Shown piece by piece: positions 1-64,000 of a stretch of DNA of 64,000 nucleotides. This stretch comes from Lepidodermella squamata. Its lineage: Eukaryota > Animalia > Gastrotricha. The position numbers and the translations under genes were made by a program. The notes under the pieces are model-generated. The model did not search any database. It was not told the DNA's origin and saw only the letters and a program-made list of their open reading frames with translations. Each line of letters starts with the position of its first letter. The first letter of the stretch is position 1. The stretch lies in contig JBLDXI010000011.1 in NCBI GenBank assembly GCA_047495785.1, forward strand, positions 310,001 to 374,000, in the 5' to 3' direction.

Positions 1-64
1 TCGTCCTCCGTAGGCATGTGATGTTAATATTAGAGAGTAGAAAAAAGGCCTTACCCGTGAGGGT

Positions 65-1255
65 TTAGGGGACGGCTGACGACAGGCGATCGGCTTCAGG
101 GGCCGACAGATCGGTCGCGAACAACCTGCTTTTGCCCAAAAATTCATAATTTTCGATGCTATTACACACTAATTGCCATTCTTCCCGGTCTCTGGCAGTT
201 ATTTCCGCTAATTCTAGATCCGCAATTTTGTGAATTTCAGTGCGTCGCATTAACAGGGTCGACTTACGGGGTCTCCCGCGTCTAACTGGCTCGTTTGGGT
301 TTTTAATATATTTCACATGAATATCGAACAAACCAATTTTAAGAAGACTCCTTTTCAAGCTATCGGTCCAGCGGGTTGGCGGTTTACCGCGAGGCAAGTA
401 CCAACTCGGGTCGGCCGCTTTCCAATGATATATGGCATTCGTGAGACTTTCAGTGTCATACTCGTCTTGGCGAATAATGTGCCCGAAATATTTCAAACGA
501 TGCTTTTCAATCATTTTACTTAATTCCAAAACGTCACAGATCAATCTAATATCGATGTTAGGTATATAATCTGTTCTAAAAAATCCCATAATGGTTCTGA
601 GCCAGCGCATGAAAGTGACATTTAACCTTTGTTCCTGCTTAGTAGTTGGGTTCCAGGTTTCACAGGCGTAGGTGACGGTAGGAATTACCACACATTTTAA
701 AACTTTCAATTTTGTGGCTAGGCTTATATGTTTTCTGTTACACATCAGCTTGTTAAGAGCACCAAAACAGCTGCCAGCTTTCGCGAGCTTTGATTTCCTC
801 GTCCATTTTACCGTCTGATGTGATTATACTACCTAAATATTTAAAAGATGTAACTTTCTCCAATAATTTTCCATCTAGTTCCAGTTGATAATTGTTATCC
901 TCACCGATCACCATATACTGGGTTTTGCTAACACTAATTTTCAGACCAAGCTCCTGGCAGGCCTTGTTGAAGACATCAAGTAGTAATTTAATTTCCTCGT
1001 GGCTCATACCAATTAAAGTGCCGTCATCTGCAAATGCTATCAGATTCAAAAGCTGCTTACCAGTGATGGGGAAGCCACCCGGGGTGTCCCTCAATTTTTG
1101 ACAAATTTTATCGAACGTCGCGATAAAGAGTAGCGGGGACAGGGGGCAGCCCTGTCTTAAGCCCCTCCTTACCCAGGGCCCTCCTTACCACGAAAAAGTC
1201 CGAGAGCTTATTGTTAATCCTAACCGCTACCTTGTTCGCTCTAGCTATCCCGTGT
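65..1255 (-). mobile_element. 5'-truncated, frameshifted non-LTR retrotransposon (RTE-like LINE) reverse transcriptase and C-terminal region
   Basis: Minus strand reads GLRQGCPLSPLLF...LIAFADD...GLKISVSKTQYM...VTSFKYLGS, then after a frameshift near 770-780 VIPTVTYACETW...RLKYFGHIIR...RGKPPTRWTD, typical RTE-clade motifs. Confidence 0.9.
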
Positions 1256-1318
1256 CAACTTATTTATTTATTTATTTAACGGGTGCTTCGAATGGGTGTC
1301 ATACGCGTTACAAAAGTA

Positions 1319-2035
1319 GGTCGTGTGACATTTCCGTCCCGGCAATTCCGCTGGTGAACTTTGCGTCCCGACTTTTCCGCCCAAGACATTACAGCCAGCG
1401 ACTATTCCGCCCACGACGTTTCAGCCAATAATTAAAAATAATTTGTCGAATTTCTTGATAAACACCTAGGGGCGTTGATGACGCGAAGAAAATAATTTTA
1501 ATCTGAGAATAAGATGCGACTTTTCAGCTCACGACCCTAAAGCCCGCGGCCTAACCTTGCTAACTGCCACATCTCCTTCTCTGCTCGACTATGCTTAATT
1601 AATCAATTCGAGATTATAGCAATTCCATTCGCAATTCGCAATTCGGTTGTACTACTCTTGTTATTAGCGAGCAATGAGATCGAACTTCGATCTCTATGTT
1701 AGCAAAAGTCCTCTTGCTATTAAATTACCAATAGAACTTATGGCATAAATTTGTTCCTTTGCCCTAAGCGCCTATGTCGCATGTCGCATTTCTCAAGTTG
1801 CACCTAATAAATAGATTAATTAATTTATACCTGGGGCTCTTGTGTCGTTGGCGTTATTCTCGCGAGCTCACATGTCGTGGGCGTATGAGTCGCTAGCTCA
1901 AATGTCGTGCTTATTGGCTCAATAGTCGCGCGCGTAATTGTCGTTGACAAATTTGGGCTGAAATGTTTTTGGGCGGAATAGTCGGGACGCAAAGTTTAGG
2001 GACGCTAAAGTCGCGACCGGAATTGTCGCCACACC
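1319..2035. mobile_element. Non-autonomous DNA transposon with imperfect TIRs, ~15-bp subterminal repeats and 8-bp TSD
   Basis: Left end ggtcgtgtgacatttccg; right end reverse complement ggtgtggcgacaattccg; CAAAAGTA directly flanks both ends (1311-1318, 2036-2043); gact(a/t)ttccgccca-type repeats inverted at the two ends. Confidence 0.8.
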
Positions 2036-2210
2036 CAAAAGTAAATTGACACCGCTTCGAATTTCCTGTTGTTGTCCAGTGCCATGTGCCAGGTGCCAGT
2101 CTTGTGTAAATTTGAGCAGGCCTGCGACGCATGAGTGATATCGCTCGAATCCGAATCGACTGCGGACTGGGCGAGAATAATCTTGTTCTATATCTTGTTA
2201 TATATATATA

Positions 2211-2425
2211 CCGTATTACCCCGCTTAATACGACACCCCGTTGCGCCACTTTGAAGGGATACCCACTAATCCCCTTGACCCCCAACGAGGAAACACCTCG
2301 TCTTAACGCTCAATCATGGTTGGGCGCAGCTTACGCGATGGTTTCCGATGTTCAAATACTATCCCCCATAATAGTGGAGAGGGTCAAAGTGGCGCAACGG
2401 GGTGTCGTATTAAGCGGGGTAATAC

Positions 2426-2427
<2 letters not shown>
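2211..2427. mobile_element. MITE with perfect 44-bp TIRs inserted in a (TA)n tract (Tc1/mariner/pogo-like)
   Basis: ccgtattaccccgcttaatacgacaccccgttgcgccactttga at 2211-2254 and its exact reverse complement ending at 2427; TA repeats on both sides. Confidence 0.9.
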
Positions 2428-2456
<29 letters not shown>

Positions 2457-2459
<3 letters not shown>

Positions 2460-2683
2460 AAATATTTTATCACCCAACTCGCTCTCATCGTGGCCGTAGC
2501 ATGTTCAATGCAGCCCTGGATCTTCCTGTGTGGCCGCAGCCAACGTGTGCGACTCCACCTCAAAAACCTGCGTCGCTAAGGGTAGTGGGTCGTCGTGCTC
2601 GAGCGATCAGACGTGCGCACCGCCCGCCAATATCTGCAACGCCTCGGCTAATAACTGCATCGCAAAGACGGCTAGTCAGTGCT
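2457..2683 (+). pseudogene. Fragment of a secreted Cys-rich tandem-repeat protein
   Basis: Signal-like LKYFITQLALIVAVACS starting at TTG next to the TA tract, then a frame change to CVAAANVCDSTSKTCVAKGSGSSCSSDQTCAPPANICNASANNCIAK; cut off where the duplicated block begins. Confidence 0.4.
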
Positions 2684-2893
2684 ATAAACAAGCTATAAAT
2701 GATAAACAAGCCAAATATCCAAGCTGCTTTCATTCGTAAATAAAACGAAAATGATTGCTGGTAGTTTCAATCGTTATATCTGTTGCATTGAAATTTGAAC
2801 GCCCCTGAGAAAGTGCCAAATGGTATCGAAAGCACCGCAGGTAAGCAAAGAGTTATCATTACCCACGTCCACGGGGTAATGAAGATAATATTT

Positions 2894-3115
2894 CAAGCTA
2901 AATGATTGATTGATCAGTTCCAAGGTCTGCTGCCGGACCTGCCTGATTACGGGCTGAAAACTCTGGCTGAAAATGCTGCTGACAACGCCGGTCTTAAGTT
3001 CTCCTATGCAGCTTTCAAGAAGGCTTTCGGCGAGGATGGCTTCAAGAAATACGAAGTCCCTGTGTTCCGTTGACTAACGACCAAATATATTGGCAACAGC
3101 AGCAGCAAAGCTGCC
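2894..3115 (+). pseudogene. Neprilysin-family (peptidase M13) C-terminal fragment, copy 1
   Basis: QAK*LIDQF...GLKTLAENAADNAGLKFSYAAFKK...LTNDQIYW matches the M13 TLGENIADNGGL..AY.AY region; internal stop where Cys is expected and a downstream frameshift. Confidence 0.75.
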
Positions 3116-3507
3116 GCAGTAGCGCCGGGGGGAACCTTTGAGACTGACGAGAACAATGATGGTAGTTCTACCTGTAAACTATCGGGTTAGGCCTGAATCG
3201 ATAAGTGGATAACTAGGCCGGACGAGCGTATAGAGCGAGAAATTACGGAACTGAAATGTTCTCAAATTTCTGTGGGAGTTAATTGCGAAAGCGGCTAATA
3301 CAGCGATAGCTAATGATTGGCCGGCAAGAAAAAATCGGCCAATCATTAGCCCATCAAAGGATTTATGATTTTTTTTATTTCAAAGAAGCAAAAGCTTGTG
3401 TTGCAAAACTACAATAAAAAGTAAAAGCAGTAAGGCTCAGTGGATCTCAGTTGAAAATGCTGATACTATAAAGCTATTTTCCCGTTTAGGATTAATGACA
3501 GCACTGC

Positions 3508-3936
3508 TCATCCCGATCGCTTGGTCGTTGTTGTCGTCCGTTTGCCACACACGCATCGAGATCCAATTCCGCACCACGTCGAAGCGTCATTTGTCGCCGT
3601 GCTAGCTTGGCATGATCCAAAGTCCCACGGTCCTCCCTTCGCGCAGCCTTTCGTGCAGTACGAGTTGCAATCGCAGCAGTCTTTCCGCACGCAGTTCAGG
3701 GATTTCCAGGCGGCACGGATGCACCGGTTGTCGCAAGACCTGTTGGGCCGGTCGCCGCATGATATCTTGTAGGCAACTTAGATTTCAGGCTGCGTAAAAA
3801 GCAGAGACACGTCGAGGGCGGCCAAATCGCTTGGGCATGCCTTGGCAACGTAATACATGAAATCGTCGACAGCATCACCAGCAGCCAGGTTGGGGCCGCA
3901 TACAACAGCGAGTAGCAAAAGCGCAGCAACCTTCAT
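3508..3936 (-). pseudogene. Secreted Cys-rich peptide precursor (CSab/macin-like Cys spacing) interrupted by one in-frame TAA at 3778-3780
   Basis: MKVAALLLLAVVCG signal peptide; the same frame continues past TAA into ISCGDRPNRSCDNRC...DCCDCNSYCTKGC...GSC...WCGIGSRCVCGKR; TATAAAA about 45 nt upstream. Confidence 0.65.
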
Positions 3937-3977
3937 TTTCCAGCAGTTGAATGTTGGAAAGCTCATCATCGGCCAGC

Positions 3978-3984
3978 TTTTATA
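3978..3984 (-). promoter_or_regulatory. TATA box of the Cys-rich peptide gene (also 8265-8271 in copy 2)
   Basis: gcTATAAAAg on the minus strand 42-48 nt upstream of the ATG at 3936. Confidence 0.6.
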
Positions 3985-4735
3985 GCCGAGATGTTTCGGC
4001 GGGCTTCATTCTGGAAGCTTCGTCGAGCTCTTCCCCTTCCCCCTTCCTTACTATGATGTTTGACAAATATCTATTTCGTTAGATATTGTCAGCATACACA
4101 CAGCGTAATAGCGGCAACTAACCTGAGCCAGCTATGCTTTTTACATGCTATTCGTTTCGGTTTAAAAGCTGCCAGGTTTTTCAAAAATATATTTTCACAC
4201 GCTACTCGCTACTCCTTTAACATTTAACACACAGATTCATATGCCAGGTATCTATTTTCGTTAATTCTGTCGCTTGTTAAGTGCCATGATCCGACAGCCA
4301 ACGGCGGTTTTTATTCTAGATTCCTGTTGCATTTCGTAAAATTAAATAGACAGGCAATTTATACCTACGTTGTAAAATATACACGTTAAATTGAAGAAAA
4401 AATGTGAATACTATGAAAATTAATCCTAATAGCATCAGTACCGGGAGTCAAATGACTTATACAATATCACAGTTAGGTGGCCAACCTTTGATGAATATTA
4501 TTGATGAATTCAAGTTTGATGAAACTTCTGTATTCATATCGGCCCGAGAAACGCTTGAAGATTATGAATGTCATAGTCGGCATATTAACTGCATGACCGT
4601 CTAAAAAAACCAATTAATTGCCTCATTTGTTTTATTTCACGCGCAAGACTCAATCAATGAATGGTTGTGCTGCACTGCTCACTCGTCTTACTTCAACTCG
4701 CCGATATTACAGCATTAATCGCTGATTTTAAGGAT

Positions 4736-5068
4736 TCATATGGGGTAGCATAAAACGAACACAAAATACTTCTTGTAAACGCCAGGCATGCCATTGTATG
4801 TGCAGGGGTCGCCCGCTTTCTGACGAGCGGCTTCTTGCGGCTCAGCAACGGATTCGCGGCTCTTCGCGTCGCCAGTGTGCTTCGGGGCCTTGCTTGCGTG
4901 ATGATTCTTATGATCGCGATGAGGGCCTTTCCCGTTGCTTGGAATTGACAGAGCAACAACGACAACTGCAGCCTGTTAGGGGAAAATGAAATTAATTTTA
5001 AGCTAAATTGAGAGGACGGATAGAAGTCGTATTACCAAAACGGCCATGTATAGAGCGAGTTTCGCCAT
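4736..5068 (-). CDS. Secreted prepropeptide, 89 aa, single-disulfide mature peptide; exons 5068-5036, 4972-4736 (copy 1)
   Basis: MAKLALYMAVL|AAVVVVALSIP...AEPQEAAR-QKAGDPCTYNGMPGVYKKYFVFVLCYPI*; GT-AG phase-0 intron at the same position as in the divergent paralog at 11932-12205. Confidence 0.8.
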
Positions 5069-5755
5069 GACGATTAGAGATGTGAAGACTGGGAATATTC
5101 AACTTTTCTCAAAGATGAAAGGTTTACAATGATCTTAGCATGGCTGAGCATCTCGAAAACGACTTTTAAATAAACACGACTGATAATGAACTCATCAAAG
5201 TTATTTTCGAGAAATTTGTCATCGGCTTTGACCGGCTGATTCAACAAAATGAGTAGCCGGGCGATGCTGTAAGCCATTAAAATTAGCCGGTACAACCCAC
5301 GCTTTTGTGTTGAATTGTTGATTAATATTGGACAACAATTTGAGGCCGGTAGACAAATTTGTACTAAAAAGGGACATGGAACATTGATGTTTTGTAATTA
5401 AAATTAATTTCCTAATCTCATTTCTATTTCAGCTGAGATTATGGCTGGAAGTATGGCTCGTAAATGAATAAATAAATAAATTACCCATTCGCGGCGGGAT
5501 TTTTGTTCAACCTGATATTGGTGACCGGTGGCGGCCCCGCCAAGCTTAACGTTGAAATAAGCGTTCGAAATAAGCATTAAGAAACGTTGTCATTTCGCTT
5601 CTGAACGATTAAGAATGATTTAACAACCCATGACTATTATTAATGCGTGCGCGTGTTGGTGAATCCGCTTCACAATAAAGCAACAACATTTTATTGTAAA
5701 TATACAGCCAACAACAGAGTCACTTATAAATCGATTTAATAGACAACAACAAATT

Positions 5756-6340
5756 CTAAAATCTGTCTAAATATAATATTTTGGCTATTATCTTTGGTTG
5801 TGGGAGGTCTTGAAATTCACTGCAAATTTCTTGAATTAATTTATTAATTTTGATATAATTTGGGACACGTCGGCGCATTTGGTCGACCTTAGCAGCAGCG
5901 TCGGTGTCCTCGTCACGCAGAAGAGCGACCAGGTTCCAGAGAGCCAACCGACGGCCATGGGCCAATTCATTGAATTTTGAATTGTTACCCTCCCGGTTTT
6001 CCGCTCCTTCACCTCGAGCCGCAAGGCCATAGTGTCGTGATGAACGGCCAACCCTTAATTATTAATGTTGAATTTAATTATATTCTTAAAAGTTGAAGAA
6101 GCAATTAATTTGGTGTTTCCGCCTTGATAATTGAGGTGGCATGGGCCGTCATTGCTTTTCCTACGTTATCAAGCGTGCCATTGTCACGGGTGTAGATTTC
6201 CGCAGTGCCGCGTGTTCTTCGATTGAGTAAACATCGCCAGAATGGCCGGCCATTCTTCATTTTAGCCTCGCGATAGTGTCTGTCGTGGTAGCACAGCAAA
6301 GGTCGGCCTTTGGTTGTACCCGATTGGTAGATCTTATGTT
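5756..6340 (-). mobile_element. Internally deleted Mutator-like (MULE) transposase remnant with FLYWCH-like N-terminus
   Basis: TTKGRPLLCYHDRHY...PFWRC (FLYWCH-like) and LWNLVALLRDED...NYIKINKLIQ resembling the MULE transposase C-terminus; an inverted partial copy lies at ~9888-10170. Confidence 0.6.
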
Positions 6341-6473
6341 CAAATTCAACTTGCAGCGAAAAACATGCAGAAAAACGCGAAATTTGAATTTCTCGTTTAC
6401 TTTTCCAGGGGGGAGCTGCAAATAAGCGTCAGAATCAACTGATACCTAAGGCTATACTGATACTTTATTTCAG

Positions 6474-6910
6474 CCGTCGACCGCTGCAGTGAATACTTTC
6501 CCTTCATTTGAGGCCTGCTGCAATGCTGCGAAGGGAGCTGATGGCTTAGTTTACGAGATAATTCCCGGCTTTCCGCCTGTGTCAGCTTGCATCTCGAATA
6601 TGGGCGAGACGAAACCTTACAAAATTTCGGCCGCGAACATGGCTGGAACTCCGAATGCATTTTGCTTCCGATTTCCTCTAACCTACGCGGAAGAGTCCCA
6701 CGTTTCCGTTATTAGATTGCTGGTATGATTTTGAGGGTCGCGTACGTATGCTTATTGTCAATTTCGCTTGCAGAGTACGAACCCTCCGCGTTCACGTACG
6801 AGGCATCAACTTTCCTTGGCTGCTGCTTGCTTATGACCACCGGAACTGTGACGGCCGCAACCACGGGCAGTGCCTACGGGGTTTCTGGCTTTGAAATCTG
6901 CAGTAAGTGA
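6474..6910 (+). pseudogene. 3' exons of an uncharacterised Cys-containing protein (F.ACC-motif family), 5' part missing
   Basis: PSTAAVNTFPSFEACC...FCFRFPLT...|..STFLGCCLLM...AYGVSGFEICSK*; clear paralogs at 37042-37653 and 41874-42420 with the same intron positions. Confidence 0.6.
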
Positions 6911-7180
6911 AGTGGCCCATTGCTGCCTTTGCAAAACGTTTTTGATGCAGCAACTTACTCAACAAGCACTAAGCTCGAAGTAGAAATTATAAACAAGCCA
7001 AATATCCATGCTGCTTTCATTCGTAAATAAAATGAAAATAATTGCTGGTAGTTTCAATCGTTATATCTGTTGCATTGAAATTTGAACGCCCCTGAGAAAG
7101 TGCCAAATGGTATCGAAAGCACCGCAGGTAAGCAAAGAGTTATCATTACCCACGTCCACGGGGTAATGAAGATAATATTT

Positions 7181-7402
7181 CAAGCTAAATGATTGATTGA
7201 TCAGTTCCAAGGTCTGCTGCCGGACCTGCCTGATTACGGGCTGAAAACTCTGGCTGAAAATGCTGCTGACAACGCCGGTCTTAAGTTCTCCTATGCAGCT
7301 TTCAAGAAGGCTTTCGGCGAGGATGGCTTCAAGAAATACGAAGTCCCTGTGTTCCGTTGACTAACGACCAAATATATTGGCAACAGCAGCAGCAAAGCTG
7401 CC
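7181..7402 (+). pseudogene. Neprilysin-family (peptidase M13) C-terminal fragment, copy 2
   Basis: Duplicate of 2894-3115. Confidence 0.75.
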
Positions 7403-7794
7403 GCAGTAGCGCCGGGGGGAACCTTTGAGACTGACGAGAACAATGATGGTAGTTCTACCTGTAAACTATCGGGTTAGGCCTGAATCGATAAGTGGATAAC
7501 TAGGCCGGACGAGCGTATAGAGCGAGAAATTACGGAACTGAAATGTTCTCAAATTTCTGTGGGAGTTAATTGCGAAAGCGGCTAATACAGCGATAGCTAA
7601 TGATTGGCCGGCAAGAAAAAATCGGCCAATCATTAGCCCATCAAAGGATTTATGATTTTTTTTATTTCAAAGAAGCAAAAGCTTGTGTTGCAAAACTACA
7701 ATAAAAAGTAAAAGCAGTAAGGCTCAGTGGATCTCAGTTGAAAATGCTGATACTATAAAGCTATTTTCCCGTTTAGGATTAATGACAGCACTGC

Positions 7795-8223
7795 TCATCC
7801 CGATCGCTTGGTCGTTGTTGTCGTCCGTTTGCCACACACGCATCGAGATCCAATTCCGCACCACGTCGAAGCGTCATTTGTCGCCGTGCTAGCTTGGCAT
7901 GATCCAAAGTCCCACGGTCCTCCCTTCGCGCAGCCTTTCGTGCAGTACGAGTTGCAATCGCAGCAGTCTTTCCGCACGCAGTTCAGGGATTTCCAGGCGG
8001 CACGGATGCACCGGTTGTCGCAAGACCTGTTGGGCCGGTCGCCGCATGATATCTTGTAGGCAACTTAGATTTCAGGCTGCGTAAAAAGCAGAGACACGTC
8101 GAGGGCGGCCAAATCGCTTGGGCATGCCTTGGCAACGTAATACATGAAATCGTCGACAGCATCACCAGCAGCCAGGTTGGGGCCGCATACAACAGCGAGT
8201 AGCAAAAGCGCAGCAACCTTCAT
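7795..8223 (-). pseudogene. Second copy of the secreted Cys-rich peptide precursor with the same in-frame TAA (8065-8067)
   Basis: Duplicate of 3508-3936. Confidence 0.65.
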
Positions 8224-9022
8224 TTTCCAGCAGTTTAATGTTGGAAAGCTCATCATCGGCCAGCTTTTATAGCCGAGATGTTTCGGCGGGCTTCATTCTG
8301 GAAGCTTCGTCGAGCTCTTCCCCTTCCCCCTTCCTTACTATGATGTTTGACAAATATCTATTTCGTTAGATATTGTCAGCATACACACAGCGTAATAGCG
8401 GCAACTAACCTGAGCCAGCTATGCTTTTTACATGCTATTCGTTTCGGTTTAAAAGCTGCCAGGTTTTTCAAAAATATATTTTCACACGCTACTCGCTACT
8501 CCTTTAACATTTAACACACAGATTCATATGCCAGGTATCTATTTTCGTTAATTCTGTCGCTTGTTAAGTGCCATGATCCGACAGCCAACGGCGGTTTTTA
8601 TTCTAGATTCCTGTTGCATTTCGTAAAATTAAATAGACAGGCAATTTATACCTACGTTGTAAAATATACACGTTAAATTGAAGAAAAAATGTGAATACTA
8701 TGAAAATTAATCCTAATAGCATCAGTACCGGGAGTCAAATGACTTATACAATATCACAGTTAGGTGGCCAACCTTTGATGAATATTATTGATAAATTCAA
8801 TTTTGATGAAACTTCTGTATTCATATCGGCCCGAGAAACGCTTGAAGATTATGAATGTCATAGTCGGCATATTAACTGCATGACCGTCTAAAAAAACCAA
8901 TTAATTGCCTCATTTGTTTTATTTCACGCGCAAGACTCAATCAATGAATGGTTGTGCTGCACTGCTCACTCGTCTTACTTCAACTCGCCGATATTACAGC
9001 ATTAATCGCTGATTTTAAGGAT

Positions 9023-9355
9023 TCATATGGGGTAGCATAAAACGAACACAAAATACTTCTTGTAAACGCCAGGCATGCCATTGTATGTGCAGGGGTCGCC
9101 CGCTTTCTGACGAGCGGCTTCTTGCGGCTCAGCAACGGATTCGCGGCTCTTCGCGTCGCCAGTGTGCTTCGGGGCCTTGCTTGCGTGATGATTCTTATGA
9201 TCGCGATGAGGGCCTTTCCCGTTGCTTGGAATTGACAGAGCAACAACGACAACTGCAGCCTGTTAGGGGAAAATGAAATTAATTTTAAGCTAAATTGAGA
9301 TGACGGATAGAAGTCGTATTACCAAAACGGCCATGTATAAAGCGAACTTTGCCAT
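9023..9355 (-). CDS. Secreted prepropeptide, copy 2; exons 9355-9323, 9259-9023
   Basis: Same structure as 4736-5068; signal MAKFALYMAVL. Confidence 0.8.
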
Positions 9356-10496
9356 GACGATTAGAGATGTGAAGACTGGGAATATTCAACTTTTCTCAAA
9401 GATGAAAAATTAACAATGATCTTAGCATGGCTGAGCATCTCGAAAACGACTTTTAAATAAACACGACTGATAATGAACTCATCAAAGTTATTTTCGAGAA
9501 ATTTGTCATCGGCTTTGACCGGCTGATTCAACAAAATGAGTAGCCGGGCGATGCTGTAAGCCATTACAATTAGCCGGTACAACCCACGCTTTTGTGTTGA
9601 ATTGTTGATTAATATTGGACAACAATTTGAGGCCGGTAGACTAAAAAGCGTACTAAAAAGCGACATGGAACATTGATTTTTTGTAATTAAAATTAATTTC
9701 CTAATCTCATTTCTATTTCAGCTGAGCTTTCCAACGATATTATGTCACCTGGATGTATGGCTCATAAATAAAAATAGTCACTTATAAATCGATTTAATAT
9801 TTCATAGAAAACGTTGTCATTGTGAGCCTGAACGATTAAGAATTATTTAACTTGCGCAACCCATGACTATTATTAATGCGTGCGCGTGCCCATGGCCGTC
9901 GGTTGGCTCTCTGGAACCTGGTCGCTCTTCTGCGTGGCGAGGACACCGACGCTGCTGCTAAGGTCGACCAAATGCGCCGACGTGTCCCAAATTATATCAA
10001 AATTAATAAATTAATTCAAGAAATTTGTACTGAATTTCAAGACCTCCCACAACCAAAGATAATAGCCAAAATATTATATTTAGACAGATTTTAGAATTTG
10101 TTGTTGTCTATTAAATATTAAATCGATTTATAAGTGACTCTGTTGTTGGCTGTATATTTACAATAAAATGTTGGGTTATTTTTTTTATTTATGAGTCATA
10201 CATCCAGGTGACATAATATCGTTGGAAAGCTCAGCTGAAATAGAAATGAGATTAGGAAATTAATTTTAATTTTACCGGCTAATTGTACTAGCTTACAGCA
10301 TCGCCCGGCTACTCATTTTGTTGAATCAGCCGGTCAAAGCCGATGACAAATTTCTAGAAAATAACTTTGATGAGTTCATTATCAGTCGTGTTTATTTAAA
10401 AGTCGTTTTCGAGATGCTCAGCCATGCTAAGATCATTGTTAATTTTTCATCTTTGAGAAAAGTTGAATATTCCCAGTCTTCACATCTCTAATCGTC

Positions 10497-10829
10497 ATGG
10501 CAAAGTTCGCTTTATACATGGCCGTTTTGGTAATACGACTTCTATCCGTCATCTCAATTTAGCTTAAAATTAATTTCATTTTCCCCTAACAGGCTGCAGT
10601 TGTCGTTGTTGCTCTGTCAATTCCAAGCAACGGGAAAGGCCCTCATCGCGATCATAAGAATCATCACGCAAGCAAGGCCCCGAAGCACACTGGCGACGCG
10701 AAGAGCCGCGAATCCGTTGCTGAGCCGCAAGAAGCCGCTCGTCAGAAAGCGGGCGACCCCTGCACATACAATGGCATGCCTGGCGTTTACAAGAAGTATT
10801 TTGTGTTCGTTTTATGCTACCCCATATGA
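10497..10829 (+). CDS. Secreted prepropeptide, copy 3 (inverted duplicate); exons 10497-10529, 10593-10829
   Basis: Reverse complement of copy 2; intact ATG, GT-AG intron and TGA. Confidence 0.8.
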
Positions 10830-11931
10830 ATCCTTAAAATCAGCGATTAATGCTGTAATATCGGCGAGTTGAAGTAAGACGAGTGAGCAGTGCAGCACAA
10901 CCATTCATTGATTGAGTCTTGCGCGTGAAATAAAACAAATGAGGCAATTAATTGGTTTATTTAGGTATACAGAAGACGGTCATGCAGTTAAAAGGCCGAC
11001 TATGACATTCATAATCTTCAAGCGTTTTTCGCTTGTAGATGCGGCAGCAGGGAGATTTTAACCTGTTAATTCAGCCAGTCATTCTTGGGTTTTATGCAAT
11101 GACTTCTGTCGTACATAGAGAGATCCGTGCCGAAACCAATCGCAAGTTCGAACATGGTTCGATAAATGCCAAAATCATAGTAGCTGCTGATCAACGGGGA
11201 AAACGGTGAAAACTTCCCAAATGATTTCACTACCATGGCAATGAAATTTCTAACACACCTATGCTTCATTGACATCGAGATAATTTGCGAACAGGGTGCG
11301 AAGTACAGGGGTGCTGCATGGGACATACCAGGACGCCGCGCCTACCAGGACTCTCCAACTCCACTACTCTTTGAACCACTAGTAACAATACCACTAGTTC
11401 TTCTCATGAGAAACTGCATTTAAAGAAAAAGTGAAATAGAAAGATATACATGAGATATTTGTGAGGAAAATTGCGCTATGGAGATTAAGAGTGGTCACCT
11501 TTTTAACTTCCGGGATTTCTTGAGCTCAATCCAAAAATCTACTGCGTTAAGATGGTCCTTAGTCACTTTAGGCTTGGATAACCCTGGCCTGCGATTTAGG
11601 CCCGCGTGTACCGTCATCACAATGTGAACACCAAGATCGCCAACATTTACAGGCAAACAAGGACGAAAGTTTGCATGTTCACTGATTTTCACGCATAACC
11701 ATGGTGAACAAGATTTCACCCCATTATTTAAACACTCTTAAGTATGGTAGGATCCGCAAATATCAGGCGCAGAGAGAAAAAGAAATTCCATTCATTTTTA
11801 TTCAAAGCTGAATCCTGCGTAAGGCATAACAACTTTACCACTCAATGAACTGAAAGAGTATACATTTTTCTCAACTTTTTGCGCAACGCTCATACTGTTC
11901 GAAAGCATATTATATTAGCAGGATGCACCGA

Positions 11932-12205
11932 TTAATAACGTGACTTCCACGTCGCGCAATAACGCGTTACCATGAACTGCTGCCATGTCCCAGTCTTGCC
12001 ATTCACTTTACAGTAGGTGCCTATTGCCTGACGAGCGAGTTCCTGCGGCTCAGCGGCGAATTCGCGCCCCTGCTCGTTGCCGTTGGTCGGGGCTGTCAGA
12101 GCAACGACAGCGACTACAGCCTGTTGTGGGAAATGAAGACTATATTTCAAGCTGTAAATTGCGCGGTCTCACCAAAACGGCCAAGTAAAGAGCGAGCTTT
12201 GCCAT
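11932..12205 (-). CDS. Divergent paralog of the prepropeptide, 73 aa; exons 12205-12173, 12120-11932
   Basis: MAKLALYLAVL|AVVAVVALTAPTNG...AEPQELAR-QAIGTYCKVNGKTGTWQQFMVTRYCATWKSRY*; same intron position, pro-region motif and C-x17-C spacing. Confidence 0.82.
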
Positions 12206-13010
12206 GTTCTTTTGAGATGCTATGAAGACTAGAAAGAAATTCAAATTTTCTTGAATATGAAAAGTGAATAATGAGCTGAGTATGGTTGCCCATCTCGATG
12301 ATGGCTTTCCCAGTCATGCGGCGAAAAAACCAAATATTGCTGGGCGAGCTAGACAGAGTTCTTGGCTCGAACTTTATTGACTCAGACCCACTGATACAAT
12401 AAAACGGGTAGCCGGCGACCGGTGACGGTATGGGTCTGAACATCAGCCAATTGAACCCATGCTTGTAGGGTTTTCTACATGGACCATTGTGATTTAAGGA
12501 AAAATGTATAGATCCAATAGTAGAGAAATCCAATAGTGTTTTTTGGACTTCTCTATTGCGTCATTTGGAGATTCGCTGTCATATCGATTGCCGATACCAA
12601 TCGCAAATTCGTTCCATATGCTAGTATCATGGTATCAGCTGCGATTCATAGTTGGAGATTCGGCTGGCGAATCGTAAGAGAACGGCTGATAACGTTTCTG
12701 GGTTTTCAGATTAGAAAGGCATGTGCTTAGTAATCGTTCAAAGCGCAGAGGGCTAAGGAAAAAAAGATCTATCAAACAGTAGATAGATTTTTTAATTTCA
12801 ACACTTATTGACAACTGGCAACTAAAGAAGTTGCCTGACCTGCAAAATACGGTTACTGCGAAGCGGGGAATCGCAACAGCCGAGTAAGTAGCAATAAACC
12901 CCCACATTGTAGAGGGATTTCATACAAATCTTTTTAAGTATCAAATATTTAGCGCAATAATTTTTGTGAATTTAAAATGTGCATCACTTCAATTAAAATA
13001 GTTGTGATTT

Positions 13011-13403
13011 TCATAGTTCTCTGATTCTTTTAGCCTGCTGCGCCTTGGATTCGTATTCTTTAGCCATCCTCTCGTAAAGCTCGTTGCTCGTCGGTTGCAA
13101 GTTCGATTGCAGAAGTTCGCGCAGCAATTTAGCAGCCATTGTGAACTCGCCCACTCCCGCAGCTGATTGGGCCATAGTTGATAAGACATCCTCTTCGCTT
13201 TGATAAACCGGCAGGCCTTTCGCTTTCAGCTCATCCATCATGGCCTTGGCTCGCATGCATCCAGCGTAGGCCTCGGCGTACTCTTTGTTGAGGTAGAGCC
13301 GAAACGCATCGTTGAACACCATCATTTCATCTCCCGAATTCAAGGCTGAAACCACTGTTCCGAGGGCTGTTAGAACTACGGCTACAAGATGATGCATTCT
13401 CAT
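13011..13403 (-). CDS. Small secretory-pathway TPR-like helical protein, 130 aa, resembling the peptide-substrate-binding domain of collagen prolyl 4-hydroxylase alpha
   Basis: Signal peptide MRMHHLVAVVLTALGTVVSA; TPR-like Y..KEY..A / DVLSTMAQSA...GEF..AAKLLRELL; ends IREL (KDEL-like); TATA-like ATATAAAA just upstream. Confidence 0.7.
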   Translation of the reverse strand: MRMHHLVAVVLTALGTVVSALNSGDEMMVFNDAFRLYLNKEYAEAYAGCMRAKAMMDELKAKGLPVYQSEEDVLSTMAQSAAGVGEFTMAAKLLRELLQSNLQPTSNELYERMAKEYESKAQQAKRIREL

Positions 13404-14262
13404 GTGGTTTTAATTGCAATTTTATATGAAGGAAAATGTGAATGTCAACAATGGTAAAAGCTGCCTTGTGTAGTAGGTTCTTTGTTTTCACTACGACCCA
13501 TTGATGTGTGTAATTAAAAGCATTTTTTTCATCTGCATTTTAAAAGTTCCTCAACATTATAATTCATATCCAGATATTATATGAACAACTGCGATGTATA
13601 AAAATGAGTATTTCTCTTTACATCTTGTTGCTCAGAAGTCGATTATTTGAAAGAGCTCAACATGTTTCTTTCAATTATGAACAATTTAACGGAAGACAAT
13701 TCGCATTGAGGAGCACCAGCGTAGGGAATAAGGACGCTGGCCTATGTAAATGTGGGTTCAGCGCCTGCTGTAGTCGCCCAACGGTCGTTCGGCGATCCAC
13801 TAATGAGTAAAGAAATTGCTACATACACCCGAGTTCAATTTGAATCGGGGTTCACTGGGACTAGTGATGCATAGAAAAGAGCATAGAGATCAAAGTCGTA
13901 GCTAGTCGTAGGTGGGGGCTCAACACAAGCGTCGTAGTCACCACTCAGTAGTATGTATTTCCACGTAAAATAGCATGCAACGTCCCTTGTAATTCTCCTC
14001 GAGTCAGAGAAGACAGTTGTATGACAATTTGTATGAGCTCTTGCTGAACTGAGTACCGCTTTCCATGATGATATCACCTTCCGCGATAGAAGGTGATTGA
14101 AAACATGGAAGCTATTTATATCTTCCAATTTTATTTCTTCCATACTCACCAGAGAACTGCGCTTTGACGTCATACATCTAAAATGTATCTAAAAATAAAT
14201 GATCTAGTTCAGACGTCATTGCCACTCATCTACTAAAAGAGGAGCTTAGAAACGACGATTTG

Positions 14263-17200
14263 CTAATGCAGTCCGAATGCGTAGAAAGATACATAAACAT
14301 GTACAACGATCATGTAATCTAAAGCGAGTAAGAGAGTAGCTAGATCGCAAGCTCTTAAAACGTTTATGCCAGCCACGAGTCCTTTAGCTACTTTAAGCTC
14401 TCGAAAAATTGGCTGATTTGCGTAGTGGCATGCGACCATTTCGTACATGGCTATAAGGGATGTTAGCCCATTCATTAGCAGCATGTATTTGACCATCAAA
14501 ATTCCCTGGGAAGTCATCGGAATTGCGTTGTAAACTTGTGATTGAGCCACGATTATCGACAAAAGGGCTGTCACGCAAAAAACTGGCCGATCCGAGGATT
14601 CAGGATCTAGAGCCAGGGAACCTACGATTGTCACCATCATAATGACGCAAGGCATCACTAAATTAACAACAAAATGGCCTGATTTACGGTCGAAATGAAG
14701 TTTGATCTTCGCATAACTCGATGAGTTGTTTCTAAGGTACATTGAATGGGCATTACCATGTGAGCTCTTTACGTCCATTCTTTTCCACATATCGCTCTTC
14801 AACTTCTCCAGCCCGGTTATAAACACACCACCAAAACTGAGGTATTCCATAGGTTGTTCGATAAAAAAGGTCAAATCGCAGTTCTGATCATCGAACGGGA
14901 AAGCTCGAAGGTCCAGCTCGCAATCTACTTTGAAGGTCCCAAGTCGGCTCCAATAGAAGTATAAGGTTCGGGTAGGGTATGTCGGAACATAAACGATCTC
15001 CAGTTTATCGGAAAACTTTGTGTTCACAAGAAAGATGTCATGAGACGCGTTCGCGCTGAGAATTTGAGGCTTCCAGAAATCGGATGATTCTCGAACCGAT
15101 AGCAACTCGCTTTTTTCGGCTGAAGGTGCCGTAGTAGAGCTGTCGCAACTCGTAACTACCCATTGAAGATTCAACGATGCGATCAAAGTCATTTGTCGCG
15201 ATTTCGCGTCGATCGAAACAAGGCGATCGACTTCGAATCTTAGATAGATCTTTGTTCCAACATCTGGTGCTTTGTTATGGAAAGATAATTGCGGGCATTT
15301 TAGAAGATCCTCAACTTGAACTGTTGGATACATGTTGCCATCGATGATTTTAGGTATCGGGAATCCTGTTTCGGAGTTGAACGCCAGATTCTCTACTACA
15401 GGCAGCCTTTTCCCAGTTGTAGATGTTAACGCTTTCGGAGTAGAATCAGCCTTGAAAACTGAGATTAGCCCGATGGTGGTATTATTATATTTCGAAGCAG
15501 TCGTAACACTTGTTGAGATTGGAGTTGAACTTTTGGATGAACTCGAAGTCTCAAACCTGCTAGTTGAAGACTCTTTGATAGGTTCAGTAGATGTGAAACT
15601 TCGCAGAATCTCAGTATCAGTTCGAAATGTACTAGAAAGAGTTGTCGAGGGTGATCTAGTCGAAGTCCCAGATGAAGTAGTCGAGCTCGATGAGGTTTGC
15701 GTCGAACTTCTGGTTGAAGTTGAAACCGTTTGAGTGGAGCTTGTAGCAGACGAAGTAGATGGATAGGGTGGGCTCGTTGAACTTAGTGTAGTCGACGTCA
15801 ATGTCGATGTTGCTGGACTCGAGCTGGAAACTTTTGACATTGACGTTGATGAAATTGGACTTGAAGTGGTCGTTTCAGTTGAAGTCATGGTTGAAGTCTC
15901 AGTAGAGGTTGGAACTGTAGCTGAAGGTGTAGCTGTAGTTGAAGCTGTAGTTAAAGCTAACGCGGTAGTTGAAGTTGATGGCGAAGTTGAAGTTGGCGTT
16001 GGAGTTGGAGTCGGGGTGGAACTTGAAATAGATTCTGTGGCTGTCGAAGCTGCAGTCGAAGTAGACGTTGTTGAGGACGATGAGGTTGTGGCAGCCGGAT
16101 CTATTAGGTTGAAGGTGTAAAAGCGTTTTAACAGAAAATCGCCGTCTGAGTTGCCAACAGCAACCATGTAGATCTTCATCTGACCCAAGCTGAGCATATC
16201 TCCGAATCCCAGGACAGAAACGCTTGAATAGCAATTCGAAGGAGCATTCGAGGAGCTCGGGGACATAGCAGCCTGAAAAAATGGGTCGAAATTAGTATTA
16301 CAACCTTAGAAATGAACTTACAGTGATCGTATCATTGTATAGCTGGATAACCATCCGATAGGTTGTGGAGGTCCCAGTGAAAACACTTGCTCCACAGGCT
16401 CCAGAGGAGGAAGCATCGAAGGCCCCAGGCATAACAACGAACGGGTAAGCTGGCACGCCATTTGGCTCGTAGGTAAGATAAGACTTCCCCGCTGGTTTCA
16501 ACTGTTGGAAAATCGCGAGACCAGTAAGAGAACCAAACCCGTTCGGGCAGTTGACGGGATTATTATTTCCTGATCAATGTAAAAGAAGTATGAATTATTA
16601 AATCAAAAATTAATCTAAGAAATTTCTTAAAATTGTGTTATTTCATCCAACATGAACCTAAGTCATCTAAATCCTAAATCTTTAGTTTCAGGTTTCCAGC
16701 ACCATGCAATTCAGTATCGCGAACCCAAAGACATCGAAAAGGGCTTGAAAGTGAAAGGTACAGGGTATCTCTGTGATCCAGAATAGCGGCCAGAAGTCAT
16801 TAGTAGAAATGGGCTCTTATTTCTACATTTTTTTATGATTGAGTATTTTGGAGTATTCTTAGTAGCTTTGCACTGGGAAGATTTTAATGCGGGACAATAA
16901 TTCTTCATTATTTACCAAAGGCCGGCAATGTAGAGCTGATACCCATGCCATACCACGCGCTGCTTGATAGCAGGGCATAATTCGATTTGGCTTCGTACTC
17001 GATGCGAAATTCTCGCAAGCCGATCGGCAAACTCGCAATGAACCACATTGTACCGGCGCAGAATAACAGAGACTGTGCGCCCGTCATGGTTGTAAGCTGG
17101 TAGCCATCACCAGGACTGATGAGAGTGCCTAAATCTGTACCTGCGCCGGACGGATTCGGCGTCACGCTTGAATTGGCGCCATCAAATGATAGCGAGCTCA

Positions 17201-17318
17201 AATACACAGCGTTATAATTCGACATAGGCAGCGGCATTAGGTTTAGGTTAGGAGTAGGGTCCAAAGATAGACATATCTTGCTAAAGCTGAAAATCCACAA
17301 AACTAGGAGGGCTTTCAT
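14263..17318 (-). CDS. Gene A: signal peptide + L-type lectin-like domain + Ser/Thr stalk + Cys-loop ligand-gated ion channel subunit (~886 aa); exons 17318-16916, 16569-16322, 16272-14263
   Basis: GT-AG junctions join in frame. Cys-loop CELDLRAFPFDDQNC, WKPQI motif, four TM helices with M2 DRPVFCVTALLS. Stalk and channel lie in one 2-kb open exon. Confidence 0.88.
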
Positions 17319-18753
17319 GATTTCGAAAAAAAATGTTTGAATGTCAGCAGAAGTTGAATCATTGGATTTCGCAAAGGAATCGATGAGCTAGTGGACACTT
17401 TAAAATTCTAGCGAGATGTTAATGAAGTGAGCGTATTTCGATCAGTTGGCGGTGTCAGAAGCCTCGACATCGCCCTTGCTTTTTGGAGGCTTTATTACTC
17501 TAGCGTGTAGTTGACAGGTTGCGCTGCAGTGAAAATCCTTTCTATTATTGTTGATATGCTGTCACGCGAATGTTTAGGGCGTCGACCATCTTGACAATTT
17601 ATCCAACCTCAACCTCATCGGTATGTTATAAATTTGACTGGAATGAGCCGCAAACAGAAGAAAGTTTTGAACGCGCCAGCGAATTAAAAAAATCGTTATA
17701 ACCTTTTCGTGGTGAACTCACGCACTTGCTCACTGACGTAATCAGTGTCCAGTGTTAAAAGAGGTAAAACTGAAACATTTCAAGTCTATCGATTTCGAGC
17801 GCAGGACAGAAAACAGCAGACATTTTTTTGCCGCTGCTCGCTGACGCAAATCTAGAATCAACGGTTCGCTGTTCGCTGGATGTCGAATTTGTCATTGCAC
17901 TAGCTAAACTACAAAATAGAATCTAGAATGCCTTTTCACTAGTGAACATTTTACTAAAAATGCTAAATATTATATTACCTCGTATTTTCGCAATATTTAG
18001 TCATTTCAGTTTACATGAAAGTCTGTAGTAGAAGTTTTATTCAATTTAGCCAATTACAGCTTACAGCTTCCTAACGTCATCTATCGAGGAAAAATCAGAA
18101 ATTAACTATGCTTCAAAAACTAAGTATCAACTTTATACCCATGTTACGTCGATTTCGCGAGTTACGAGCTTCTTAACAGCTTCGTAATCTTTACCACCAT
18201 GCAGTTGATGGCAATGAAAAACTCGGATCCTAGCGTGTTTATACGTTACTGTGGAGGTGACAGGTGTCAAGTAAAAGCGCCGCTGTTTTTTTCCCTCTTC
18301 TTCACGTAAAAATGCTCAGCTTCTACTATTCATCCATCACATTTAAGCTTGAATCTGTCGTGAACAATTTGAACTTTTGCCTGTACTTTTGAATGTTTTA
18401 GAGCGTTTGCTTGAATTAGTGTATGACGAATTTTCAGCTATTCTCTGAGTTAAGAGTTAAAGAACTGGTATACTTTAAATTTTCAAAACATCACGACGCC
18501 ATCAATCGAAATTGCGCAGTAAGAAAAATATATTTTCTCTTTTTTTTATTATTCCAGCGTGGATTGCATTGATTTTTGTTTCCATTAACGCATTGAACCC
18601 AATACGGGATTGCTGCCAGGACAATTACACTCGGGATAACGTATTTCGATCAACACATCAATCACGTATGTTATTTTATTCAAATGTTTCAAAACAAACA
18701 GCAGGTGATTGATGGCATTTTGAGCATTTAAAAACAGGGGTAAGTACACAGCT

Positions 18754-21700
18754 TCAAAGTGCTACGAGACTGACGTAGATATGAACCGCGACCAAATAAT
18801 CGATAGCCAGGAGGAATGTTACAAAATCACAAGCTCGAATGAGCGTCATGCCAGGCATCAAACGGCCGGATATTTTTAAGAGTCGAAAATTCGGGATATC
18901 AGCAAGATGGCACGCTATCATTTCGTAAAAAGCGACCAGAGCTGTTAACCCCGTCATCAGCATTATATATTTCGCCATTAAGATGCCCTGAGAAGTTTTC
19001 GGGACCCCGTTCAAGACTTGAGATTGGGCCACGGTGATAGCTAGTAGGATTGTTACGCAGAAAACAGGCCGATCCGGTAGATCGGGTTCCATCACGAAAG
19101 ACCCTAAAACCATGCCAATCAGTACGAAGCAAGGTACCATTAGGTTCACGACGAAATGCCCTGGTTTTCGGTCGAATCTCATCTTGATCGAGGCGTAGCT
19201 CGATGTTGAATTTCTCAGCAGTAGGGATTGCGTTGTTCCGTGGGAACTTTCGACCTTACCAGCCTTCCACATATCACTATCAAGCCGTTGCAGGCCGGAT
19301 AGATGGATTCCGCCGAAGCTCAAGTACTCATTGGGTTGTTCTGTTATGAAGGTCAACTCGCAGGTTTCATGATCGAACGGGAAAGCTCGGAGGTCCAGTT
19401 CGCAATCTGCCTTGAAGGTTCCAAGACGGCTCCAGTAGAAATACAAAGTTCGGGTAGGTTTGGTTGGCATGAAAACAACTTCCATCCTCTCGGAAAATTT
19501 GCTCTTTTCGAGAAAAATATCACCAGATGAATTTGCGCTGAGAACCTGGGGATGCCAGAATTTTGACTCCTCGCGAATGTAAAGCCGTTCACTAACATCA
19601 ACCCCAGGAACGGTTGTAGCGCTATCGCAAAGCATCGATACCCATTGGATGCTCATCGAAGCTATCAAATCTAGCTGTTTTGACATGGTGTCAATCGCAA
19701 TGAGCCTCTCAACCTCGAAGTTCAAGTACAGCTTCAAATTAGGCTCGGGAGATTTGTTCTCAGGGGCGAGAAATGGACAATTTAGAAGGTCGTCAACCTT
19801 CAAAGCGGGATACATGTTCCCATCAATTATTTTGGGGATAGGGAACCCGGTTTCTTCATTGAGGATTGGAACTTCCATCTCACCAGCTTCAACAGTAGTT
19901 GATATAGATACAGATGCGACGGTTGAAGTTGGGATGGAGTTTTGCAAAGTAGTTGTAGAGCTCGACAAAGTAGTTGCAGAGCTCGATTTCGAGATTGGAG
20001 CTTGAGAGGTCGAAGATAGCGATGTTTTAGAGCTTTGGGAAGTTGAAGTCGAAGTCGAGGTGGTCGACGAGGTTCCTAAAGAGGAGGACGAGATTGTTGG
20101 TGATGTTCCCATAGAGGGCGTCGAGGAAACCCCAGTCGATTGGCTTTGACTGGTTGAAGGTCGGCTAGTCGACGATGAGGATCCAATCGAGGTAAAAGTA
20201 CTGGTCAAGGTCGAGAGGCTCGAGGTTGAGATCCCAGTAGCTGTAGGTGTGGCGCTTGAACTGGAACTTGAGTTTGGTGTTGTAGCGCTCGAAGTTGTAG
20301 TAGATTTTGAAGTTGAGGTCGATTGAGAACTTGATGCACTACTAATAACAGAACTTGGATTCGACATACTTGTTGATGGAGTTGAACTCGAAGTTGAAGA
20401 AGTCGAATCTGTTGAGGTCGAACTATGGATTGGAGTTGTCGTAGATGTTGTTGTAGATGCAGTTGAAGAGCTGCTAGATTCAAATGTCGATGTTGATGTG
20501 GTCGGTGTAGTACTAGTTGTTGTTGTTGTTGTTGTTGTTGTTGATGTTGATGGCGATGTTGTTGTGGTTGAGGTCGTCGTTGTCGATGTTGTTGAAGTTG
20601 TAGTAGTAGCTGAATCCATCAGTTTGAATAGGTAGTAGCGTTTCAGTAGTAAATCTCCGTCGTCGTTGCCAACCGCTGTCATATAGATGCGAATCGCGCC
20701 ACTGCTTAACATTGCCCCGAATCCAGGAACTGAAACGCTCGAGTAGCAAGTCGACGGCGCATTCGAGCCGCTCGGTGACATTGCAGCCTGAACAATAGAA
20801 AACATTACGATCAATATTTCGTATTTTCCAGCGATTTTCCGTTTTCCGCTGAATAACGTCTGGTGATACCAAGATCCGAGATGCATTCATTTGAAAACTT
20901 TCATTTTGGTTCGAAGACCGCATAAAGTGTCAAAAGTAGCCTTTTGATGTTATAAGCACATACAGCCCTCAAATTTACAAAAAACGCCCACTTTTCCCCT
21001 CGCAATTACTGCGCAATCATTGTCCTAAGCGGGGTCCTGAACTGAGCAAATCAAAACAGAAAGGGGCGCAAAATTAAACGCGACTAGCGTGACTATTTTG
21101 GTTTCTTTCATTTTATGCATATTTTTCTGATTGATTCATCAAACTTGGGGTCATTTTTTTAAATAATTTTCCGTTTTACACGTCACCCTTATTTTATAGC
21201 TGAAATGCTAATTTTCAAAGGCTTGACATAGTTATTCGTGAGTTCAAAATTGTCAATTAAAAATTTACGTATCGGGATTTGTACTCCCATTGTACTCCCA
21301 GGCATTGAGCTAGCGTGTTATTTTTCATGCTTTTTTAACCTGTAATTTTTGAATCAATATCGTGCTTGCCTGTCATGGTCCGCAGTACATTAGCAATCAG
21401 CTTGTACAACGTCATGTAAAAAAATGTATTGCCAGGCAACCGGAAAACTATTTCAACGATGAGTTCACAAGCGTCCTAGAATGAAGGCCATGTCTGAATG
21501 AAGCGCCGATACAGTTTGCTTATTTTACTATTGAAAAAGCTATTCGACGAAGGGATAAAGTGAATTCATTATCGAATTTTGTACCTAAATATTCCAATCA
21601 GTACCAAATCCCCAATATCAAGACCCAGTCTCTAGCCCTAACCCTAAAACCCAACCCTATCTATTTAAATAAGCGAATAAAATGGCTAGGTATTGAATAA

Positions 21701-22491
21701 CATAAAATTTGGCAACGCAGTAAGATTACACAAGCATTTCCTGCCGCTAAATTTTCGGTACTTACGGTTATTGTGTCGTTCACGAGCTGTATCACCATTC
21801 GATAGGTGGTAGCTGTTCCCGTGAAAACGCTAGCTCCACAAGCCCCCGCCGATGAGGCATCAGCCGCCCCAGGCATGACAACGTACGGCAAAGCTGGTGT
21901 CCCATTTGGCTTGTAAGTGATATAAGACTTGCCGGCTGGCTTCAGTTGCTGAAAAATTGCGCAGCCCGTTAGCAAACTAAATCCATTAGGACAGCCACTA
22001 ACTAAATTTCCTGCAAAGGAAAATCATGAAAATTATAGGAAATTATTTAGAAGAGGTTGAAAACGAGGAAAGTAATTTCTGGAGTATTTTGGCAAAAACC
22101 AACCGTATAAAGGTGTAGTTGAGCTGAAAAACATGCCAAACCAAGCATTGGCTGATGATGTTGAATAATCAGCCTGAGCTTCGTATTCAACTCGAAATTC
22201 CTTCAACCCGGCGGGTACGTATAAATTGTACCACATAGTGCCCATACAAAACAGCAGCGATTGAAGGCCAGTCATTGTGTTCAGCTGATAGCCGGACCCA
22301 GATCCAAGGAGGGTCCCTAAATCCGTCCCGATCCCGCCGACATTCGGCGTAACGCTTGAGTTTGTGGCGTCAAATGAAAGATAGCTGATGTAGGAAGCGT
22401 TGTAGAACGGCGTTGGCAGGGCCATCAAGTTCAAATTTGGGGATGGGTCTGCTGCGAAGCCTATTTTAAACAAGGGTAAACATAAAATCAA
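18754..22491 (-). CDS. Gene B: paralog of A (lectin-like + stalk + Cys-loop channel); exons ~22491-22104, 22010-21766, 20787-18754; first coding exon not located
   Basis: Same intron positions and phases as gene A; Cys-loop CELDLRAFPFDHETC; M2 DRPVFCVTILLA. Confidence 0.85.
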
Positions 22492-23214
22492 CTAAATTTT
22501 CCGTAATCTTACAGAAGAAAATGATAGTTGAGGCCTGAGACGCAGCAACGCAGGATAACACGATTAGTCGCCACATTTCGTTCGAATGATCAAGTTTTTT
22601 CGCCTGAAGCTGCTCGACGTCGATTAGCGAGAGCAAGCGTCACGTGTCCCTTAGAGCCATTAGGTCATCAAATTTTCATGGCATTGACGTCGCGCCGCAT
22701 GTTAAGTGCATGTTATTTTTGTCGGCATAATATGGACATAATGCCTAGTTGTTCGGAATTTCCTCTCCAATTATTTATTATTTATCGCATGCTTTGCTTT
22801 CGTTTCACAAACAATGCCCTCCTTCGAGTCTGTGTTTTCACGTCCGCGATGCGTTGCCTTGCGACCGGCAACATCTGAGATTCATGAAATTTAGAATAAA
22901 CCTGCCGGGTTTTGCCAGTCTCTGCGCAGACGTCTGTTAGCGTATTTCCTTTTGCTCTGGCCTTGGGCGAATGAATTTGTCTGTTGTCTGGCGCTCGAGC
23001 CGTCTGAAGTCTGATTAGGTTCGAAACCTGGGATTTCGTCGAATACTGAGAAGACAGAAGACAAATTGTAGAGTCATTTCGCTCATCCATCTCATTTTTG
23101 TTTCAATATTTTGGAGTGAGTTTTTAAATTATCACCCCTTCCTCATACCTCGAACACAATGTTTTTAATAACGAAACAGTTTTACTTTATTTTCAACCTG
23201 CCCCATTTAAACGA

Positions 23215-24381
23215 CTAGAGTAACCGATGAAGACCCAAATCGATAAGCCATATCAGCCAGGCCAAAGTCACTGAAGCAGGCTCTACAAAGTAATACGAAG
23301 TGCTTGACGATGACCACGAGTTAATCCACAAGTAAATCACGCATCCCATTAACAAAATACTAGAAACTATTCGCAGGTAAAAATTCAACCTAGCCTGAAA
23401 GCGATTCGCGTAAAATTTCACAGAAATAGGCAAAAGGAATGAAATGATAGCTAAATGAATGCCCAGACACGGAAACAAAACTTGAGGCATAACCACCAAA
23501 TTTTCCAACTTTGACATCCGGTTTTGATGTTCAACAACCCGAGTATCATTGTTATACAAATCATAGAAGAAAATTCGAAGCGAGACAAAGCCTATGATGA
23601 GAACGCTGAGTGCGTAGTGAAGAAGTTTTAGCCAAAATCCATGTTTTTCGCTCATTTCGGCTCGGTAAACAGGGAGATCTTGGCATAAATTTACAGGATC
23701 AGAGCTATTTTCGATATAATACCATCTTTGACACCGACCGACAACTATAAGAATTACGAAAGTAACAGGCGTGATTACTAACAGGGCAATTTCTATCGAG
23801 GTGAAAAAAACTGAACTCGGGAAATACAGGAAATCGTTAGATGCGACAATAACTATGATGAACAATGTGTAGCCAGCAAAAAAAGCCGCAAATTCAACGA
23901 GATACCAAGCTCTTAGCCACCTGAATTTGCGCGAAGAGCAGACGTACCATTGGGGCAGGATGTAGATTGAAAAAGCAAGATGTATCAAGGCGGATAAAAT
24001 GTATACGCAGTTGGATTTAATATCGCCGTAACAACTTGAGATGCAATCGCTGGTGGCGCAGAATTTCATGCAATCCGAGTCGACGTAGTAATAGTAGCAA
24101 AAAGTTAGGACTAGGGCGAAGTAAGTCACGGCGCCGATCAAATTCAAAGTTTTAGCTATCACAACTGTCGCCTTCATTTCGAACAAGGTTTGCTGATGGG
24201 CCATTTCGCGATCACTCAGAGGTCGCGGTATTTCGCGCTGTTGAATCGCTTGAGATACTGCTGGCATTGGCTCCGGATTGGACACTACTGCTGGCGGGGA
24301 GTAGCTTGGTGGAGGGTCCAGCTGTAAGTTCGGATCGTGCCCGTATTCGGGCGGTAATTTCACGGAAGCTGGAGCATACAT
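23215..24381 (-). CDS. PPxY 8-TM membrane protein family member P1 (388 aa, single exon)
   Basis: N-terminal LPPEY...PPPSY, about eight hydrophobic segments, Cys-rich first extracellular loop, C-terminal YYFVEP...DLGLHR shared with paralogs. Confidence 0.85.
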   Translation of the reverse strand: MYAPASVKLPPEYGHDPNLQLDPPPSYSPPAVVSNPEPMPAVSQAIQQREIPRPLSDREMAHQQTLFEMKATVVIAKTLNLIGAVTYFALVLTFCYYYYVDSDCMKFCATSDCISSCYGDIKSNCVYILSALIHLAFSIYILPQWYVCSSRKFRWLRAWYLVEFAAFFAGYTLFIIVIVASNDFLYFPSSVFFTSIEIALLVITPVTFVILIVVGRCQRWYYIENSSDPVNLCQDLPVYRAEMSEKHGFWLKLLHYALSVLIIGFVSLRIFFYDLYNNDTRVVEHQNRMSKLENLVVMPQVLFPCLGIHLAIISFLLPISVKFYANRFQARLNFYLRIVSSILLMGCVIYLWINSWSSSSTSYYFVEPASVTLAWLIWLIDLGLHRLL

Positions 24382-25492
24382 CAGTTTGATTTCTTTCTGA
24401 ATAATTGAGACCCTAGTTATTATTCCAAAAGGTAGGGAATATTAGAAATATAGCTAGAGGGAAGGAAAGCTAGGTTTGAAAAGGGTATCGCCCGATGGAT
24501 GTTTTTTATTGTACATTCTTCATTTCTTGGTGAGCCTAGATAGAGGGAAACCTGAAAAATAACAAACACACATTGAAAGCTATCTAGACGGTCGCGGCCA
24601 GGTAAAATGGTCCGGTTTAGGTGAAGTCCGGGTTATATTTATACCGGATTGGGTAATCTAACGAAAACTTGAGGATTTTCCACATTTTACGAACTTTGAA
24701 GTTATCCAAGCAGTGTTTGAAATTACAGGAGGGCACAGGGGTACCGTAATCCCATCCTCGAGAGTTGCGGGCAAAAAAACACCAGAAAAACCGTAAGGGG
24801 ACCCTTGGTCAGATCCACGGCATCAAAGCCATTAATTTCCACATTAATAATTGAACTGCATAGATCGAGATACTAGATTATCGGAATGATTGGAATAGTT
24901 TGTTAGGCGTCTCTTGTCTTGCGGGTGCCTGCATTCGACCCCCATAATGACTAGCAAAATTGCCCTTCCGCTTCAGAGAGTCTGGTTCAGACAATAAAGG
25001 AACATGTAAAAGTCACACTTCTAGCGACATAAATCGAGTGACCCAAAATTGTCTGGTATAGACGACTTTCACTGCATATAAACAGTATGATAAAAAAACA
25101 CCACGAATGTGAGTAGAAATTATATGAATAACGGCCGATAAGAAACAGCAGCATGATTAGTATAATCATGCCATATAATCCATATAATCAACTGACTTAT
25201 CAGAAAACACAACTTATCTGAACTGCAACAAGCCATACAGGCTAAATAAATGCTGGAACATGCGTTAGAGTGTCAAACCTATTTTTACCCTACAAACCGC
25301 ACACCGACCCATTCTCATCTCTGTCTTGCAGCTAAAGGTCATCTTGGCTAAAATCTAAAAACTTTACCCGCTAAGATATTAATCTTGCGGTATAAGCAAA
25401 TTTGAGCTTCAAGAGGACAATCTCATTCGATAACAATTTTATTTTCTTTATATATGAATTCAAACAATCTAATTAGTAGGTTTACTAGAAAA

Positions 25493-26684
25493 TCAGGAAA
25501 ACTGATGCAGCAGTAAGTCGGATAAAATAAATAGAGCAGAAACTGTTAAGCTAACAGGTTCGACATAATAGAACGAGAAATCGTTCGAAAGCGCCCACGC
25601 CACAATGGAAGCGACACTCAGAAGCAACGTTGAAACCGACTTGAGTATCATATTCAGCCTGACTTCAAATTTCGACTTGCAAAATGATGAAATCGGCATT
25701 GTGAAAGCGGTGAGAATCATAAAGACCGCCAGAATGGGTAGAAGAATACTAGGGAGGTAAGACGCGTTTTCCGCTTTATGTAAGCGAGCCTCGTAGGGGT
25801 TTCCACTCAATTGAAAGCCAATTATCACCTCATTATCGAAGTTGTATAAGCCGTCGAAGAATAGGACATTCGCGATGAATAGCATGAGGAATAGAGCCAA
25901 TAGGAAATGAACGATTTTAATGTAGAAACCGAAGTTTTCCGGAATCCCAGCTCGATAAATTGGTAGTTTTGCGCCAGTAGCCTCCTCGTTGCTGTTGTAG
26001 TATAGCCACTTTTGAATCCTGTTCAGAGCAGCAGTTGCCAAAAACGCAACTGCAGGAATGATAAAGTTCGGTAGTTCTAGGCCGTAACCAGCGTAATTGC
26101 TGTAGTTGGAAAACGGAATGACAAAACCCATGTAACCTGCTAATTAGCGCCAATAAATCGACGATGTAAAACACCTTCAGCCATGTGAAGTGTTGCTTCG
26201 ATTTTGTAACCCATAACGGCAGAAGGTAGATGGAAAAAGCGAAATGGATGATGTAGGCGTTGATGGGCAGGAAAAGCGTGAAGGCGTCGTAGTAACAGCT
26301 GCGGACATTGTAGACGTAACTGCTGTACTTCGCATCGCAGGACAACATGCAGCCCGAGCCGATGAACCAGGTGATAGCATAGCTCAGGATCAGGCCAAGC
26401 TGGGCTAGGGCTAGAAGGACGTTGAAGATTTTCATCATTAAGATCGTGCCATCTCGCTGGAATACGATGAGTTCGGAGTTTTCTGTAACAGGCCTTGATG
26501 TGTTTGATGACGATAGGCGAGGTGCTGGCGAAGTGGAAGGTCTTGGTTGCTGATATGACGTAACAACTGGCTGCGGTCTAGGATTCGGGGCAACTGAGAG
26601 AGAATAGCTAGGGGGTGCGTCCAAATATGGAGCTGTTGACTGGCCATATTCTGGAGGCAATTTCGATTCTTGAAATTTTTCCAT
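25493..26684 (-). pseudogene. PPxY 8-TM family member P2 with a single frameshift near 26140 (pseudogene or sequence error)
   Basis: Two overlapping ORFs (25917-26690, 25493-26131) together give a full-length paralog; the break falls at ...LALI/AGYMGF. Confidence 0.8.
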
Positions 26685-27301
26685 TGCCAATGAAGTCGCA
26701 GATATTGTAGAATATGTTGTTAATGCAATAATGGTATGTTAGCTAATTTTCGGCCTGTCGATGAGCCACGCGCCATATATACATCGAGTTGAGCAAACAA
26801 TCCTACTCATATCAATGAATAATGCCTTATCGCCAGACTGCAGTGCGGTGAATTATGGTTTTTTTGACGTAAAAGCTGCAAAACATAGCAAGTTTCCCTT
26901 TCCTCTTGCTTGGAGATACGATTTCTCACTTAATCGCGTCATTTTATCATTCGTTGAGAAAAAGGGAACGTTACACAGGAGCAAGCTCTGAGGTTACGTT
27001 AGAAGTCGCATGACAAGTGCTATGCGCCATCTTCAGCTATTTACTAGGGCGTTGGTTTACTAAAAGGCTAGAGATGGCACAATTCATTTCCTTACAGACG
27101 TAATCTTTAATTAATTCAGCTTTAAAACTGGTTCGAGGTGCAATCTTTTTTGAGGCTGAGAAATTGGCTTTCTCTGTCCAAATCATAAAGCAAAGTGTTT
27201 ATTCATTTATCTCGCCGAAGATCATCTCAGAACAAAATGGAAAAACAATGGTGGACAAGTCGTAGTAGTTTAGAAATCATGTGAGTTTACGAATTTTCGT
27301 T

Positions 27302-28444
27302 TCAAAATGCAACGAAGATAACGTAGACATGAAGCAGTGCATACAGCCCGATTGAAGTGAGGAAACTCGCTAGATCAATAGCTCGACAGGCTGAAATAGG
27401 CTTGAAACAGCCCATCTTAACCGTCGCAGTCTTGACATGCTCATGCGTGGCAACGAGAGTGCAGGCAATGAGATCAAATAACGTGATCAAGCCGTTCAAG
27501 CCAGTTAACAACAGCATGTAATCAGCCAAAAGAATTCGCTGTGACGTATTCGGAATCCCGGCTAAAACGTCGGAATGAGCTACGATAAGGGCTAGAAGGA
27601 CTGTCCCACAGAAAATACTCCGATCTGGCAACTCAGGCGGCATGACGAATGAACCGAATACTAGAAACATCAAAATCTGACACGGCAACACTAGATTCAC
27701 CAAATAATGGGTCGGATTTCGCTGAAATTTCAATTGAACCGAAAAATAGCTCGACGAGCCGTTTCTCTGCGCGATTGATGAAGTTTCGCCGTAGCTGAGT
27801 TGCGAATCTAAAAGGGTCCACATGTCGTTACTCAGATTCTGCTCATCACTTATCTGGACATCGCCGAATTTCACGAAATCCACCGGTTGTTCAATGCGAA
27901 AGTCTAACAAGCATTGTTGCGTATCGAACGGGAATTTCCTCAGGTCCAACTCGCAATCTGAGACGAGATCGCCTGATCGAATCCAATGGAAGTACAGCGT
28001 TCGATTCGGTTTGTGAGGTTCGAAGACCACCTCCATTTTCGACGCGAATTCGTCACTGGACATGAACATGTCAGTTGATGACGAGGCGAATATCAACTCA
28101 GGCCGCCACATTGTCGAGAGATCTGTCGCGAAAACACGTTCCGAAGAATTCGCATTTGGGGCTGTGTAGCTGCTCTCACAGGCTGTGACTGTCCACTGGA
28201 GACGCAGCCATGACGTGAAGGCGAGTTTTTGCTCCAGCGATTCAATGTCGATGAGGCGCTGCGGGCGCAGGCTGGCGTAGATTTCAGTATTGGCGAATGG
28301 GGATTTAACTTCGGGCTGGATGTACGGGCATGTTAGGATGTCGTTGATTCTAACGACCGGGTACAAATTTCCGTCGATGATCTCAGGAATCTGGCTGTCT
28401 GCTGCGACGAAGCCGAAAAATGCGAGAACATGGAAGAGCTTCAT
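27302..28444 (-). CDS. Gene C: single-exon Cys-loop channel subunit without lectin or stalk
   Basis: MKLFHVLAFFGFVAA signal directly followed by IPEIIDGNLYP; CELDLRKFPFDTQQC; four TMs. Confidence 0.9.
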   Translation of the reverse strand: MKLFHVLAFFGFVAADSQIPEIIDGNLYPVVRINDILTCPYIQPEVKSPFANTEIYASLRPQRLIDIESLEQKLAFTSWLRLQWTVTACESSYTAPNANSSERVFATDLSTMWRPELIFASSSTDMFMSSDEFASKMEVVFEPHKPNRTLYFHWIRSGDLVSDCELDLRKFPFDTQQCLLDFRIEQPVDFVKFGDVQISDEQNLSNDMWTLLDSQLSYGETSSIAQRNGSSSYFSVQLKFQRNPTHYLVNLVLPCQILMFLVFGSFVMPPELPDRSIFCGTVLLALIVAHSDVLAGIPNTSQRILLADYMLLLTGLNGLITLFDLIACTLVATHEHVKTATVKMGCFKPISACRAIDLASFLTSIGLYALLHVYVIFVAF

Positions 28445-28826
28445 TTTTGACAAAACAATAAAATGATGTAAAATTGTGTGTATATCCAGGAGCGAATTTT
28501 ATCAATCGATGAGCTCATGCCATTAGCTCGCGCCGGAATGAAAAATTCATGAAGTTTTGAGTGGTGCACATTGTTTTGCGTCACATTATCTCGGAAAATT
28601 ATTTGTTAGTCACTGTTGACTGATTATAATTACTATTGATTTCGCCCGTAGTGACTCGTTTTTTCAAGGCAAAACATTTTTTAGTCCTAAAATGTTTCCA
28701 ACCGTGTTTCAAACATTTTTCTTATAAATAGATGGATAATGTTCAGGTGATTTTGGACGCTTGTTTGATACGGCAAGACATTGTGCTGAGTTTCAATTTT
28801 TTACTTAGTAAAAGCTAGAATAAAAA

Positions 28827-31800
28827 TTAGGAGACGTTTTTCAAATATTTGATGAGTTTGTAAGCGTTAGCTTCCAACTGATTCCAATGCTGAACAGCTA
28901 TCATGTTTATTCCAGCGATCGACGCCTTCCAAACTTGAATGGATTGCCTTCTCCTTCGAGAGTTATTGACTGATATGACAAAAAGCCGCCTGCCTATACT
29001 GACTGTCAATTGTTTTAGCGAAATGAACGAAGCTTTGTCATATTGGGACGATGAAGTGATGACCACGATAACAGGCAAAGCAGCCGACCCACTAGCATCT
29101 GAAAGTTACTGAATCGCTGACATTTCGCCGAAATAAAATGCGACATATTACCCTGAGGACCGAAAGCAGAACTCCGGAATATTTGAGCCAAGCTGTTGGA
29201 TATATTGCCTCTCCCGCCGAAATACATCAGTGAATCAATCGCAGAGTCAAGACTTGTTCTGTCCTCGAAACGATCGGAAAGTTTGAACACTCCATAGCCA
29301 GTGTTTCGACCGGCGGAGCTTATTAAGCCGACCTGTAATTAATAAAATAAAGTTCATTAACAATTATGCTTCATATTTATGTCATTACCTGAATATTAGC
29401 TGGGTTAGTTTGAAAGTTGATTGCCATGTGGTCGGTCGTTAGTTTCAGGAAAGTCTTGATTGTAGTCAGTTGCCGCTTTGGAACGTTGAGGGAAGTGTCG
29501 ATAACAAAATAGACATTCAAATTTCGGTTCACGCCTAGAAAATAGGCAAGTGTTATTTCGCACTTTCGTGATAACAAACTTTGAATGATCGTCTCGGTTA
29601 TTAAAGTTAGATGTTTGTGTACAAAGCCCAGAGTTTTGATTCACTCTATAACTTGATGATAAAAAGCTTACTCTCAAGCTTGCAAGACATGTCACAGCCA
29701 TCGCCAACTAATGCATTACCGTCGTCGCACTCTTCCAAGTTTGATTTATCCAACTTTTTATCCCCACAGCCCTAATGCACGGGAAAATTCCGTTGAAAGG
29801 TTACGAGAAGTCAGAATCCAACTCACAGATTGGTATGCTGTAGTAGAGCTGAAATCAGTCACAACAGTTGTCGTGAGTAGCGATGTGGTTACTTGTGACG
29901 TTGAACTGCCTGGTGTACTCGTTGTAACTGGTGATGGACCATTCGCAGAAGTTGACGAAATTGTGTTTGTCGAAGAACTAGTTTCTGGGGAAGACGTAGC
30001 TGTTGTAGTACTTGAAGAGGCGGTCGAAACAGAGCTATTGGACGTTGACGAATCTGTTGTAGATTGACCTGAGGTTGATGTCGAAGAAATAGCTGGAGTC
30101 GAGCTTTGGAAGGAGCTAGTAGACGCTTCAGTGGTTGGGGATGGGCTTGAATCCGGAGAAGAAGTTGTTGTCTTAGGCGTTGTTGAGCTCTCAGATGTCG
30201 ATTCCAAGCTGGTAGTCGTAGTTTCCGTTGAAGGACTACTCGAAGTTGATGTTGACGGAACTGCGGTAGTTGTAGTGCTTGAAGTCGAGCTCGTGCTGGA
30301 TGTGGTTGAGCTCGCAGAAGTCGGATCCAAGCTCGTGGTTGTAGCTTCTGTGGAAGTGCTACTCGAAGTTGACGTTGGCGGAACTGTATTGCTTGAAGTC
30401 GGGCTCGTGGTAGATGTAGTTGGGCTGGTTGTAGTTGAACTAGTTGTTGAAGAGGTTGATTGGGTAGTTGTTGTAGGGCTGGTTGAGCTTGTTGTAGTTG
30501 TAGGTGTCGTTACTGTGGAGCTTGAGCTCGATGTTGAAGTGGCTGATGCTGGCGTTGTTGGAGGCGATGAAGATAGGAACCATACGTGGAACCTCGTCAG
30601 TCGAACTATGACATTGTAGTTATCAGCCGCCATCAATCTGAACATATTGGTGTAAGTTGGCATGAACCCGGACATGTTGAAAGCAGCAACATTTGACAGG
30701 ACAATTGTTGGATTACTGCCAGTTGAAGATGCCAACGCGACCTTGGGAAATCAAATTTGGCGTATTGAAGCTAAATAAGAACCGAGTGTTTGATAAAGCC
30801 CAACTGCCGCAGGTCTCTCTATTACTTTAGTCCCAAAAGTTGGGCTGGTTGTAATTTTTGAAATTTTGGAAGAAAATTAAACGCATTTTTTGAATGGAGC
30901 TCACTGAGAAAATCTACCATCCCGTATCCATTATTTAATCGAAGAAATTAAAAGTATACCTTAGAAAACTCTGAGCCCCGATGAAAACGTTTTCGGTAAT
31001 TTTTAGTTTTTACCTGCGTAGATGAAATTTCTTAGGATTTTTCAAATATCATACTTTATAACTATTTAAATGGCAATTTGGGTTATTCTACATTTTTCCT
31101 GGCCATAAGATGGGATTTCACCTCTCTGTAGAGTTTCTGTTTCTTTTCCCCGTATTTTCTTTGTTTGCGTTAATTATGGAGAAAAAATGCTAAGTTTGGG
31201 CTAACTATAACAAGCCTAACACGGAGTTTTTTTTAAGGGGAGGACATGGTTGACAATGTCAACACCAAAGCGGGTCAATGTCAACACCAAAAATATTTGC
31301 ATCACCCGGGCCAGACAGCAAAATGAGAATTTATCCCACTGTTTTCTTAATTTTTAGAGGTTTGAGAGCGTGTTCCAGTTGGAAATCTTCAAAGTTTTCT
31401 CGCTTCGCTCGGTTATTAGTGGAGTTTGGCGAATACAGGAAATAAAATTTCCATCCCTGGCAGTACGGTATCCAAGATCGCACCCTGCGGCCGAATTTGA
31501 GAGAGAATTGAACCGCCTTAGAATAACCCTTTTGATTTAAGCTCTTATTCCTGAAAAATGTCCACCGAAATAAAAAACAACAAGATTTCTAAGATTAATT
31601 ATGTGTGAAATTTACTATTTTCTTACGTTTTCTCACGGGTAATATCGTGCAAGTCGCTAGAGTGCCTCGCGGAGAGATTTGTCATCATGACGCGATAAAC
31701 ATCCTATTTTTAGACTACTTTCAGCCAAAACTACGTGAAAAAACCGATAGCTTAAGCTCGCAAGTGTACACTTATCAAATAATTGCTCACTATTAACAGA

Positions 31801-33195
31801 ATCGAAGAGATGACAAATGAGGGTATCGCGAGCGAGCGTAGCGAGCGAGCGAACGATTTTTTATCCATTTCTTCATGTCAACACCAAATAACATAAAGTC
31901 AACACCACTGGATTCCTCAAAAAACACACTGCCTAACAAGCCATGTAGTACGACATCCCCCAATTGTGTTCAGTCGTCTAAACAGCTATAAGTTCAGGAT
32001 GCGGTGGGTGCGGGTTGAGGGCGGTTAGTTGAACCCTTGCTTGAAGAACTTGAAACTCTAAAACCACGAATCTGAGCGAACGCACTGCATAATTTATTGC
32101 GAACCCCTCATCCGTCCCCTCTAACAGAGCACCTCGATGAGTGCGGGCGTGTTGATCCTTCCGGTTGAAGACATCGAGGCATCGATGTACGGGCGCAAAC
32201 ATCACAACCTGTCGATGCAGTCTTCAATAATCAATAAGTCTAAATTTCCCTAAAATTCTTAATATGGAAACCGAATAAAAAACTGATAGGAAACACTCTG
32301 TTTCGCAAAGGGCAAAGGTGTTCAAATTAGGGTGGGGAAAAAAATGAAAAATGGTGCTATAACCTCTTATGTTATATCGTAACCCGCAGCAATCAATGAT
32401 AGCGCTAAGAGATACAAGGGAAATGTAGCAAGATCTTACTGTGACAAAATCGTTCAGAGATTGAACAACCATGATGAAACTGCACGAGCCAGACGAGTTG
32501 AGTAAAGGTGAGCTGCCGACTGCAGACGCATTGCCGGGTAGATTGACGTAGGTGAAAGGTGCTGTAGGGTGGTAAGTGGCGTAGGTCTCGCCATTCGGCA
32601 TCAACTTCTGCCAGATCATCAGGCCTATCGGCTGCGCGTATTGAACAGGCTTGTACACTAGACTCAAAATTCTTCGTAAAGTTACAAAAAATGCATGGCG
32701 CTATGACTCACTTGTGGTAATGGTGTTAGCGATTATGAGACCGAACCAGCCGTAACTTCCATTTGTTAGATAACTCGTCTGAACATGGATCTCGGCTCGC
32801 CAGGCAGGTATTGTGTAATTTATCCTCTATTTACGCAAAAACTTGATAGGAAATTAGCATAATGTTGTCGAATCCTCACTGCAGTGGATCTGATGCTGCC
32901 TATGCTCTCGTTAAGGGCACCACTAGCTAATTGAATGTAGCTCCCAAAATCTCGAGCTGCATTCCCGAACGAGAAATTACTTGATGGAATACTGAGGTTG
33001 ACTCTGTCAATCGAATATTCTGGCATATAGGTGGCGTTAGCAGTCAAATAAGGCAGTGGGAGGATGCCTATCGAAGGCTCAGGTAGTTGCGCAAGAATAG
33101 CTACAGGTTAATTCTTTAAGAAACCAAAATTCTATCTCAATAATCTTACCTGGGACATACAGCAAAATTAGGTAGCAGATTGAGATTAGAGCCAT
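28827..33195 (-). CDS. Gene K: secreted lectin-like + Ser/Thr stalk + CGD..EECDDGN..DGC..C repeat + VWA protein; exons 33195-33150, 33100-32880, 32826-32712, 32657-32440, 30741-29827, 29771-29672, 29534-29389, 29332-29152, 29098-28827
   Basis: All junctions are GT-AG and join in frame. VWA-like NVYFVIDTS...QVGLIS...YFGGRGN...VIVVITS; no TM segment. Exon structure mirrors gene J. Confidence 0.8.
31230..31920. repeat. Repetitive insertion inside the long intron of gene K
   Basis: gtcaacacca repeated twice near each end (31258, 31279, 31878, 31898), plus cgcttcgctcg and gcgagcgagcgtagcgagcgagcg motifs. Confidence 0.4.
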
Positions 33196-34585
33196 TGTCG
33201 ATTAAACGGTCCAGCCGAAATCAAAATGTAATTGCTCGCACTGAATCATTGATTTTGGCAGTTTTTCGAAGGGCGGTGCATACAAAAAACATGTTTATCC
33301 CCCACAATTGCTACTGCGTATATAAACAACTGCAAGCGAGAAGACAATTTTATCGTGTTGATTGTTGATGTCTGGTTTTGAGTAAACTACGCAGATTCCA
33401 GGTTAGCAGCAACAACTGGAGAAATAACACAATTTAAGCATGTTTTTAGATCGAAATAGTAAAAGACAGCGGACGTAAACTCTGAAACTATTTTTCAGCT
33501 GTTGCCCATTTTAATTTCAGAAATTAGCCAAAAGATAGAAAAACACATTTGGCGCATGAAATAGCTCCGTGAAGCTATCAAGGCATACCCAAAAAGCTTT
33601 CATTTCTGCATGACGGAGCATTTGCTGGCCTGAATCATGGGTCTCCTTCGATCGATCTGCATCAATCATTGCGTCACATTTGAGAAATCAATGAATAAAA
33701 CAAATGGGTTAAATACTAAATCATACTTAATCATGGGGAATTATGTTTCTTGTTTCATAAGGGTTCAAACTTTAAAGATTCAGATGACGCAACCGTCCTA
33801 GAGGATGTACACATGTACTAGCTGGGACAAGGCGCCCAACTTTTCAAACTTGTTCCTGTCAATTTCACACACCAGAATGCGTAAGGGAATTGTCCGACAT
33901 TTTGTGGTGTAGAAACCGCCTGAATAGTCAAAACTACCTCAAAACTAATATTTGACAGCAGTTTCAGAGGTTTTCGAAAGCCCTGATCACGATTCACGAT
34001 TTCGAAATCCGTTTTTCTTTATCTATCACCGTTAAGGCTGTACGAAAACTGGCCGAAATCATCCTATCTGCCAAGCTGATTTCAGCCGATTTTTCGAGCT
34101 CCCTAATTTTTGTGTCAGGTGCCTTCAGTTTTGGAATTATAGATTCTAAATTACTCCCACGAATGTCCTTAAGATTCTCCCACACTTATATCACCGAAAG
34201 AATTCAGTTTAAAAAAGTTTCAGAGGCTCAGCATTCAGATCAGAATTCAGCTTTTCCAGTTTTTGCAGCAATCACGCACTCCGCCTGTATAAGTCTGGGC
34301 GGATAGGACGAATTCAGCCGGTTTGATTGAATTTCAATAGAGACGTCAATTTTACTTTCCAACTCAAAATATTTCTCAAAAGGGCGATCAAGAATTCATC
34401 AAATTCAATTTTCTGTGATTTTTAAAGTCGAAATCGTCCTTCCCGCCGTGAAAGGGTTAATAATCGAGGCCGCCATTCATAGTCTCGCCAAGATTATTCA
34501 ACGCCGGATTTGGAAAATGATAAGGCTTTATCGCCAATTTTTTGCACCCGTTACTACAGAAAATGACATCCGAAGCTTTACGATC

Positions 34586-34643
34586 TGGCGATAAGGCGAT
34601 TATTCATTGATATGATTAACATCGTATAGGTATAAAAGACCGC
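34586..34643 (+). promoter_or_regulatory. Conserved GATA-site + TATA promoter module of the PPxY 8-TM genes (also ~38843-38902, ~44441-44492, and minus strand ~26805-26837)
   Basis: Consensus tgg(c/t)GATAAggc..ttattcattgatatg....ggTATAAAAgac(c/t)gc upstream of P3, P4 and P5; the GATA/ttattcattgatatg block is also upstream of P2. Confidence 0.7.
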
Positions 34644-34704
34644 AGAGTCTGCACGCAAATTAAACTATAACGGATTCTCTTCTCTCGCTGATATTAATTA
34701 AAGA

Positions 34705-35898
34705 ATGGACCAATACAAAACACCCTTGTGGCCACCTGAGTACGAAGAGCCGTCGGTCAAGTACTCGGAAACACCGCCAAGCTATTCAATGTCTGTAACT
34801 TCCAGTCCGCAAAGTCCAGTGCCGCAGCAAGTGACTCCATCGTATCGCCAGCCTGGTCCGGTTACTTCAACTTCAACTGTCCAAGCCAGCTCTCGAAATC
34901 GTGTTCCGGAAGCTTTGGAACTTGTCGTCTTCCCGAAAAAGCCAGCAGTTTGGGTGTTCAAAACTCTGGGCGTACTAGCATCTCTCGCTCAGGTCGGCCT
35001 AATTTTAGCCTACTCTTTCGACTGGTTCGTCGGGTCAGATTGTTTGACAACGTGCGACAAGAAGTATAATAAGTATAACTCCTCGGCTACGTCCGATTAC
35101 GTCTTCTGCGTTCGCCAATGCTACACCGACAACATCCTGCTGGTCATGCCGATCAATGACTACATGATCCATTTAGCATTTTCAATCTACCTGCTGCCAG
35201 TATGGGTTACAACGTCGACATCGCTGTTCAGCTGGCTCAAAGCGTTGTACTGCATTGACGCAATTGCAATTATGGCGGGTTACATTACTTACGGCGCTCA
35301 ATTGGCGTACTCGGGCGATAGCCCTCTTTCCATTTTGCAAACGATGAATTTCGTCTTTCCGCCAATCGCATTTTTGTCAACCTTTGTCCTGGGCTGGCTT
35401 CAAAACTGGAAATATCCCGCCCATCAGGAGCAAAATGTAGGCGTTAACGAAAGAGGTATCATCAAACACTCGTGCTTTTTCATGGCTCTACTGATCATGC
35501 TATTCATTTCAAACCGCGTGTTTTTCTATGATATTTACAATTACGATTCCGATATCATTCGAGGCTTTTTGAAGGACACGCATCCAGCTGAAGCTCGCTT
35601 GAACATAGCGCAAAAAGCTTCCTACGTTCCCAGCATTCTTCTACCGATTTTGGCGCTTTACATGATTATATTCACCCTTGGCATGCCCGGATTAAAGCAA
35701 TATTTAACGGTTTCTGAATTTGTGCAGCAGTTTGCTAGCCAGTTTGTTTCATCTACGCTTGCCTTTGGCGCTGCTGGTGTGGCTTGGGGATTTTGCGATC
35801 GCTCATTCTATTACATTGAACCCGTTGGTTGTACAGGTTTAGCCCTGCTTTCTTTTACTGATGTTGGGTCATCTTATCTAGTTCCGGGTCGTTCCTAA
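34705..35898 (+). CDS. PPxY 8-TM family member P3 (397 aa)
   Basis: WPPEY...PPSY, Cys-rich loop, FYYIEP motif; intact ORF. Confidence 0.85.
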   Translation: MDQYKTPLWPPEYEEPSVKYSETPPSYSMSVTSSPQSPVPQQVTPSYRQPGPVTSTSTVQASSRNRVPEALELVVFPKKPAVWVFKTLGVLASLAQVGLILAYSFDWFVGSDCLTTCDKKYNKYNSSATSDYVFCVRQCYTDNILLVMPINDYMIHLAFSIYLLPVWVTTSTSLFSWLKALYCIDAIAIMAGYITYGAQLAYSGDSPLSILQTMNFVFPPIAFLSTFVLGWLQNWKYPAHQEQNVGVNERGIIKHSCFFMALLIMLFISNRVFFYDIYNYDSDIIRGFLKDTHPAEARLNIAQKASYVPSILLPILALYMIIFTLGMPGLKQYLTVSEFVQQFASQFVSSTLAFGAAGVAWGFCDRSFYYIEPVGCTGLALLSFTDVGSSYLVPGRS

Positions 35899-35974
35899 GT
35901 TCTAATTTCTAAGTGAATGAACATTTTTAATTACTAAAAGATGATAGATCGATATTTTGATGTTTTATTGGACT

Positions 35975-36248
35975 GGCTTCCCAGCATTCTTCTACCGCGA
36001 TTTTGGCGCTTTTCATGATTTCCATCATCCACGCCATGCCCACATTAAAGCATTTTAGTTCGTGTTCTGAATTTCGGCAGCATTTTGCTAGCCTGTTTAT
36101 TTCAACTTTGCTTCCTGTTGGCGCTGCTGTTGTGGCTTGGGGATTTTAACGGTCATTCTACTATATTGAACCTATTGCCTGTACAGGTTTGGCCATCCTT
36201 ATGTTGGCCGATCTTTTTTTATATTATCTAGTTCCGCATCGCTTCTGA
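35975..36248 (+). pseudogene. Degenerate tandem duplicate of the 3' end of a PPxY 8-TM gene
   Basis: cttcccagcattcttctaccg...ttctactatattgaacc...tgtacaggttt repeats 35625-35900 with indels and stops. Confidence 0.7.
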
Positions 36249-36334
36249 GTTTTGAGTGATTGAACAATTTTAATTAGTAAACAAATAATAGATCGATATT
36301 TTGATGTTTTAATGAGTCCTATTCCGATGATCGA

Positions 36335-36895
36335 TAAACATAGCCATTCAAACACCACCGAATTGTCATAAATTCAGCAAAATGAGATCACACAGCTGTC
36401 AAGTCAATCGCGAGCACAAAAGCGATCAGGTCTAAGGCTCGGATAATTCTCGTATTAGAAGCAATACTAACTTCAATGACCTAAAACAAGGTAAGTTTAC
36501 CGAGAAACAGGCGAGCATTTCATAATAGACGATATTATCAGTAAGTCCAGTTTTTGCAAATAATTCACCATCAAAAAGGCTTGAGATAAGGAAATTTGAG
36601 AGAGACAGCTTATTAACGCGTGCGAAACTTGACAAGCCTGTCGTTAACAGTTACCAGCGAGGATCGCGTCCTTCCAACCGAGGTCTCAGCCTTCATTCTC
36701 CCCACGTGTTCCCATTCCCCATTCCCCGAACCTGATATAAAAAGACCGAAAAGACCTGATACAGAACTACAGGAAAAGCTTCTGGTTGCTCAATTACGAA
36801 GGTCTAATCACACATTTGAACGTTAGAGGTAAATTCTCGAAGGTCATGGTTACAGCCGCTTCGGAATGTCCCGAGTCGGCTCCAATCGAAGTAAA
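36335..36895 (-). pseudogene. Decayed Cys-loop channel fragment closest to gene D
   Basis: Minus strand YFDWSRLGTFRSGCNHDLREFTSNVQMCD*TFVIEQP...SSFARV...YEMLACF with stops and deletions. Confidence 0.75.
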
Positions 36896-37041
36896 TATCC
36901 CGCTGAGATATGCTCTGATAGTTGTCTAGTTGTTTTTCAACATCAGATATCATGCAAGCTTGCGCGAGCCCCGCAAGCCCAGTGAGTTTAGCTATTTTTC
37001 AATTCGATACTCTTTCTCACGTGTGAATTTCCATTTTCCAG

Positions 37042-37653
37042 CCTTCCTACAAGTTGTGTGAAATAACCAAGACACAGGGCACGGGCACGACAGTAAGCAA
37101 TGTTAAACTTTGCACCGCAAATGCTGGGGAGTGCAATTCTGTTCTCAAAGTGGGAACCACGGTAAGAGCTAACTGGTGTATTTACCAGTATTTAACAACT
37201 GCAATCTTCCCAGCCAACTTCTGCCGCGGTAAAATCTTTCCCCTCATTCACCGAGTGTTGTGATCCTGCAAGAGGAACATTTCCCATTCTCTACAATATC
37301 GTTCCTGGCACTCCTCCTGTATTGGCGTGCATTTCAAGTGCCGGCCAGGCATATCCATACAGAATATGGGCTGCAAACGATGATGGTACCCTAGGGCATT
37401 TTGTTTCCGATTCCCTCTAACCGCGCCATTCGACAAAAACGTCGCCGTTGCCAATACCTTGGTAATACTTTGCCTGATACAACTGTTTCATGCTGAGTTA
37501 GTTTCTCGCTTTCAGGATTCCAAACCTGCGGGGAGGTATTTCGCTGCTACTTTCCAAGCATGCTGCCAGCTTATGGCACCGGCACTTGAGGCATTCGCTT
37601 CCAATGGCAACGCCTATGGTGTGTCTGGTTTTGAAGTTTGCGGTCTTGACTGA
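37042..37653 (+). pseudogene. F.ACC-motif family paralog (3 exons visible) with a 1-nt frameshift near 37390
   Basis: SFPSFTECCDPARG...FCFRFPLT...|DSKP...TFQACC...AYGVSGFEVCGLD*. Confidence 0.6.
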
Positions 37654-38404
37654 CGTAAAATAAAAAGCTGCATTATTCGTTCATTTTGAAATTAATACCA
37701 TTGATCAGACACGCTATTACATCTGCAGGTGCGGCGAAATTATTTATTTACTCGATTTCTGAATGAGAAATTGTCTAGAATGTGTTGGAACTTAGACACC
37801 TTGGACCAGCTACTTTTAGCTTTAAATGGAAGAAGAACCTGTAACATCTGACAAACACGAAAGTTATTGCTATTAGTGATACTAATAACTAACATTTAAC
37901 TTGCCATTCAGAGTCATTTCGTAGCTTTGTCGGGCATGATGGATGAAAATCGCTGAGAAATACCAAAAACCCCCAAAAAATGCCCTGAACTCTGATATCG
38001 GAAGACTCCGGCACATAGATAATAGTAAAGATCGGATGCTTATGATCCTCCCGCAGTGTCAAAATTTTAGGGTGCAAAGGTCACCATGTGCAAAGCCACA
38101 TTTTCGTGCGTTTAATTTGAGCGATGTGCGCATAGCTAAATGCATGTAAAATCGACACATTTTCAAATCGATGTTTTAGAAAGACATTTACACGGTCACG
38201 CTTTCAAGTAAAAGAGTATTGTAGTGGCTCCGCAAAACAGCACACGAGAAACGGTGACTGAGTCGGACAAGCAACCTGTGTACTGGAAACCAAGCCCAGC
38301 CGAACACGCGAATCCGTATCACAATTTACTTTCCACTGGGAAACTGTCAGCATCTTATACTTTCGCAAAATGAGCTAGTGCCAATGCCAAGAACCAAGAA
38401 CAAT

Positions 38405-38612
38405 CACTAAGAAAAAACTAGGAATAATAGCTTAGTTTAATTCGGGAGCAAAATATGTGTCGTCAATTTACATGCAAAAACTTGGCTCTTGGAGGGACAC
38501 AGGAGGGCTAATAGGCTGTTATTAGCTAATTGGATATATTTTCACTGTCACACAATGAACGTTTCGGCTAATGAGCTCAAATGTCAAAGTTTTGCCTAGT
38601 TTTTTCCTAGTG
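38405..38612. mobile_element. ~210-bp MITE with CACTA-type termini
   Basis: cactaagaaaaaactagg at the left and cctagttttttcctagtg at the right (17/18 inverted match). Confidence 0.6.
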
Positions 38613-38960
38613 AAGTTTGAACACATTTTCGCTATGGTTCATACGAACTTTATATTCTATCACGTCGACACTGTAGCTTCATGTCCTCTTAATTGTTTTT
38701 AATTATTTCACACTTTTACATTAATAGTGTCCCCAAGTTGCTAACACGCCGGATAACAAACAGGATAAGACACCGTTTCTGTATCAGCAATTTTATTAGC
38801 AATTTTTTGTACCCGTATTGAAACAGGATACCCTATTAACGGTCTGGTGATAAGGCGGTTATTCATTGATATGTTCAGGACCGTTGGTATAAAAGACCGC
38901 GGTTTCCCCACGCATATTAAACTATCACAGCTTTGTCCTTTTTCGCAGGTTTATAATCAA

Positions 38961-40181
38961 ATGGAAAAAGCCGATCAATCCACATGGCCACCAAATTATG
39001 TTGAGCCGTCGGCTACGTACACGGAACCGCCGCCAAGCTATTCCCTGTCTGTAATTCCAAGCCCGAGACCACAACAAGTGACCGCATATTATCGGCAGCC
39101 CATGCCGGTAACCACAGCTCCATCAATCCAACCTAATGCGACGAGCCGAACCAGGTCTGAAAATCCGGTTACCGAAGATTCGGAGCTTATCGTCTTCCCG
39201 AAAAAGCCAGCAGTTTGGGTGTTCAAAACTCTGGGCGTACTAGCATCTCTCGCTCAGGTCGGCCTAATTTTCGCCTATTCCTTAGACTGGTTTATTGGGT
39301 CAGACTGCATGAAAGCATGCGATCGGAGTGTCAACTCCACATTTAGGTTCGATTACGTCTTCTCCATTCAACAATGCTACTACGACACCATTCTGCTCTT
39401 CCTGCCGATAAATGGCTACGTCATCCAATTGGCATTTTCAATCTACCTGCTACCATTATGGGTTACAAAGTCGAAACAGCAGTTCACCTCGCTCAAAGCA
39501 CTGTACTGCATTGACGCAATTGCAATTATGGCGGGTTACATGACATACGGCATTCAATTGTCGTACTCGGGCGATAGCGATTTTTCGACTTTGCAAACGA
39601 TGAATCTAGTCTTTCCTCCTATTGCGTTTTTATCAACTTTTGTTCTGGGCTGGCTACAAAATTGGAATTTTCACGCCAATCCGGAGCAAATTGACGGCGA
39701 TAAGCTGCCAGTGTATCGCGAGGGAATTTCGGGAAATTTCGGCCACACAATGAAAAGCTCTCATTTCTTCATGGCTTTACTGATCATGATATTCATCTCC
39801 AACCGCGTGTTCTTCTATGATGTGTACAATTATGATTCCGATATAATTCTTAGCTTTTTGAAGGCCGGGAATCCAGGTGAAGGTCGATTAGAGATAGTTC
39901 AAGAAGTGTCATTCCTTCCCAGCATTCTTCTACCGATTTTGGCGCTTTTCTTGATTTTCGTCGCCCATGCCATGCGCACATTGGAGCATTACAAATCGTC
40001 TTTTGAAGCTGGGCAGCATTTGACGAACATGGTTGTTTCAGCTTTGCTTGTTGTTGGCGCGGCCAGTGTGGCTTGGGTGTTTTCTGATCTGTCATTCTAT
40101 TATATCGAACCCATTGGCTGTACAGGTTTAGCACTCTTTTTTATTGCTGATTTAATTCTGCATCGCTTCAACGTTGAATGA
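38961..40181 (+). CDS. PPxY 8-TM family member P4
   Basis: ATG at 38961 downstream of the TATA module; WPPNY...PPPSY; intact. Confidence 0.85.
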   Translation: MEKADQSTWPPNYVEPSATYTEPPPSYSLSVIPSPRPQQVTAYYRQPMPVTTAPSIQPNATSRTRSENPVTEDSELIVFPKKPAVWVFKTLGVLASLAQVGLIFAYSLDWFIGSDCMKACDRSVNSTFRFDYVFSIQQCYYDTILLFLPINGYVIQLAFSIYLLPLWVTKSKQQFTSLKALYCIDAIAIMAGYMTYGIQLSYSGDSDFSTLQTMNLVFPPIAFLSTFVLGWLQNWNFHANPEQIDGDKLPVYREGISGNFGHTMKSSHFFMALLIMIFISNRVFFYDVYNYDSDIILSFLKAGNPGEGRLEIVQEVSFLPSILLPILALFLIFVAHAMRTLEHYKSSFEAGQHLTNMVVSALLVVGAASVAWVFSDLSFYYIEPIGCTGLALFFIADLILHRFNVE

Positions 40182-41873
40182 CCATTTTCAATTTTCAATA
40201 TGTAAATGAATAATAGATTGATATTTTGATGGTTAATTTGGGTAAATTCCATTCCCAAATCAGTAAGCAGCTAACGAGTTAACGGAAAAATAAATACATG
40301 GTTAGATAAATATTCAAATTGTAGATAAGTATCAGAAAGCTATCAGCTCATCCAATGGCCTCAGTTGGGGTTGACCTTTGAGCAATTTTCCACATTTTCC
40401 GGAAGCCTTCCCGGAGGCACGCAAAGTTACAGCCGAAATTTTAGGGTACGCGTTTATTTTGGTTATTCACGCGAGAAACCCATGTTCATTGGAAAGAGAA
40501 TTGTCGGAAGTTCGGTTTGGTATAAAAACCGCGGCGTTCTATAGTACGTCTCTTTCAAGCTGAATGTTTAAAGTTTAAAGTTAGGGCCGAGTTCGAATGG
40601 CTCAATGATCTCGCGGGCGGGCCACCTGTCATAGGCCAGTAATTACCCAGGTACGAAGTTTCTGAAGTCGAACAATCGAAAATTGAATCCGCAACAGGAG
40701 TCGATTGCAACCGTATTCACCTTCCAAAATCTGAAGCAGAGACCGGAACAATTATTTTAATGGCAGGTCGGGCAGAGGCTCCAGCAGCCACGGGATGTTG
40801 CAATTTTCGAAGTCGTGGAATCGAGAAAGTAAATCGTATTTTGCATTTCGCCACTCCGAATCAATGCCCGAGGAAGAAATTCCAAAACTTCACAATTCAG
40901 CCCGAACTACGCACAGAACCTGCCTTCAGGTTTCGTTGCTTTTTCGTTGTTGATTCCGTTCATTTTTCGTTGAGACCTTCGAAGATGTTTGAAAGAAGCC
41001 CATGCGCTAGAAGCCAAGCCTATAAAGATGATAATTCAATATTGACGCCGAGTGTGCATGGCCTATATCTTATATGATACCACAGATTTATGACAGGTAC
41101 TTTTTCGCACACCAAAAATAATTCTGCCACTACGCTTTTTGCCGCTGCCTGCTTGGGTTTTATTATGAAGCGTAGTTTTTTCTTATTATTTTATGTGTAT
41201 GGGATCATTAGTAGGGATATTATCAAACTTTTGCGTTGATGGTCACATGAGCCATGAATTGATGTTTTACGCCGCTTGAATGAACTTATCAGTATTGTTG
41301 GGTAGTATAATGACAATGCCTTTAGTGGCAGTGCTGCTTATTGGAACCAATGAATCCACAAGATCGCTATGGGCTCGACTATAATTTGTTGGACGACGTG
41401 ATTGGTTAGATTTTCCAGCATCTTAGCGTGTTATTTCTTGAACAGAAAGAAAATCCTGAATTTCACGGGTTCGATTCGCGGTGGCCGAGCATCATTTTTT
41501 CTGAGATTTTTTCAAGAGATAACCAATCACATTTTGTCGACGCCTGCCTGCCTCAAGAAGGTGAGCCGCGGCGCTGTAGGCAAAAAATAAAATTCAAAAC
41601 GACACTGAACTCCAGTTCGCACTTATTGGACGCAAGGAAGGATATTTAAGCACGGTAGCTTCAGCTGTTCGTCCACGTTACAACGTTGTGCCCAAGGTCG
41701 GCGTCATAAATGTAATAGCATGCCAGCTCATCTATTTTATTTTATTCATCTATTCATCAATTCTCGACCTAAGATTGCTGCAAATATGTACGTCAGTGTC
41801 TTTTAATACAGCTAGATGTTTTATTTGTTTTATTGGTTCGTAAATCTGCCGAACATTCCGGTGCCTTGTTGGT

Positions 41874-42420
41874 TTAAACACTGCAAACCTCAAAGCCAGA
41901 GGCGCCATAGGCGCTGCCGGTCGATGCGAATGAGACAGTTCCGGGAGACATAGCTAGGCAGCATGCTTGAAAACTTGAAGCGCTGTAACTAGATCCAGGT
42001 TTAAGAGCCTGAAAGCGAGACTCAATAACATGAAAGAAAATGTATCAAGGCAAAAAGCTACCAAGGTGGAAGTAACGCGAGTGAAAGCTTCAAATGGTGA
42101 GGTTAAAGGGAATCGAAAACAATATGCCGCAGGAGTCCCATCATTGTTAGCAGCCCATATTTTGAATGGCCTTGCTTCGGCCATACTCGACACACATGCC
42201 AATACAGGTGGAATGCCGGGAACGACTTCGTATAGGATGCTATCGACTCCTTTTGCAGCATCGCAGCACTCAGCGAACGACGCGAATGTTTTAACCGCGG
42301 CAGAAGATGCCTAAACAAAATACAGCTGGTTAGTACCAGGTTACACGTGCTAATTCTTACCGTGGTTCCACCGTGGTACAGAATTGTTGATGGTCGTCAC
42401 CGCGTGGCAGGCAGGCAGGC
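41874..42420 (-). pseudogene. F.ACC-motif family paralog; last two exons intact, upstream exon degraded
   Basis: TFASFAECCDAAKG...YCFRFPLTSPF...|ALKPG...FQACC...AYGASGFEVCSV*. Confidence 0.6.
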
Positions 42421-43324
42421 GTAGAGAAAATCGTGGCAAAAATTGACAAAGTTTATATATCAGCCATATGCCTAACCACCGGCGGTGGCATCGAGCAAAT
42501 GTTTATTACTTAACTTCAAGAGGCATCACAACTATATACTGCTCCAATACCCAACAGCAAGGTGCCATTGTTCAAGCTGCTGGAAACAGCAATAGGCGCG
42601 CTGATATTCAAGCTAATGATCGCATAAATATGACTGACTACACGATGTGCCGTCTCTCAATAATAGCAACACACTTGGCAGGCAGCGGCAAAAAGCGTAG
42701 TGGCAGAATTATTTTTAGTGTGCAAAAAAGCCCTGTCCTGGATCCGTGGTATCATTCAGAGCAGTCGGAATCGGCCTCTATATTGAACATATAGCTTGAC
42801 AGGCTTGGCACTACCTGCGGATGGGCTTCTTTCACAACCGCAACTTCGGCCACCTTAATGACTAATGAATCGCATCGACAGTAGTTGGCAATAATACCTA
42901 AAAGACAAGCCCCATGAGTAATACCGGCTGAACTAACCGCATTTGCAATTCCTGCTCGAAACAATACACGATTTACTTGCTCGAATGCTCGACTGGTAGC
43001 CATTTTTGGAACATGTTTTCGACTTCGAAAACATCCCGAGGAGGGGCTGCGGGGGCTTCTGCCCCGAATTGCAGGCCAGCCATGCAAATCATTTGAAAAA
43101 TTTGTTGACATCAGTCGACGCTTCAGATTTCGGAAGGTACATACGGTTGCGATCTACACCCAATAATGCCTGCAACGGCTTCAATGTTTTAACGGCGAAA
43201 CACTATAAAGCAGAGCAATTTGTTGAATATTGTTGAATAATAATATGAAAGACAAGATTAAATAATGCTATGCTATGCTATGAATGATTGATTTTGGCAG
43301 TTTTTCCAAGGGCGTGATGAAATA

Positions 43325-43500
43325 TGGGTGCGTTTCTAAACTCGTGTTTCTGATTTTTTGTTTCATAAAATCGAAAAAAACATGACATTTCTTTAAAGCC
43401 GGTGTGTTTTACACATGTTAAGAGGCGCGCGAGTTTAGTTTATTTTGCTTAAAAACAACAAGAATAAAATAAAATTCAACAGAATAAAGAAACGCACCCA
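43325..43500. mobile_element. Small MITE inserted in a duplicated copy of the gene K upstream region
   Basis: tgggtgcgtttct ... agaaacgcaccca TIRs; the flanks align with 33250-33500, where the insert is absent. Confidence 0.55.
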
Positions 43501-44554
43501 ATTTTATCCCCCACAATTGCTACTGCGAAGGTGAAATATGCCTGTAAACAACTAGAAGCGAAAAGATGCGCGTAGATTGTTGATGTCTGGTTATGAGAAA
43601 ACTATGCAGATTCCAGGTTACCAGCAATTGGAGGAATAATATTATCTGAGCATGTTTTCCTGTTCGAAATAGTAACTGACAGCGGACGTAAATTGGATCT
43701 AAACACTGAAACTATGTTTCAGCCGATGCATTATAGTCCGGATATGCAGAATCGAAGTCCAAGCTATTTATAATAAGGGGTCGCAAGGGTGAAGTGGAAA
43801 ACTTAAAACCTCCGAAAAAACCACAGGGGGCCTTTTGGTCATAAGATTAGGCCCAAAAATATCCCAAATATCCCAAAAATATCCCCTAGGTCGAGGATCC
43901 TACTTAGCGCATTGACATAAGCGCTGAAATTTACGAAACCTTGTCCGGTTCTACCCTCCAATTGCGCTATTTATTTTGCGGCCTGACTGAAACTAAAGGG
44001 GCTGGAATTGAGCTTTTCGTTATAAATCATTCGAATTTTTCTACATCACATCGACCCGGAGTGGCTTGCTTCGTCCTCTTAATATTTCACATTTACACTT
44101 TTACATTCAACATTCATGGTCTCCTTAATTTTTAACACACAGAAAAAACAAACAAGAGACACTGGTTTCTGTATTTTTGCTGGTTGAATCTTTCACGTTG
44201 AAAAAAGCATTTCTGTTATGATTCATTCGAACTGTTACTTCTTTCACTTCAACCCAGAGTAGCTTGGGTTGAATATTGGGGTCATCCTCATAATAGTTCT
44301 GTTTTTTCTTTACATTCATAGTGTCCCTAGGATGATAAAAAGCCGGATAGCGCACATGATAAGTCACTGTTTCTGTATGAAAAACTGTTTGCACCCGTAA
44401 ATGCAGAAGAAGGATACCCGACGCTCCACGGTCTTGCGATATGGCGATAATTCATTGATATGATTAACATCGCGTGGGTATAAAAGACTGCGGTGTCTGC
44501 TCGCAAAGTAAACTCACAACATCACAATATTCTTGTTTCTCACACGTTGATAAC

Positions 44555-45760
44555 ATGATGGACGAATACGTAACACCCTTGTGGCCACCCGAGTACGTTG
44601 AGCCGTCAGCTAAGCACTCGGAAGCACCGCCAAGCTATTCCTTGTCTGTAACTTCAAGCCCAAGGCCGCAACAAGTGACTCCACACTATCGCCAGCCTAA
44701 TCTTGTTTCTTCAAATGCAACCACCAGAGCGAGGCGAACAAGGTCTGAAAATCCTGTTCCGGAAGGTTCGGAACTTGTTGTCTTTCCGAAAACGCCAGCA
44801 GTTTGGGTGTTCAAAGCTCTGGGCTTGCTAGCATCTCTCGCTCAGGTCGGCCTAATTTTCGCCTATTCCTTCGACTGGTTCATCGGTTCAGATCGCTTGA
44901 CAATATGCGACAAGAAAGTTAACCCATCGGTTCCGTTCAATTACGTCTTCTGTGTTCAGCAATGCTACACTGACAACATTCTGCTGGTCGCGCCGATCAA
45001 TGGCTACATCATTCAATTAGCATTCTCAATCTACCTGCTACCATTATGGGTTACAAAGTCAAAAACGCTGTTCTCCTGGCTGAAAGCGTTGTACTGGATT
45101 AACGCAATTGCAATGATGACGGGTTACATTACTTACGGCGCTCAATTGGCGTATTCGGCCGATAGCCCGTTTTCCATTTTGCAAACGATGAATTTCGTTT
45201 TCCCGCCTATTGCGTTTTTGTCAACCTTTCTTCTGGGCTGTCTTCAAAATTCGAAATATCTCGTGAATCCGGAGCAAAATGACGGCGATAAGCTGCCAGT
45301 GTATCGCGACGGAATTTCACGAAACTTCGGCCGCGCCATCAAACACTCTGCCTTTTTCGTGGCTCTACTGGTCATGCTGTTCATTTTAAACCGCGTGTTT
45401 TTCTACGATGTGTACAAATACGATTCCGATATCATTCGAGGCTTTCTGAAGGCCGGGAATCCTAGCGAAGCTCGATTAGAGATAGTGCAAAAAGTGTCGT
45501 TCCTACCCAGCATTCTTCTGCCGATTTTGGCTCTTTTCTTGATCTTCATCACCCATGCCATGCTCATATCGGAGCACTATAAATCGTTTTCTGAAGCTAG
45601 GCAGCATTACGCGATCATGGTTGTTTCAGCTTTGCTAGTTGTCGGCGCAGCTATTCTGGCTTGGGTTTTTTCTCATCTGTCATTCTATTATATCGAACCG
45701 ATTTTATGCACAGGTTTAGCTCTTCTTTTTATTGCTGATCTAGTTCTGCATCGCTTTTGA
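44555..45760 (+). CDS. PPxY 8-TM family member P5
   Basis: WPPEY...APPSY; intact ORF; TATA module upstream. Confidence 0.85.
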   Translation: MMDEYVTPLWPPEYVEPSAKHSEAPPSYSLSVTSSPRPQQVTPHYRQPNLVSSNATTRARRTRSENPVPEGSELVVFPKTPAVWVFKALGLLASLAQVGLIFAYSFDWFIGSDRLTICDKKVNPSVPFNYVFCVQQCYTDNILLVAPINGYIIQLAFSIYLLPLWVTKSKTLFSWLKALYWINAIAMMTGYITYGAQLAYSADSPFSILQTMNFVFPPIAFLSTFLLGCLQNSKYLVNPEQNDGDKLPVYRDGISRNFGRAIKHSAFFVALLVMLFILNRVFFYDVYKYDSDIIRGFLKAGNPSEARLEIVQKVSFLPSILLPILALFLIFITHAMLISEHYKSFSEARQHYAIMVVSALLVVGAAILAWVFSHLSFYYIEPILCTGLALLFIADLVLHRF

Positions 45761-45872
45761 GTTGAATATTCATTGTGCTTATGTAAATAAATAATTGATC
45801 GATAAGTTGATGGTTTATTAGGCTACAGTCTATCCTATTCACTAGTTCGTAGAAAATTCAGCAACACAAGAG

Positions 45873-48800
45873 TTAAAGTGCGACGAGGCAAACATATAGA
45901 TGAACAGCTGTTGAGTAATCAATCGCAAGCAGAAAAGCAATCATGTCAAAGGCTCTGATAATTCTCATGTTAGCAGCAATGCCCCCGACTACCTTCAAAG
46001 ATCGAAAACGGCGTGAATTTGCTAAGAAACAGGCAAGCATTTCGTAAAAGGTAATCATAGCAGTCAGTCCAGTCTGTAGCAGCATGTAATTCACCATTCA
46101 CCATCAAAACAGCTTGAGACGTTTTAGGAATCCCAGCCAGAATTTGAGACTGGGCTACAATAATTGATAAAAGAGCCGTGACGCAGAATACCGGTCGATC
46201 TGGCATTTCCGGGTCAAGAGCGAGCGAGCCTAGGATTGTAGCCATCGTAATTGCACAAGGCATCATCAAATTGATGACGAAATGGCTGTTTTTTCGCTTG
46301 AAATGCAGCCTGACGCGTGCGAAACTCGCTGAGCCAGTGCTTATTAGTAGGGCCGCGTCGTTCCAAACGAGGCTTCAGCTTTAACTCCATCCCACATGTC
46401 ACTTTCGAGTTTCCTCAAACCTGATATAAAAACACCGCCAAAACTCGAAAAATCCCCCGGTTGCTCAATTACGAAGGTCAAATCGCACATTTCAACGTCA
46501 AAGGGAAATGCTCGGAGGTCAAGGTCACAGTCGGTTCGGAATGTCCCGAGTCGGCTCCAGTGGAAGTAAAGCGTGCAATATGGCCGCGTCGGTATGTACA
46601 CAATTTCTAGTTTATCAGAGAACTTGTTTTTTCGAAGGAACATTTCGTTAGACGAATTTGCGCTGAGAACCTGCGGCTTCCAGAACCGGGAAGATTCCCT
46701 CGGCGATAGAAGTTCCTTCATTTCGATAGAAGGAGCTGTAACTGAGCTGTGACAACTCGTAACAACCCATTTTAAGTGCAACGTAGCGATTAGAGTCAAT
46801 TGTCTTGTTTTCGCGTCAATGGCAACTAGCCGATCGATATCGAATCGCAGGTAGATCTTTGTGTAACTTTCCGGAGCTTTGTTTTGCGGAGAGAGTTGCG
46901 GGCACGTTAGCAGGTCTTCAACTGTAAGAACTGGATACATGTTTCCATCGATGATTTTCGGGATCGGGAAACCTGTTTCAGCATCGAACCCCAGCTCTTC
47001 AGCCACTTGAATATTCGCGACTGGTTTCGTAGTTTTGAATATCCCGCTAATATAAGCTCGGATAGTTGTCCAGTTTGCTGGAGCCAACCTTGTCGGTGAT
47101 GATGGATTCGATGTGATTCGCTGTCCCGTGGAGTTTGAAGCAGTTGTCGAAATAATCGTTTGGCTTACAGTCAGTGGCAAAGTACTACCTAAACTTGCCG
47201 CAAGAGTTGAGAAGCTAGTCGTGATAACAGAACTTGAAGAAATTGTTGATCCTGAGCAAGGGAACAAAAAAAACGAACATAAGCATACTTCTGAAAACGA
47301 AAATGAACCTGGAAAGGTTGTGGTAGAACTTGGGCTTGAATTCGAGTAACTTGATGTTAGAATGGCTGACGTAGATTCACCCGTGGCTAATGTCGAAGGG
47401 TCGACTGAAGTCGAACTGGCAGAAATTGTAGTAGTAGTAGTAGATGAGCTTGGAACTGAATTAAATGAAGTGGTCGCGGATTGGCTTTCGGTCGATGGCG
47501 TGGGATCGCTTGAAGTGGAGGTTTGAAAAGAGGTACTGATTATCATTGTAGTTGTTGTTGAGGACGGGCTTGAATCCGGCGTAGAAGAAGCAGTCGTAGA
47601 TTGGCTTATTACGGACGTTGTTGGGTTGATAAAAGTAGAAGGCCAAAAGGTTGAAGTCGAATCCAAACTGCTAGTTGTAGCTTCTGTTGAGGAGCTACTC
47701 GAAGTTGGTATTGAGCTTGGGTTTGGACTGGGTGAAGTTAAACTACTTGTTGTTTGGCTCGTTGTCGCAGGAGAAGTTGAACTTGTTGTAATTGTCGATG
47801 TTACTGAAGAGCTTGAGCTCGATGTTGAAGTTTCTGATGCTGGGGTTGTTGGCGGCGATGAAGATAGGAACCAGACGTGGAATCTAGTGATTCTTACGTC
47901 CACATTGTAATTATCAGCTGTCATCAATCTGAACACATTAGCGTTATTTCTCATGAACCCAGACAGATTGAACGCGGCGACGTTAGACAGGACGATGGTT
48001 GGGTCAATGCCAGCCGGAGATGCCAACGCGACCTAATTCAAAGCAGCATTTTACTATTGAGTTACTTTTTTGCATAGGTTATAGATTGGAACCTCTTCCA
48101 GAATCGAAAAGCGCTCATATTTTGGTTACTTCTTACTGAAGCCTCACTAGATCCGCGTTTGACGCTCAATCTAAATTAATATGCTAACTTCAAAAGTTAA
48201 CCTTGGATTTTGGATTACTTTGGCCTAATCATATTGATAAGTTCGTCTCCGGCACTGTCCCCCGATGGGCTTTTATTCTGACCAATAGTCGAATTCCCTC
48301 AGGGCTCGAAGCCTAACCACAGGGGGAACCCTTATGTTTTCTTTCCTGGCCCCAGCGGAAACTTGAGTGATGTAAGGGGGGACCCTTACCGATATTCCCC
48401 TTTCGGTAAAATTCCCATCTTCTACACTGAAGTTCTTACTGTGACAATATCATCCAGAGATTGAATGACCATGATGAAACTCGATGAGCCGGATGAATTG
48501 AAAAGTGGCGCACTGCCGACAGCAGACGCGTTGCCCGGTAGCAGGACATACGCGAAAGGTGTTGTGGGGTGGTAAGTGGCGTAGGTTTCGCCATCTAGCC
48601 CCAACTTCTGCCAGATCATCAGGCCAACCGGCTGCGCGTATTGAACTGGCTTGTTCACTAAAATAGCAAAGAAGGAAACACAATTGTAAAACCTTGGATG
48701 ATATAAGGCAAATTCAGAATCAGATGCAAAAAAATATTAACAATCCCACTGATCAAAATTATAGAGGAAGATCTCAAATTCGATGTATCCACATCCCACA

Positions 48801-49599
48801 TCTACTATTTTAGCGGGTTGCATTTCTAAGATCAATCTAGCTACTATAGCCCAGCATTTCCCAAACCGTATCCTATGGGGCACCCGTGTACTATGCCAAC
48901 TTTCCTGTGTCCTGTGGGCCTGAAAATGACAAAATATTAATAAGTGCGATCTACGCTATCCACACTAAAGGTCATTTTTGAACTTTGTTCTGACTCTAAT
49001 TCGGAAAATGGTCAACAAGGTATCCTTCGAGCCATTCTAATAGGAGTTGGGATCTAGCCTAATGGTATCTGAACTAAGTAATCCAAGCTCCAGGCAAATG
49101 TTAACTTGTTGTAATGGTATTTGTCATTAGAACGCCAAACCAGCCATAACTGCCATTTGTTAGATAGTTTGCCTGCACGTGTACCTCGGCTCGCCACGAA
49201 GGTTGCGTTACATTTAAGCGCTGTTGAAACAAACAAACTTTGCTTCAATTTCAAACTCTTTCAAACTACTTGCTTACAGTTGTAGATCTGACAGACCCTA
49301 TCGTACTCTCGTTCAGACTAGCGCCTGCCAGCTGAATGTAGCTACCCTTGTCCCGAGCCGCAGTTCCGAATGTGAAATTGCTCGACGGAACGGTAAAGTT
49401 CGTTCTATCGATTGAAAAATCTGGCGCGAATGTCGCGTTAGCCATCAAGTACGGCAGCGGTAGAATGCTCGTCGAAGGCTCAGGCATTTGCGCAAAAACA
49501 TCTGAGAAGATCTTACGCGATTAGTCTAAAGATAACAAAAATCAAAATCGAACCTGAGCAGCAAAGTAGAAATGTGCACCAAACTAAGAACAGCGCCAT
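45873..49599 (-). pseudogene. Gene D: lectin-like + stalk + Cys-loop channel with two frameshifts in the channel part; exons 49599-49554, 49501-49278, 49220-49106, 48657-48440, 48032-45873 (possible 57-nt in-frame intron 47308-47252)
   Basis: CDLDLRAFPFDVEMC; one base missing near 46351 and a 7-nt duplication (ATGGTGA twice) near 46095; lectin exons nearly identical to gene K. Confidence 0.8.
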
Positions 49600-51103
49600 A
49601 TCAAACTGAATACCTTAGTATCAAAATCGGTGAACTCTCGCGTTGGCTATTTTCGGTTGATGGGAAAATGCTGCTCTTATTCGTGTTTTCCTCCATAACA
49701 TAATCGAGATCTCTGCAAGTTCGCAAAACATGTTTATATCCCACTATTTAAAAACGACCTCAGAGTGTAAGAATACGTATGGGCAATGAAAGAATGAGAA
49801 TGTACCACACGGTGCGTCCAAAATGGTTCATTTCAAACATTTTGCACTAGACTAGTGCTCGCAAATGGATCCTTTGAACTCTGTAAACTTGAAGTTTGCT
49901 CGCAATATCAAGTACGTGTAACAATTTGATAATTATGCAGCGCAGTTCTTATTTTGAACTTTGAACTTCGTTTTTTGAAAATCATAATTTTCCAATTCAA
50001 CGTAGCACTATTTGCTATTTGTTTGGCGCTGTGTTCTGTATTTTTTAATTTTAGCGTAAAACAATCGATTTGCAGTAAGCGCAGGGGGGCGATCTCTTTT
50101 CCCGGATTATGAATTTTTCTTCAAGTCCGGTCGCCGCGTCGCCTCCTTTATGCTCTAGCACAAAAACTATGATGGATAGAGTGATTCTGGAAATTGCATT
50201 GAACTCAGAATGTACCCCCTTAGGGGTTATCTTGAGTCATCTTGGACATCTTTCTGGATCTCTAACCGTATCTCCTGAAAGCTTCTGATAATGATTTCCG
50301 TATTCTCTGAATGATCTTTTTGAGAAATTTATGTATTCTGTTGGTCTCAGACGATCTTCTTCCTTCATCCTAAGACATGATGTCCTTATATAGTGCTAAC
50401 TTACCCTGCGTGCCTCTCAAATGACTTCGGGTTAATATTATCTCTCAAAAAAATCTTTCCAATACGAAATCAAGAACGGAGAACACGAAATCAATATCAG
50501 AAGCTTCCAGGAGTTAGGCTATTTTCCATACCATTTTATTGAAAACGCGTTTAAGACAATCATTTTCCGCAAAAAAACAACTGTTTGGATCGCCTGCGAC
50601 GTATTTGAATGAACCAATAGGAGACGGATTTGCTATCCGCCTGAAAAGTGGTCACATAATATCAACGCTAACCAAGACTGAGTAAATAGTCGAGAAAGCC
50701 ATTATTTCTCATGATCTATTAATTTGACTTGTATACCCTCCCACTTTAACTATGGGGTAAATACCTACCCGAGCTCCCTCTCTCCTCAACAGTTATAAAG
50801 AAAGTTGAGCGGGGATCATTTTGCCGCGATGGAGACACGAAAAGCTGGGCACTGACTTTTTACCATTCCATAATATCGATTTTTATTCACATGTTTTTGC
50901 TTTCTCCGTGAGTTGACATACCAATGATTTATCGAAAACATTTAGCGATTACAACAATACAGAATTGGGTTGCTGCAATTAAATTCTCGGGGAAATACAA
51001 TCCTAATATTCTATGGATTTGCAAAGTACAGATAAATGACGCCGAGTCATGCTGCCTTTTCGACCGCCTTTTTCATCCCAAAGTCTTTACAATTTTCGGA
51101 AAA

Positions 51104-52684
51104 TCAGCCACTGAAGATGACGAAAGCAGCGTAGACATTAGTGGTGATGAAGTAGTCTAGCGCTAGTAGGAACACGCCGAGATCGCACGCCCTCAGCGGG
51201 CCAAGGTTCGGCACTAAAAGCATCGAATAATCGATGTCAGCTGACAGGAATCGCAATTTCGACGACAAAGTGCACGCCAACATGTCATAAACAGCGACAC
51301 TCGCCGTCAAACCGGTCAATAACAGCATGTACTGCGCCATTAGCACGTTTTGCGATGTTACTGGTACCTGAAAAAAAACAAAAATACCAAGTTCATAAAA
51401 AATTAATGAAATTGAATTTTTTAAATAATTTGGGAAATCAGAATTTTTTGAGAATTTTGAAAAAATTTCGGAATTTTTTAAAACGGCAAACCTCGCCCAA
51501 AACATCTGATTGTGCGACAATTAAGGCTAGCAAACATGTTCCACATAGAACCGGCCTATCGGGTAAATCCGGAGGCATGACGAATGACCCAAGAACCAGG
51601 CTGGTTAGAACCAAACACGGAGCTAGTAGGTTCGCGACGTAGTAACTTGGATTGCGATCGAAACGCAACTTGATCGAGGCGTAACTCGCGTCACCATTTC
51701 GCTGCAAGATCGAACGCGTCGAGCCGAACTTCATCGCGACGTCAACTGATGTCCACATTTTGTTGGACAACTTCTCTCGGCCTAGTAATTTAACCCCGCC
51801 GAAGGAGAGGTAACTCGTTGGTTGTTCGATGATGAACATCATTTCACATTGTTGTGAGTCGAAAGGGAATTTTCGTAGATCCAACTGGCATTTCGAGTCG
51901 AATGATCCGAGACGGGTCCAGTGGAAGTAGATTGTTCGGTTTGGTGTAGTCGGGTAGCAGACAACCTCGAAACGATCTGGCATGTCTTGCTTCGAGAGGA
52001 ATAGATCGTCCGAACTGTTAGCTAGGAGCAAGTCCGGTCGCCAGATTGCTGAGCCGTTTTCGGGGTTGAAGACCACTCGTTCTGTAGATTCAACCGCTGG
52101 AGTTGTGTAGTTGCTATCGCACGTGAAAACCGCCCATTGAAGCTTGAGGGAGGCGATGAGGGACAGTTGTTGGTTGATCGAGTCCAGAGAGGCGAGGCGT
52201 TCGGCTTTGAAGGTCAGGTAGACTTGGGTGCCCACAGCCGGGGCTTTGTTGTTAGGGGATAGATATGGGCACATGAGAAGGTCGTCGAAGCGAATGTTCG
52301 GATACAGACTGCCGTCGACTACTTCGGGGATCGGGAACGGCCGATCACTGATTTCGTTCATGCTCGTGTCTTGGGAACCAGATCCTGGAATGACTGATGA
52401 AATCTAAACGTTAATGAGTAGCGTAGAATGTTGTAGCCTATCTATGGAATAAGGAATACGAGACCCGATACCCTACGGTCTGTCAAGGCTTAGGTTGACG
52501 TATCACTTAAAGTCCTTCTCAACTATAGGTAGTTAGGTGGGTTGATAGTTGGTTGTTCGTTGCGTATAAAAGTGGGTGGTACCCAACATTCCTCACTTGA
52601 ACTGGCTGCCCGTTTCTGAAGCAAGCTTTACTTACCTGAAGATATAAGAAGCAGCGATAATAAGATTACAGTTCGAAATTGCAT
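51104..52684 (-). CDS. Gene E: Cys-loop channel subunit without lectin or stalk; exons 52684-52636, 52384-51492, 51367-51104
   Basis: MQFRTVILLSLLLISS signal exon; CQLDLRKFPFDSQQC; intron in the M2-M3 loop joins VLGE|VPVTSQ in frame. Confidence 0.85.
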
Positions 52685-53333
52685 TTTGAAATTAAAGTGA
52701 GCAATATTAAATCGTCAAAACCTGAAATATGATTATCAAATTAAATTCCTCCACGCTTTCGTTTGCCGTTCGTTTTTGCGCTTAGAAAATCAATTAACCC
52801 ATCAAATTTGCACTAGAAGCAGTAATTAGCAAATTATGTTGCGTTATTAGAATAAAATATTGCATGAATGAGACAGACAAAATAACTTTTCGTTGAATTT
52901 TGTTCAAACGCTTTTTGCGTTGATGAAAAATTGATTAAAAAGCTGAATGAAACGGTTCATATCCGACACATATTGAAAGAGTAATATCCTCCAGTTAGGG
53001 GGTGATCTCCGATCGAAGTATTACTTATGTTATTGGACCTCTCCACTGCTCACGGCCGGAGACCCAAAGAGGGACCCCTTGTAGCGATTTTCCATATCCT
53101 CATTGTTGAGCTCTTCGCTTGAGCTTCTCAATCGGTTAGCTCTCAACAGGTTTAATGTTGTGGCTGAGAAAGTATGATTCCCAAAGCTTTGACAATAATG
53201 CTTTAAATGTGTTGATATAAATCTTTCCATGAATGACAAAAAACCAATCGATATCAGCTTTTCTGGTTTTGTAACTTGAAACCTTCATGGGAATCAGGGA
53301 TCTATGTAAACATTTTTCGGGTAAGAATCTTTG

Positions 53334-54545
53334 TCACAATCTTTCATTGTTATAGCCTATTACACGGTAGGAAACAACCGTAATGCCATCTGATTGGCTT
53401 GCCCCATCGGTCTTCAAAATACAGCCATATCGATGCATAGCAAAATCAGCCAGAAACAGCCCATAAATTACAAAATAGGCGCAAACTTCAGCGTAGTAAA
53501 ACGCTGAGCTGAATAAAAGCAGAACAACAGCTGCGCTTGTTAAAATAATTAGGCTAAAATTGTGAACAGCCAGATTCAGAACCATCCATCGCTTTGAGTC
53601 ATGTGATTTGCTGGCGAATGGTTTGGCAAAAGCGAGAATAGAGAATCCATGGAGCATAAGCGACGTAGGGACCGTTACCAAAAATGGAGATAAATCCTCC
53701 ATTATCAGCAATCTCTCACGAGCTGGATCTACACTCTCAAGTAATCTCTCAATGGATCTATCGCTGTAGATATCCGCAAAAAAGGAGCTATAAAGTAGTA
53801 AAATTGAAAGAAAGATGGATAGAAACACGTGAATAGCCGATAAAATGGGGCCAACAAGTCGAAATTTGGGTCGGTAGACCAGGTATTTAGCGTAAACAGT
53901 TCTGCGTTGCGGACGGCCGTTCGACCTATTTCGACATCGAGACACGAGGCTGAAAGCTATTGGAACAGCCAATAATCCAATGGCGGCCACAATTTCGATA
54001 ATAAACAGTCTGTTGGCCTCGTTTTCCCCACTTTGCCGCAGACAGATTGCCAGAGAAATTTCAGTCGTGAGAATCAAGGCGAAATCGGCCAGGTATAAGA
54101 TCTGATCACGTGGGCCCTTGTCTGCAGCTGGAATAGACCACTCAGATGCAACATGAATAGCAAAAACTGAGTTGAGGATAGATCCAGTCATCGGCAGTAG
54201 AATCAATTCGACCTCATTGAAGCAATATTTGTAATTGCTGATCGCAATAGAGTCGTTTCTAGTGAAGTTGTCGCACCGAGCTAGACAAGATGAATCTGTG
54301 AAAAACGTGAAGGCTACAGCTGTTAACAAGCAAGCCTGGCCGATGCTTACAACGCAGAACACAAGTTTCACCACCCAACTCCGGATTGTTTCATCGAAGA
54401 CTGAAATTCGTTCTTCATATTCTTCATTTGTATTTGCTGGCGGTGGGGCTGGTATTGCTGTAGCTTCGATGAGGTTAGTGACTTGAACTACAGCTTCGTA
54501 GCTTGGGGGTGGCTCAACTTCGTAACTTGGTGGGCTCTCATTCAT
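53334..54545 (-). CDS. PPxY 8-TM family member P6 (most divergent)
   Basis: SPPSY...PPPSY; DSSCLARCD...YCF loop; FYYAE...ADFAMHR. Confidence 0.82.
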   Translation of the reverse strand: MNESPPSYEVEPPPSYEAVVQVTNLIEATAIPAPPPANTNEEYEERISVFDETIRSWVVKLVFCVVSIGQACLLTAVAFTFFTDSSCLARCDNFTRNDSIAISNYKYCFNEVELILLPMTGSILNSVFAIHVASEWSIPAADKGPRDQILYLADFALILTTEISLAICLRQSGENEANRLFIIEIVAAIGLLAVPIAFSLVSRCRNRSNGRPQRRTVYAKYLVYRPKFRLVGPILSAIHVFLSIFLSILLLYSSFFADIYSDRSIERLLESVDPARERLLIMEDLSPFLVTVPTSLMLHGFSILAFAKPFASKSHDSKRWMVLNLAVHNFSLIILTSAAVVLLLFSSAFYYAEVCAYFVIYGLFLADFAMHRYGCILKTDGASQSDGITVVSYRVIGYNNERL

Positions 54546-55159
54546 TGTGATGCCGATAAGACAGGCTATTCTCAACAATTGCTTGTAAGCTCAATCTTTT
54601 AGCGATAAGAACGTTTCTGATAAAAGCCTGCTCTGCACGCGATGAATCATACCTTATCCCTGTTAGTTAATAATCTCGTTTAGTTACCAGGTTTCCCAGT
54701 GTGCGAAGTACCGGGGGTTACCGTAACCTCCACTAAGGCAAGAAAACGCAAATAAGCCCATTCATAGCGCAGCCACTTTTTACCGAGGCCGAGAAAATCT
54801 CACAATTGAACCCTTAATTTAAATAATTGAACGCGAACGGATTTTTCGGCGAATATTTTTAATTTTGGAAATGAAAAATATTAGCCCAAAAAGTTTGTCC
54901 TCTTGGGCGGGTAGGTCGTTTGTTCTATTGTGCGATTTTCTCGGCTACGGTAAAAAGTGGCTGCGCTATGCATTGGGGAACCTTTTGGTCAGACTGAAGA
55001 CGCTTACTCCCCACATCGAGGATAACACTTCATCCATCGAAGTTCGTTTCTTACAATGTCTTCTTTGTTGATAGCGAAGTATCAAATATTGGGGGGTACC
55101 TCGTAAATTTTATTACACATTAAACGCCATTCATTTTCCTGATTTCCATTCCTGAGAGA

Positions 55160-57684
55160 TCAGACCATGCTGTTGAGGTAGCCTATTACTTTGAATGCAC
55201 TTTCTTCCAATATTGCCCAATGAGCCACATCCAAAGACGTGGTATTATGCGTCAGCAGACTAGACCGTTTCGTTCTGTTCACCGTAACGATGAGAAGCTG
55301 GCATTTGACACTGTTTGCAAGAGCTAGCAACGATTGAAATCTTTCGACATCGTCAGGCGCTGATGAAGCTATCATAATCACAACTCGTTTAAAATTTGAA
55401 GAATCTATGGAACAAAAATTAGGGTTCTATTTTGAACCTAAAACCTGAACAATCAACCTTCTGTTGTGAATGCCGGTGCCTGCAAGGTCTTGAAAATGCC
55501 GTTCGTTAGATTGTCGCGACCTCCGAAGTAAAGCGTGGAGTTATTCAAATTTTCAGCTAATAGGACTGTCTGATCCGGTTGCCTAGAGACTCTGTACCCA
55601 CTCGTCCTGCCGCCAAAACTTATCAAGCCAACCTAGAAAATACAAGCATCCTGATTTGAAATTTGAAAGAGAGTTTTCATGAACAGCATCAAATTTTAAT
55701 CCTATCTACTATGATCTAATCCCAAAAATACTTGCATTATTATTTCAATTATTATTTCAAACGACTGAGTGCTTTCTAAAGATACCTGCGATGTCGGAAG
55801 TGAAATTTGGCTCCTCAATCGCCGATAAATTAGAGCGACAAAAGCTTTGATTGCAGTGAGTTGTAATATTGGGACTCGAAGAGATGTGTCTATAGCAAAA
55901 TACACGTCCAAGTTGCGATCGACGGCTGTGGGAAAATAAAACAGATACTGTAATTTTTAATCCACAGAATTAACAAAAAACGAGACAACGGTTCCACGGA
56001 ATTCATTGATTTTGCCGGACAAATTTGGCTTGAATTGGTATAATTCTTTAATTTTTAGCGCGTTTCCTCATTCCAGCCTCATCTTTTTTAAGTTTTTGAT
56101 TCATTTAAGTGACCGTCCTCTATTTCTAATAACTGAATTTACCTTCTAAAGTGCAGTTCGAGCTACAGCCATCGCCATCCACCTGATTACCATCATCGCA
56201 CTCTTCTGATAGTGCAGCGTCAAACTTATTGTCCCCGCAACTCGTTGATAGTGTCGCCGATCGCTGCTGCGTCTGAGCCAGGGTTGTAATGGCAGAAGTG
56301 CTGCTACGCGTAGTTGATGTCGATTGCGTCGATTGAGAAGTTACTGTACTAGGGTAAGTTGTAGAACTCGTGGAAGTTACGCTTGACTGTGTTGTCATGG
56401 TTGTATCTTGAGCCGATGTTTTCGTGGTTGTTGTTGTTGATGATGAAGAGGAAGTCCTAGGTGTTGTAGATGTCTCTGTGGAGCTTGTGGCCTCTGTTGT
56501 AGGCGGGCTTGTTGTTGCTGGCGTTGTAGTAGATGGGGTTGTTGTTGTTGCAGTCGTTGATGTTATTGTAGATGTGGTTGTAGATGAAGTACTTGTGCTG
56601 CTTGAACTTGAACTGGTTGCATCTTGGCCCGGGCTGAGAACCCAAAAGCTGAATTTGGTAAGCCTAACGCCCGCATTCGCGTTGTCGGCTGCCAGTAATC
56701 GTATAACATTGGAACTGAATTTGATAGTGTTCCCCAATCCTGGGCAGCTCATGCCAGATATGCCGATATAAGCGGTAGAGTCTGATGCTGTCGCAACCGC
56801 AAACTTGATTTTTACATCATTTTAATTTTAATTTAATTTATTTGATTTTTATATACTTTTCACAAAATTTCTCATCGCTAACTTACTGTCAATGAGTCGT
56901 TTGCGGACTGGAAAATTAGTATTAAATCCGCAGAGCCATTCGCGGGCATAAGATTCGCAGCTGTTATAGAGCCGAAATGCGTTCCAGAGTTGACAATCCG
57001 CTCATGAGCTGTCGGTCCATTCGGCCGGTAAGCCCCTAGAAGATCTATCGGAACGTCCGCCCTGAGCTTAAGCCACATCGCCACACCGGTCAGACCTGAA
57101 ACTGTTATCGGCATAGCTGATGTGTCTGAAATTTCAGGTAAATTTCAAATAGGGTTAAAGATAGCAAGAACTCACTCGGCGAGAGGCCAGACGTTGTGAA
57201 AACTATGCCTAACCAGCCGAAACTTCCATTCGACCTGTACCGAGCTTGAAGACTCAACTCCGCACGCCAGTACAACGGAGCTGACCCTGCAAACTTTTCA
57301 ATAAGCCATAGAGATTCCTACTTATAGCTAAACTTTGGGAAAAGTATCGCTTTTACCATGGTTGTAGAACGCATCGAGCCGAATGGAATTTCCGCCTGGG
57401 TGAAATTCGCCATTTGAACGTAACCGGCGAACTCAACCGCTGCATGACCGATCAACCATGCCGTGGATAGACTCATGTTATTGGTTTTGTCGAATGATAG
57501 CGATGGGATGTACGTTGAGTTCGCGTAGCCAGTTGGCGTGGCTAACAAGTTGGCTGATGGAGCTGGGTCGATGCATCGAACGCCTGGTTTAGAAGAAATA
57601 GAAACTGTTTATGAACCTGTTTTCCACTCACTAACCATTCTGGTGAAAATACGGCAGGAATAGTAGAATCAGGCTGCCTCGCAT
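55160..57684 (-). CDS. Gene J: secreted lectin-like + Thr stalk + Cys repeat + VWA protein; exons 57684-57636, 57583-57357, 57293-57176, 57125-56887, 56803-56143, 55925-55786, 55632-~55458, 55404-55160
   Basis: In-frame GT-AG junctions; CGDNKFDAALSEECDDGNQVDGDGCSSNCTLE; DVYFAIDTS VWA start; paralog of gene K. Confidence 0.8.
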
Positions 57685-58574
57685 GGCACGACTTTTTCTG
57701 AACAGCGAGATAATGAATGTATGTATTAGAGCAAAACTTGAGTAAACATGTTTTCTAATTTCTAATGCGCAATGCGTGAAAATCTGAGAATTTAACCTAG
57801 ATCGCGTATGCGAACGACCAAATGAGTTGAAAGTAACAGGAATTGATTTTTCTCCCGTGCCTCGCTGCTTTAGTAGCTGAGTGCAAGCATTAATATTCTG
57901 TGCGTGCTGTGTCGGCCTGAGTTTATGACTACAATTGACACGCCTCGTTCAACCCACAGACGTCGTTGAAGTTTACGCCAGTTTTAAGGTAAAAAATGAG
58001 AAAAATAGCGTTTTCACTACGAAAGTGAAAATCAAAGCTAGGTATATATACGTTTCACCTCATGTCTTGAGACTGACGTGGCCTTGAAGCAGCTTAAATC
58101 AGCGACGCAACGAAATTCTTCTTGACCTGAAGTCTTAAAGTGCCTAGCTTAATTGGGGGCTATAACTATAGGACTAATCCTTTGGGCTCGACACTAGCCA
58201 CAATGGATAGGTGAGTTACCGTTTGCTTACAGGTTGAATCAACACCACCAAACCCGTCCTGGTTACAGAGAACCAACATTTCAAAGTCTATATCTTTACA
58301 AGAATAGACAGAGAATGTTCATAATGAAATCGAATTGAGATGAATTAGCAGTTTCTCATGCTTTGACGCAGTGGAAGGCGAATATACTAGATAGCAATTT
58401 TTCTGCAGGTGTGCAGGTGTTTGATCGGATATGGAAAGTTTGCTCTGGCTTTATTGGATGAATGGATTATGGATAGAAATTCGTTGAAATTATTAACTCG
58501 ACATGTTTCGATCTGAAGAGTAGGCGTGAAGTGAGTTCTCTGACGTATCTCGCTATAAGAAGGAGTTTATTGCA

Positions 58575-59787
58575 ATGTTGAGGACCTTTCAACTGCAGCT
58601 CGTGGTCTTAGAACTGACTTTAGCTGCTGTTAGCAGGGCGGATCTCCTATTCGAAGAAAGCGAATTAATCATTGAAATATTCAAATATTCGTGCCCATAC
58701 GCTCTGTATAAATGGCTACCTAACCATCTATCAAGTGGCACTGATAGATTGGACATGGAGATTGACGTGGATATAAAGCTAACACCGCCTGTCGAAATTC
58801 GTGAAACAAGCCGTCAAATGAGCGTTCTCATTGACTTCACAGTGACATGGTATTGGCCGTGCGACCTCGATGCTTTCTGCAATAAGATTAAAGATGCTAT
58901 TAACATCACTGATTGCCCGCCTTCGGAATTTAAATTCTTTTTTGATGCGTCGCCCAACGAAGTTTGGCATACTTCGGTTATCCACTTGAATGCGGTATCC
59001 AACCCCATGGTCATGATAGAGTGAGATTGAATAAATTTTTAGCCTTAGAATTTCAATTAATCCTTTGTTTAGGTCCTCCACGCAGACTCCCGTGCAAATC
59101 CACCCGTTTCATGGCTATTCACAGGGAGGATCTTCAGCCAAGTTGGAATCACACTGTTTAGAAAACTCGCGAATAGCTCAATTTCCTTTCGATAGCTTCG
59201 AATGCAATGTAGATGTTACGGGATATTTTGGTTCCGAAATACTGAACCACAAAGTCGATGTCGAATTCAAGCCTGGCGATGATGTCAGCAGTGTCTGGAC
59301 TTTCATAGGGTACAATCATTCATCTGGCGACAACAGCGTCTTTATTCAGCTGTCCTTCAAGCGCAAACCGGGTTTCATTCTCCAACAAGTCATCGTGCCT
59401 TGTTACATTCTTGCTGGGCTTCAGCTTTTGGGCCTGATCATGCCTGCTAAAATGCCAGATCGGCCGATGTACAGCATCACCGTTCTACTTGCTTTTTTCG
59501 TCATTCTCGGCATGATTTTCGCAGCCATTCCGCCGTCCCCGGAACCAGTTTATCTTGCAATCTTGATCGAGACAAAAATAGGCATCGGAGCTTTGATAAC
59601 CCTGTACACGCTTGTGACGCTGCGATTTGCAAAAACCAAGCTATTAAAGCGAATTGTGGGGCGGGTGTTTCACGTGCCATTCAGAGTCATCAACATCATG
59701 GACCTTACAGCCGCGTGCTTCTTCGTAGCTTTATCTGGTGTAATCGATGCAGTTTTGTTTTCGAAATTGCTGCAACGCAATAGTTGA
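58575..59787 (+). CDS. Gene F: divergent Cys-loop channel subunit, second clade; exons 58575-59020, 59073-59787
   Basis: Signal peptide; CLENSRIAQFPFDSFEC; M2 DRPMYSITVLLAFF; phase-2 intron. Confidence 0.88.
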
Positions 59788-60387
59788 TCTTAATGCTAAA
59801 TGCTTATCTATCGAACAAACTATCGAATTTCATTCATAACACTTCTCACTCTTGAAAGATCCCATACAAAGCGCGAAATAGGATCCTCGAACTACGGGAT
59901 ATTTTCAGGCCCCTTCGGCCTGTGATTTTTTGGGGGTTTTTCCACTTTGGCCTGCGGAACTGGGGGGTACGATACCAACCCTCATTCCCCCCGTACTTCG
60001 CCGCCTGATTTCATATCTGAAAATACCCACACCTACGTTTTACTGGCTGAATTTCTCTAAATCAGCATCAAGTAACATAGCTGCGTTGCATGTTTGAAGG
60101 TCCACCCGAATCCGCCCGGATTATGCAAAACCGAGAACTGCGCAAAAATAACTGTATCGCCTAATCAATAAAAAACCAAAACTTTGCTGCGGGATTTCTG
60201 TAGGTGTGTTTTTATTTGATCGGATGTGCATAGAGTTAGCACCAACCTGCATGAAAGTCACATGAAAGATTCATATCCTTTGGAAATTAATACTCTCCAC
60301 AATCCGAAGAGCAAGCAGTCAGGCCAGGTTTCTAGTATAAAATTCTTGACATTTCCAGCTGTAAAGGCAGTGGCTACTAAGAAGATA

Positions 60388-61591
60388 ATGCTTTTATCGA
60401 CAATTATTCAACTGATACTGGTGATCGCCAGCACTACTGTGAGCAGGGCGGATCTCCTATTCGAAGAAAGCGAATTAATCATTGAAATATTCAAATATTC
60501 GTGCCCATACGCTATGTACAAGTGGCTACCTAACCATCAATCATATGGCAGCAATAACTTGGAAATTAATATTTTCCCGGACATATCATTAATGGCACCT
60601 GTTGACATTCGGGAAACAAGCCGTCAGATGGGGGTTCTCGTTGACTTTTCAGTGACATGGTATTGGCCATGCGACTTTGACGCCTTCTGCGAGAAAATCA
60701 AAGCAAGCAACATCACAGAGTGCACATTCTCGGCAGATGATAATCTCTTCGTGCTCGAGCAAATGGAGAAAGTATGGACTCCAGCGATTTACCACGATAA
60801 TTCGGTTTCCAGCCCAAGGGCCATTTTAGAGTAAGATTGTTCAGAATTTCGTAACTTTTGACTGACATCCTTTTTTCAGATCAATGGCCAAATCAGACGT
60901 AGAAATCTTCCCATTTCTCGGCTATTCGGTGTGGGGCACATCAATGAAGCTAGAATCGCACTGTTTGGAGAATTCAGAAATATCTCGATTTCCTTTTGAT
61001 AGCTTCAAATGCTCCATTTATATTGCGGGGAGCGCTGGCTCTTACATTTACAATTACGTAGCCAAAGTCGAATTTGAAGCAGGTGAGGATGTCGGCAATG
61101 TTTGGACTTTCATGCGTTACAATGATTCATTTGTTGGCGGGAATGGATTCTCCATTCATCTGTCCTTCAAGCGCAAACCGGGTTTCACTATTCAACAAGT
61201 CATCGTGCCTTGTTACATACTTGCTGGGCTGCAAATTCTGAGTCTTATCATGCCTGCTAAAATGGCCGACCGGCCTGTCTACAACATCACAGTCCTACTC
61301 GCGTTTTTCGTCATTCTCGGCATGATTTTCGCCGCGATTCCGCCATCACCGGAGCCAATTTACCTGGTGATTTTGATCGAGACAAAAATCGGCATTGGCG
61401 CTGTCATCACTTTGTACACACTGGTCACGCTGAGTTTCGCGAAAAGCAGACTATCCAAGCGTATTGTGGTGCGGATATTTTTCATGCCATTCAGAATCAT
61501 CAACCTCATGGATATGGCAGCTGTGTGTTTTTTCGTAGCTTTATCTGGCGTCATCGATGCAGTTCTCTTCTGCAAAATGCTCGAGTGCTAA
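60388..61591 (+). CDS. Gene G: tandem paralog of F; exons 60388-60830, 60880-61591
   Basis: CLENSEISRFPFDSFKC; DRPVYNITVLLAFF; same intron. Confidence 0.88.
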
Positions 61592-62049
61592 TCTTTGAAG
61601 GTTTTGAAGCTTATTCGCCCATTTCCCTGTTGAAATAAATTCTTTACTTTCATTTTTCAATCATTTCTGAAACACGATGAACAGCAAGAATTTTTCTGCC
61701 TCCATCTCCACAAAAACCCGATTCTTTATTTGCTTGAAATCGGACTGCGAAACGAAGTCTCGAGGACCTTAAGCCTTAAGCAATCATTCCAGCATCGGCG
61801 AGCAAAGCTGACTGCACAAGCCATCTAACGGCGCATTCAATAAATATGAAAAGTTTGAGTTACTATTCAGTTACCTTGATGATTTCGCACTTATTATTGA
61901 TCGGACTATTTGAACGGATATGAAAAATTGCTCGAAAACGGCCTTTATTGAAATGGCCTTCATAGTACACGATTTCATCATTCACGCATGATTTTCATTC
62001 GGGTAGGTATAAACTCCAGTCTGCCATTACTAGCTGGGAAAATCAAAGA

Positions 62050-63302
62050 ATGTGGTTGGTAGCGCTATCCTTACTGGTTGTGCTATTGTTCAGGATGGCA
62101 TCTGTCATACAGGGCAATATGAGTTTCGATGAGATCACACGTATGCATGAAATTTTCCGCATTTCGTGCCCATTTGCTTTTTACAAATGGCTGCCTAACC
62201 ACCTCATCAACGGTAGTGAGAAATCTCCCCCTGGTACGGACACTGATATCATTATAGTGTTGCTACCACCCGTCAAAATTCACGACACCGCCCGTCAGTT
62301 ATCGATCGTCCATGAATTCACTGCGACTTGGCATTGGCCGTGTGACATGGATGCATTCTGTAGAAATCTTGCGGCTGTCAACATAACGGAATGCGATTTA
62401 AAGTATTTCTACATGTATGCACCGCTGGGCGACGTATGGTACCCGACATTCCTCCACGGCAATGCAGTTTCTGATCCTGCGGCTATAATGGGGTGAGATT
62501 TACCTTTCATTGAGACTCAGTGATATTGATTCCCACGAGAATTTGTCCACAATTACAATAAAGTGTAACCATATTTTTCAGGTCGATTGTACAGACGAGA
62601 GTTAAAATCGAACCATTTTCCGGCGTTTCAAATTGGATGGCATCAGGAAAGCTGGATTCTCAGTGCTCTGAAGTCGGGCAAATCTCGCGGTTCCCTTTCG
62701 ATACCTTTGAATGTACCGTTGTAATTCTGCCATTTGGGGACGTTCGACTTTCGAACGTTCAAATAGATCCGATTTTCTTGGAAGGTGGAGATGTTGGTCA
62801 CGATGGCGATGTTTGGGCTTTCCAACGGCTCAACTATTCGTTCGAACACTGGCACAGTTCGATTCAGTTATCATTCAAACGCAAACCAGGCTTTATCATC
62901 CAAAAAGTCATCGTGCCCTGCTACATCTTGGCTGTTCTTCAGGTTGTAGGGCTCATAATGCCTGCTCGGATGCCAGACCGGCCCGTTTACAACATCACGG
63001 TCCTACTTGCATTTTTCGTCATTCTCGGCATGGTATTCGAGGCGATTCCACAATCGTCAGATCCAATTTACTTGGTTATTTTGATTGAAGTGAAAATCGG
63101 TATAGGAGCTGTTATAACTCTATACACGCTTTTCACCCTCCGTTTTGCTAAACGGGACCTGTCAAAGCGACCGGTCATGCTAATACTTACCGTATCACTA
63201 ACCGTCATAGAAGTAATGGACATTGTTGCAGCAATCACTGTTATTGCCTTATCAGGCATTATCGATGGAGTTTTATTCCACAAAATGATAGAGTTTTATT
63301 AG
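62050..63302 (+). CDS. Gene H: tandem paralog of F/G; exons 62050-62492, 62582-63302
   Basis: CSEVGQISRFPFDTFEC; DRPVYNITVLLAFF; same intron. Confidence 0.88.
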
Positions 63303-63334
63303 ATTTTTTTCTCTGTTGATTGAAGGAAAAATAA

Positions 63335-63645
63335 AAAGATTGTTGTTTCTATGGTCGACGTTTTGGTTGACGTCGATGAATCGGTCGTAGTTTGAGTGGA
63401 TGCCGTTGTCGCGGGCTTAGTTTGAGTTGAAGTTGTTCTTGTAGTTGAAGTTTTTGTTGAAGCTGAAGTTGTGGGCGTGGTTGATGTCGCAGCTGCTGGT
63501 TCACTCAGGTACCAAAAGTAGAAGCGGCTCACCCGGACCCACGCGAAAGCGTTGTCCATTGAGCGGAATGCATCAGCGTTGTTGTATAGATAATTCCCAA
63601 TATTTGGCAAGTTCATCGGCGAGCTAATGATCGCGTTCGCACCAG
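63335..63645 (-). pseudogene. Orphan fragment of a lectin C-terminus/Thr-stalk exon
   Basis: NADAFRSMDNAFAWVRVSRFYFWYLSEPAAATSTTPTT matches NVIRLLAADNANAGVRLTKFSFWVLS of gene J; truncated at both ends. Confidence 0.7.
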
Positions 63646-63647
63646 AA

Positions 63648-63896
63648 CAGACCGGCCCGTTTACAACATCACGGTCCTACTTGCATTTTTCGTCATTCTC
63701 GGCATGATTTTCGAAGCGATTCCCCAGTCGCCAGAGCCAATTTACCTGGTCATTTTGATAGCAGTGAAAATCGCGATTGGAGCAATTGTAACCTTTTACA
63801 CCTTAGTCACCCTGCGCTTTGCTAAAGGGGGCTTGTCAAAGCTACAGGTCATGAACATTTCCTTTATTTCCTTTACCGTCATCGAAGCCATGGACA
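63648..63896 (+). pseudogene. M2-M4 fragment of an F/G/H-clade channel, interrupted by a transposon
   Basis: DRPVYNITVLLAFFVILGMIFEAIPQSPEPIYLVIL...VIEAMD; its start is nearly identical to gene H from ~62974. Confidence 0.75.
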
Positions 63897-64000
63897 GGTG
63901 TGGCGACAAGTGAGCAAACGACTATTCAACATGCGACAGCTCGGGACGACTATTCGGCAAACGTCAACTTGACGTTGAAAAACTAAAGGACCGAAAACGA
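63897..64000. mobile_element. Left end of a DNA transposon related to the element at 1319-2035
   Basis: Begins ggtgtggcgacaa, identical to the reverse-complemented right terminus of the 1319-2035 element, followed by cgactattc-type ~15-bp repeats. Confidence 0.7.

Follow-up and report, generated by a model that had tools for sequence, protein, structure and literature searches.

To our knowledge, eukaryotic Cys-loop receptors otherwise start at their ligand-binding domain. O-glycosylated stalks that hold a distal domain away from the membrane are known from quite different proteins, including the LDL receptor, CD8, GPIb-alpha and the membrane mucins, and O-glycosylation should give Ser/Thr-rich stalk segments an extended shape. 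In the papers that we found, extra N-terminal domains on channels of this class are described only for prokaryotic members such as DeCLIC, and the role of these accessory domains in bacterial channels is still debated (PMC9897478, 10.1101/2025.02.24.640012). The octopus chemotactile receptors, which ‘taste by touch’, sense surfaces and microbial cues (10.1101/2025.03.03.641191). Fusion of a lectin-type ectodomain to a signalling module is described for the plant LecRLKs (PMC5485988).

A first-pass annotation of the window (the whole stretch of DNA analysed here, 64,000 nucleotides long) proposed that three genes, A, B and D, combine a signal peptide, an L-type-lectin-like head, a Ser/Thr-rich tract and a Cys-loop channel, and knew of no description of this architecture. 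On the latter point we agree, having found no eukaryotic Cys-loop channel with such a head and stalk in the literature or the protein collections searched.

Coding continuity of genes A and B

Genes A and B each encode, at the genomic level, a single polypeptide that runs from a signal peptide through a head of ~245-250 amino acids and a Ser/Thr tract of ~250-270 amino acids into a complete Cys-loop channel (Table 1). From head to channel neither gene contains a stop, an internal start or a second signal peptide; the tract ahead of the ectodomain has no Met in A, and the one Met ahead of the ectodomain in B has no hydrophobic segment after it.

The gene A product is an uninterrupted chain of 886 amino acids encoded on the minus strand. 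Translation would begin at the first in-frame ATG downstream of a stop, which opens a hydrophobic N-terminus; the splice borders (marked here by a slash) comprise the exon 1 donor G/GTAAAT, the exon 2 acceptor cag/GA in phase 1 and the exon 2 donor ACT/GTAAGT in phase 0. Gene B, likewise on the minus strand, encodes 899 amino acids and has both gene A introns at identical positions and phases, plus a 5' exon for the signal peptide whose donor (T/GTAAGA, phase 1) makes an in-frame junction to the acceptor aaaatag/GC at 22460. These canonical, phase-matched introns bear out, at the genomic level, the proposal that signal peptide, head and Ser/Thr tract are spliced in frame in A and B. The companion claim, that fusion of stalk to channel does not depend on gene modelling, also holds for both genes, because tract and channel share one open exon as part of a single ORF of 667 amino acids in A and 710 in B.

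Table 1. Features of the head, stalk and channel genes in the window (all on the minus strand)
Gene	Feature	Position	Strand	Basis or remark
A	Exons	17318-16916, 16569-16322, 16272-14263	-	GT..AG borders, phases 1 and 0
A	Exon 1: start codon, signal peptide (MKALLVLWIFSFSKICLS), first ~116 aa of head	16916..17318	-	
A	Exon 2: mid-head (TGLAIF .. NDTIT), most conserved head part	16322..16569	-	
A	Exon 3, first 61 aa: C-terminal head part	16090..16272	-	Acceptor ttttcag/GCT
A	Ser/Thr-rich stalk	15364..16119	-	Core 15460-16119, then less biased linker to channel start
A	Channel: ectodomain from FPIPKIIDG, Cys-loop CELDLRAFPFDDQNC, M1-M4, stop codon	14263..15363	-	
B	Exons	22576-22513, 22460-22104, 22010-21766, 20787-18754	-	
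B	Exon 0: start codon, signal peptide (MWRLIVLSCVAASQA..)	22513..22576	-	Exon missing from the first-pass annotation
B	Exon 1: first head part	22104..22460	-	63% aa identity to A exon 1, intron position and phase shared
B	Exon 2: mid-head	21766..22010	-	
B	Exon 3: head C-terminus 20608-20787, stalk core 19885-20646, complete channel 18754-19845	18754..20787	-	
C	Headless paralogue: signal peptide then channel, one exon, 383 aa	27302..28453	-	
X1	Head family and Ser/Thr stalk, no channel	29761..33086	-	Local jackhmmer, stalk statistics
D	Head exons 49275-49487, 49104-49214, 48440-48652; large exon from 48032	45873..49487	-	
E	Headless paralogue: candidate separate signal exon starting 52684, one intron in the M2-M3 region	51104..52684	-	
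X2	Third head subtype and stalk, then Cys-rich repeat, no channel	56129..57572	-	

The stretch between head and ectodomain spans 252 amino acids in A and 267 in B. Its stalk core (220 amino acids in A, with 32% Ser, 30% Thr and 7% Pro; 254 in B) is 62-69% Ser plus Thr and 5-7% Pro across the two genes and has no long tandem repeats. Both genes show the sequence hallmark of a mucin-like (PTS) domain, namely a long, Ser/Thr-dominated tract with Pro that is kept at the protein level. We rejected an intronic or otherwise non-coding origin of the tract on frame statistics: each of the five genes in the window that bear such a tract lacks stops in the coding frame, whereas the two remaining sense frames have 3-11 (8 and 11 in gene A), and all six Ser codons and all four Thr codons are in use. 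Only one public sequencing run covers the locus; it is a genomic DNA run, in which depth stays even across the introns and no joints occur.

Both genes are intact and selectively constrained, and purifying selection in frame is evident from divergence and from polymorphism alike. Between A and B, dN is 0.17-0.30 in the head exons and the channel, where dS is either saturated or greater than 1; for the head part of exon 3, which is 73% identical, dN is 0.22 and dS is 1.1. Among the coding haplotype differences listed, 16 of 22 are synonymous, including six of the nine in head exon 1. These values bear on whether the fusions might be non-functional by-products of a tandem array, produced by unequal crossing-over within low-complexity Ser/Thr-coding sequence. 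The cluster is a birth-and-death tandem array, and gene D is both mosaic and disrupted in frame, as such an origin would have it. However, A and B have each stayed intact despite saturated synonymous sites between them, and selection on their heads and channels is strongly purifying, which makes this explanation highly improbable.

The head module and its distribution in the cluster

The head module occurs five times in the window and is carried by genes of three kinds. The mid-head exon of A is 80% identical to that of B at the amino acid level, and 27-37% identical to those of the other three heads. The first-pass annotation likened the head to L-type lectin domains of the ERGIC-53/VIP36 kind, an assignment that found no support in Pfam, in PDB profiles or in an exhaustive protein search. 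First, Pfam returned no family at E<=10 for any of 13 head pieces from exons 1 and 2, and no head family at E<=1 for the exon ORFs. Second, PDB profile searches with exon 1 and exon 2 alignments yielded no lectin and nothing below E 0.25; these family tests used exon pieces instead of the whole spliced head and hence have lower power. Third, an exhaustive profile search with exon 2 revealed no true head homologue, making the head a protein family without detectable relatives among 1.84 billion representative sequences. Six matches to the exon 2 profile were discarded as spurious, each being a sum of many sub-threshold repeat matches with at most 11.5 bits per stretch.

Modelled alone with AF2, the exon 1 piece of A forms seven strands and no helix (pLDDT 52), and an exon 2 piece forms three to four strands and one helical turn of three residues (pLDDT 55). 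A Foldseek comparison of low-confidence exon-piece models with the PDB (best E 0.1, TM ~0.2) and an Atlas shape search (TM at most 0.42) brought no meaningful match. Language-model neighbours provide a weak pointer to family: 71 of 100 named matches for the B head are Laminin_G_3 (scores 0.77-0.85), the A head lies near DUF1349/DUF1961 (0.80-0.81), and GH43_C2 is also among the neighbours. As a lead only, the head leans toward the ConA-like/LamG superfamily. Overall, we regard it as a conserved, selected and probably all-beta extracellular module.

This module is not confined to channels. The head and stalk are also found on the non-channel secreted proteins X1 and X2, and the headless channels C and E adjoin them, with X1 lying directly upstream of C. 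The Cys-rich region of X2 matches DUF4215 just below threshold (E 6.4e-6, 26.8 bits against a cut-off of 27), and X2 also has a possible VWA-like region, for which VWA itself reaches only E 0.17.

Gene D follows the A/B design, as the first-pass annotation had proposed, in that its large exon holds the end of the head, the stalk and the channel; nevertheless, its channel carries two frameshifts in the assembly, one caused by a 1-nt deletion near 46351, the other by a 7-nt tandem duplication at 46098-46104, and we did not locate its signal exon. The disruption of gene D shows that such fusions can decay. Its head is 71-82% identical to that of X1, and its channel ectodomain is ~70% identical to that of A. 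The same division is apparent in the nucleotide sequence of the large exon, which is 73% identical to X1 over its first 380 nt and 71% identical to A over nt 1039-1641. By these identities gene D is a mosaic whose head is of the X1 type and whose channel is of the A type, the changeover falling inside the Ser/Thr tract. Since a channel gene here carries a head resembling that of non-channel X1, heads have been swapped across the tract, and heads and channels have discordant histories.

Perhaps the head and stalk never remain on the mature channel. They could be cleaved or spliced off, leaving a headless channel and a head-stalk product that serves as a secreted mucin-like by-product or as a trafficking pro-region. 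A candidate cleavage site exists in A, where a dibasic GKR lies 22 residues before the ectodomain; the signal peptide of B occupies its own exon, which would permit alternative splicing; and X1 and X2 demonstrate that head-stalk proteins occur as separate secreted products. Yet the dibasic site is missing from B and D, and in all three large exons (A, B, D) Pfam detected only Neur_chan_LBD, with no SEA, GPS or other autoproteolytic domain. Moreover, with stalk and ectodomain encoded in one exon, removal by splicing would need an unannotated internal acceptor, and the fact that three genes retain stalk and channel in frame speaks for a joint product. We consider processing of this kind unlikely.

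The channel part and the proposed role of the stalked head

The channel part was said to comprise a complete Cys-loop ectodomain and four transmembrane segments, and in A and B this proved correct by Pfam, by the Cys-loop motif and by hydropathy. Scores for Neur_chan_LBD (PF02931) all exceed the cut-off of 26 bits, at 44.4 for A (E 1.7e-11), 33.4 for B (E 4e-8), 40.6 for C (E 2.5e-10) and 34.6 for D, and Neur_chan_memb is weak (E 0.007 in C). A profile of the paralogues matches solved nicotinic and 5-HT3 receptors, reaching E 8e-22 with nAChR alpha7 from the ectodomain to M3. The Cys-loop, CxLDLRAFPFDxxxC, places two Cys 13 residues apart around FPFD (C-x13-C); it reads CELDLRAFPFDDQNC in A (aa 668) and CELDLRAFPFDHETC in B (aa 684), and its columns are invariant across the paralogue alignment. 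Four hydrophobic C-terminal segments in A and B correspond to the four transmembrane segments, M1-M3 align with solved nAChRs, and M2 keeps the 6' Thr and the 9' Leu in that alignment; the loop between M3 and M4 is very short. Judged by ectodomain, Cys-loop and transmembrane segments together, the A and B channels are assigned to the Cys-loop receptor (pLGIC) superfamily.

In the alpha7 alignment the acetylcholine-binding residues are absent, with the loop B Trp of GSWSYGG replaced by the Leu of EYLSFGG, and the vicinal Cys pair of loop C is also absent, since alpha7 YECCKEPY aligns with a Cys-free segment. An Asp at position -1' suggests that the channel is probably cation-selective, and the retained 9' Leu is the residue of the pore gate. 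Two word-seeded searches of 5.8 billion proteins, by a method that needs shared 5-mers, returned no channel homologue at E<=1e-3, likely because no relative shares enough 5-mers, a methodological restriction that does not prove relatives to be absent. We infer a lineage-specific group of orphan receptors of chemosensory type.

If the head were a true L-type lectin, in line with the first-pass annotation, then sugar binding might open or modulate the pore through a pull on the stalk or through docking on the ectodomain. The head is extracellular, conserved and beta-rich, there are weak ConA-like leads, and an ectodomain devoid of classical transmitter-binding residues makes some other input conceivable. 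Against such glycan gating, no sequence test that we ran tied the head pieces to a lectin family, whether Lectin_leg-like or another, and a low-complexity stalk of ~250 amino acids cannot carry a defined conformational change. The headless paralogues C and E share the ectodomain type, and the identical type of head is present on non-channel proteins. We find this mode of gating quite unlikely.

The explanation toward which we lean, with moderate confidence, is that A and B are orphan sensory-type channels that gained a stalked recognition or tethering module by recombination. A subset of the channels would have acquired stalk and head by exon shuffling or by unequal recombination in the low-complexity tract. 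The mucin-like, putatively O-glycosylated stalk may then raise a domain for recognition or adhesion, which is possibly ConA-like, to a height of tens of nanometres over the pentamer. Most likely the head would anchor, cluster or tether the channel to matrix, glycocalyx or a foreign surface, or capture ligand locally. The ordinary ectodomain would remain the site of gating; given a stalk this long and flexible, direct allosteric gating by the head is unlikely and tethering or capture is more plausible.

A bolder variant, which we hold to be rather unlikely, sees a contact- or tether-operated class of receptors: a pentameric channel family with exchangeable heads on mucin tethers, in which binding to a surface, matrix or microbial glycan pulls, clusters or loads the channel, and in which heads are shuffled among channels and secreted proteins by way of the Ser/Thr tract.

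An intact eukaryotic family under selection, with a large distal domain carried by a flexible, predicted glycosylated stalk, would widen the current picture of Cys-loop receptors, and would show that surface-recognition modules can be joined to channels of this class. Such a family would also let one ask, in a natural setting, whether a tether can position or operate pentameric channels, and would exemplify low-complexity coding sequence as a recombination joint for domain swapping.

Comparison with known systems

With nAChR alpha7 and the nicotinic-5-HT3 branch, the A/B channels share Neur_chan_LBD, the C-x13-C loop with FPFD, the pre-M1 Arg, M1-M3, the 9' Leu and a fourth transmembrane segment. 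They differ from alpha7 by the ~500-aa N-terminal extension formed by head and stalk, by the loop B substitution and missing loop C Cys pair described above, by an insertion of six residues after the Cys-loop, and by an M3-M4 loop of only ~25 amino acids.

Prokaryotic pLGICs of the DeCLIC type are similar in that the subunit of a pentameric channel is preceded by an extra domain, extracellular or periplasmic, thought to modulate the channel (PMC9897478, 10.1101/2025.02.24.640012). DeCLIC chains are absent from the PDB matches listed for the head profiles, and we found no sequence relation of the heads. The N-terminal domain of DeCLIC abuts the ectodomain with no long spacer, whereas A and B interpose a Ser/Thr stalk of ~250 amino acids, belong to a eukaryote and have a true Cys-loop.

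Cephalopod chemotactile receptors are nicotinic-derived channels that have lost acetylcholine binding, and may be functionally analogous to A and B as an orphan channel family of sensory type; we know of no extra N-terminal domain or stalk among them. ERGIC-53/VIP36 and the legume lectins possibly have in common with the head the broad ConA-like beta-sandwich superfamily, as far as the leads go. In contrast to L-type lectins, the head pieces have no Pfam or PDB sequence match, and hence no alignment onto which the Asp, Asn and His residues that bind Ca2+ and sugar could be mapped.

Finally, the A/B tract resembles mucin-type stalks as a long, Ser/Thr-rich, Pro-containing segment of low complexity between a distal domain and a membrane-proximal part. 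Unlike those stalks, the tract, whose glycosylation is predicted, is mounted on the ectodomain of an ion channel and not on a single-pass anchor.

Gene structure of the head-stalk-channel fusions

Genes A and B, two tandem minus-strand genes in the studied interval, encode in the same order a hydrophobic signal peptide, a globular extracellular head of about 245-250 amino acids, a Ser/Thr-rich tract or stalk, and a channel subunit of about 365 amino acids. The joined exons of A yield an uninterrupted translation of 886 amino acids. The Ser/Thr core measures 220 amino acids in A and 254 in B (Ser plus Thr, 62-69%), the entire head-to-channel distance is 252 and 267 amino acids, and the last part of the head shares a single ORF (667 and 710 amino acids, respectively) with the tract and the complete channel. 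The start of B had previously been placed at 22491, but this position is a TTG within the next exon with an in-frame TAG directly upstream; the start codon and signal peptide lie on a short 5' exon.

Features of the window discussed here
Feature	Coordinates	Strand	Description
Gene A	17318-16916, 16569-16322, 16272-14263	minus	GT..AG borders, intron phases 1 and 0
Gene B	22576-22513, 22460-22104, 22010-21766, 20787-18754	minus	899 aa encoded
C	27302-28453	minus	headless channel
D	45873-49487	minus	head, stalk and channel
E	51104-52684		headless channel
X1	33086-29761	minus	head and stalk ahead of other extracellular parts
X2	57572-56129	minus	head and stalk ahead of other extracellular parts
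X2 region	55163-56821	minus	followed by Cys-rich repeat
Head C-terminus	63299-63616	minus	then start of Ser/Thr tract
Channel clade	58575-63302	plus	three two-exon genes
Multi-pass ORFs	23215-24381, 25493-26690, 34705-35898, 38847-40181, 44474-45760, 53334-54578	both	six paralogues
Retrotransposon	65-745	minus	non-LTR ORF, C-terminal fragment

The first-pass annotation had proposed that A and B fuse signal peptide, head, stalk and channel, and this reading held: the genomic architecture is very probably genuine. The only public run covering the locus consists of genomic DNA; its depth is even from introns to intergenic stretches, with no joints seen, and the case for the fusion is built on DNA in four parts. 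First, the two introns of A recur in B at the same codon positions and in the same phases, despite saturated synonymous sites, and the tract and channel share one open frame. Second, dN between A and B is 0.17-0.30 for the channel and for each head exon, with dS values that exceed 1 or are not estimable. Third, 16 of the 22 coding haplotype differences listed are synonymous in the proposed frame; head exon 1 accounts for 9 of the 22, of which 6 are synonymous. Both the divergence and the polymorphism are thus of a purifying type, and we consider it very improbable that these genes are functionless products of recombination. Fourth, the window has five genes with such a tract, and in all of them the tract is free of stops in its coding frame, compared to 3-11 in the other two sense frames. 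The tract is, as judged from its sequence, translated; since its frame is free of stops and all six Ser and all four Thr codons are in use, these data point to selection on amino-acid composition and not on a nucleotide repeat. Repeats found in the tract by TRF are small and local only.

Across 16200-22199, the public DNA run presents many single-base differences and small indels relative to the window, along with contigs of roughly half the depth, as would fit a heterozygous diploid carrying two diverged haplotypes.

No Met precedes the ectodomain in A, and the only one in B is not followed by a hydrophobic segment, so the predicted channel of either gene cannot be produced alone. The headless paralogue C carries its own signal peptide immediately ahead of the same IPEIIDG start. 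Removal of head and stalk from the A and B products by cleavage or alternative splicing seems unlikely.

The channel and a probable exchange of modules

A, B, C and D all exceed the gathering cut-off of Pfam Neur_chan_LBD, and a profile of the window's eight channel paralogues matches the solved nicotinic alpha7 receptor from the ectodomain to M3 (E 8e-22), followed in rank by other nicotinic subunits and 5-HT3A. The C-x13-C loop of the channel carries FPFD, the Arg ahead of M1 is present, M2 has Thr at 6' and Leu at 9', and the M2-M3 Pro is retained; there is also a fourth hydrophobic segment, and the M3-M4 loop spans just about 25 residues. The channel belongs to the nicotinic/5-HT3 side of the Cys-loop superfamily, with binding residues that are not those of an acetylcholine receptor. 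Specifically, alignment to alpha7 places Leu at the loop B Trp position and reveals no loop C Cys pair, and acetylcholine is therefore not the expected ligand. By analogy, an Asp at position -1' suggests cation selectivity. Word-seeded searching of 5.8 billion proteins gave no hits for the channel, whose family is very divergent. The plus-strand channel genes form a separate clade, with 15 residues between the Cys-loop cysteines (e.g. CLENSEISRFPFDSFKC) and a shortened region after the loop, both confirmed by the paralogue alignment.

The head-stalk module is not specific to channels, as it also occurs on the non-channel genes X1 and X2, and C and E are channels that lack it. The X2 stalk is followed by a Cys-rich DUF4215-type repeat (E 6e-6; 26.8 bits against a Pfam cut-off of 27); the exons after this repeat match VWA weakly (E 0.17), and Pfam does not establish that reading.

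In gene D the head and the initial 380 nt of the large exon are X1-like (73% nucleotide identity), and the end of the stalk and the ectodomain are A-like (71%). D is a mosaic that switches from X1-like to A-like within the low-complexity tract, and heads and channels therefore have discordant histories. Modules seem to have been exchanged at the Ser/Thr-coding tract. D had been counted as a further fusion, and its head-stalk-channel layout stands, but the loss of one nucleotide near 46351 and a tandem duplication of 7 nt at 46098-46104 make it probably a pseudogene and not a third intact example. X1 is the immediate upstream neighbour of the headless channel C and shares its strand (27302-33086), an arrangement in which a deletion could yield a fusion like D.

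Interleaved with the channel genes are the multi-pass membrane protein paralogues, each with an N-terminal Pro-rich region bearing PPxY-type motifs (PPPSY) and none with a Pfam family; the copy at 25493-26690 shows up as two overlapping ORFs and may be frameshifted or spliced. The retrotransposon fragment (..TYACETW.. motif) has its closest relatives, at 50-54% identity, only on short ENA metagenome contigs.

Relationship of the head to known folds

Local jackhmmer recovers five heads in the window (A, B, D, X1 and X2), with identities of 63-80% between A and B and 71-82% between X1 and D, and just 23-37% between the groups A/B, X1/D and X2. The further head C-terminus near the right window edge runs into a Ser/Thr tract (..FAWVRVSRFYFWYLSEPAAATSTTPTTSAS..) and would be a sixth head-stalk gene whose upstream exons lie at or past that edge.

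The head had been assigned to the L-type lectins of the ERGIC-53/VIP36 family, an assignment that found no support in Pfam, PDB profile or HMMER searches of exon pieces. Pfam returned no family at E<=10 for any of 13 pieces of exons 1 and 2, or at E<=1 for the exon ORFs, and PDB profile searches with alignments of these two exons returned no lectin and no match below E 0.25. When the exon 2 profile was run exhaustively with HMMER against 1.84 billion representative proteins, six matches came back; each adds up many weak repeat matches within a long repeat protein, and we therefore rejected them all. With no true relative from these searches, the head family is an orphan at the sequence level, and we doubt that it is an L-type lectin in the strict sense.

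AlphaFold models the exon 1 piece as seven strands without helix (pLDDT 52) and the exon 2 piece as three to four strands plus one 3-residue helical turn (pLDDT 55), and structure searches with these low-pLDDT pieces gave no informative match. As leads only, ESM Atlas feature searches place DUF1349, DUF1961 and GH43_C2 among the neighbours of A exon 1 (0.80-0.81) and Laminin_G_3 in 71 of the 100 nearest named clusters of B exon 1 (0.77-0.85). We take all four families to belong to the ConA-like lectin/glucanase clan, and a ConA-like beta-sandwich of some kind is a reasonably probable fold for the head.

Proposed role and comparison with known systems

With a low-complexity, presumably O-glycosylated stalk of ~250 amino acids, the head would sit tens of nanometres above an ectodomain some 6 nm high. 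Direct gating by glycans, as the first-pass annotation envisaged, appears improbable: so long and flexible a stalk should be unable to transmit a defined conformational change, the same ectodomain occurs in headless paralogues, and the head also serves non-channel proteins. On these same three grounds, we lean towards a role in recognition or adhesion for the head, by which it anchors, clusters or tethers the channel or concentrates ligand nearby; the channel beneath it would be an orphan Cys-loop channel of sensory type, probably cationic and otherwise ordinary.

Extra N-terminal domains have been described for prokaryotic pLGICs such as DeCLIC (PMC9897478, 10.1101/2025.02.24.640012). Neither 'N-terminal' nor 'additional domain' occurs in the main text of a pLGIC inventory (PMC4795631). 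Full-text literature searches for Cys-loop receptors or Neur_chan_LBD together with a lectin, laminin G or ConA-like domain listed no such architecture. We know of no accessory head on the octopus chemotactile receptors. Those receptors, which taste surfaces by touch (10.1101/2025.03.03.641191), are the nearest functional analogy to the channels described here.

Follow-up and report, generated by a model that had tools for sequence, protein, structure and literature searches.

Shuffling of exons or domains among genes that are neighbours or duplicates can create chimeric new genes, of which Drosophila jingwei and primate TRIM5-CypA are examples. In metazoan extracellular proteins, modules are shuffled according to Patthy's phase-1 rule, and molluscan AChBP and nAChR represent soluble and channel-bound versions of one binding domain. 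DeCLIC, a prokaryotic pentameric ligand-gated channel, carries an accessory N-terminal domain (PMC9897478).

The gene that we call D lies in a 64,000-nucleotide stretch of the genome of the gastrotrich Lepidodermella squamata (contig JBLDXI010000011.1, positions 310,001–374,000; hereafter the window, with coordinates counted from its first letter). Like DeCLIC, D encodes a pLGIC subunit with an extra extracellular domain, the head, N-terminal to the ligand-binding domain. D and its kin differ from DeCLIC in being intron-containing, animal-type Cys-loop subunits (C-x13-C, FPFD); moreover, their extra domain does not pack against the extracellular domain but is carried on a Ser/Thr stalk of ~250–300 residues, and no relation between it and the DeCLIC jelly-roll lobes is detectable. 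Like jingwei and TRIM5-CypA, D has parts with different closest paralogues, apparently joined in a tolerant linker or intron and kept afterwards under purifying selection. In D, however, both partners belong to one tandem cluster and already had head-stalk architecture, the 5' module comes with a promoter-proximal element of its own, and the product seems since to have been disabled in the sequenced genome.

In keeping with Patthy's rule, phase-1 introns follow the signal-peptide exon (in D, K, J, B and the headless gene E) and the Cys repeat of K and J, and a candidate phase-1 intron lies in the stalk of D. Yet the piece concerned includes the signal-peptide exon and upstream DNA, which makes it a 5'-end replacement and not the insertion of a symmetric module. 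The likeness to AChBP and nAChR lies in the idea of a recognition domain common to a secreted protein and a channel. AChBP shares the channel's own ligand-binding domain, whereas D and K share an accessory head of unassigned fold; furthermore, 25% of head residues differ between D and K, and the copy on the channel is broken.

Gene D and its relatives in the window

Gene D (45876–49599, minus strand), like its relatives, was modelled manually with GT-AG introns and checked by translation. Its first exon (49599–49554) encodes the signal peptide, exons 2–4 (49501–49278, 49220–49106 and 48657–48440) encode head sequence, and the last exon (48032–45876) contains the last part of the head, the Ser/Thr stalk, the Cys-loop extracellular domain and M1–M4, in three reading frames. 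The 3' half matches Pfam Neur_chan_LBD (PF02931; E 1.7e-8, 34.6 bits against a cutoff of 26), and its translation contains DCDLDLRAFPFDVEMC, a Cys-loop C-x13-C with an FPFD core. By sequence it is thus a Cys-loop, or pentameric ligand-gated ion channel, subunit.

A, B, K, J and psi36 are also on the minus strand. Genes A (14266–17318, 3 exons) and B (18757–22576, 4 exons) are intact and encode an A/B-type head, a stalk and a Cys-loop channel; the nearest solved structures to A by sequence are nAChR alpha chains in the PDB (E 1e-12). In A, B, C and E, the extracellular domain and M1–M4 share one continuous frame. Gene K (28830–33195), in nine exons, starts with a signal peptide, head and Ser/Thr stalk, followed by a single DUF4215-type Cys repeat and a VWA-like domain; as no transmembrane segment is present, the product is predicted to be secreted. 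Gene J (55163–57684, 8 exons) combines a divergent head, stalk, DUF4215 repeat and VWA-like domain, and its tail is a paralogue of the K tail (43% amino acid identity). With K exons as single queries, Pfam matched exon 7 to positions 1–33 of VWA (PF00092; E 0.0012, 19.5 bits, below the cutoff of 23.8) and no other exon; the J exon homologous to the Cys-repeat exon of K matched DUF4215 (E 5.9e-6). The metal-site motif reads DTSLN in K and DTSLR at the same position in J, and neither VWA-like domain matches the MIDAS motif D-x-S-x-S. Finally, psi36 (35977–36998) is a D-like channel remnant, 5'-truncated and with an in-frame stop, that belongs to a duplicated block (33294–36895) matching 43503–46570.

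The head had been called a lectin, an assignment that we regard as unverified since the head has no detectable relatives in the searches that were run. Its exons match nothing in Pfam, and two head profiles found nothing below E=1 among PDB sequences. A profile of the N-terminal half gave only two weak matches among 1.84 billion representatives: a protein of 5176 residues at E 1.9e-7 and one of 726 residues at 6.6e-5. The other matches of those proteins were to unrelated, sub-threshold families, and we read both hits as spurious. A protein-atlas search gave named families at only 0.81–0.86 and, at 0.91, one unnamed cluster sharing few features; all are leads at best. AF2 modelled the largest head exon with a pLDDT of 37.5.

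Gene D is a mosaic

The 5' halves of D and K are homologous. Both contain the motifs quoted in the earlier note. The matches in the family have tblastn E-values of 1e-22 to 1e-73, far beyond chance. That note had called the N-terminal exons near-identical; in fact the heads share 75.5% of amino acids and 75.7% of nucleotides, with dN 0.157 and dS 1.06. Introns 1–4 of the two genes coincide in position, as the note had observed, and also in phase (1, 0, 1, 0), but the positions are not specific to the pair, because J has all four and B three (A has two). Intron sequences of D and K align no better than shuffled sequence.

The resemblance extends upstream of the coding region. An element, GTGGGATATAAACATGTTTT, at 49725–49744 (minus strand), ~126 nt before the D ATG, has its counterpart, GTGGGGGATAAACATGTTTT, at 33286–33305 (minus strand), ~91 nt before the K ATG. 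A pattern search with this 20-nt motif found these two matches and no others in the window, where chance would give 0.03, and the D–K local alignment has z=7.3. The element resembles a TATA-type core-promoter element, and may serve as one. The K-type module of D (47540–49744, minus strand) comprises the upstream motif, the signal peptide, head exons 2–5 and ~100 proximal stalk codons, with blastn and local-alignment scores to K above those of shuffled controls.

The remainder of D, an A-type module of linker, Cys-loop extracellular domain and M1–M4 (45876–47040, minus strand), is 68% identical to A in nucleotides. In amino acids, the D channel is 64.8% identical to A and 57.4% to B, confirming that A is its closest relative. 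The head of A is far more divergent, as the earlier note had stated: it is only 26% identical to that of D and has two introns rather than four.

Separate trees of the heads and the C-terminal domains, built from the genes of this one window, are incongruent, with the D head going with K and the D channel with A. The channel maximum-likelihood tree groups A with D (support 97/98), and AU tests reject A+B (p=0.009) and B+D (p=0.017), p-values that are modest. The extracellular and transmembrane halves each recover A+D, with AU p-values of 0.07–0.08 for either half alone. Channel dS is saturated for A–D, A–B and B–D, as it is for K–J. The branch of the D channel measures 0.32 against 0.24 for A, a mild excess that fits selection after the fusion. 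The head tree, (A,B)|J|(D,K), is unrooted with a long J branch, and here the AU test rejects A+D at p~1e-79. Because head and channel have different closest paralogues and their trees disagree with statistical support, and with a changeover that lies within stalk-coding DNA, the reading of D as a chimera stands.

The stalk join, its age and the frame disruptions

Breakpoint analysis across the stalk localized the join. Similarity of D to K is clear as far as ~47630 and marginal to ~47540, and similarity to A resumes at ~47040, which places the join somewhere in ~0.5 kb of Ser/Thr stalk. The interval 47040–47540 (minus strand) shows no detectable similarity to K, A, B or J, sliding 90-nt local alignments being at the level of codon-shuffled controls, and for that reason the join cannot be narrowed further. 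A candidate 57-nt phase-1 intron (GTTCAT...GCTCAG; 47252–47308, minus strand), read from the sequence, lies inside this interval. It is T-rich, it would if coding give a hydrophobic, Cys-containing stretch unlike the remaining stalk, and its size fits the 49–57-nt introns of this genome. The genes had been described as diverging at the end of the stalk near this intron, but similarity is lost 230–320 nt before it. Recombination in the low-complexity stalk had also been proposed. The changeover does fall within the stalk; homologous recombination, however, finds no support, since the longest exact matches between stalks of non-homologous genes are 11–16 nt, no longer than in codon-shuffled controls.

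The join is old. The earlier note had taken the swap to be recent, but D–K dS is ~1, the introns of the pair are unalignable, and the event predates a block duplication with dS 0.39–0.47 (~0.4). Synonymous divergence between D and K is uneven, with pS 0.67 in the 5' exons and 0.46 in the 3' head exons (p=0.008 in a post hoc test), which hints at a second exchange, so that the history may include more than one.

The channel half of D is no longer open. tblastn with the A channel runs through D in frames +2, +1 and +2, and the assembled sequence contains no single continuous frame for the extracellular domain and M1–M4. At 46352–46353 (minus strand), the assembled haplotype has a 1-nt deletion that causes a −1 frameshift before beta10/M1. 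The other haplotype carries an extra base there and reads through in frame; this deletion is heterozygous, as read contigs record the base ('put in behind 46352: A') at a depth of 68.7 out of 135.3, linked to five nearby SNPs. At 46091–46104 (minus strand), in the M2–M3 loop or start of M3, a 7-bp tandem duplication (ATGGTGA/ATGGTGA) causes a +1 frameshift. A, B, C and psi36 lack the duplication, which appears homozygous because the read contig across it (45908–46311) has 0 differences at full depth (126.6, ~2x the single-haplotype depth). No plausible frame-rescuing intron was found at the duplication.

The disruptions at ~46353 and 46091–46104 had been overlooked in the earlier note.

Most likely, then, D is a recently disabled gene. 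It might still function, if splicing removed the frame problems or if a truncated protein of head, stalk, extracellular domain, M1 and M2 sufficed. Indeed, all three frame pieces lack stops and are well conserved (63% and 52% to A), the first frameshift site is intact in one haplotype, and a 74-nt GT..AG interval could skip that shift, though with loss of the loop C region. At the 7-bp duplication, however, frame-restoring GT..AG intervals either are 28–37 nt long, below any intron modelled here, or delete M3, and neither an intron nor an insertion is present at this site in A, B, C or psi36. We consider a functional D improbable.

Origin and meaning of the chimera

We think it probable that D is a chimera that arose in a tandem cluster of lineage-specific extracellular genes by the old joining of a K-like 5' module to an A-like 3' module and was later disabled. 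The source of the 5' module would be a K-like secreted head-stalk-VWA gene, which contributed the promoter-proximal element, the signal-peptide exon, the four-intron head and ~100 Ser/Thr stalk codons. Joined within ~0.5 kb of stalk-coding DNA to an A-like channel 3' module (distal linker, extracellular domain and M1–M4), it would have displaced the A/B-type head expected for the channel lineage of D. The stalk may be a permissive, register-tolerant linker in which an illegitimate or intron-mediated join, needing no long homology, gives a viable protein. The fused gene would then have been under purifying selection (pairwise dN/dS of the D–K heads is ~0.15) and have been duplicated along with a neighbouring membrane-protein gene, leaving psi36. 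The last step in the sequenced animal would be the 7-bp duplication at M3, apparently on both haplotypes, plus the 1-nt deletion on one. Of this history, the data show the mosaic, the incongruent trees, the relative ages and the frame disruptions, whereas the K-like-to-D direction, the way the join was made and the loss of function are inferred.

The transfer could have run the other way, the D/K-type head being native to the channel lineage of D and K having taken promoter, head and proximal stalk from a D-like gene onto a J-like VWA tail. The head tree is unrootable and psi36, a D-like copy without any of the 5' half, is found just ~3 kb upstream of K; head-bearing channels are also abundant, and one of the many further head-bearing Cys-loop genes of the genome could be the true donor or could alter the inferred direction. 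We nevertheless find transfer from D to K unlikely. The D channel nests with A inside an A/B group with the other head type, so that extra head replacements would be needed; the head of J, the other VWA gene, is nearer to the D/K heads (dN 0.69–0.72) than to the A/B heads (0.92–0.96); and the block duplication behind psi36 (dS ~0.4) is younger than the D–K split (dS ~1). An explanation with no swap in D, in which gene conversion homogenized the heads of A and B and so caused the incongruence, is hardly credible. A and B are neighbours, and their heads (71% amino acid identity, dN 0.229) are closer than their channels (61%, dN 0.291), but synonymous sites are as saturated in the A–B heads as in the channels (pS 0.746 and 0.754), which argues against recent conversion. 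Moreover, the D and B heads would still be only 26–28% identical against 57% for the channels, and the D–K similarity and the common upstream motif would be left unexplained.

Very improbable, too, is a false join of K-like 5' and A-like 3' parts made by the assembly in the repetitive stalk. The stalk is of low complexity, no single record spans the D locus, and the read contigs, which are short assemblies whose reads probably come from the sample used for the assembly itself, break inside it at 47145–47174 and 47407–47436. These contigs nonetheless tile 46541–48058 across the stalk, overlapping by k−1 (30 nt) at diploid-level depth throughout (88–140). Both halves of D are unique, differing by ~25% from K and by ~33% from A, which speaks against a false join of those two genes. 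Its 3' flank is in addition duplicated elsewhere together with a D-like channel remnant.

The old chimera that we favour is less than the combinatorial system of matched soluble and channel-bound receptors once suggested for this locus. Only one swap among family members is resolvable in the window, that of D, and with the channel half of D out of frame (at M3 apparently homozygously, and by the heterozygous 1-nt deletion) this genome most likely has no working matched pair. A broader version strikes us as a long shot: promoter, head and stalk would be a reusable 5' cassette, repeatedly recombined onto Cys-loop channel or VWA outputs with joins tolerated anywhere in the mucin-like stalk or at phase-1 introns, and the K–C locus might yield both outputs by alternative splicing. 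C starts only ~385 nt past the K stop, and the phase-1 donor after the K Cys repeat is frame-compatible with an acceptor-like TTCGTCGCAG inside the signal-peptide coding region of C. If true, an animal would have a modular system of recognition receptors, and one based on a channel family whose eukaryotic members, according to the literature, never have N-terminal domains.

There is nothing unusual in one old shuffling between tandem paralogues; the greater novelty is that head-bearing eukaryotic Cys-loop channels exist at all. Related heads on two tail types imply an ancient association. The head-stalk add-on of these channels is a transferable module: two unrelated output domains have carried it, and at least one move between them took promoter-proximal DNA along. 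That a domain-swapped channel was long kept under selection suggests that the head works regardless of which channel lies behind it, in a role such as tethering, localization or capture, rather than in direct allosteric gating through a disordered stalk of ~250 residues.

The channel cluster and its head-bearing genes

This eukaryotic window has GT-AG introns of mostly 49–57 nt, and on its minus strand lies a tandem cluster of related genes, which we modelled by hand from the window sequence with predicted splicing. The products of genes A (17318-14266) and B (22576-18757) each comprise a signal peptide, a ~255-residue head, a stalk rich in Ser and Thr, and a full Cys-loop channel subunit. In K (33195-28830) and J (57684-55163), signal peptide, head and stalk lead through a single Cys repeat of the DUF4215 type to a VWA-like tail. 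The gene at issue, D (49599-45876), has a K-type head and an A-type channel half. C (28444-27305) and E (52684-51107) are channels without a head, and the more distant channels F, G and H lie on the plus strand.

In Pfam the channel parts score above threshold for Neur_chan_LBD, and A matches nAChR chains in the PDB (E 1e-12). The VWA assignment of K comes from one exon match below threshold (E 0.0012), and at the metal site K has a degenerate motif, DTSLN. The A channel half retrieved no homologous proteins at E<=1e-5, so that there were no database gene models or orthologues for comparison.

We could not support the designation of the head as a lectin. Its exons have no match in Pfam, profile searches of the PDB with two head segments gave nothing significant, and a profile of its N-terminal half returned only two weak matches, read as spurious, among 1.84 billion representative proteins. 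An atlas look-alike search gave weak leads below the reliability line: the best was an unnamed cluster (0.91) that shared few features, and the named families DUF6772, DUF6645, PelX_N, GH101_N and DUF1349 reached 0.81–0.86. The AF2 model of A exon 1, the largest head exon, was unusable (pLDDT 37.5, 8-row alignment). An isolated ORF (63299-63616, minus strand) codes for the final segment of a head, with ~40% identity to D and J, followed by a Ser/Thr stalk and a stop; it runs convergently towards the 3′ end of channel gene H, adjoins an H-like fragment (63648-63896), and represents either what remains of a head and stalk or a family member without a tail. The headless gene E has the layout of the head-bearing genes, with a separate signal-peptide exon (52684-52636), a phase-1 intron and coding sequence resuming from 52384; unlike E, C lacks the phase-1 intron after its signal peptide (28444-28400).

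Interleaved with the channel and VWA genes is a family of multi-pass membrane proteins (~390–440 amino acids, N-terminal PPxY-like motifs, PPEY..PPSY), with copies on the minus strand at 23215-24381, 25493-26690 and 53334-54578 and on the plus strand at 34705-35898, 38847-40181 and 44474-45760. The one copy tested in Pfam (34705-35898) had no match. The three youngest copies differ by dS 0.39–0.47 with a high dN/dS (~0.36–0.48), and the copy at 25.5–26.7 kb runs through two overlapping frames, via a frameshift or an intron. An inverted repeat of ~510 nt (37134-37647 versus 42386-41877, 71% identity) flanks the TM38 copy and could be what is left of a transposon, or the scar of a rearrangement, inside the duplicated region. 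Outside this family, segmental copies at 2694-5468, 6981-9772 and, inverted, 10270-11031 are 96–98.5% identical and carry the same 90-residue ORF three times (4693-4965, 8980-9252 and 10600-10872); these duplications are far younger than everything in the channel cluster. At 65-1094 (minus strand) two neighbouring ORFs, read by eye in translation, resemble a retrotransposon reverse transcriptase in its C-terminal part.

Separate histories of the D head and channel

The genes of this window support the reading of D as a chimera, as the earlier note had proposed. The heads give the unrooted tree (A,B)|J|(D,K); a forced pairing of A with D is worse by 229 log-likelihood units (AU p~1e-79). By contrast, the channel tree, rooted on F, G and H, unites A and D at 97/98 with B outside, and the AU test rejects both A+B (p=0.009) and B+D (p=0.017). 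The same pair is recovered separately from the extracellular half (89/90) and the transmembrane half (91/92), each half alone giving an AU p of just 0.07–0.08. In amino acid identity the D channel is closest to A, as claimed (64.8%, versus 57.4% to B), and the head of A is indeed far more divergent, with two head introns; the D head is only 26–28% identical to the A and B heads.

The 5′ halves of D and K are homologous (exons 68–83% identical by blastn; tblastn E 1e-22 to 1e-73), and their four head introns occupy the same codon positions in the same phases (1, 0, 1, 0). The intron pattern is not a signature of this pair, however: all four introns are also present in J, three in B and two in A, which makes it a trait of the whole family that A and B have partly lost. 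To describe the N-terminal exons as near-identical, as was first done, overstates their similarity. Across 237 aligned head codons D and K share 75.5% of amino acids and 75.7% of nucleotides (dN 0.157, dS 1.06), and in the introns the alignment is no better than for shuffled sequence. The shared module starts 5′ of the coding region, since a 20-nt element, GTGGG(R)(K)ATAAACATGTTTT, lies ~91 nt before the ATG of K and ~126 nt before that of D, its only two occurrences in the window (0.03 expected).

Because the A and B heads are of one type and the D channel nests with A, the most economical reading is that in the D lineage a K-type 5′ end took the place of an A/B-type head. The same incongruence could arise if A and B had exchanged head sequence by conversion, with D unaltered. 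We disfavour this, as synonymous sites in the A and B heads are as saturated as those in the channels (pS 0.746 versus 0.754) and conversion leaves the similarity of D and K unexplained. Transfer in the opposite direction, with K taking its head from a D-like gene, is compatible with the unrooted head tree and with the many further head-bearing channels of this genome outside the window, but it needs more events than a head swap in the D lineage.

The join in the stalk and its age

We mapped the changeover by sliding 90-nt local alignments along the last exon of D against codon-shuffled controls. K scores well above the controls from 48032 to ~47630 and marginally to ~47540; from there to ~47040 nothing in K, A, B or J matches; and below ~47040 the match is to A and, less strongly, to B. 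The join thus falls in the stalk, resolved to ~0.5 kb only. This interval contains, as the earlier note had it, a candidate intron (47308-47252; GTTCAT...GCTCAG, 57 nt, phase 1, T-rich), but the divergence is not at the stalk's end, given that the K match has already faded by ~47630–47540. The candidate is of a size in line with the introns of this genome, its donor is similar to that of D intron 1 (GTTCGA), and if coding it would give a hydrophobic, Cys-containing stretch unlike the remaining stalk.

Homologous recombination between stalks, the mechanism first put forward, we rejected as unsupported, because exact matches between the stalks of non-homologous genes reach 11–16 nt at most, as in codon-shuffled controls. 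Instead, the stalk looks like a tolerant place in which a K-type 5′ end could have been joined to an A-type channel by an illegitimate or intron-mediated event.

The suggestion that the fusion is recent is likewise unsupported. The D–K head split (dS ~1.06, introns unalignable) is younger than the saturated channel splits among A, B and D and than the K–J split. A block duplication (33294-36895 matching 43503-46570) copied the 3′ part of D and the neighbouring membrane-protein gene, leaving psi36 (35977-36998, minus strand), a 5′-truncated D-like channel remnant with an in-frame stop and 69–73% DNA identity to D. The membrane-protein copies of this block differ by dS 0.39–0.47; judged by synonymous divergence, the D–K split is therefore older than the duplication, and psi36 is rejected as the source of the K head. 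Pairwise head dN/dS is 0.15 and the D channel branch is only mildly longer than that of A (0.32 versus 0.24), values that indicate purifying selection on the fused gene over most of its history. D–K synonymous divergence is uneven (pS 0.67 in exons 2–3 versus 0.46 in exon 4 together with the head portion of exon 5; p=0.008 in a post hoc chi-square test), a hint that a later conversion tract may have extended towards the stalk.

The present state of D and what it means

The A channel protein matches D in three different frames. Compared with its paralogues, D lacks 1 nt at ~46353, which causes the first shift; the second comes from a tandem duplication of 7 bp (ATGGTGA/ATGGTGA, 46104-46091) where M3 begins, and this duplication is missing from A, B, C and psi36. 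Of two sequencing runs, X2 has none of the window and X1, used as assembled read contigs, has the D locus at a single-haplotype depth of ~65; the depth of X1 is even across exons, introns and flank, which points to genomic DNA. Across 46312-46390 X1 holds an alternative allele (depth 68.7 of 135.3) that differs by five SNPs and by one additional base behind 46352; read by hand, this allele restores the frame with the spacing of A. The contig over the duplication (45908-46311) has no mismatch to the window at a depth of 126.6 and no listed alternative, so the duplication appears homozygous. A rescuing intron was rejected, the frame-restoring GT..AG intervals all being 28–37 nt or removing M3. 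The channel half is thus most likely disabled, and recently so, as all three frame pieces remain free of stops and conserved.

The same contigs give no sign that D is a misassembly: they tile 46541-48058 through the stalk and both halves are unique sequence, although these are separate contigs, none spanning the gene, and X1 may be the assembly's own sample. D intron 4 (48059-48500) contains a high-copy repeat (read-contig depth ~1000–1800 versus ~100 elsewhere), of which one haplotype skips 246 nt (48059-48304); it looks like a polymorphic transposon-like insertion.

With its channel half out of frame and the duplication apparently homozygous, D does not fit the working combinatorial system of soluble and channel-bound receptors envisaged in the earlier note. 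Speculatively, K exons might splice into C, which starts ~385 nt downstream of K: the phase-1 donor after the Cys repeat of K is frame-compatible with an acceptor-like TTCGTCGCAG in the signal-peptide codons of C.

We found no description in the literature of a eukaryotic pLGIC carrying a lectin or mucin domain at its N terminus, and N-terminal domains of pLGICs have been stated to be unseen in all eukaryotic homologues (PMC9897478). The cluster, by contrast, holds eukaryotic Cys-loop genes with an N-terminal head, an unusual architecture. The origin of D itself is ordinary domain or exon shuffling giving a chimeric gene in a tandem cluster: a known process, in a new instance.
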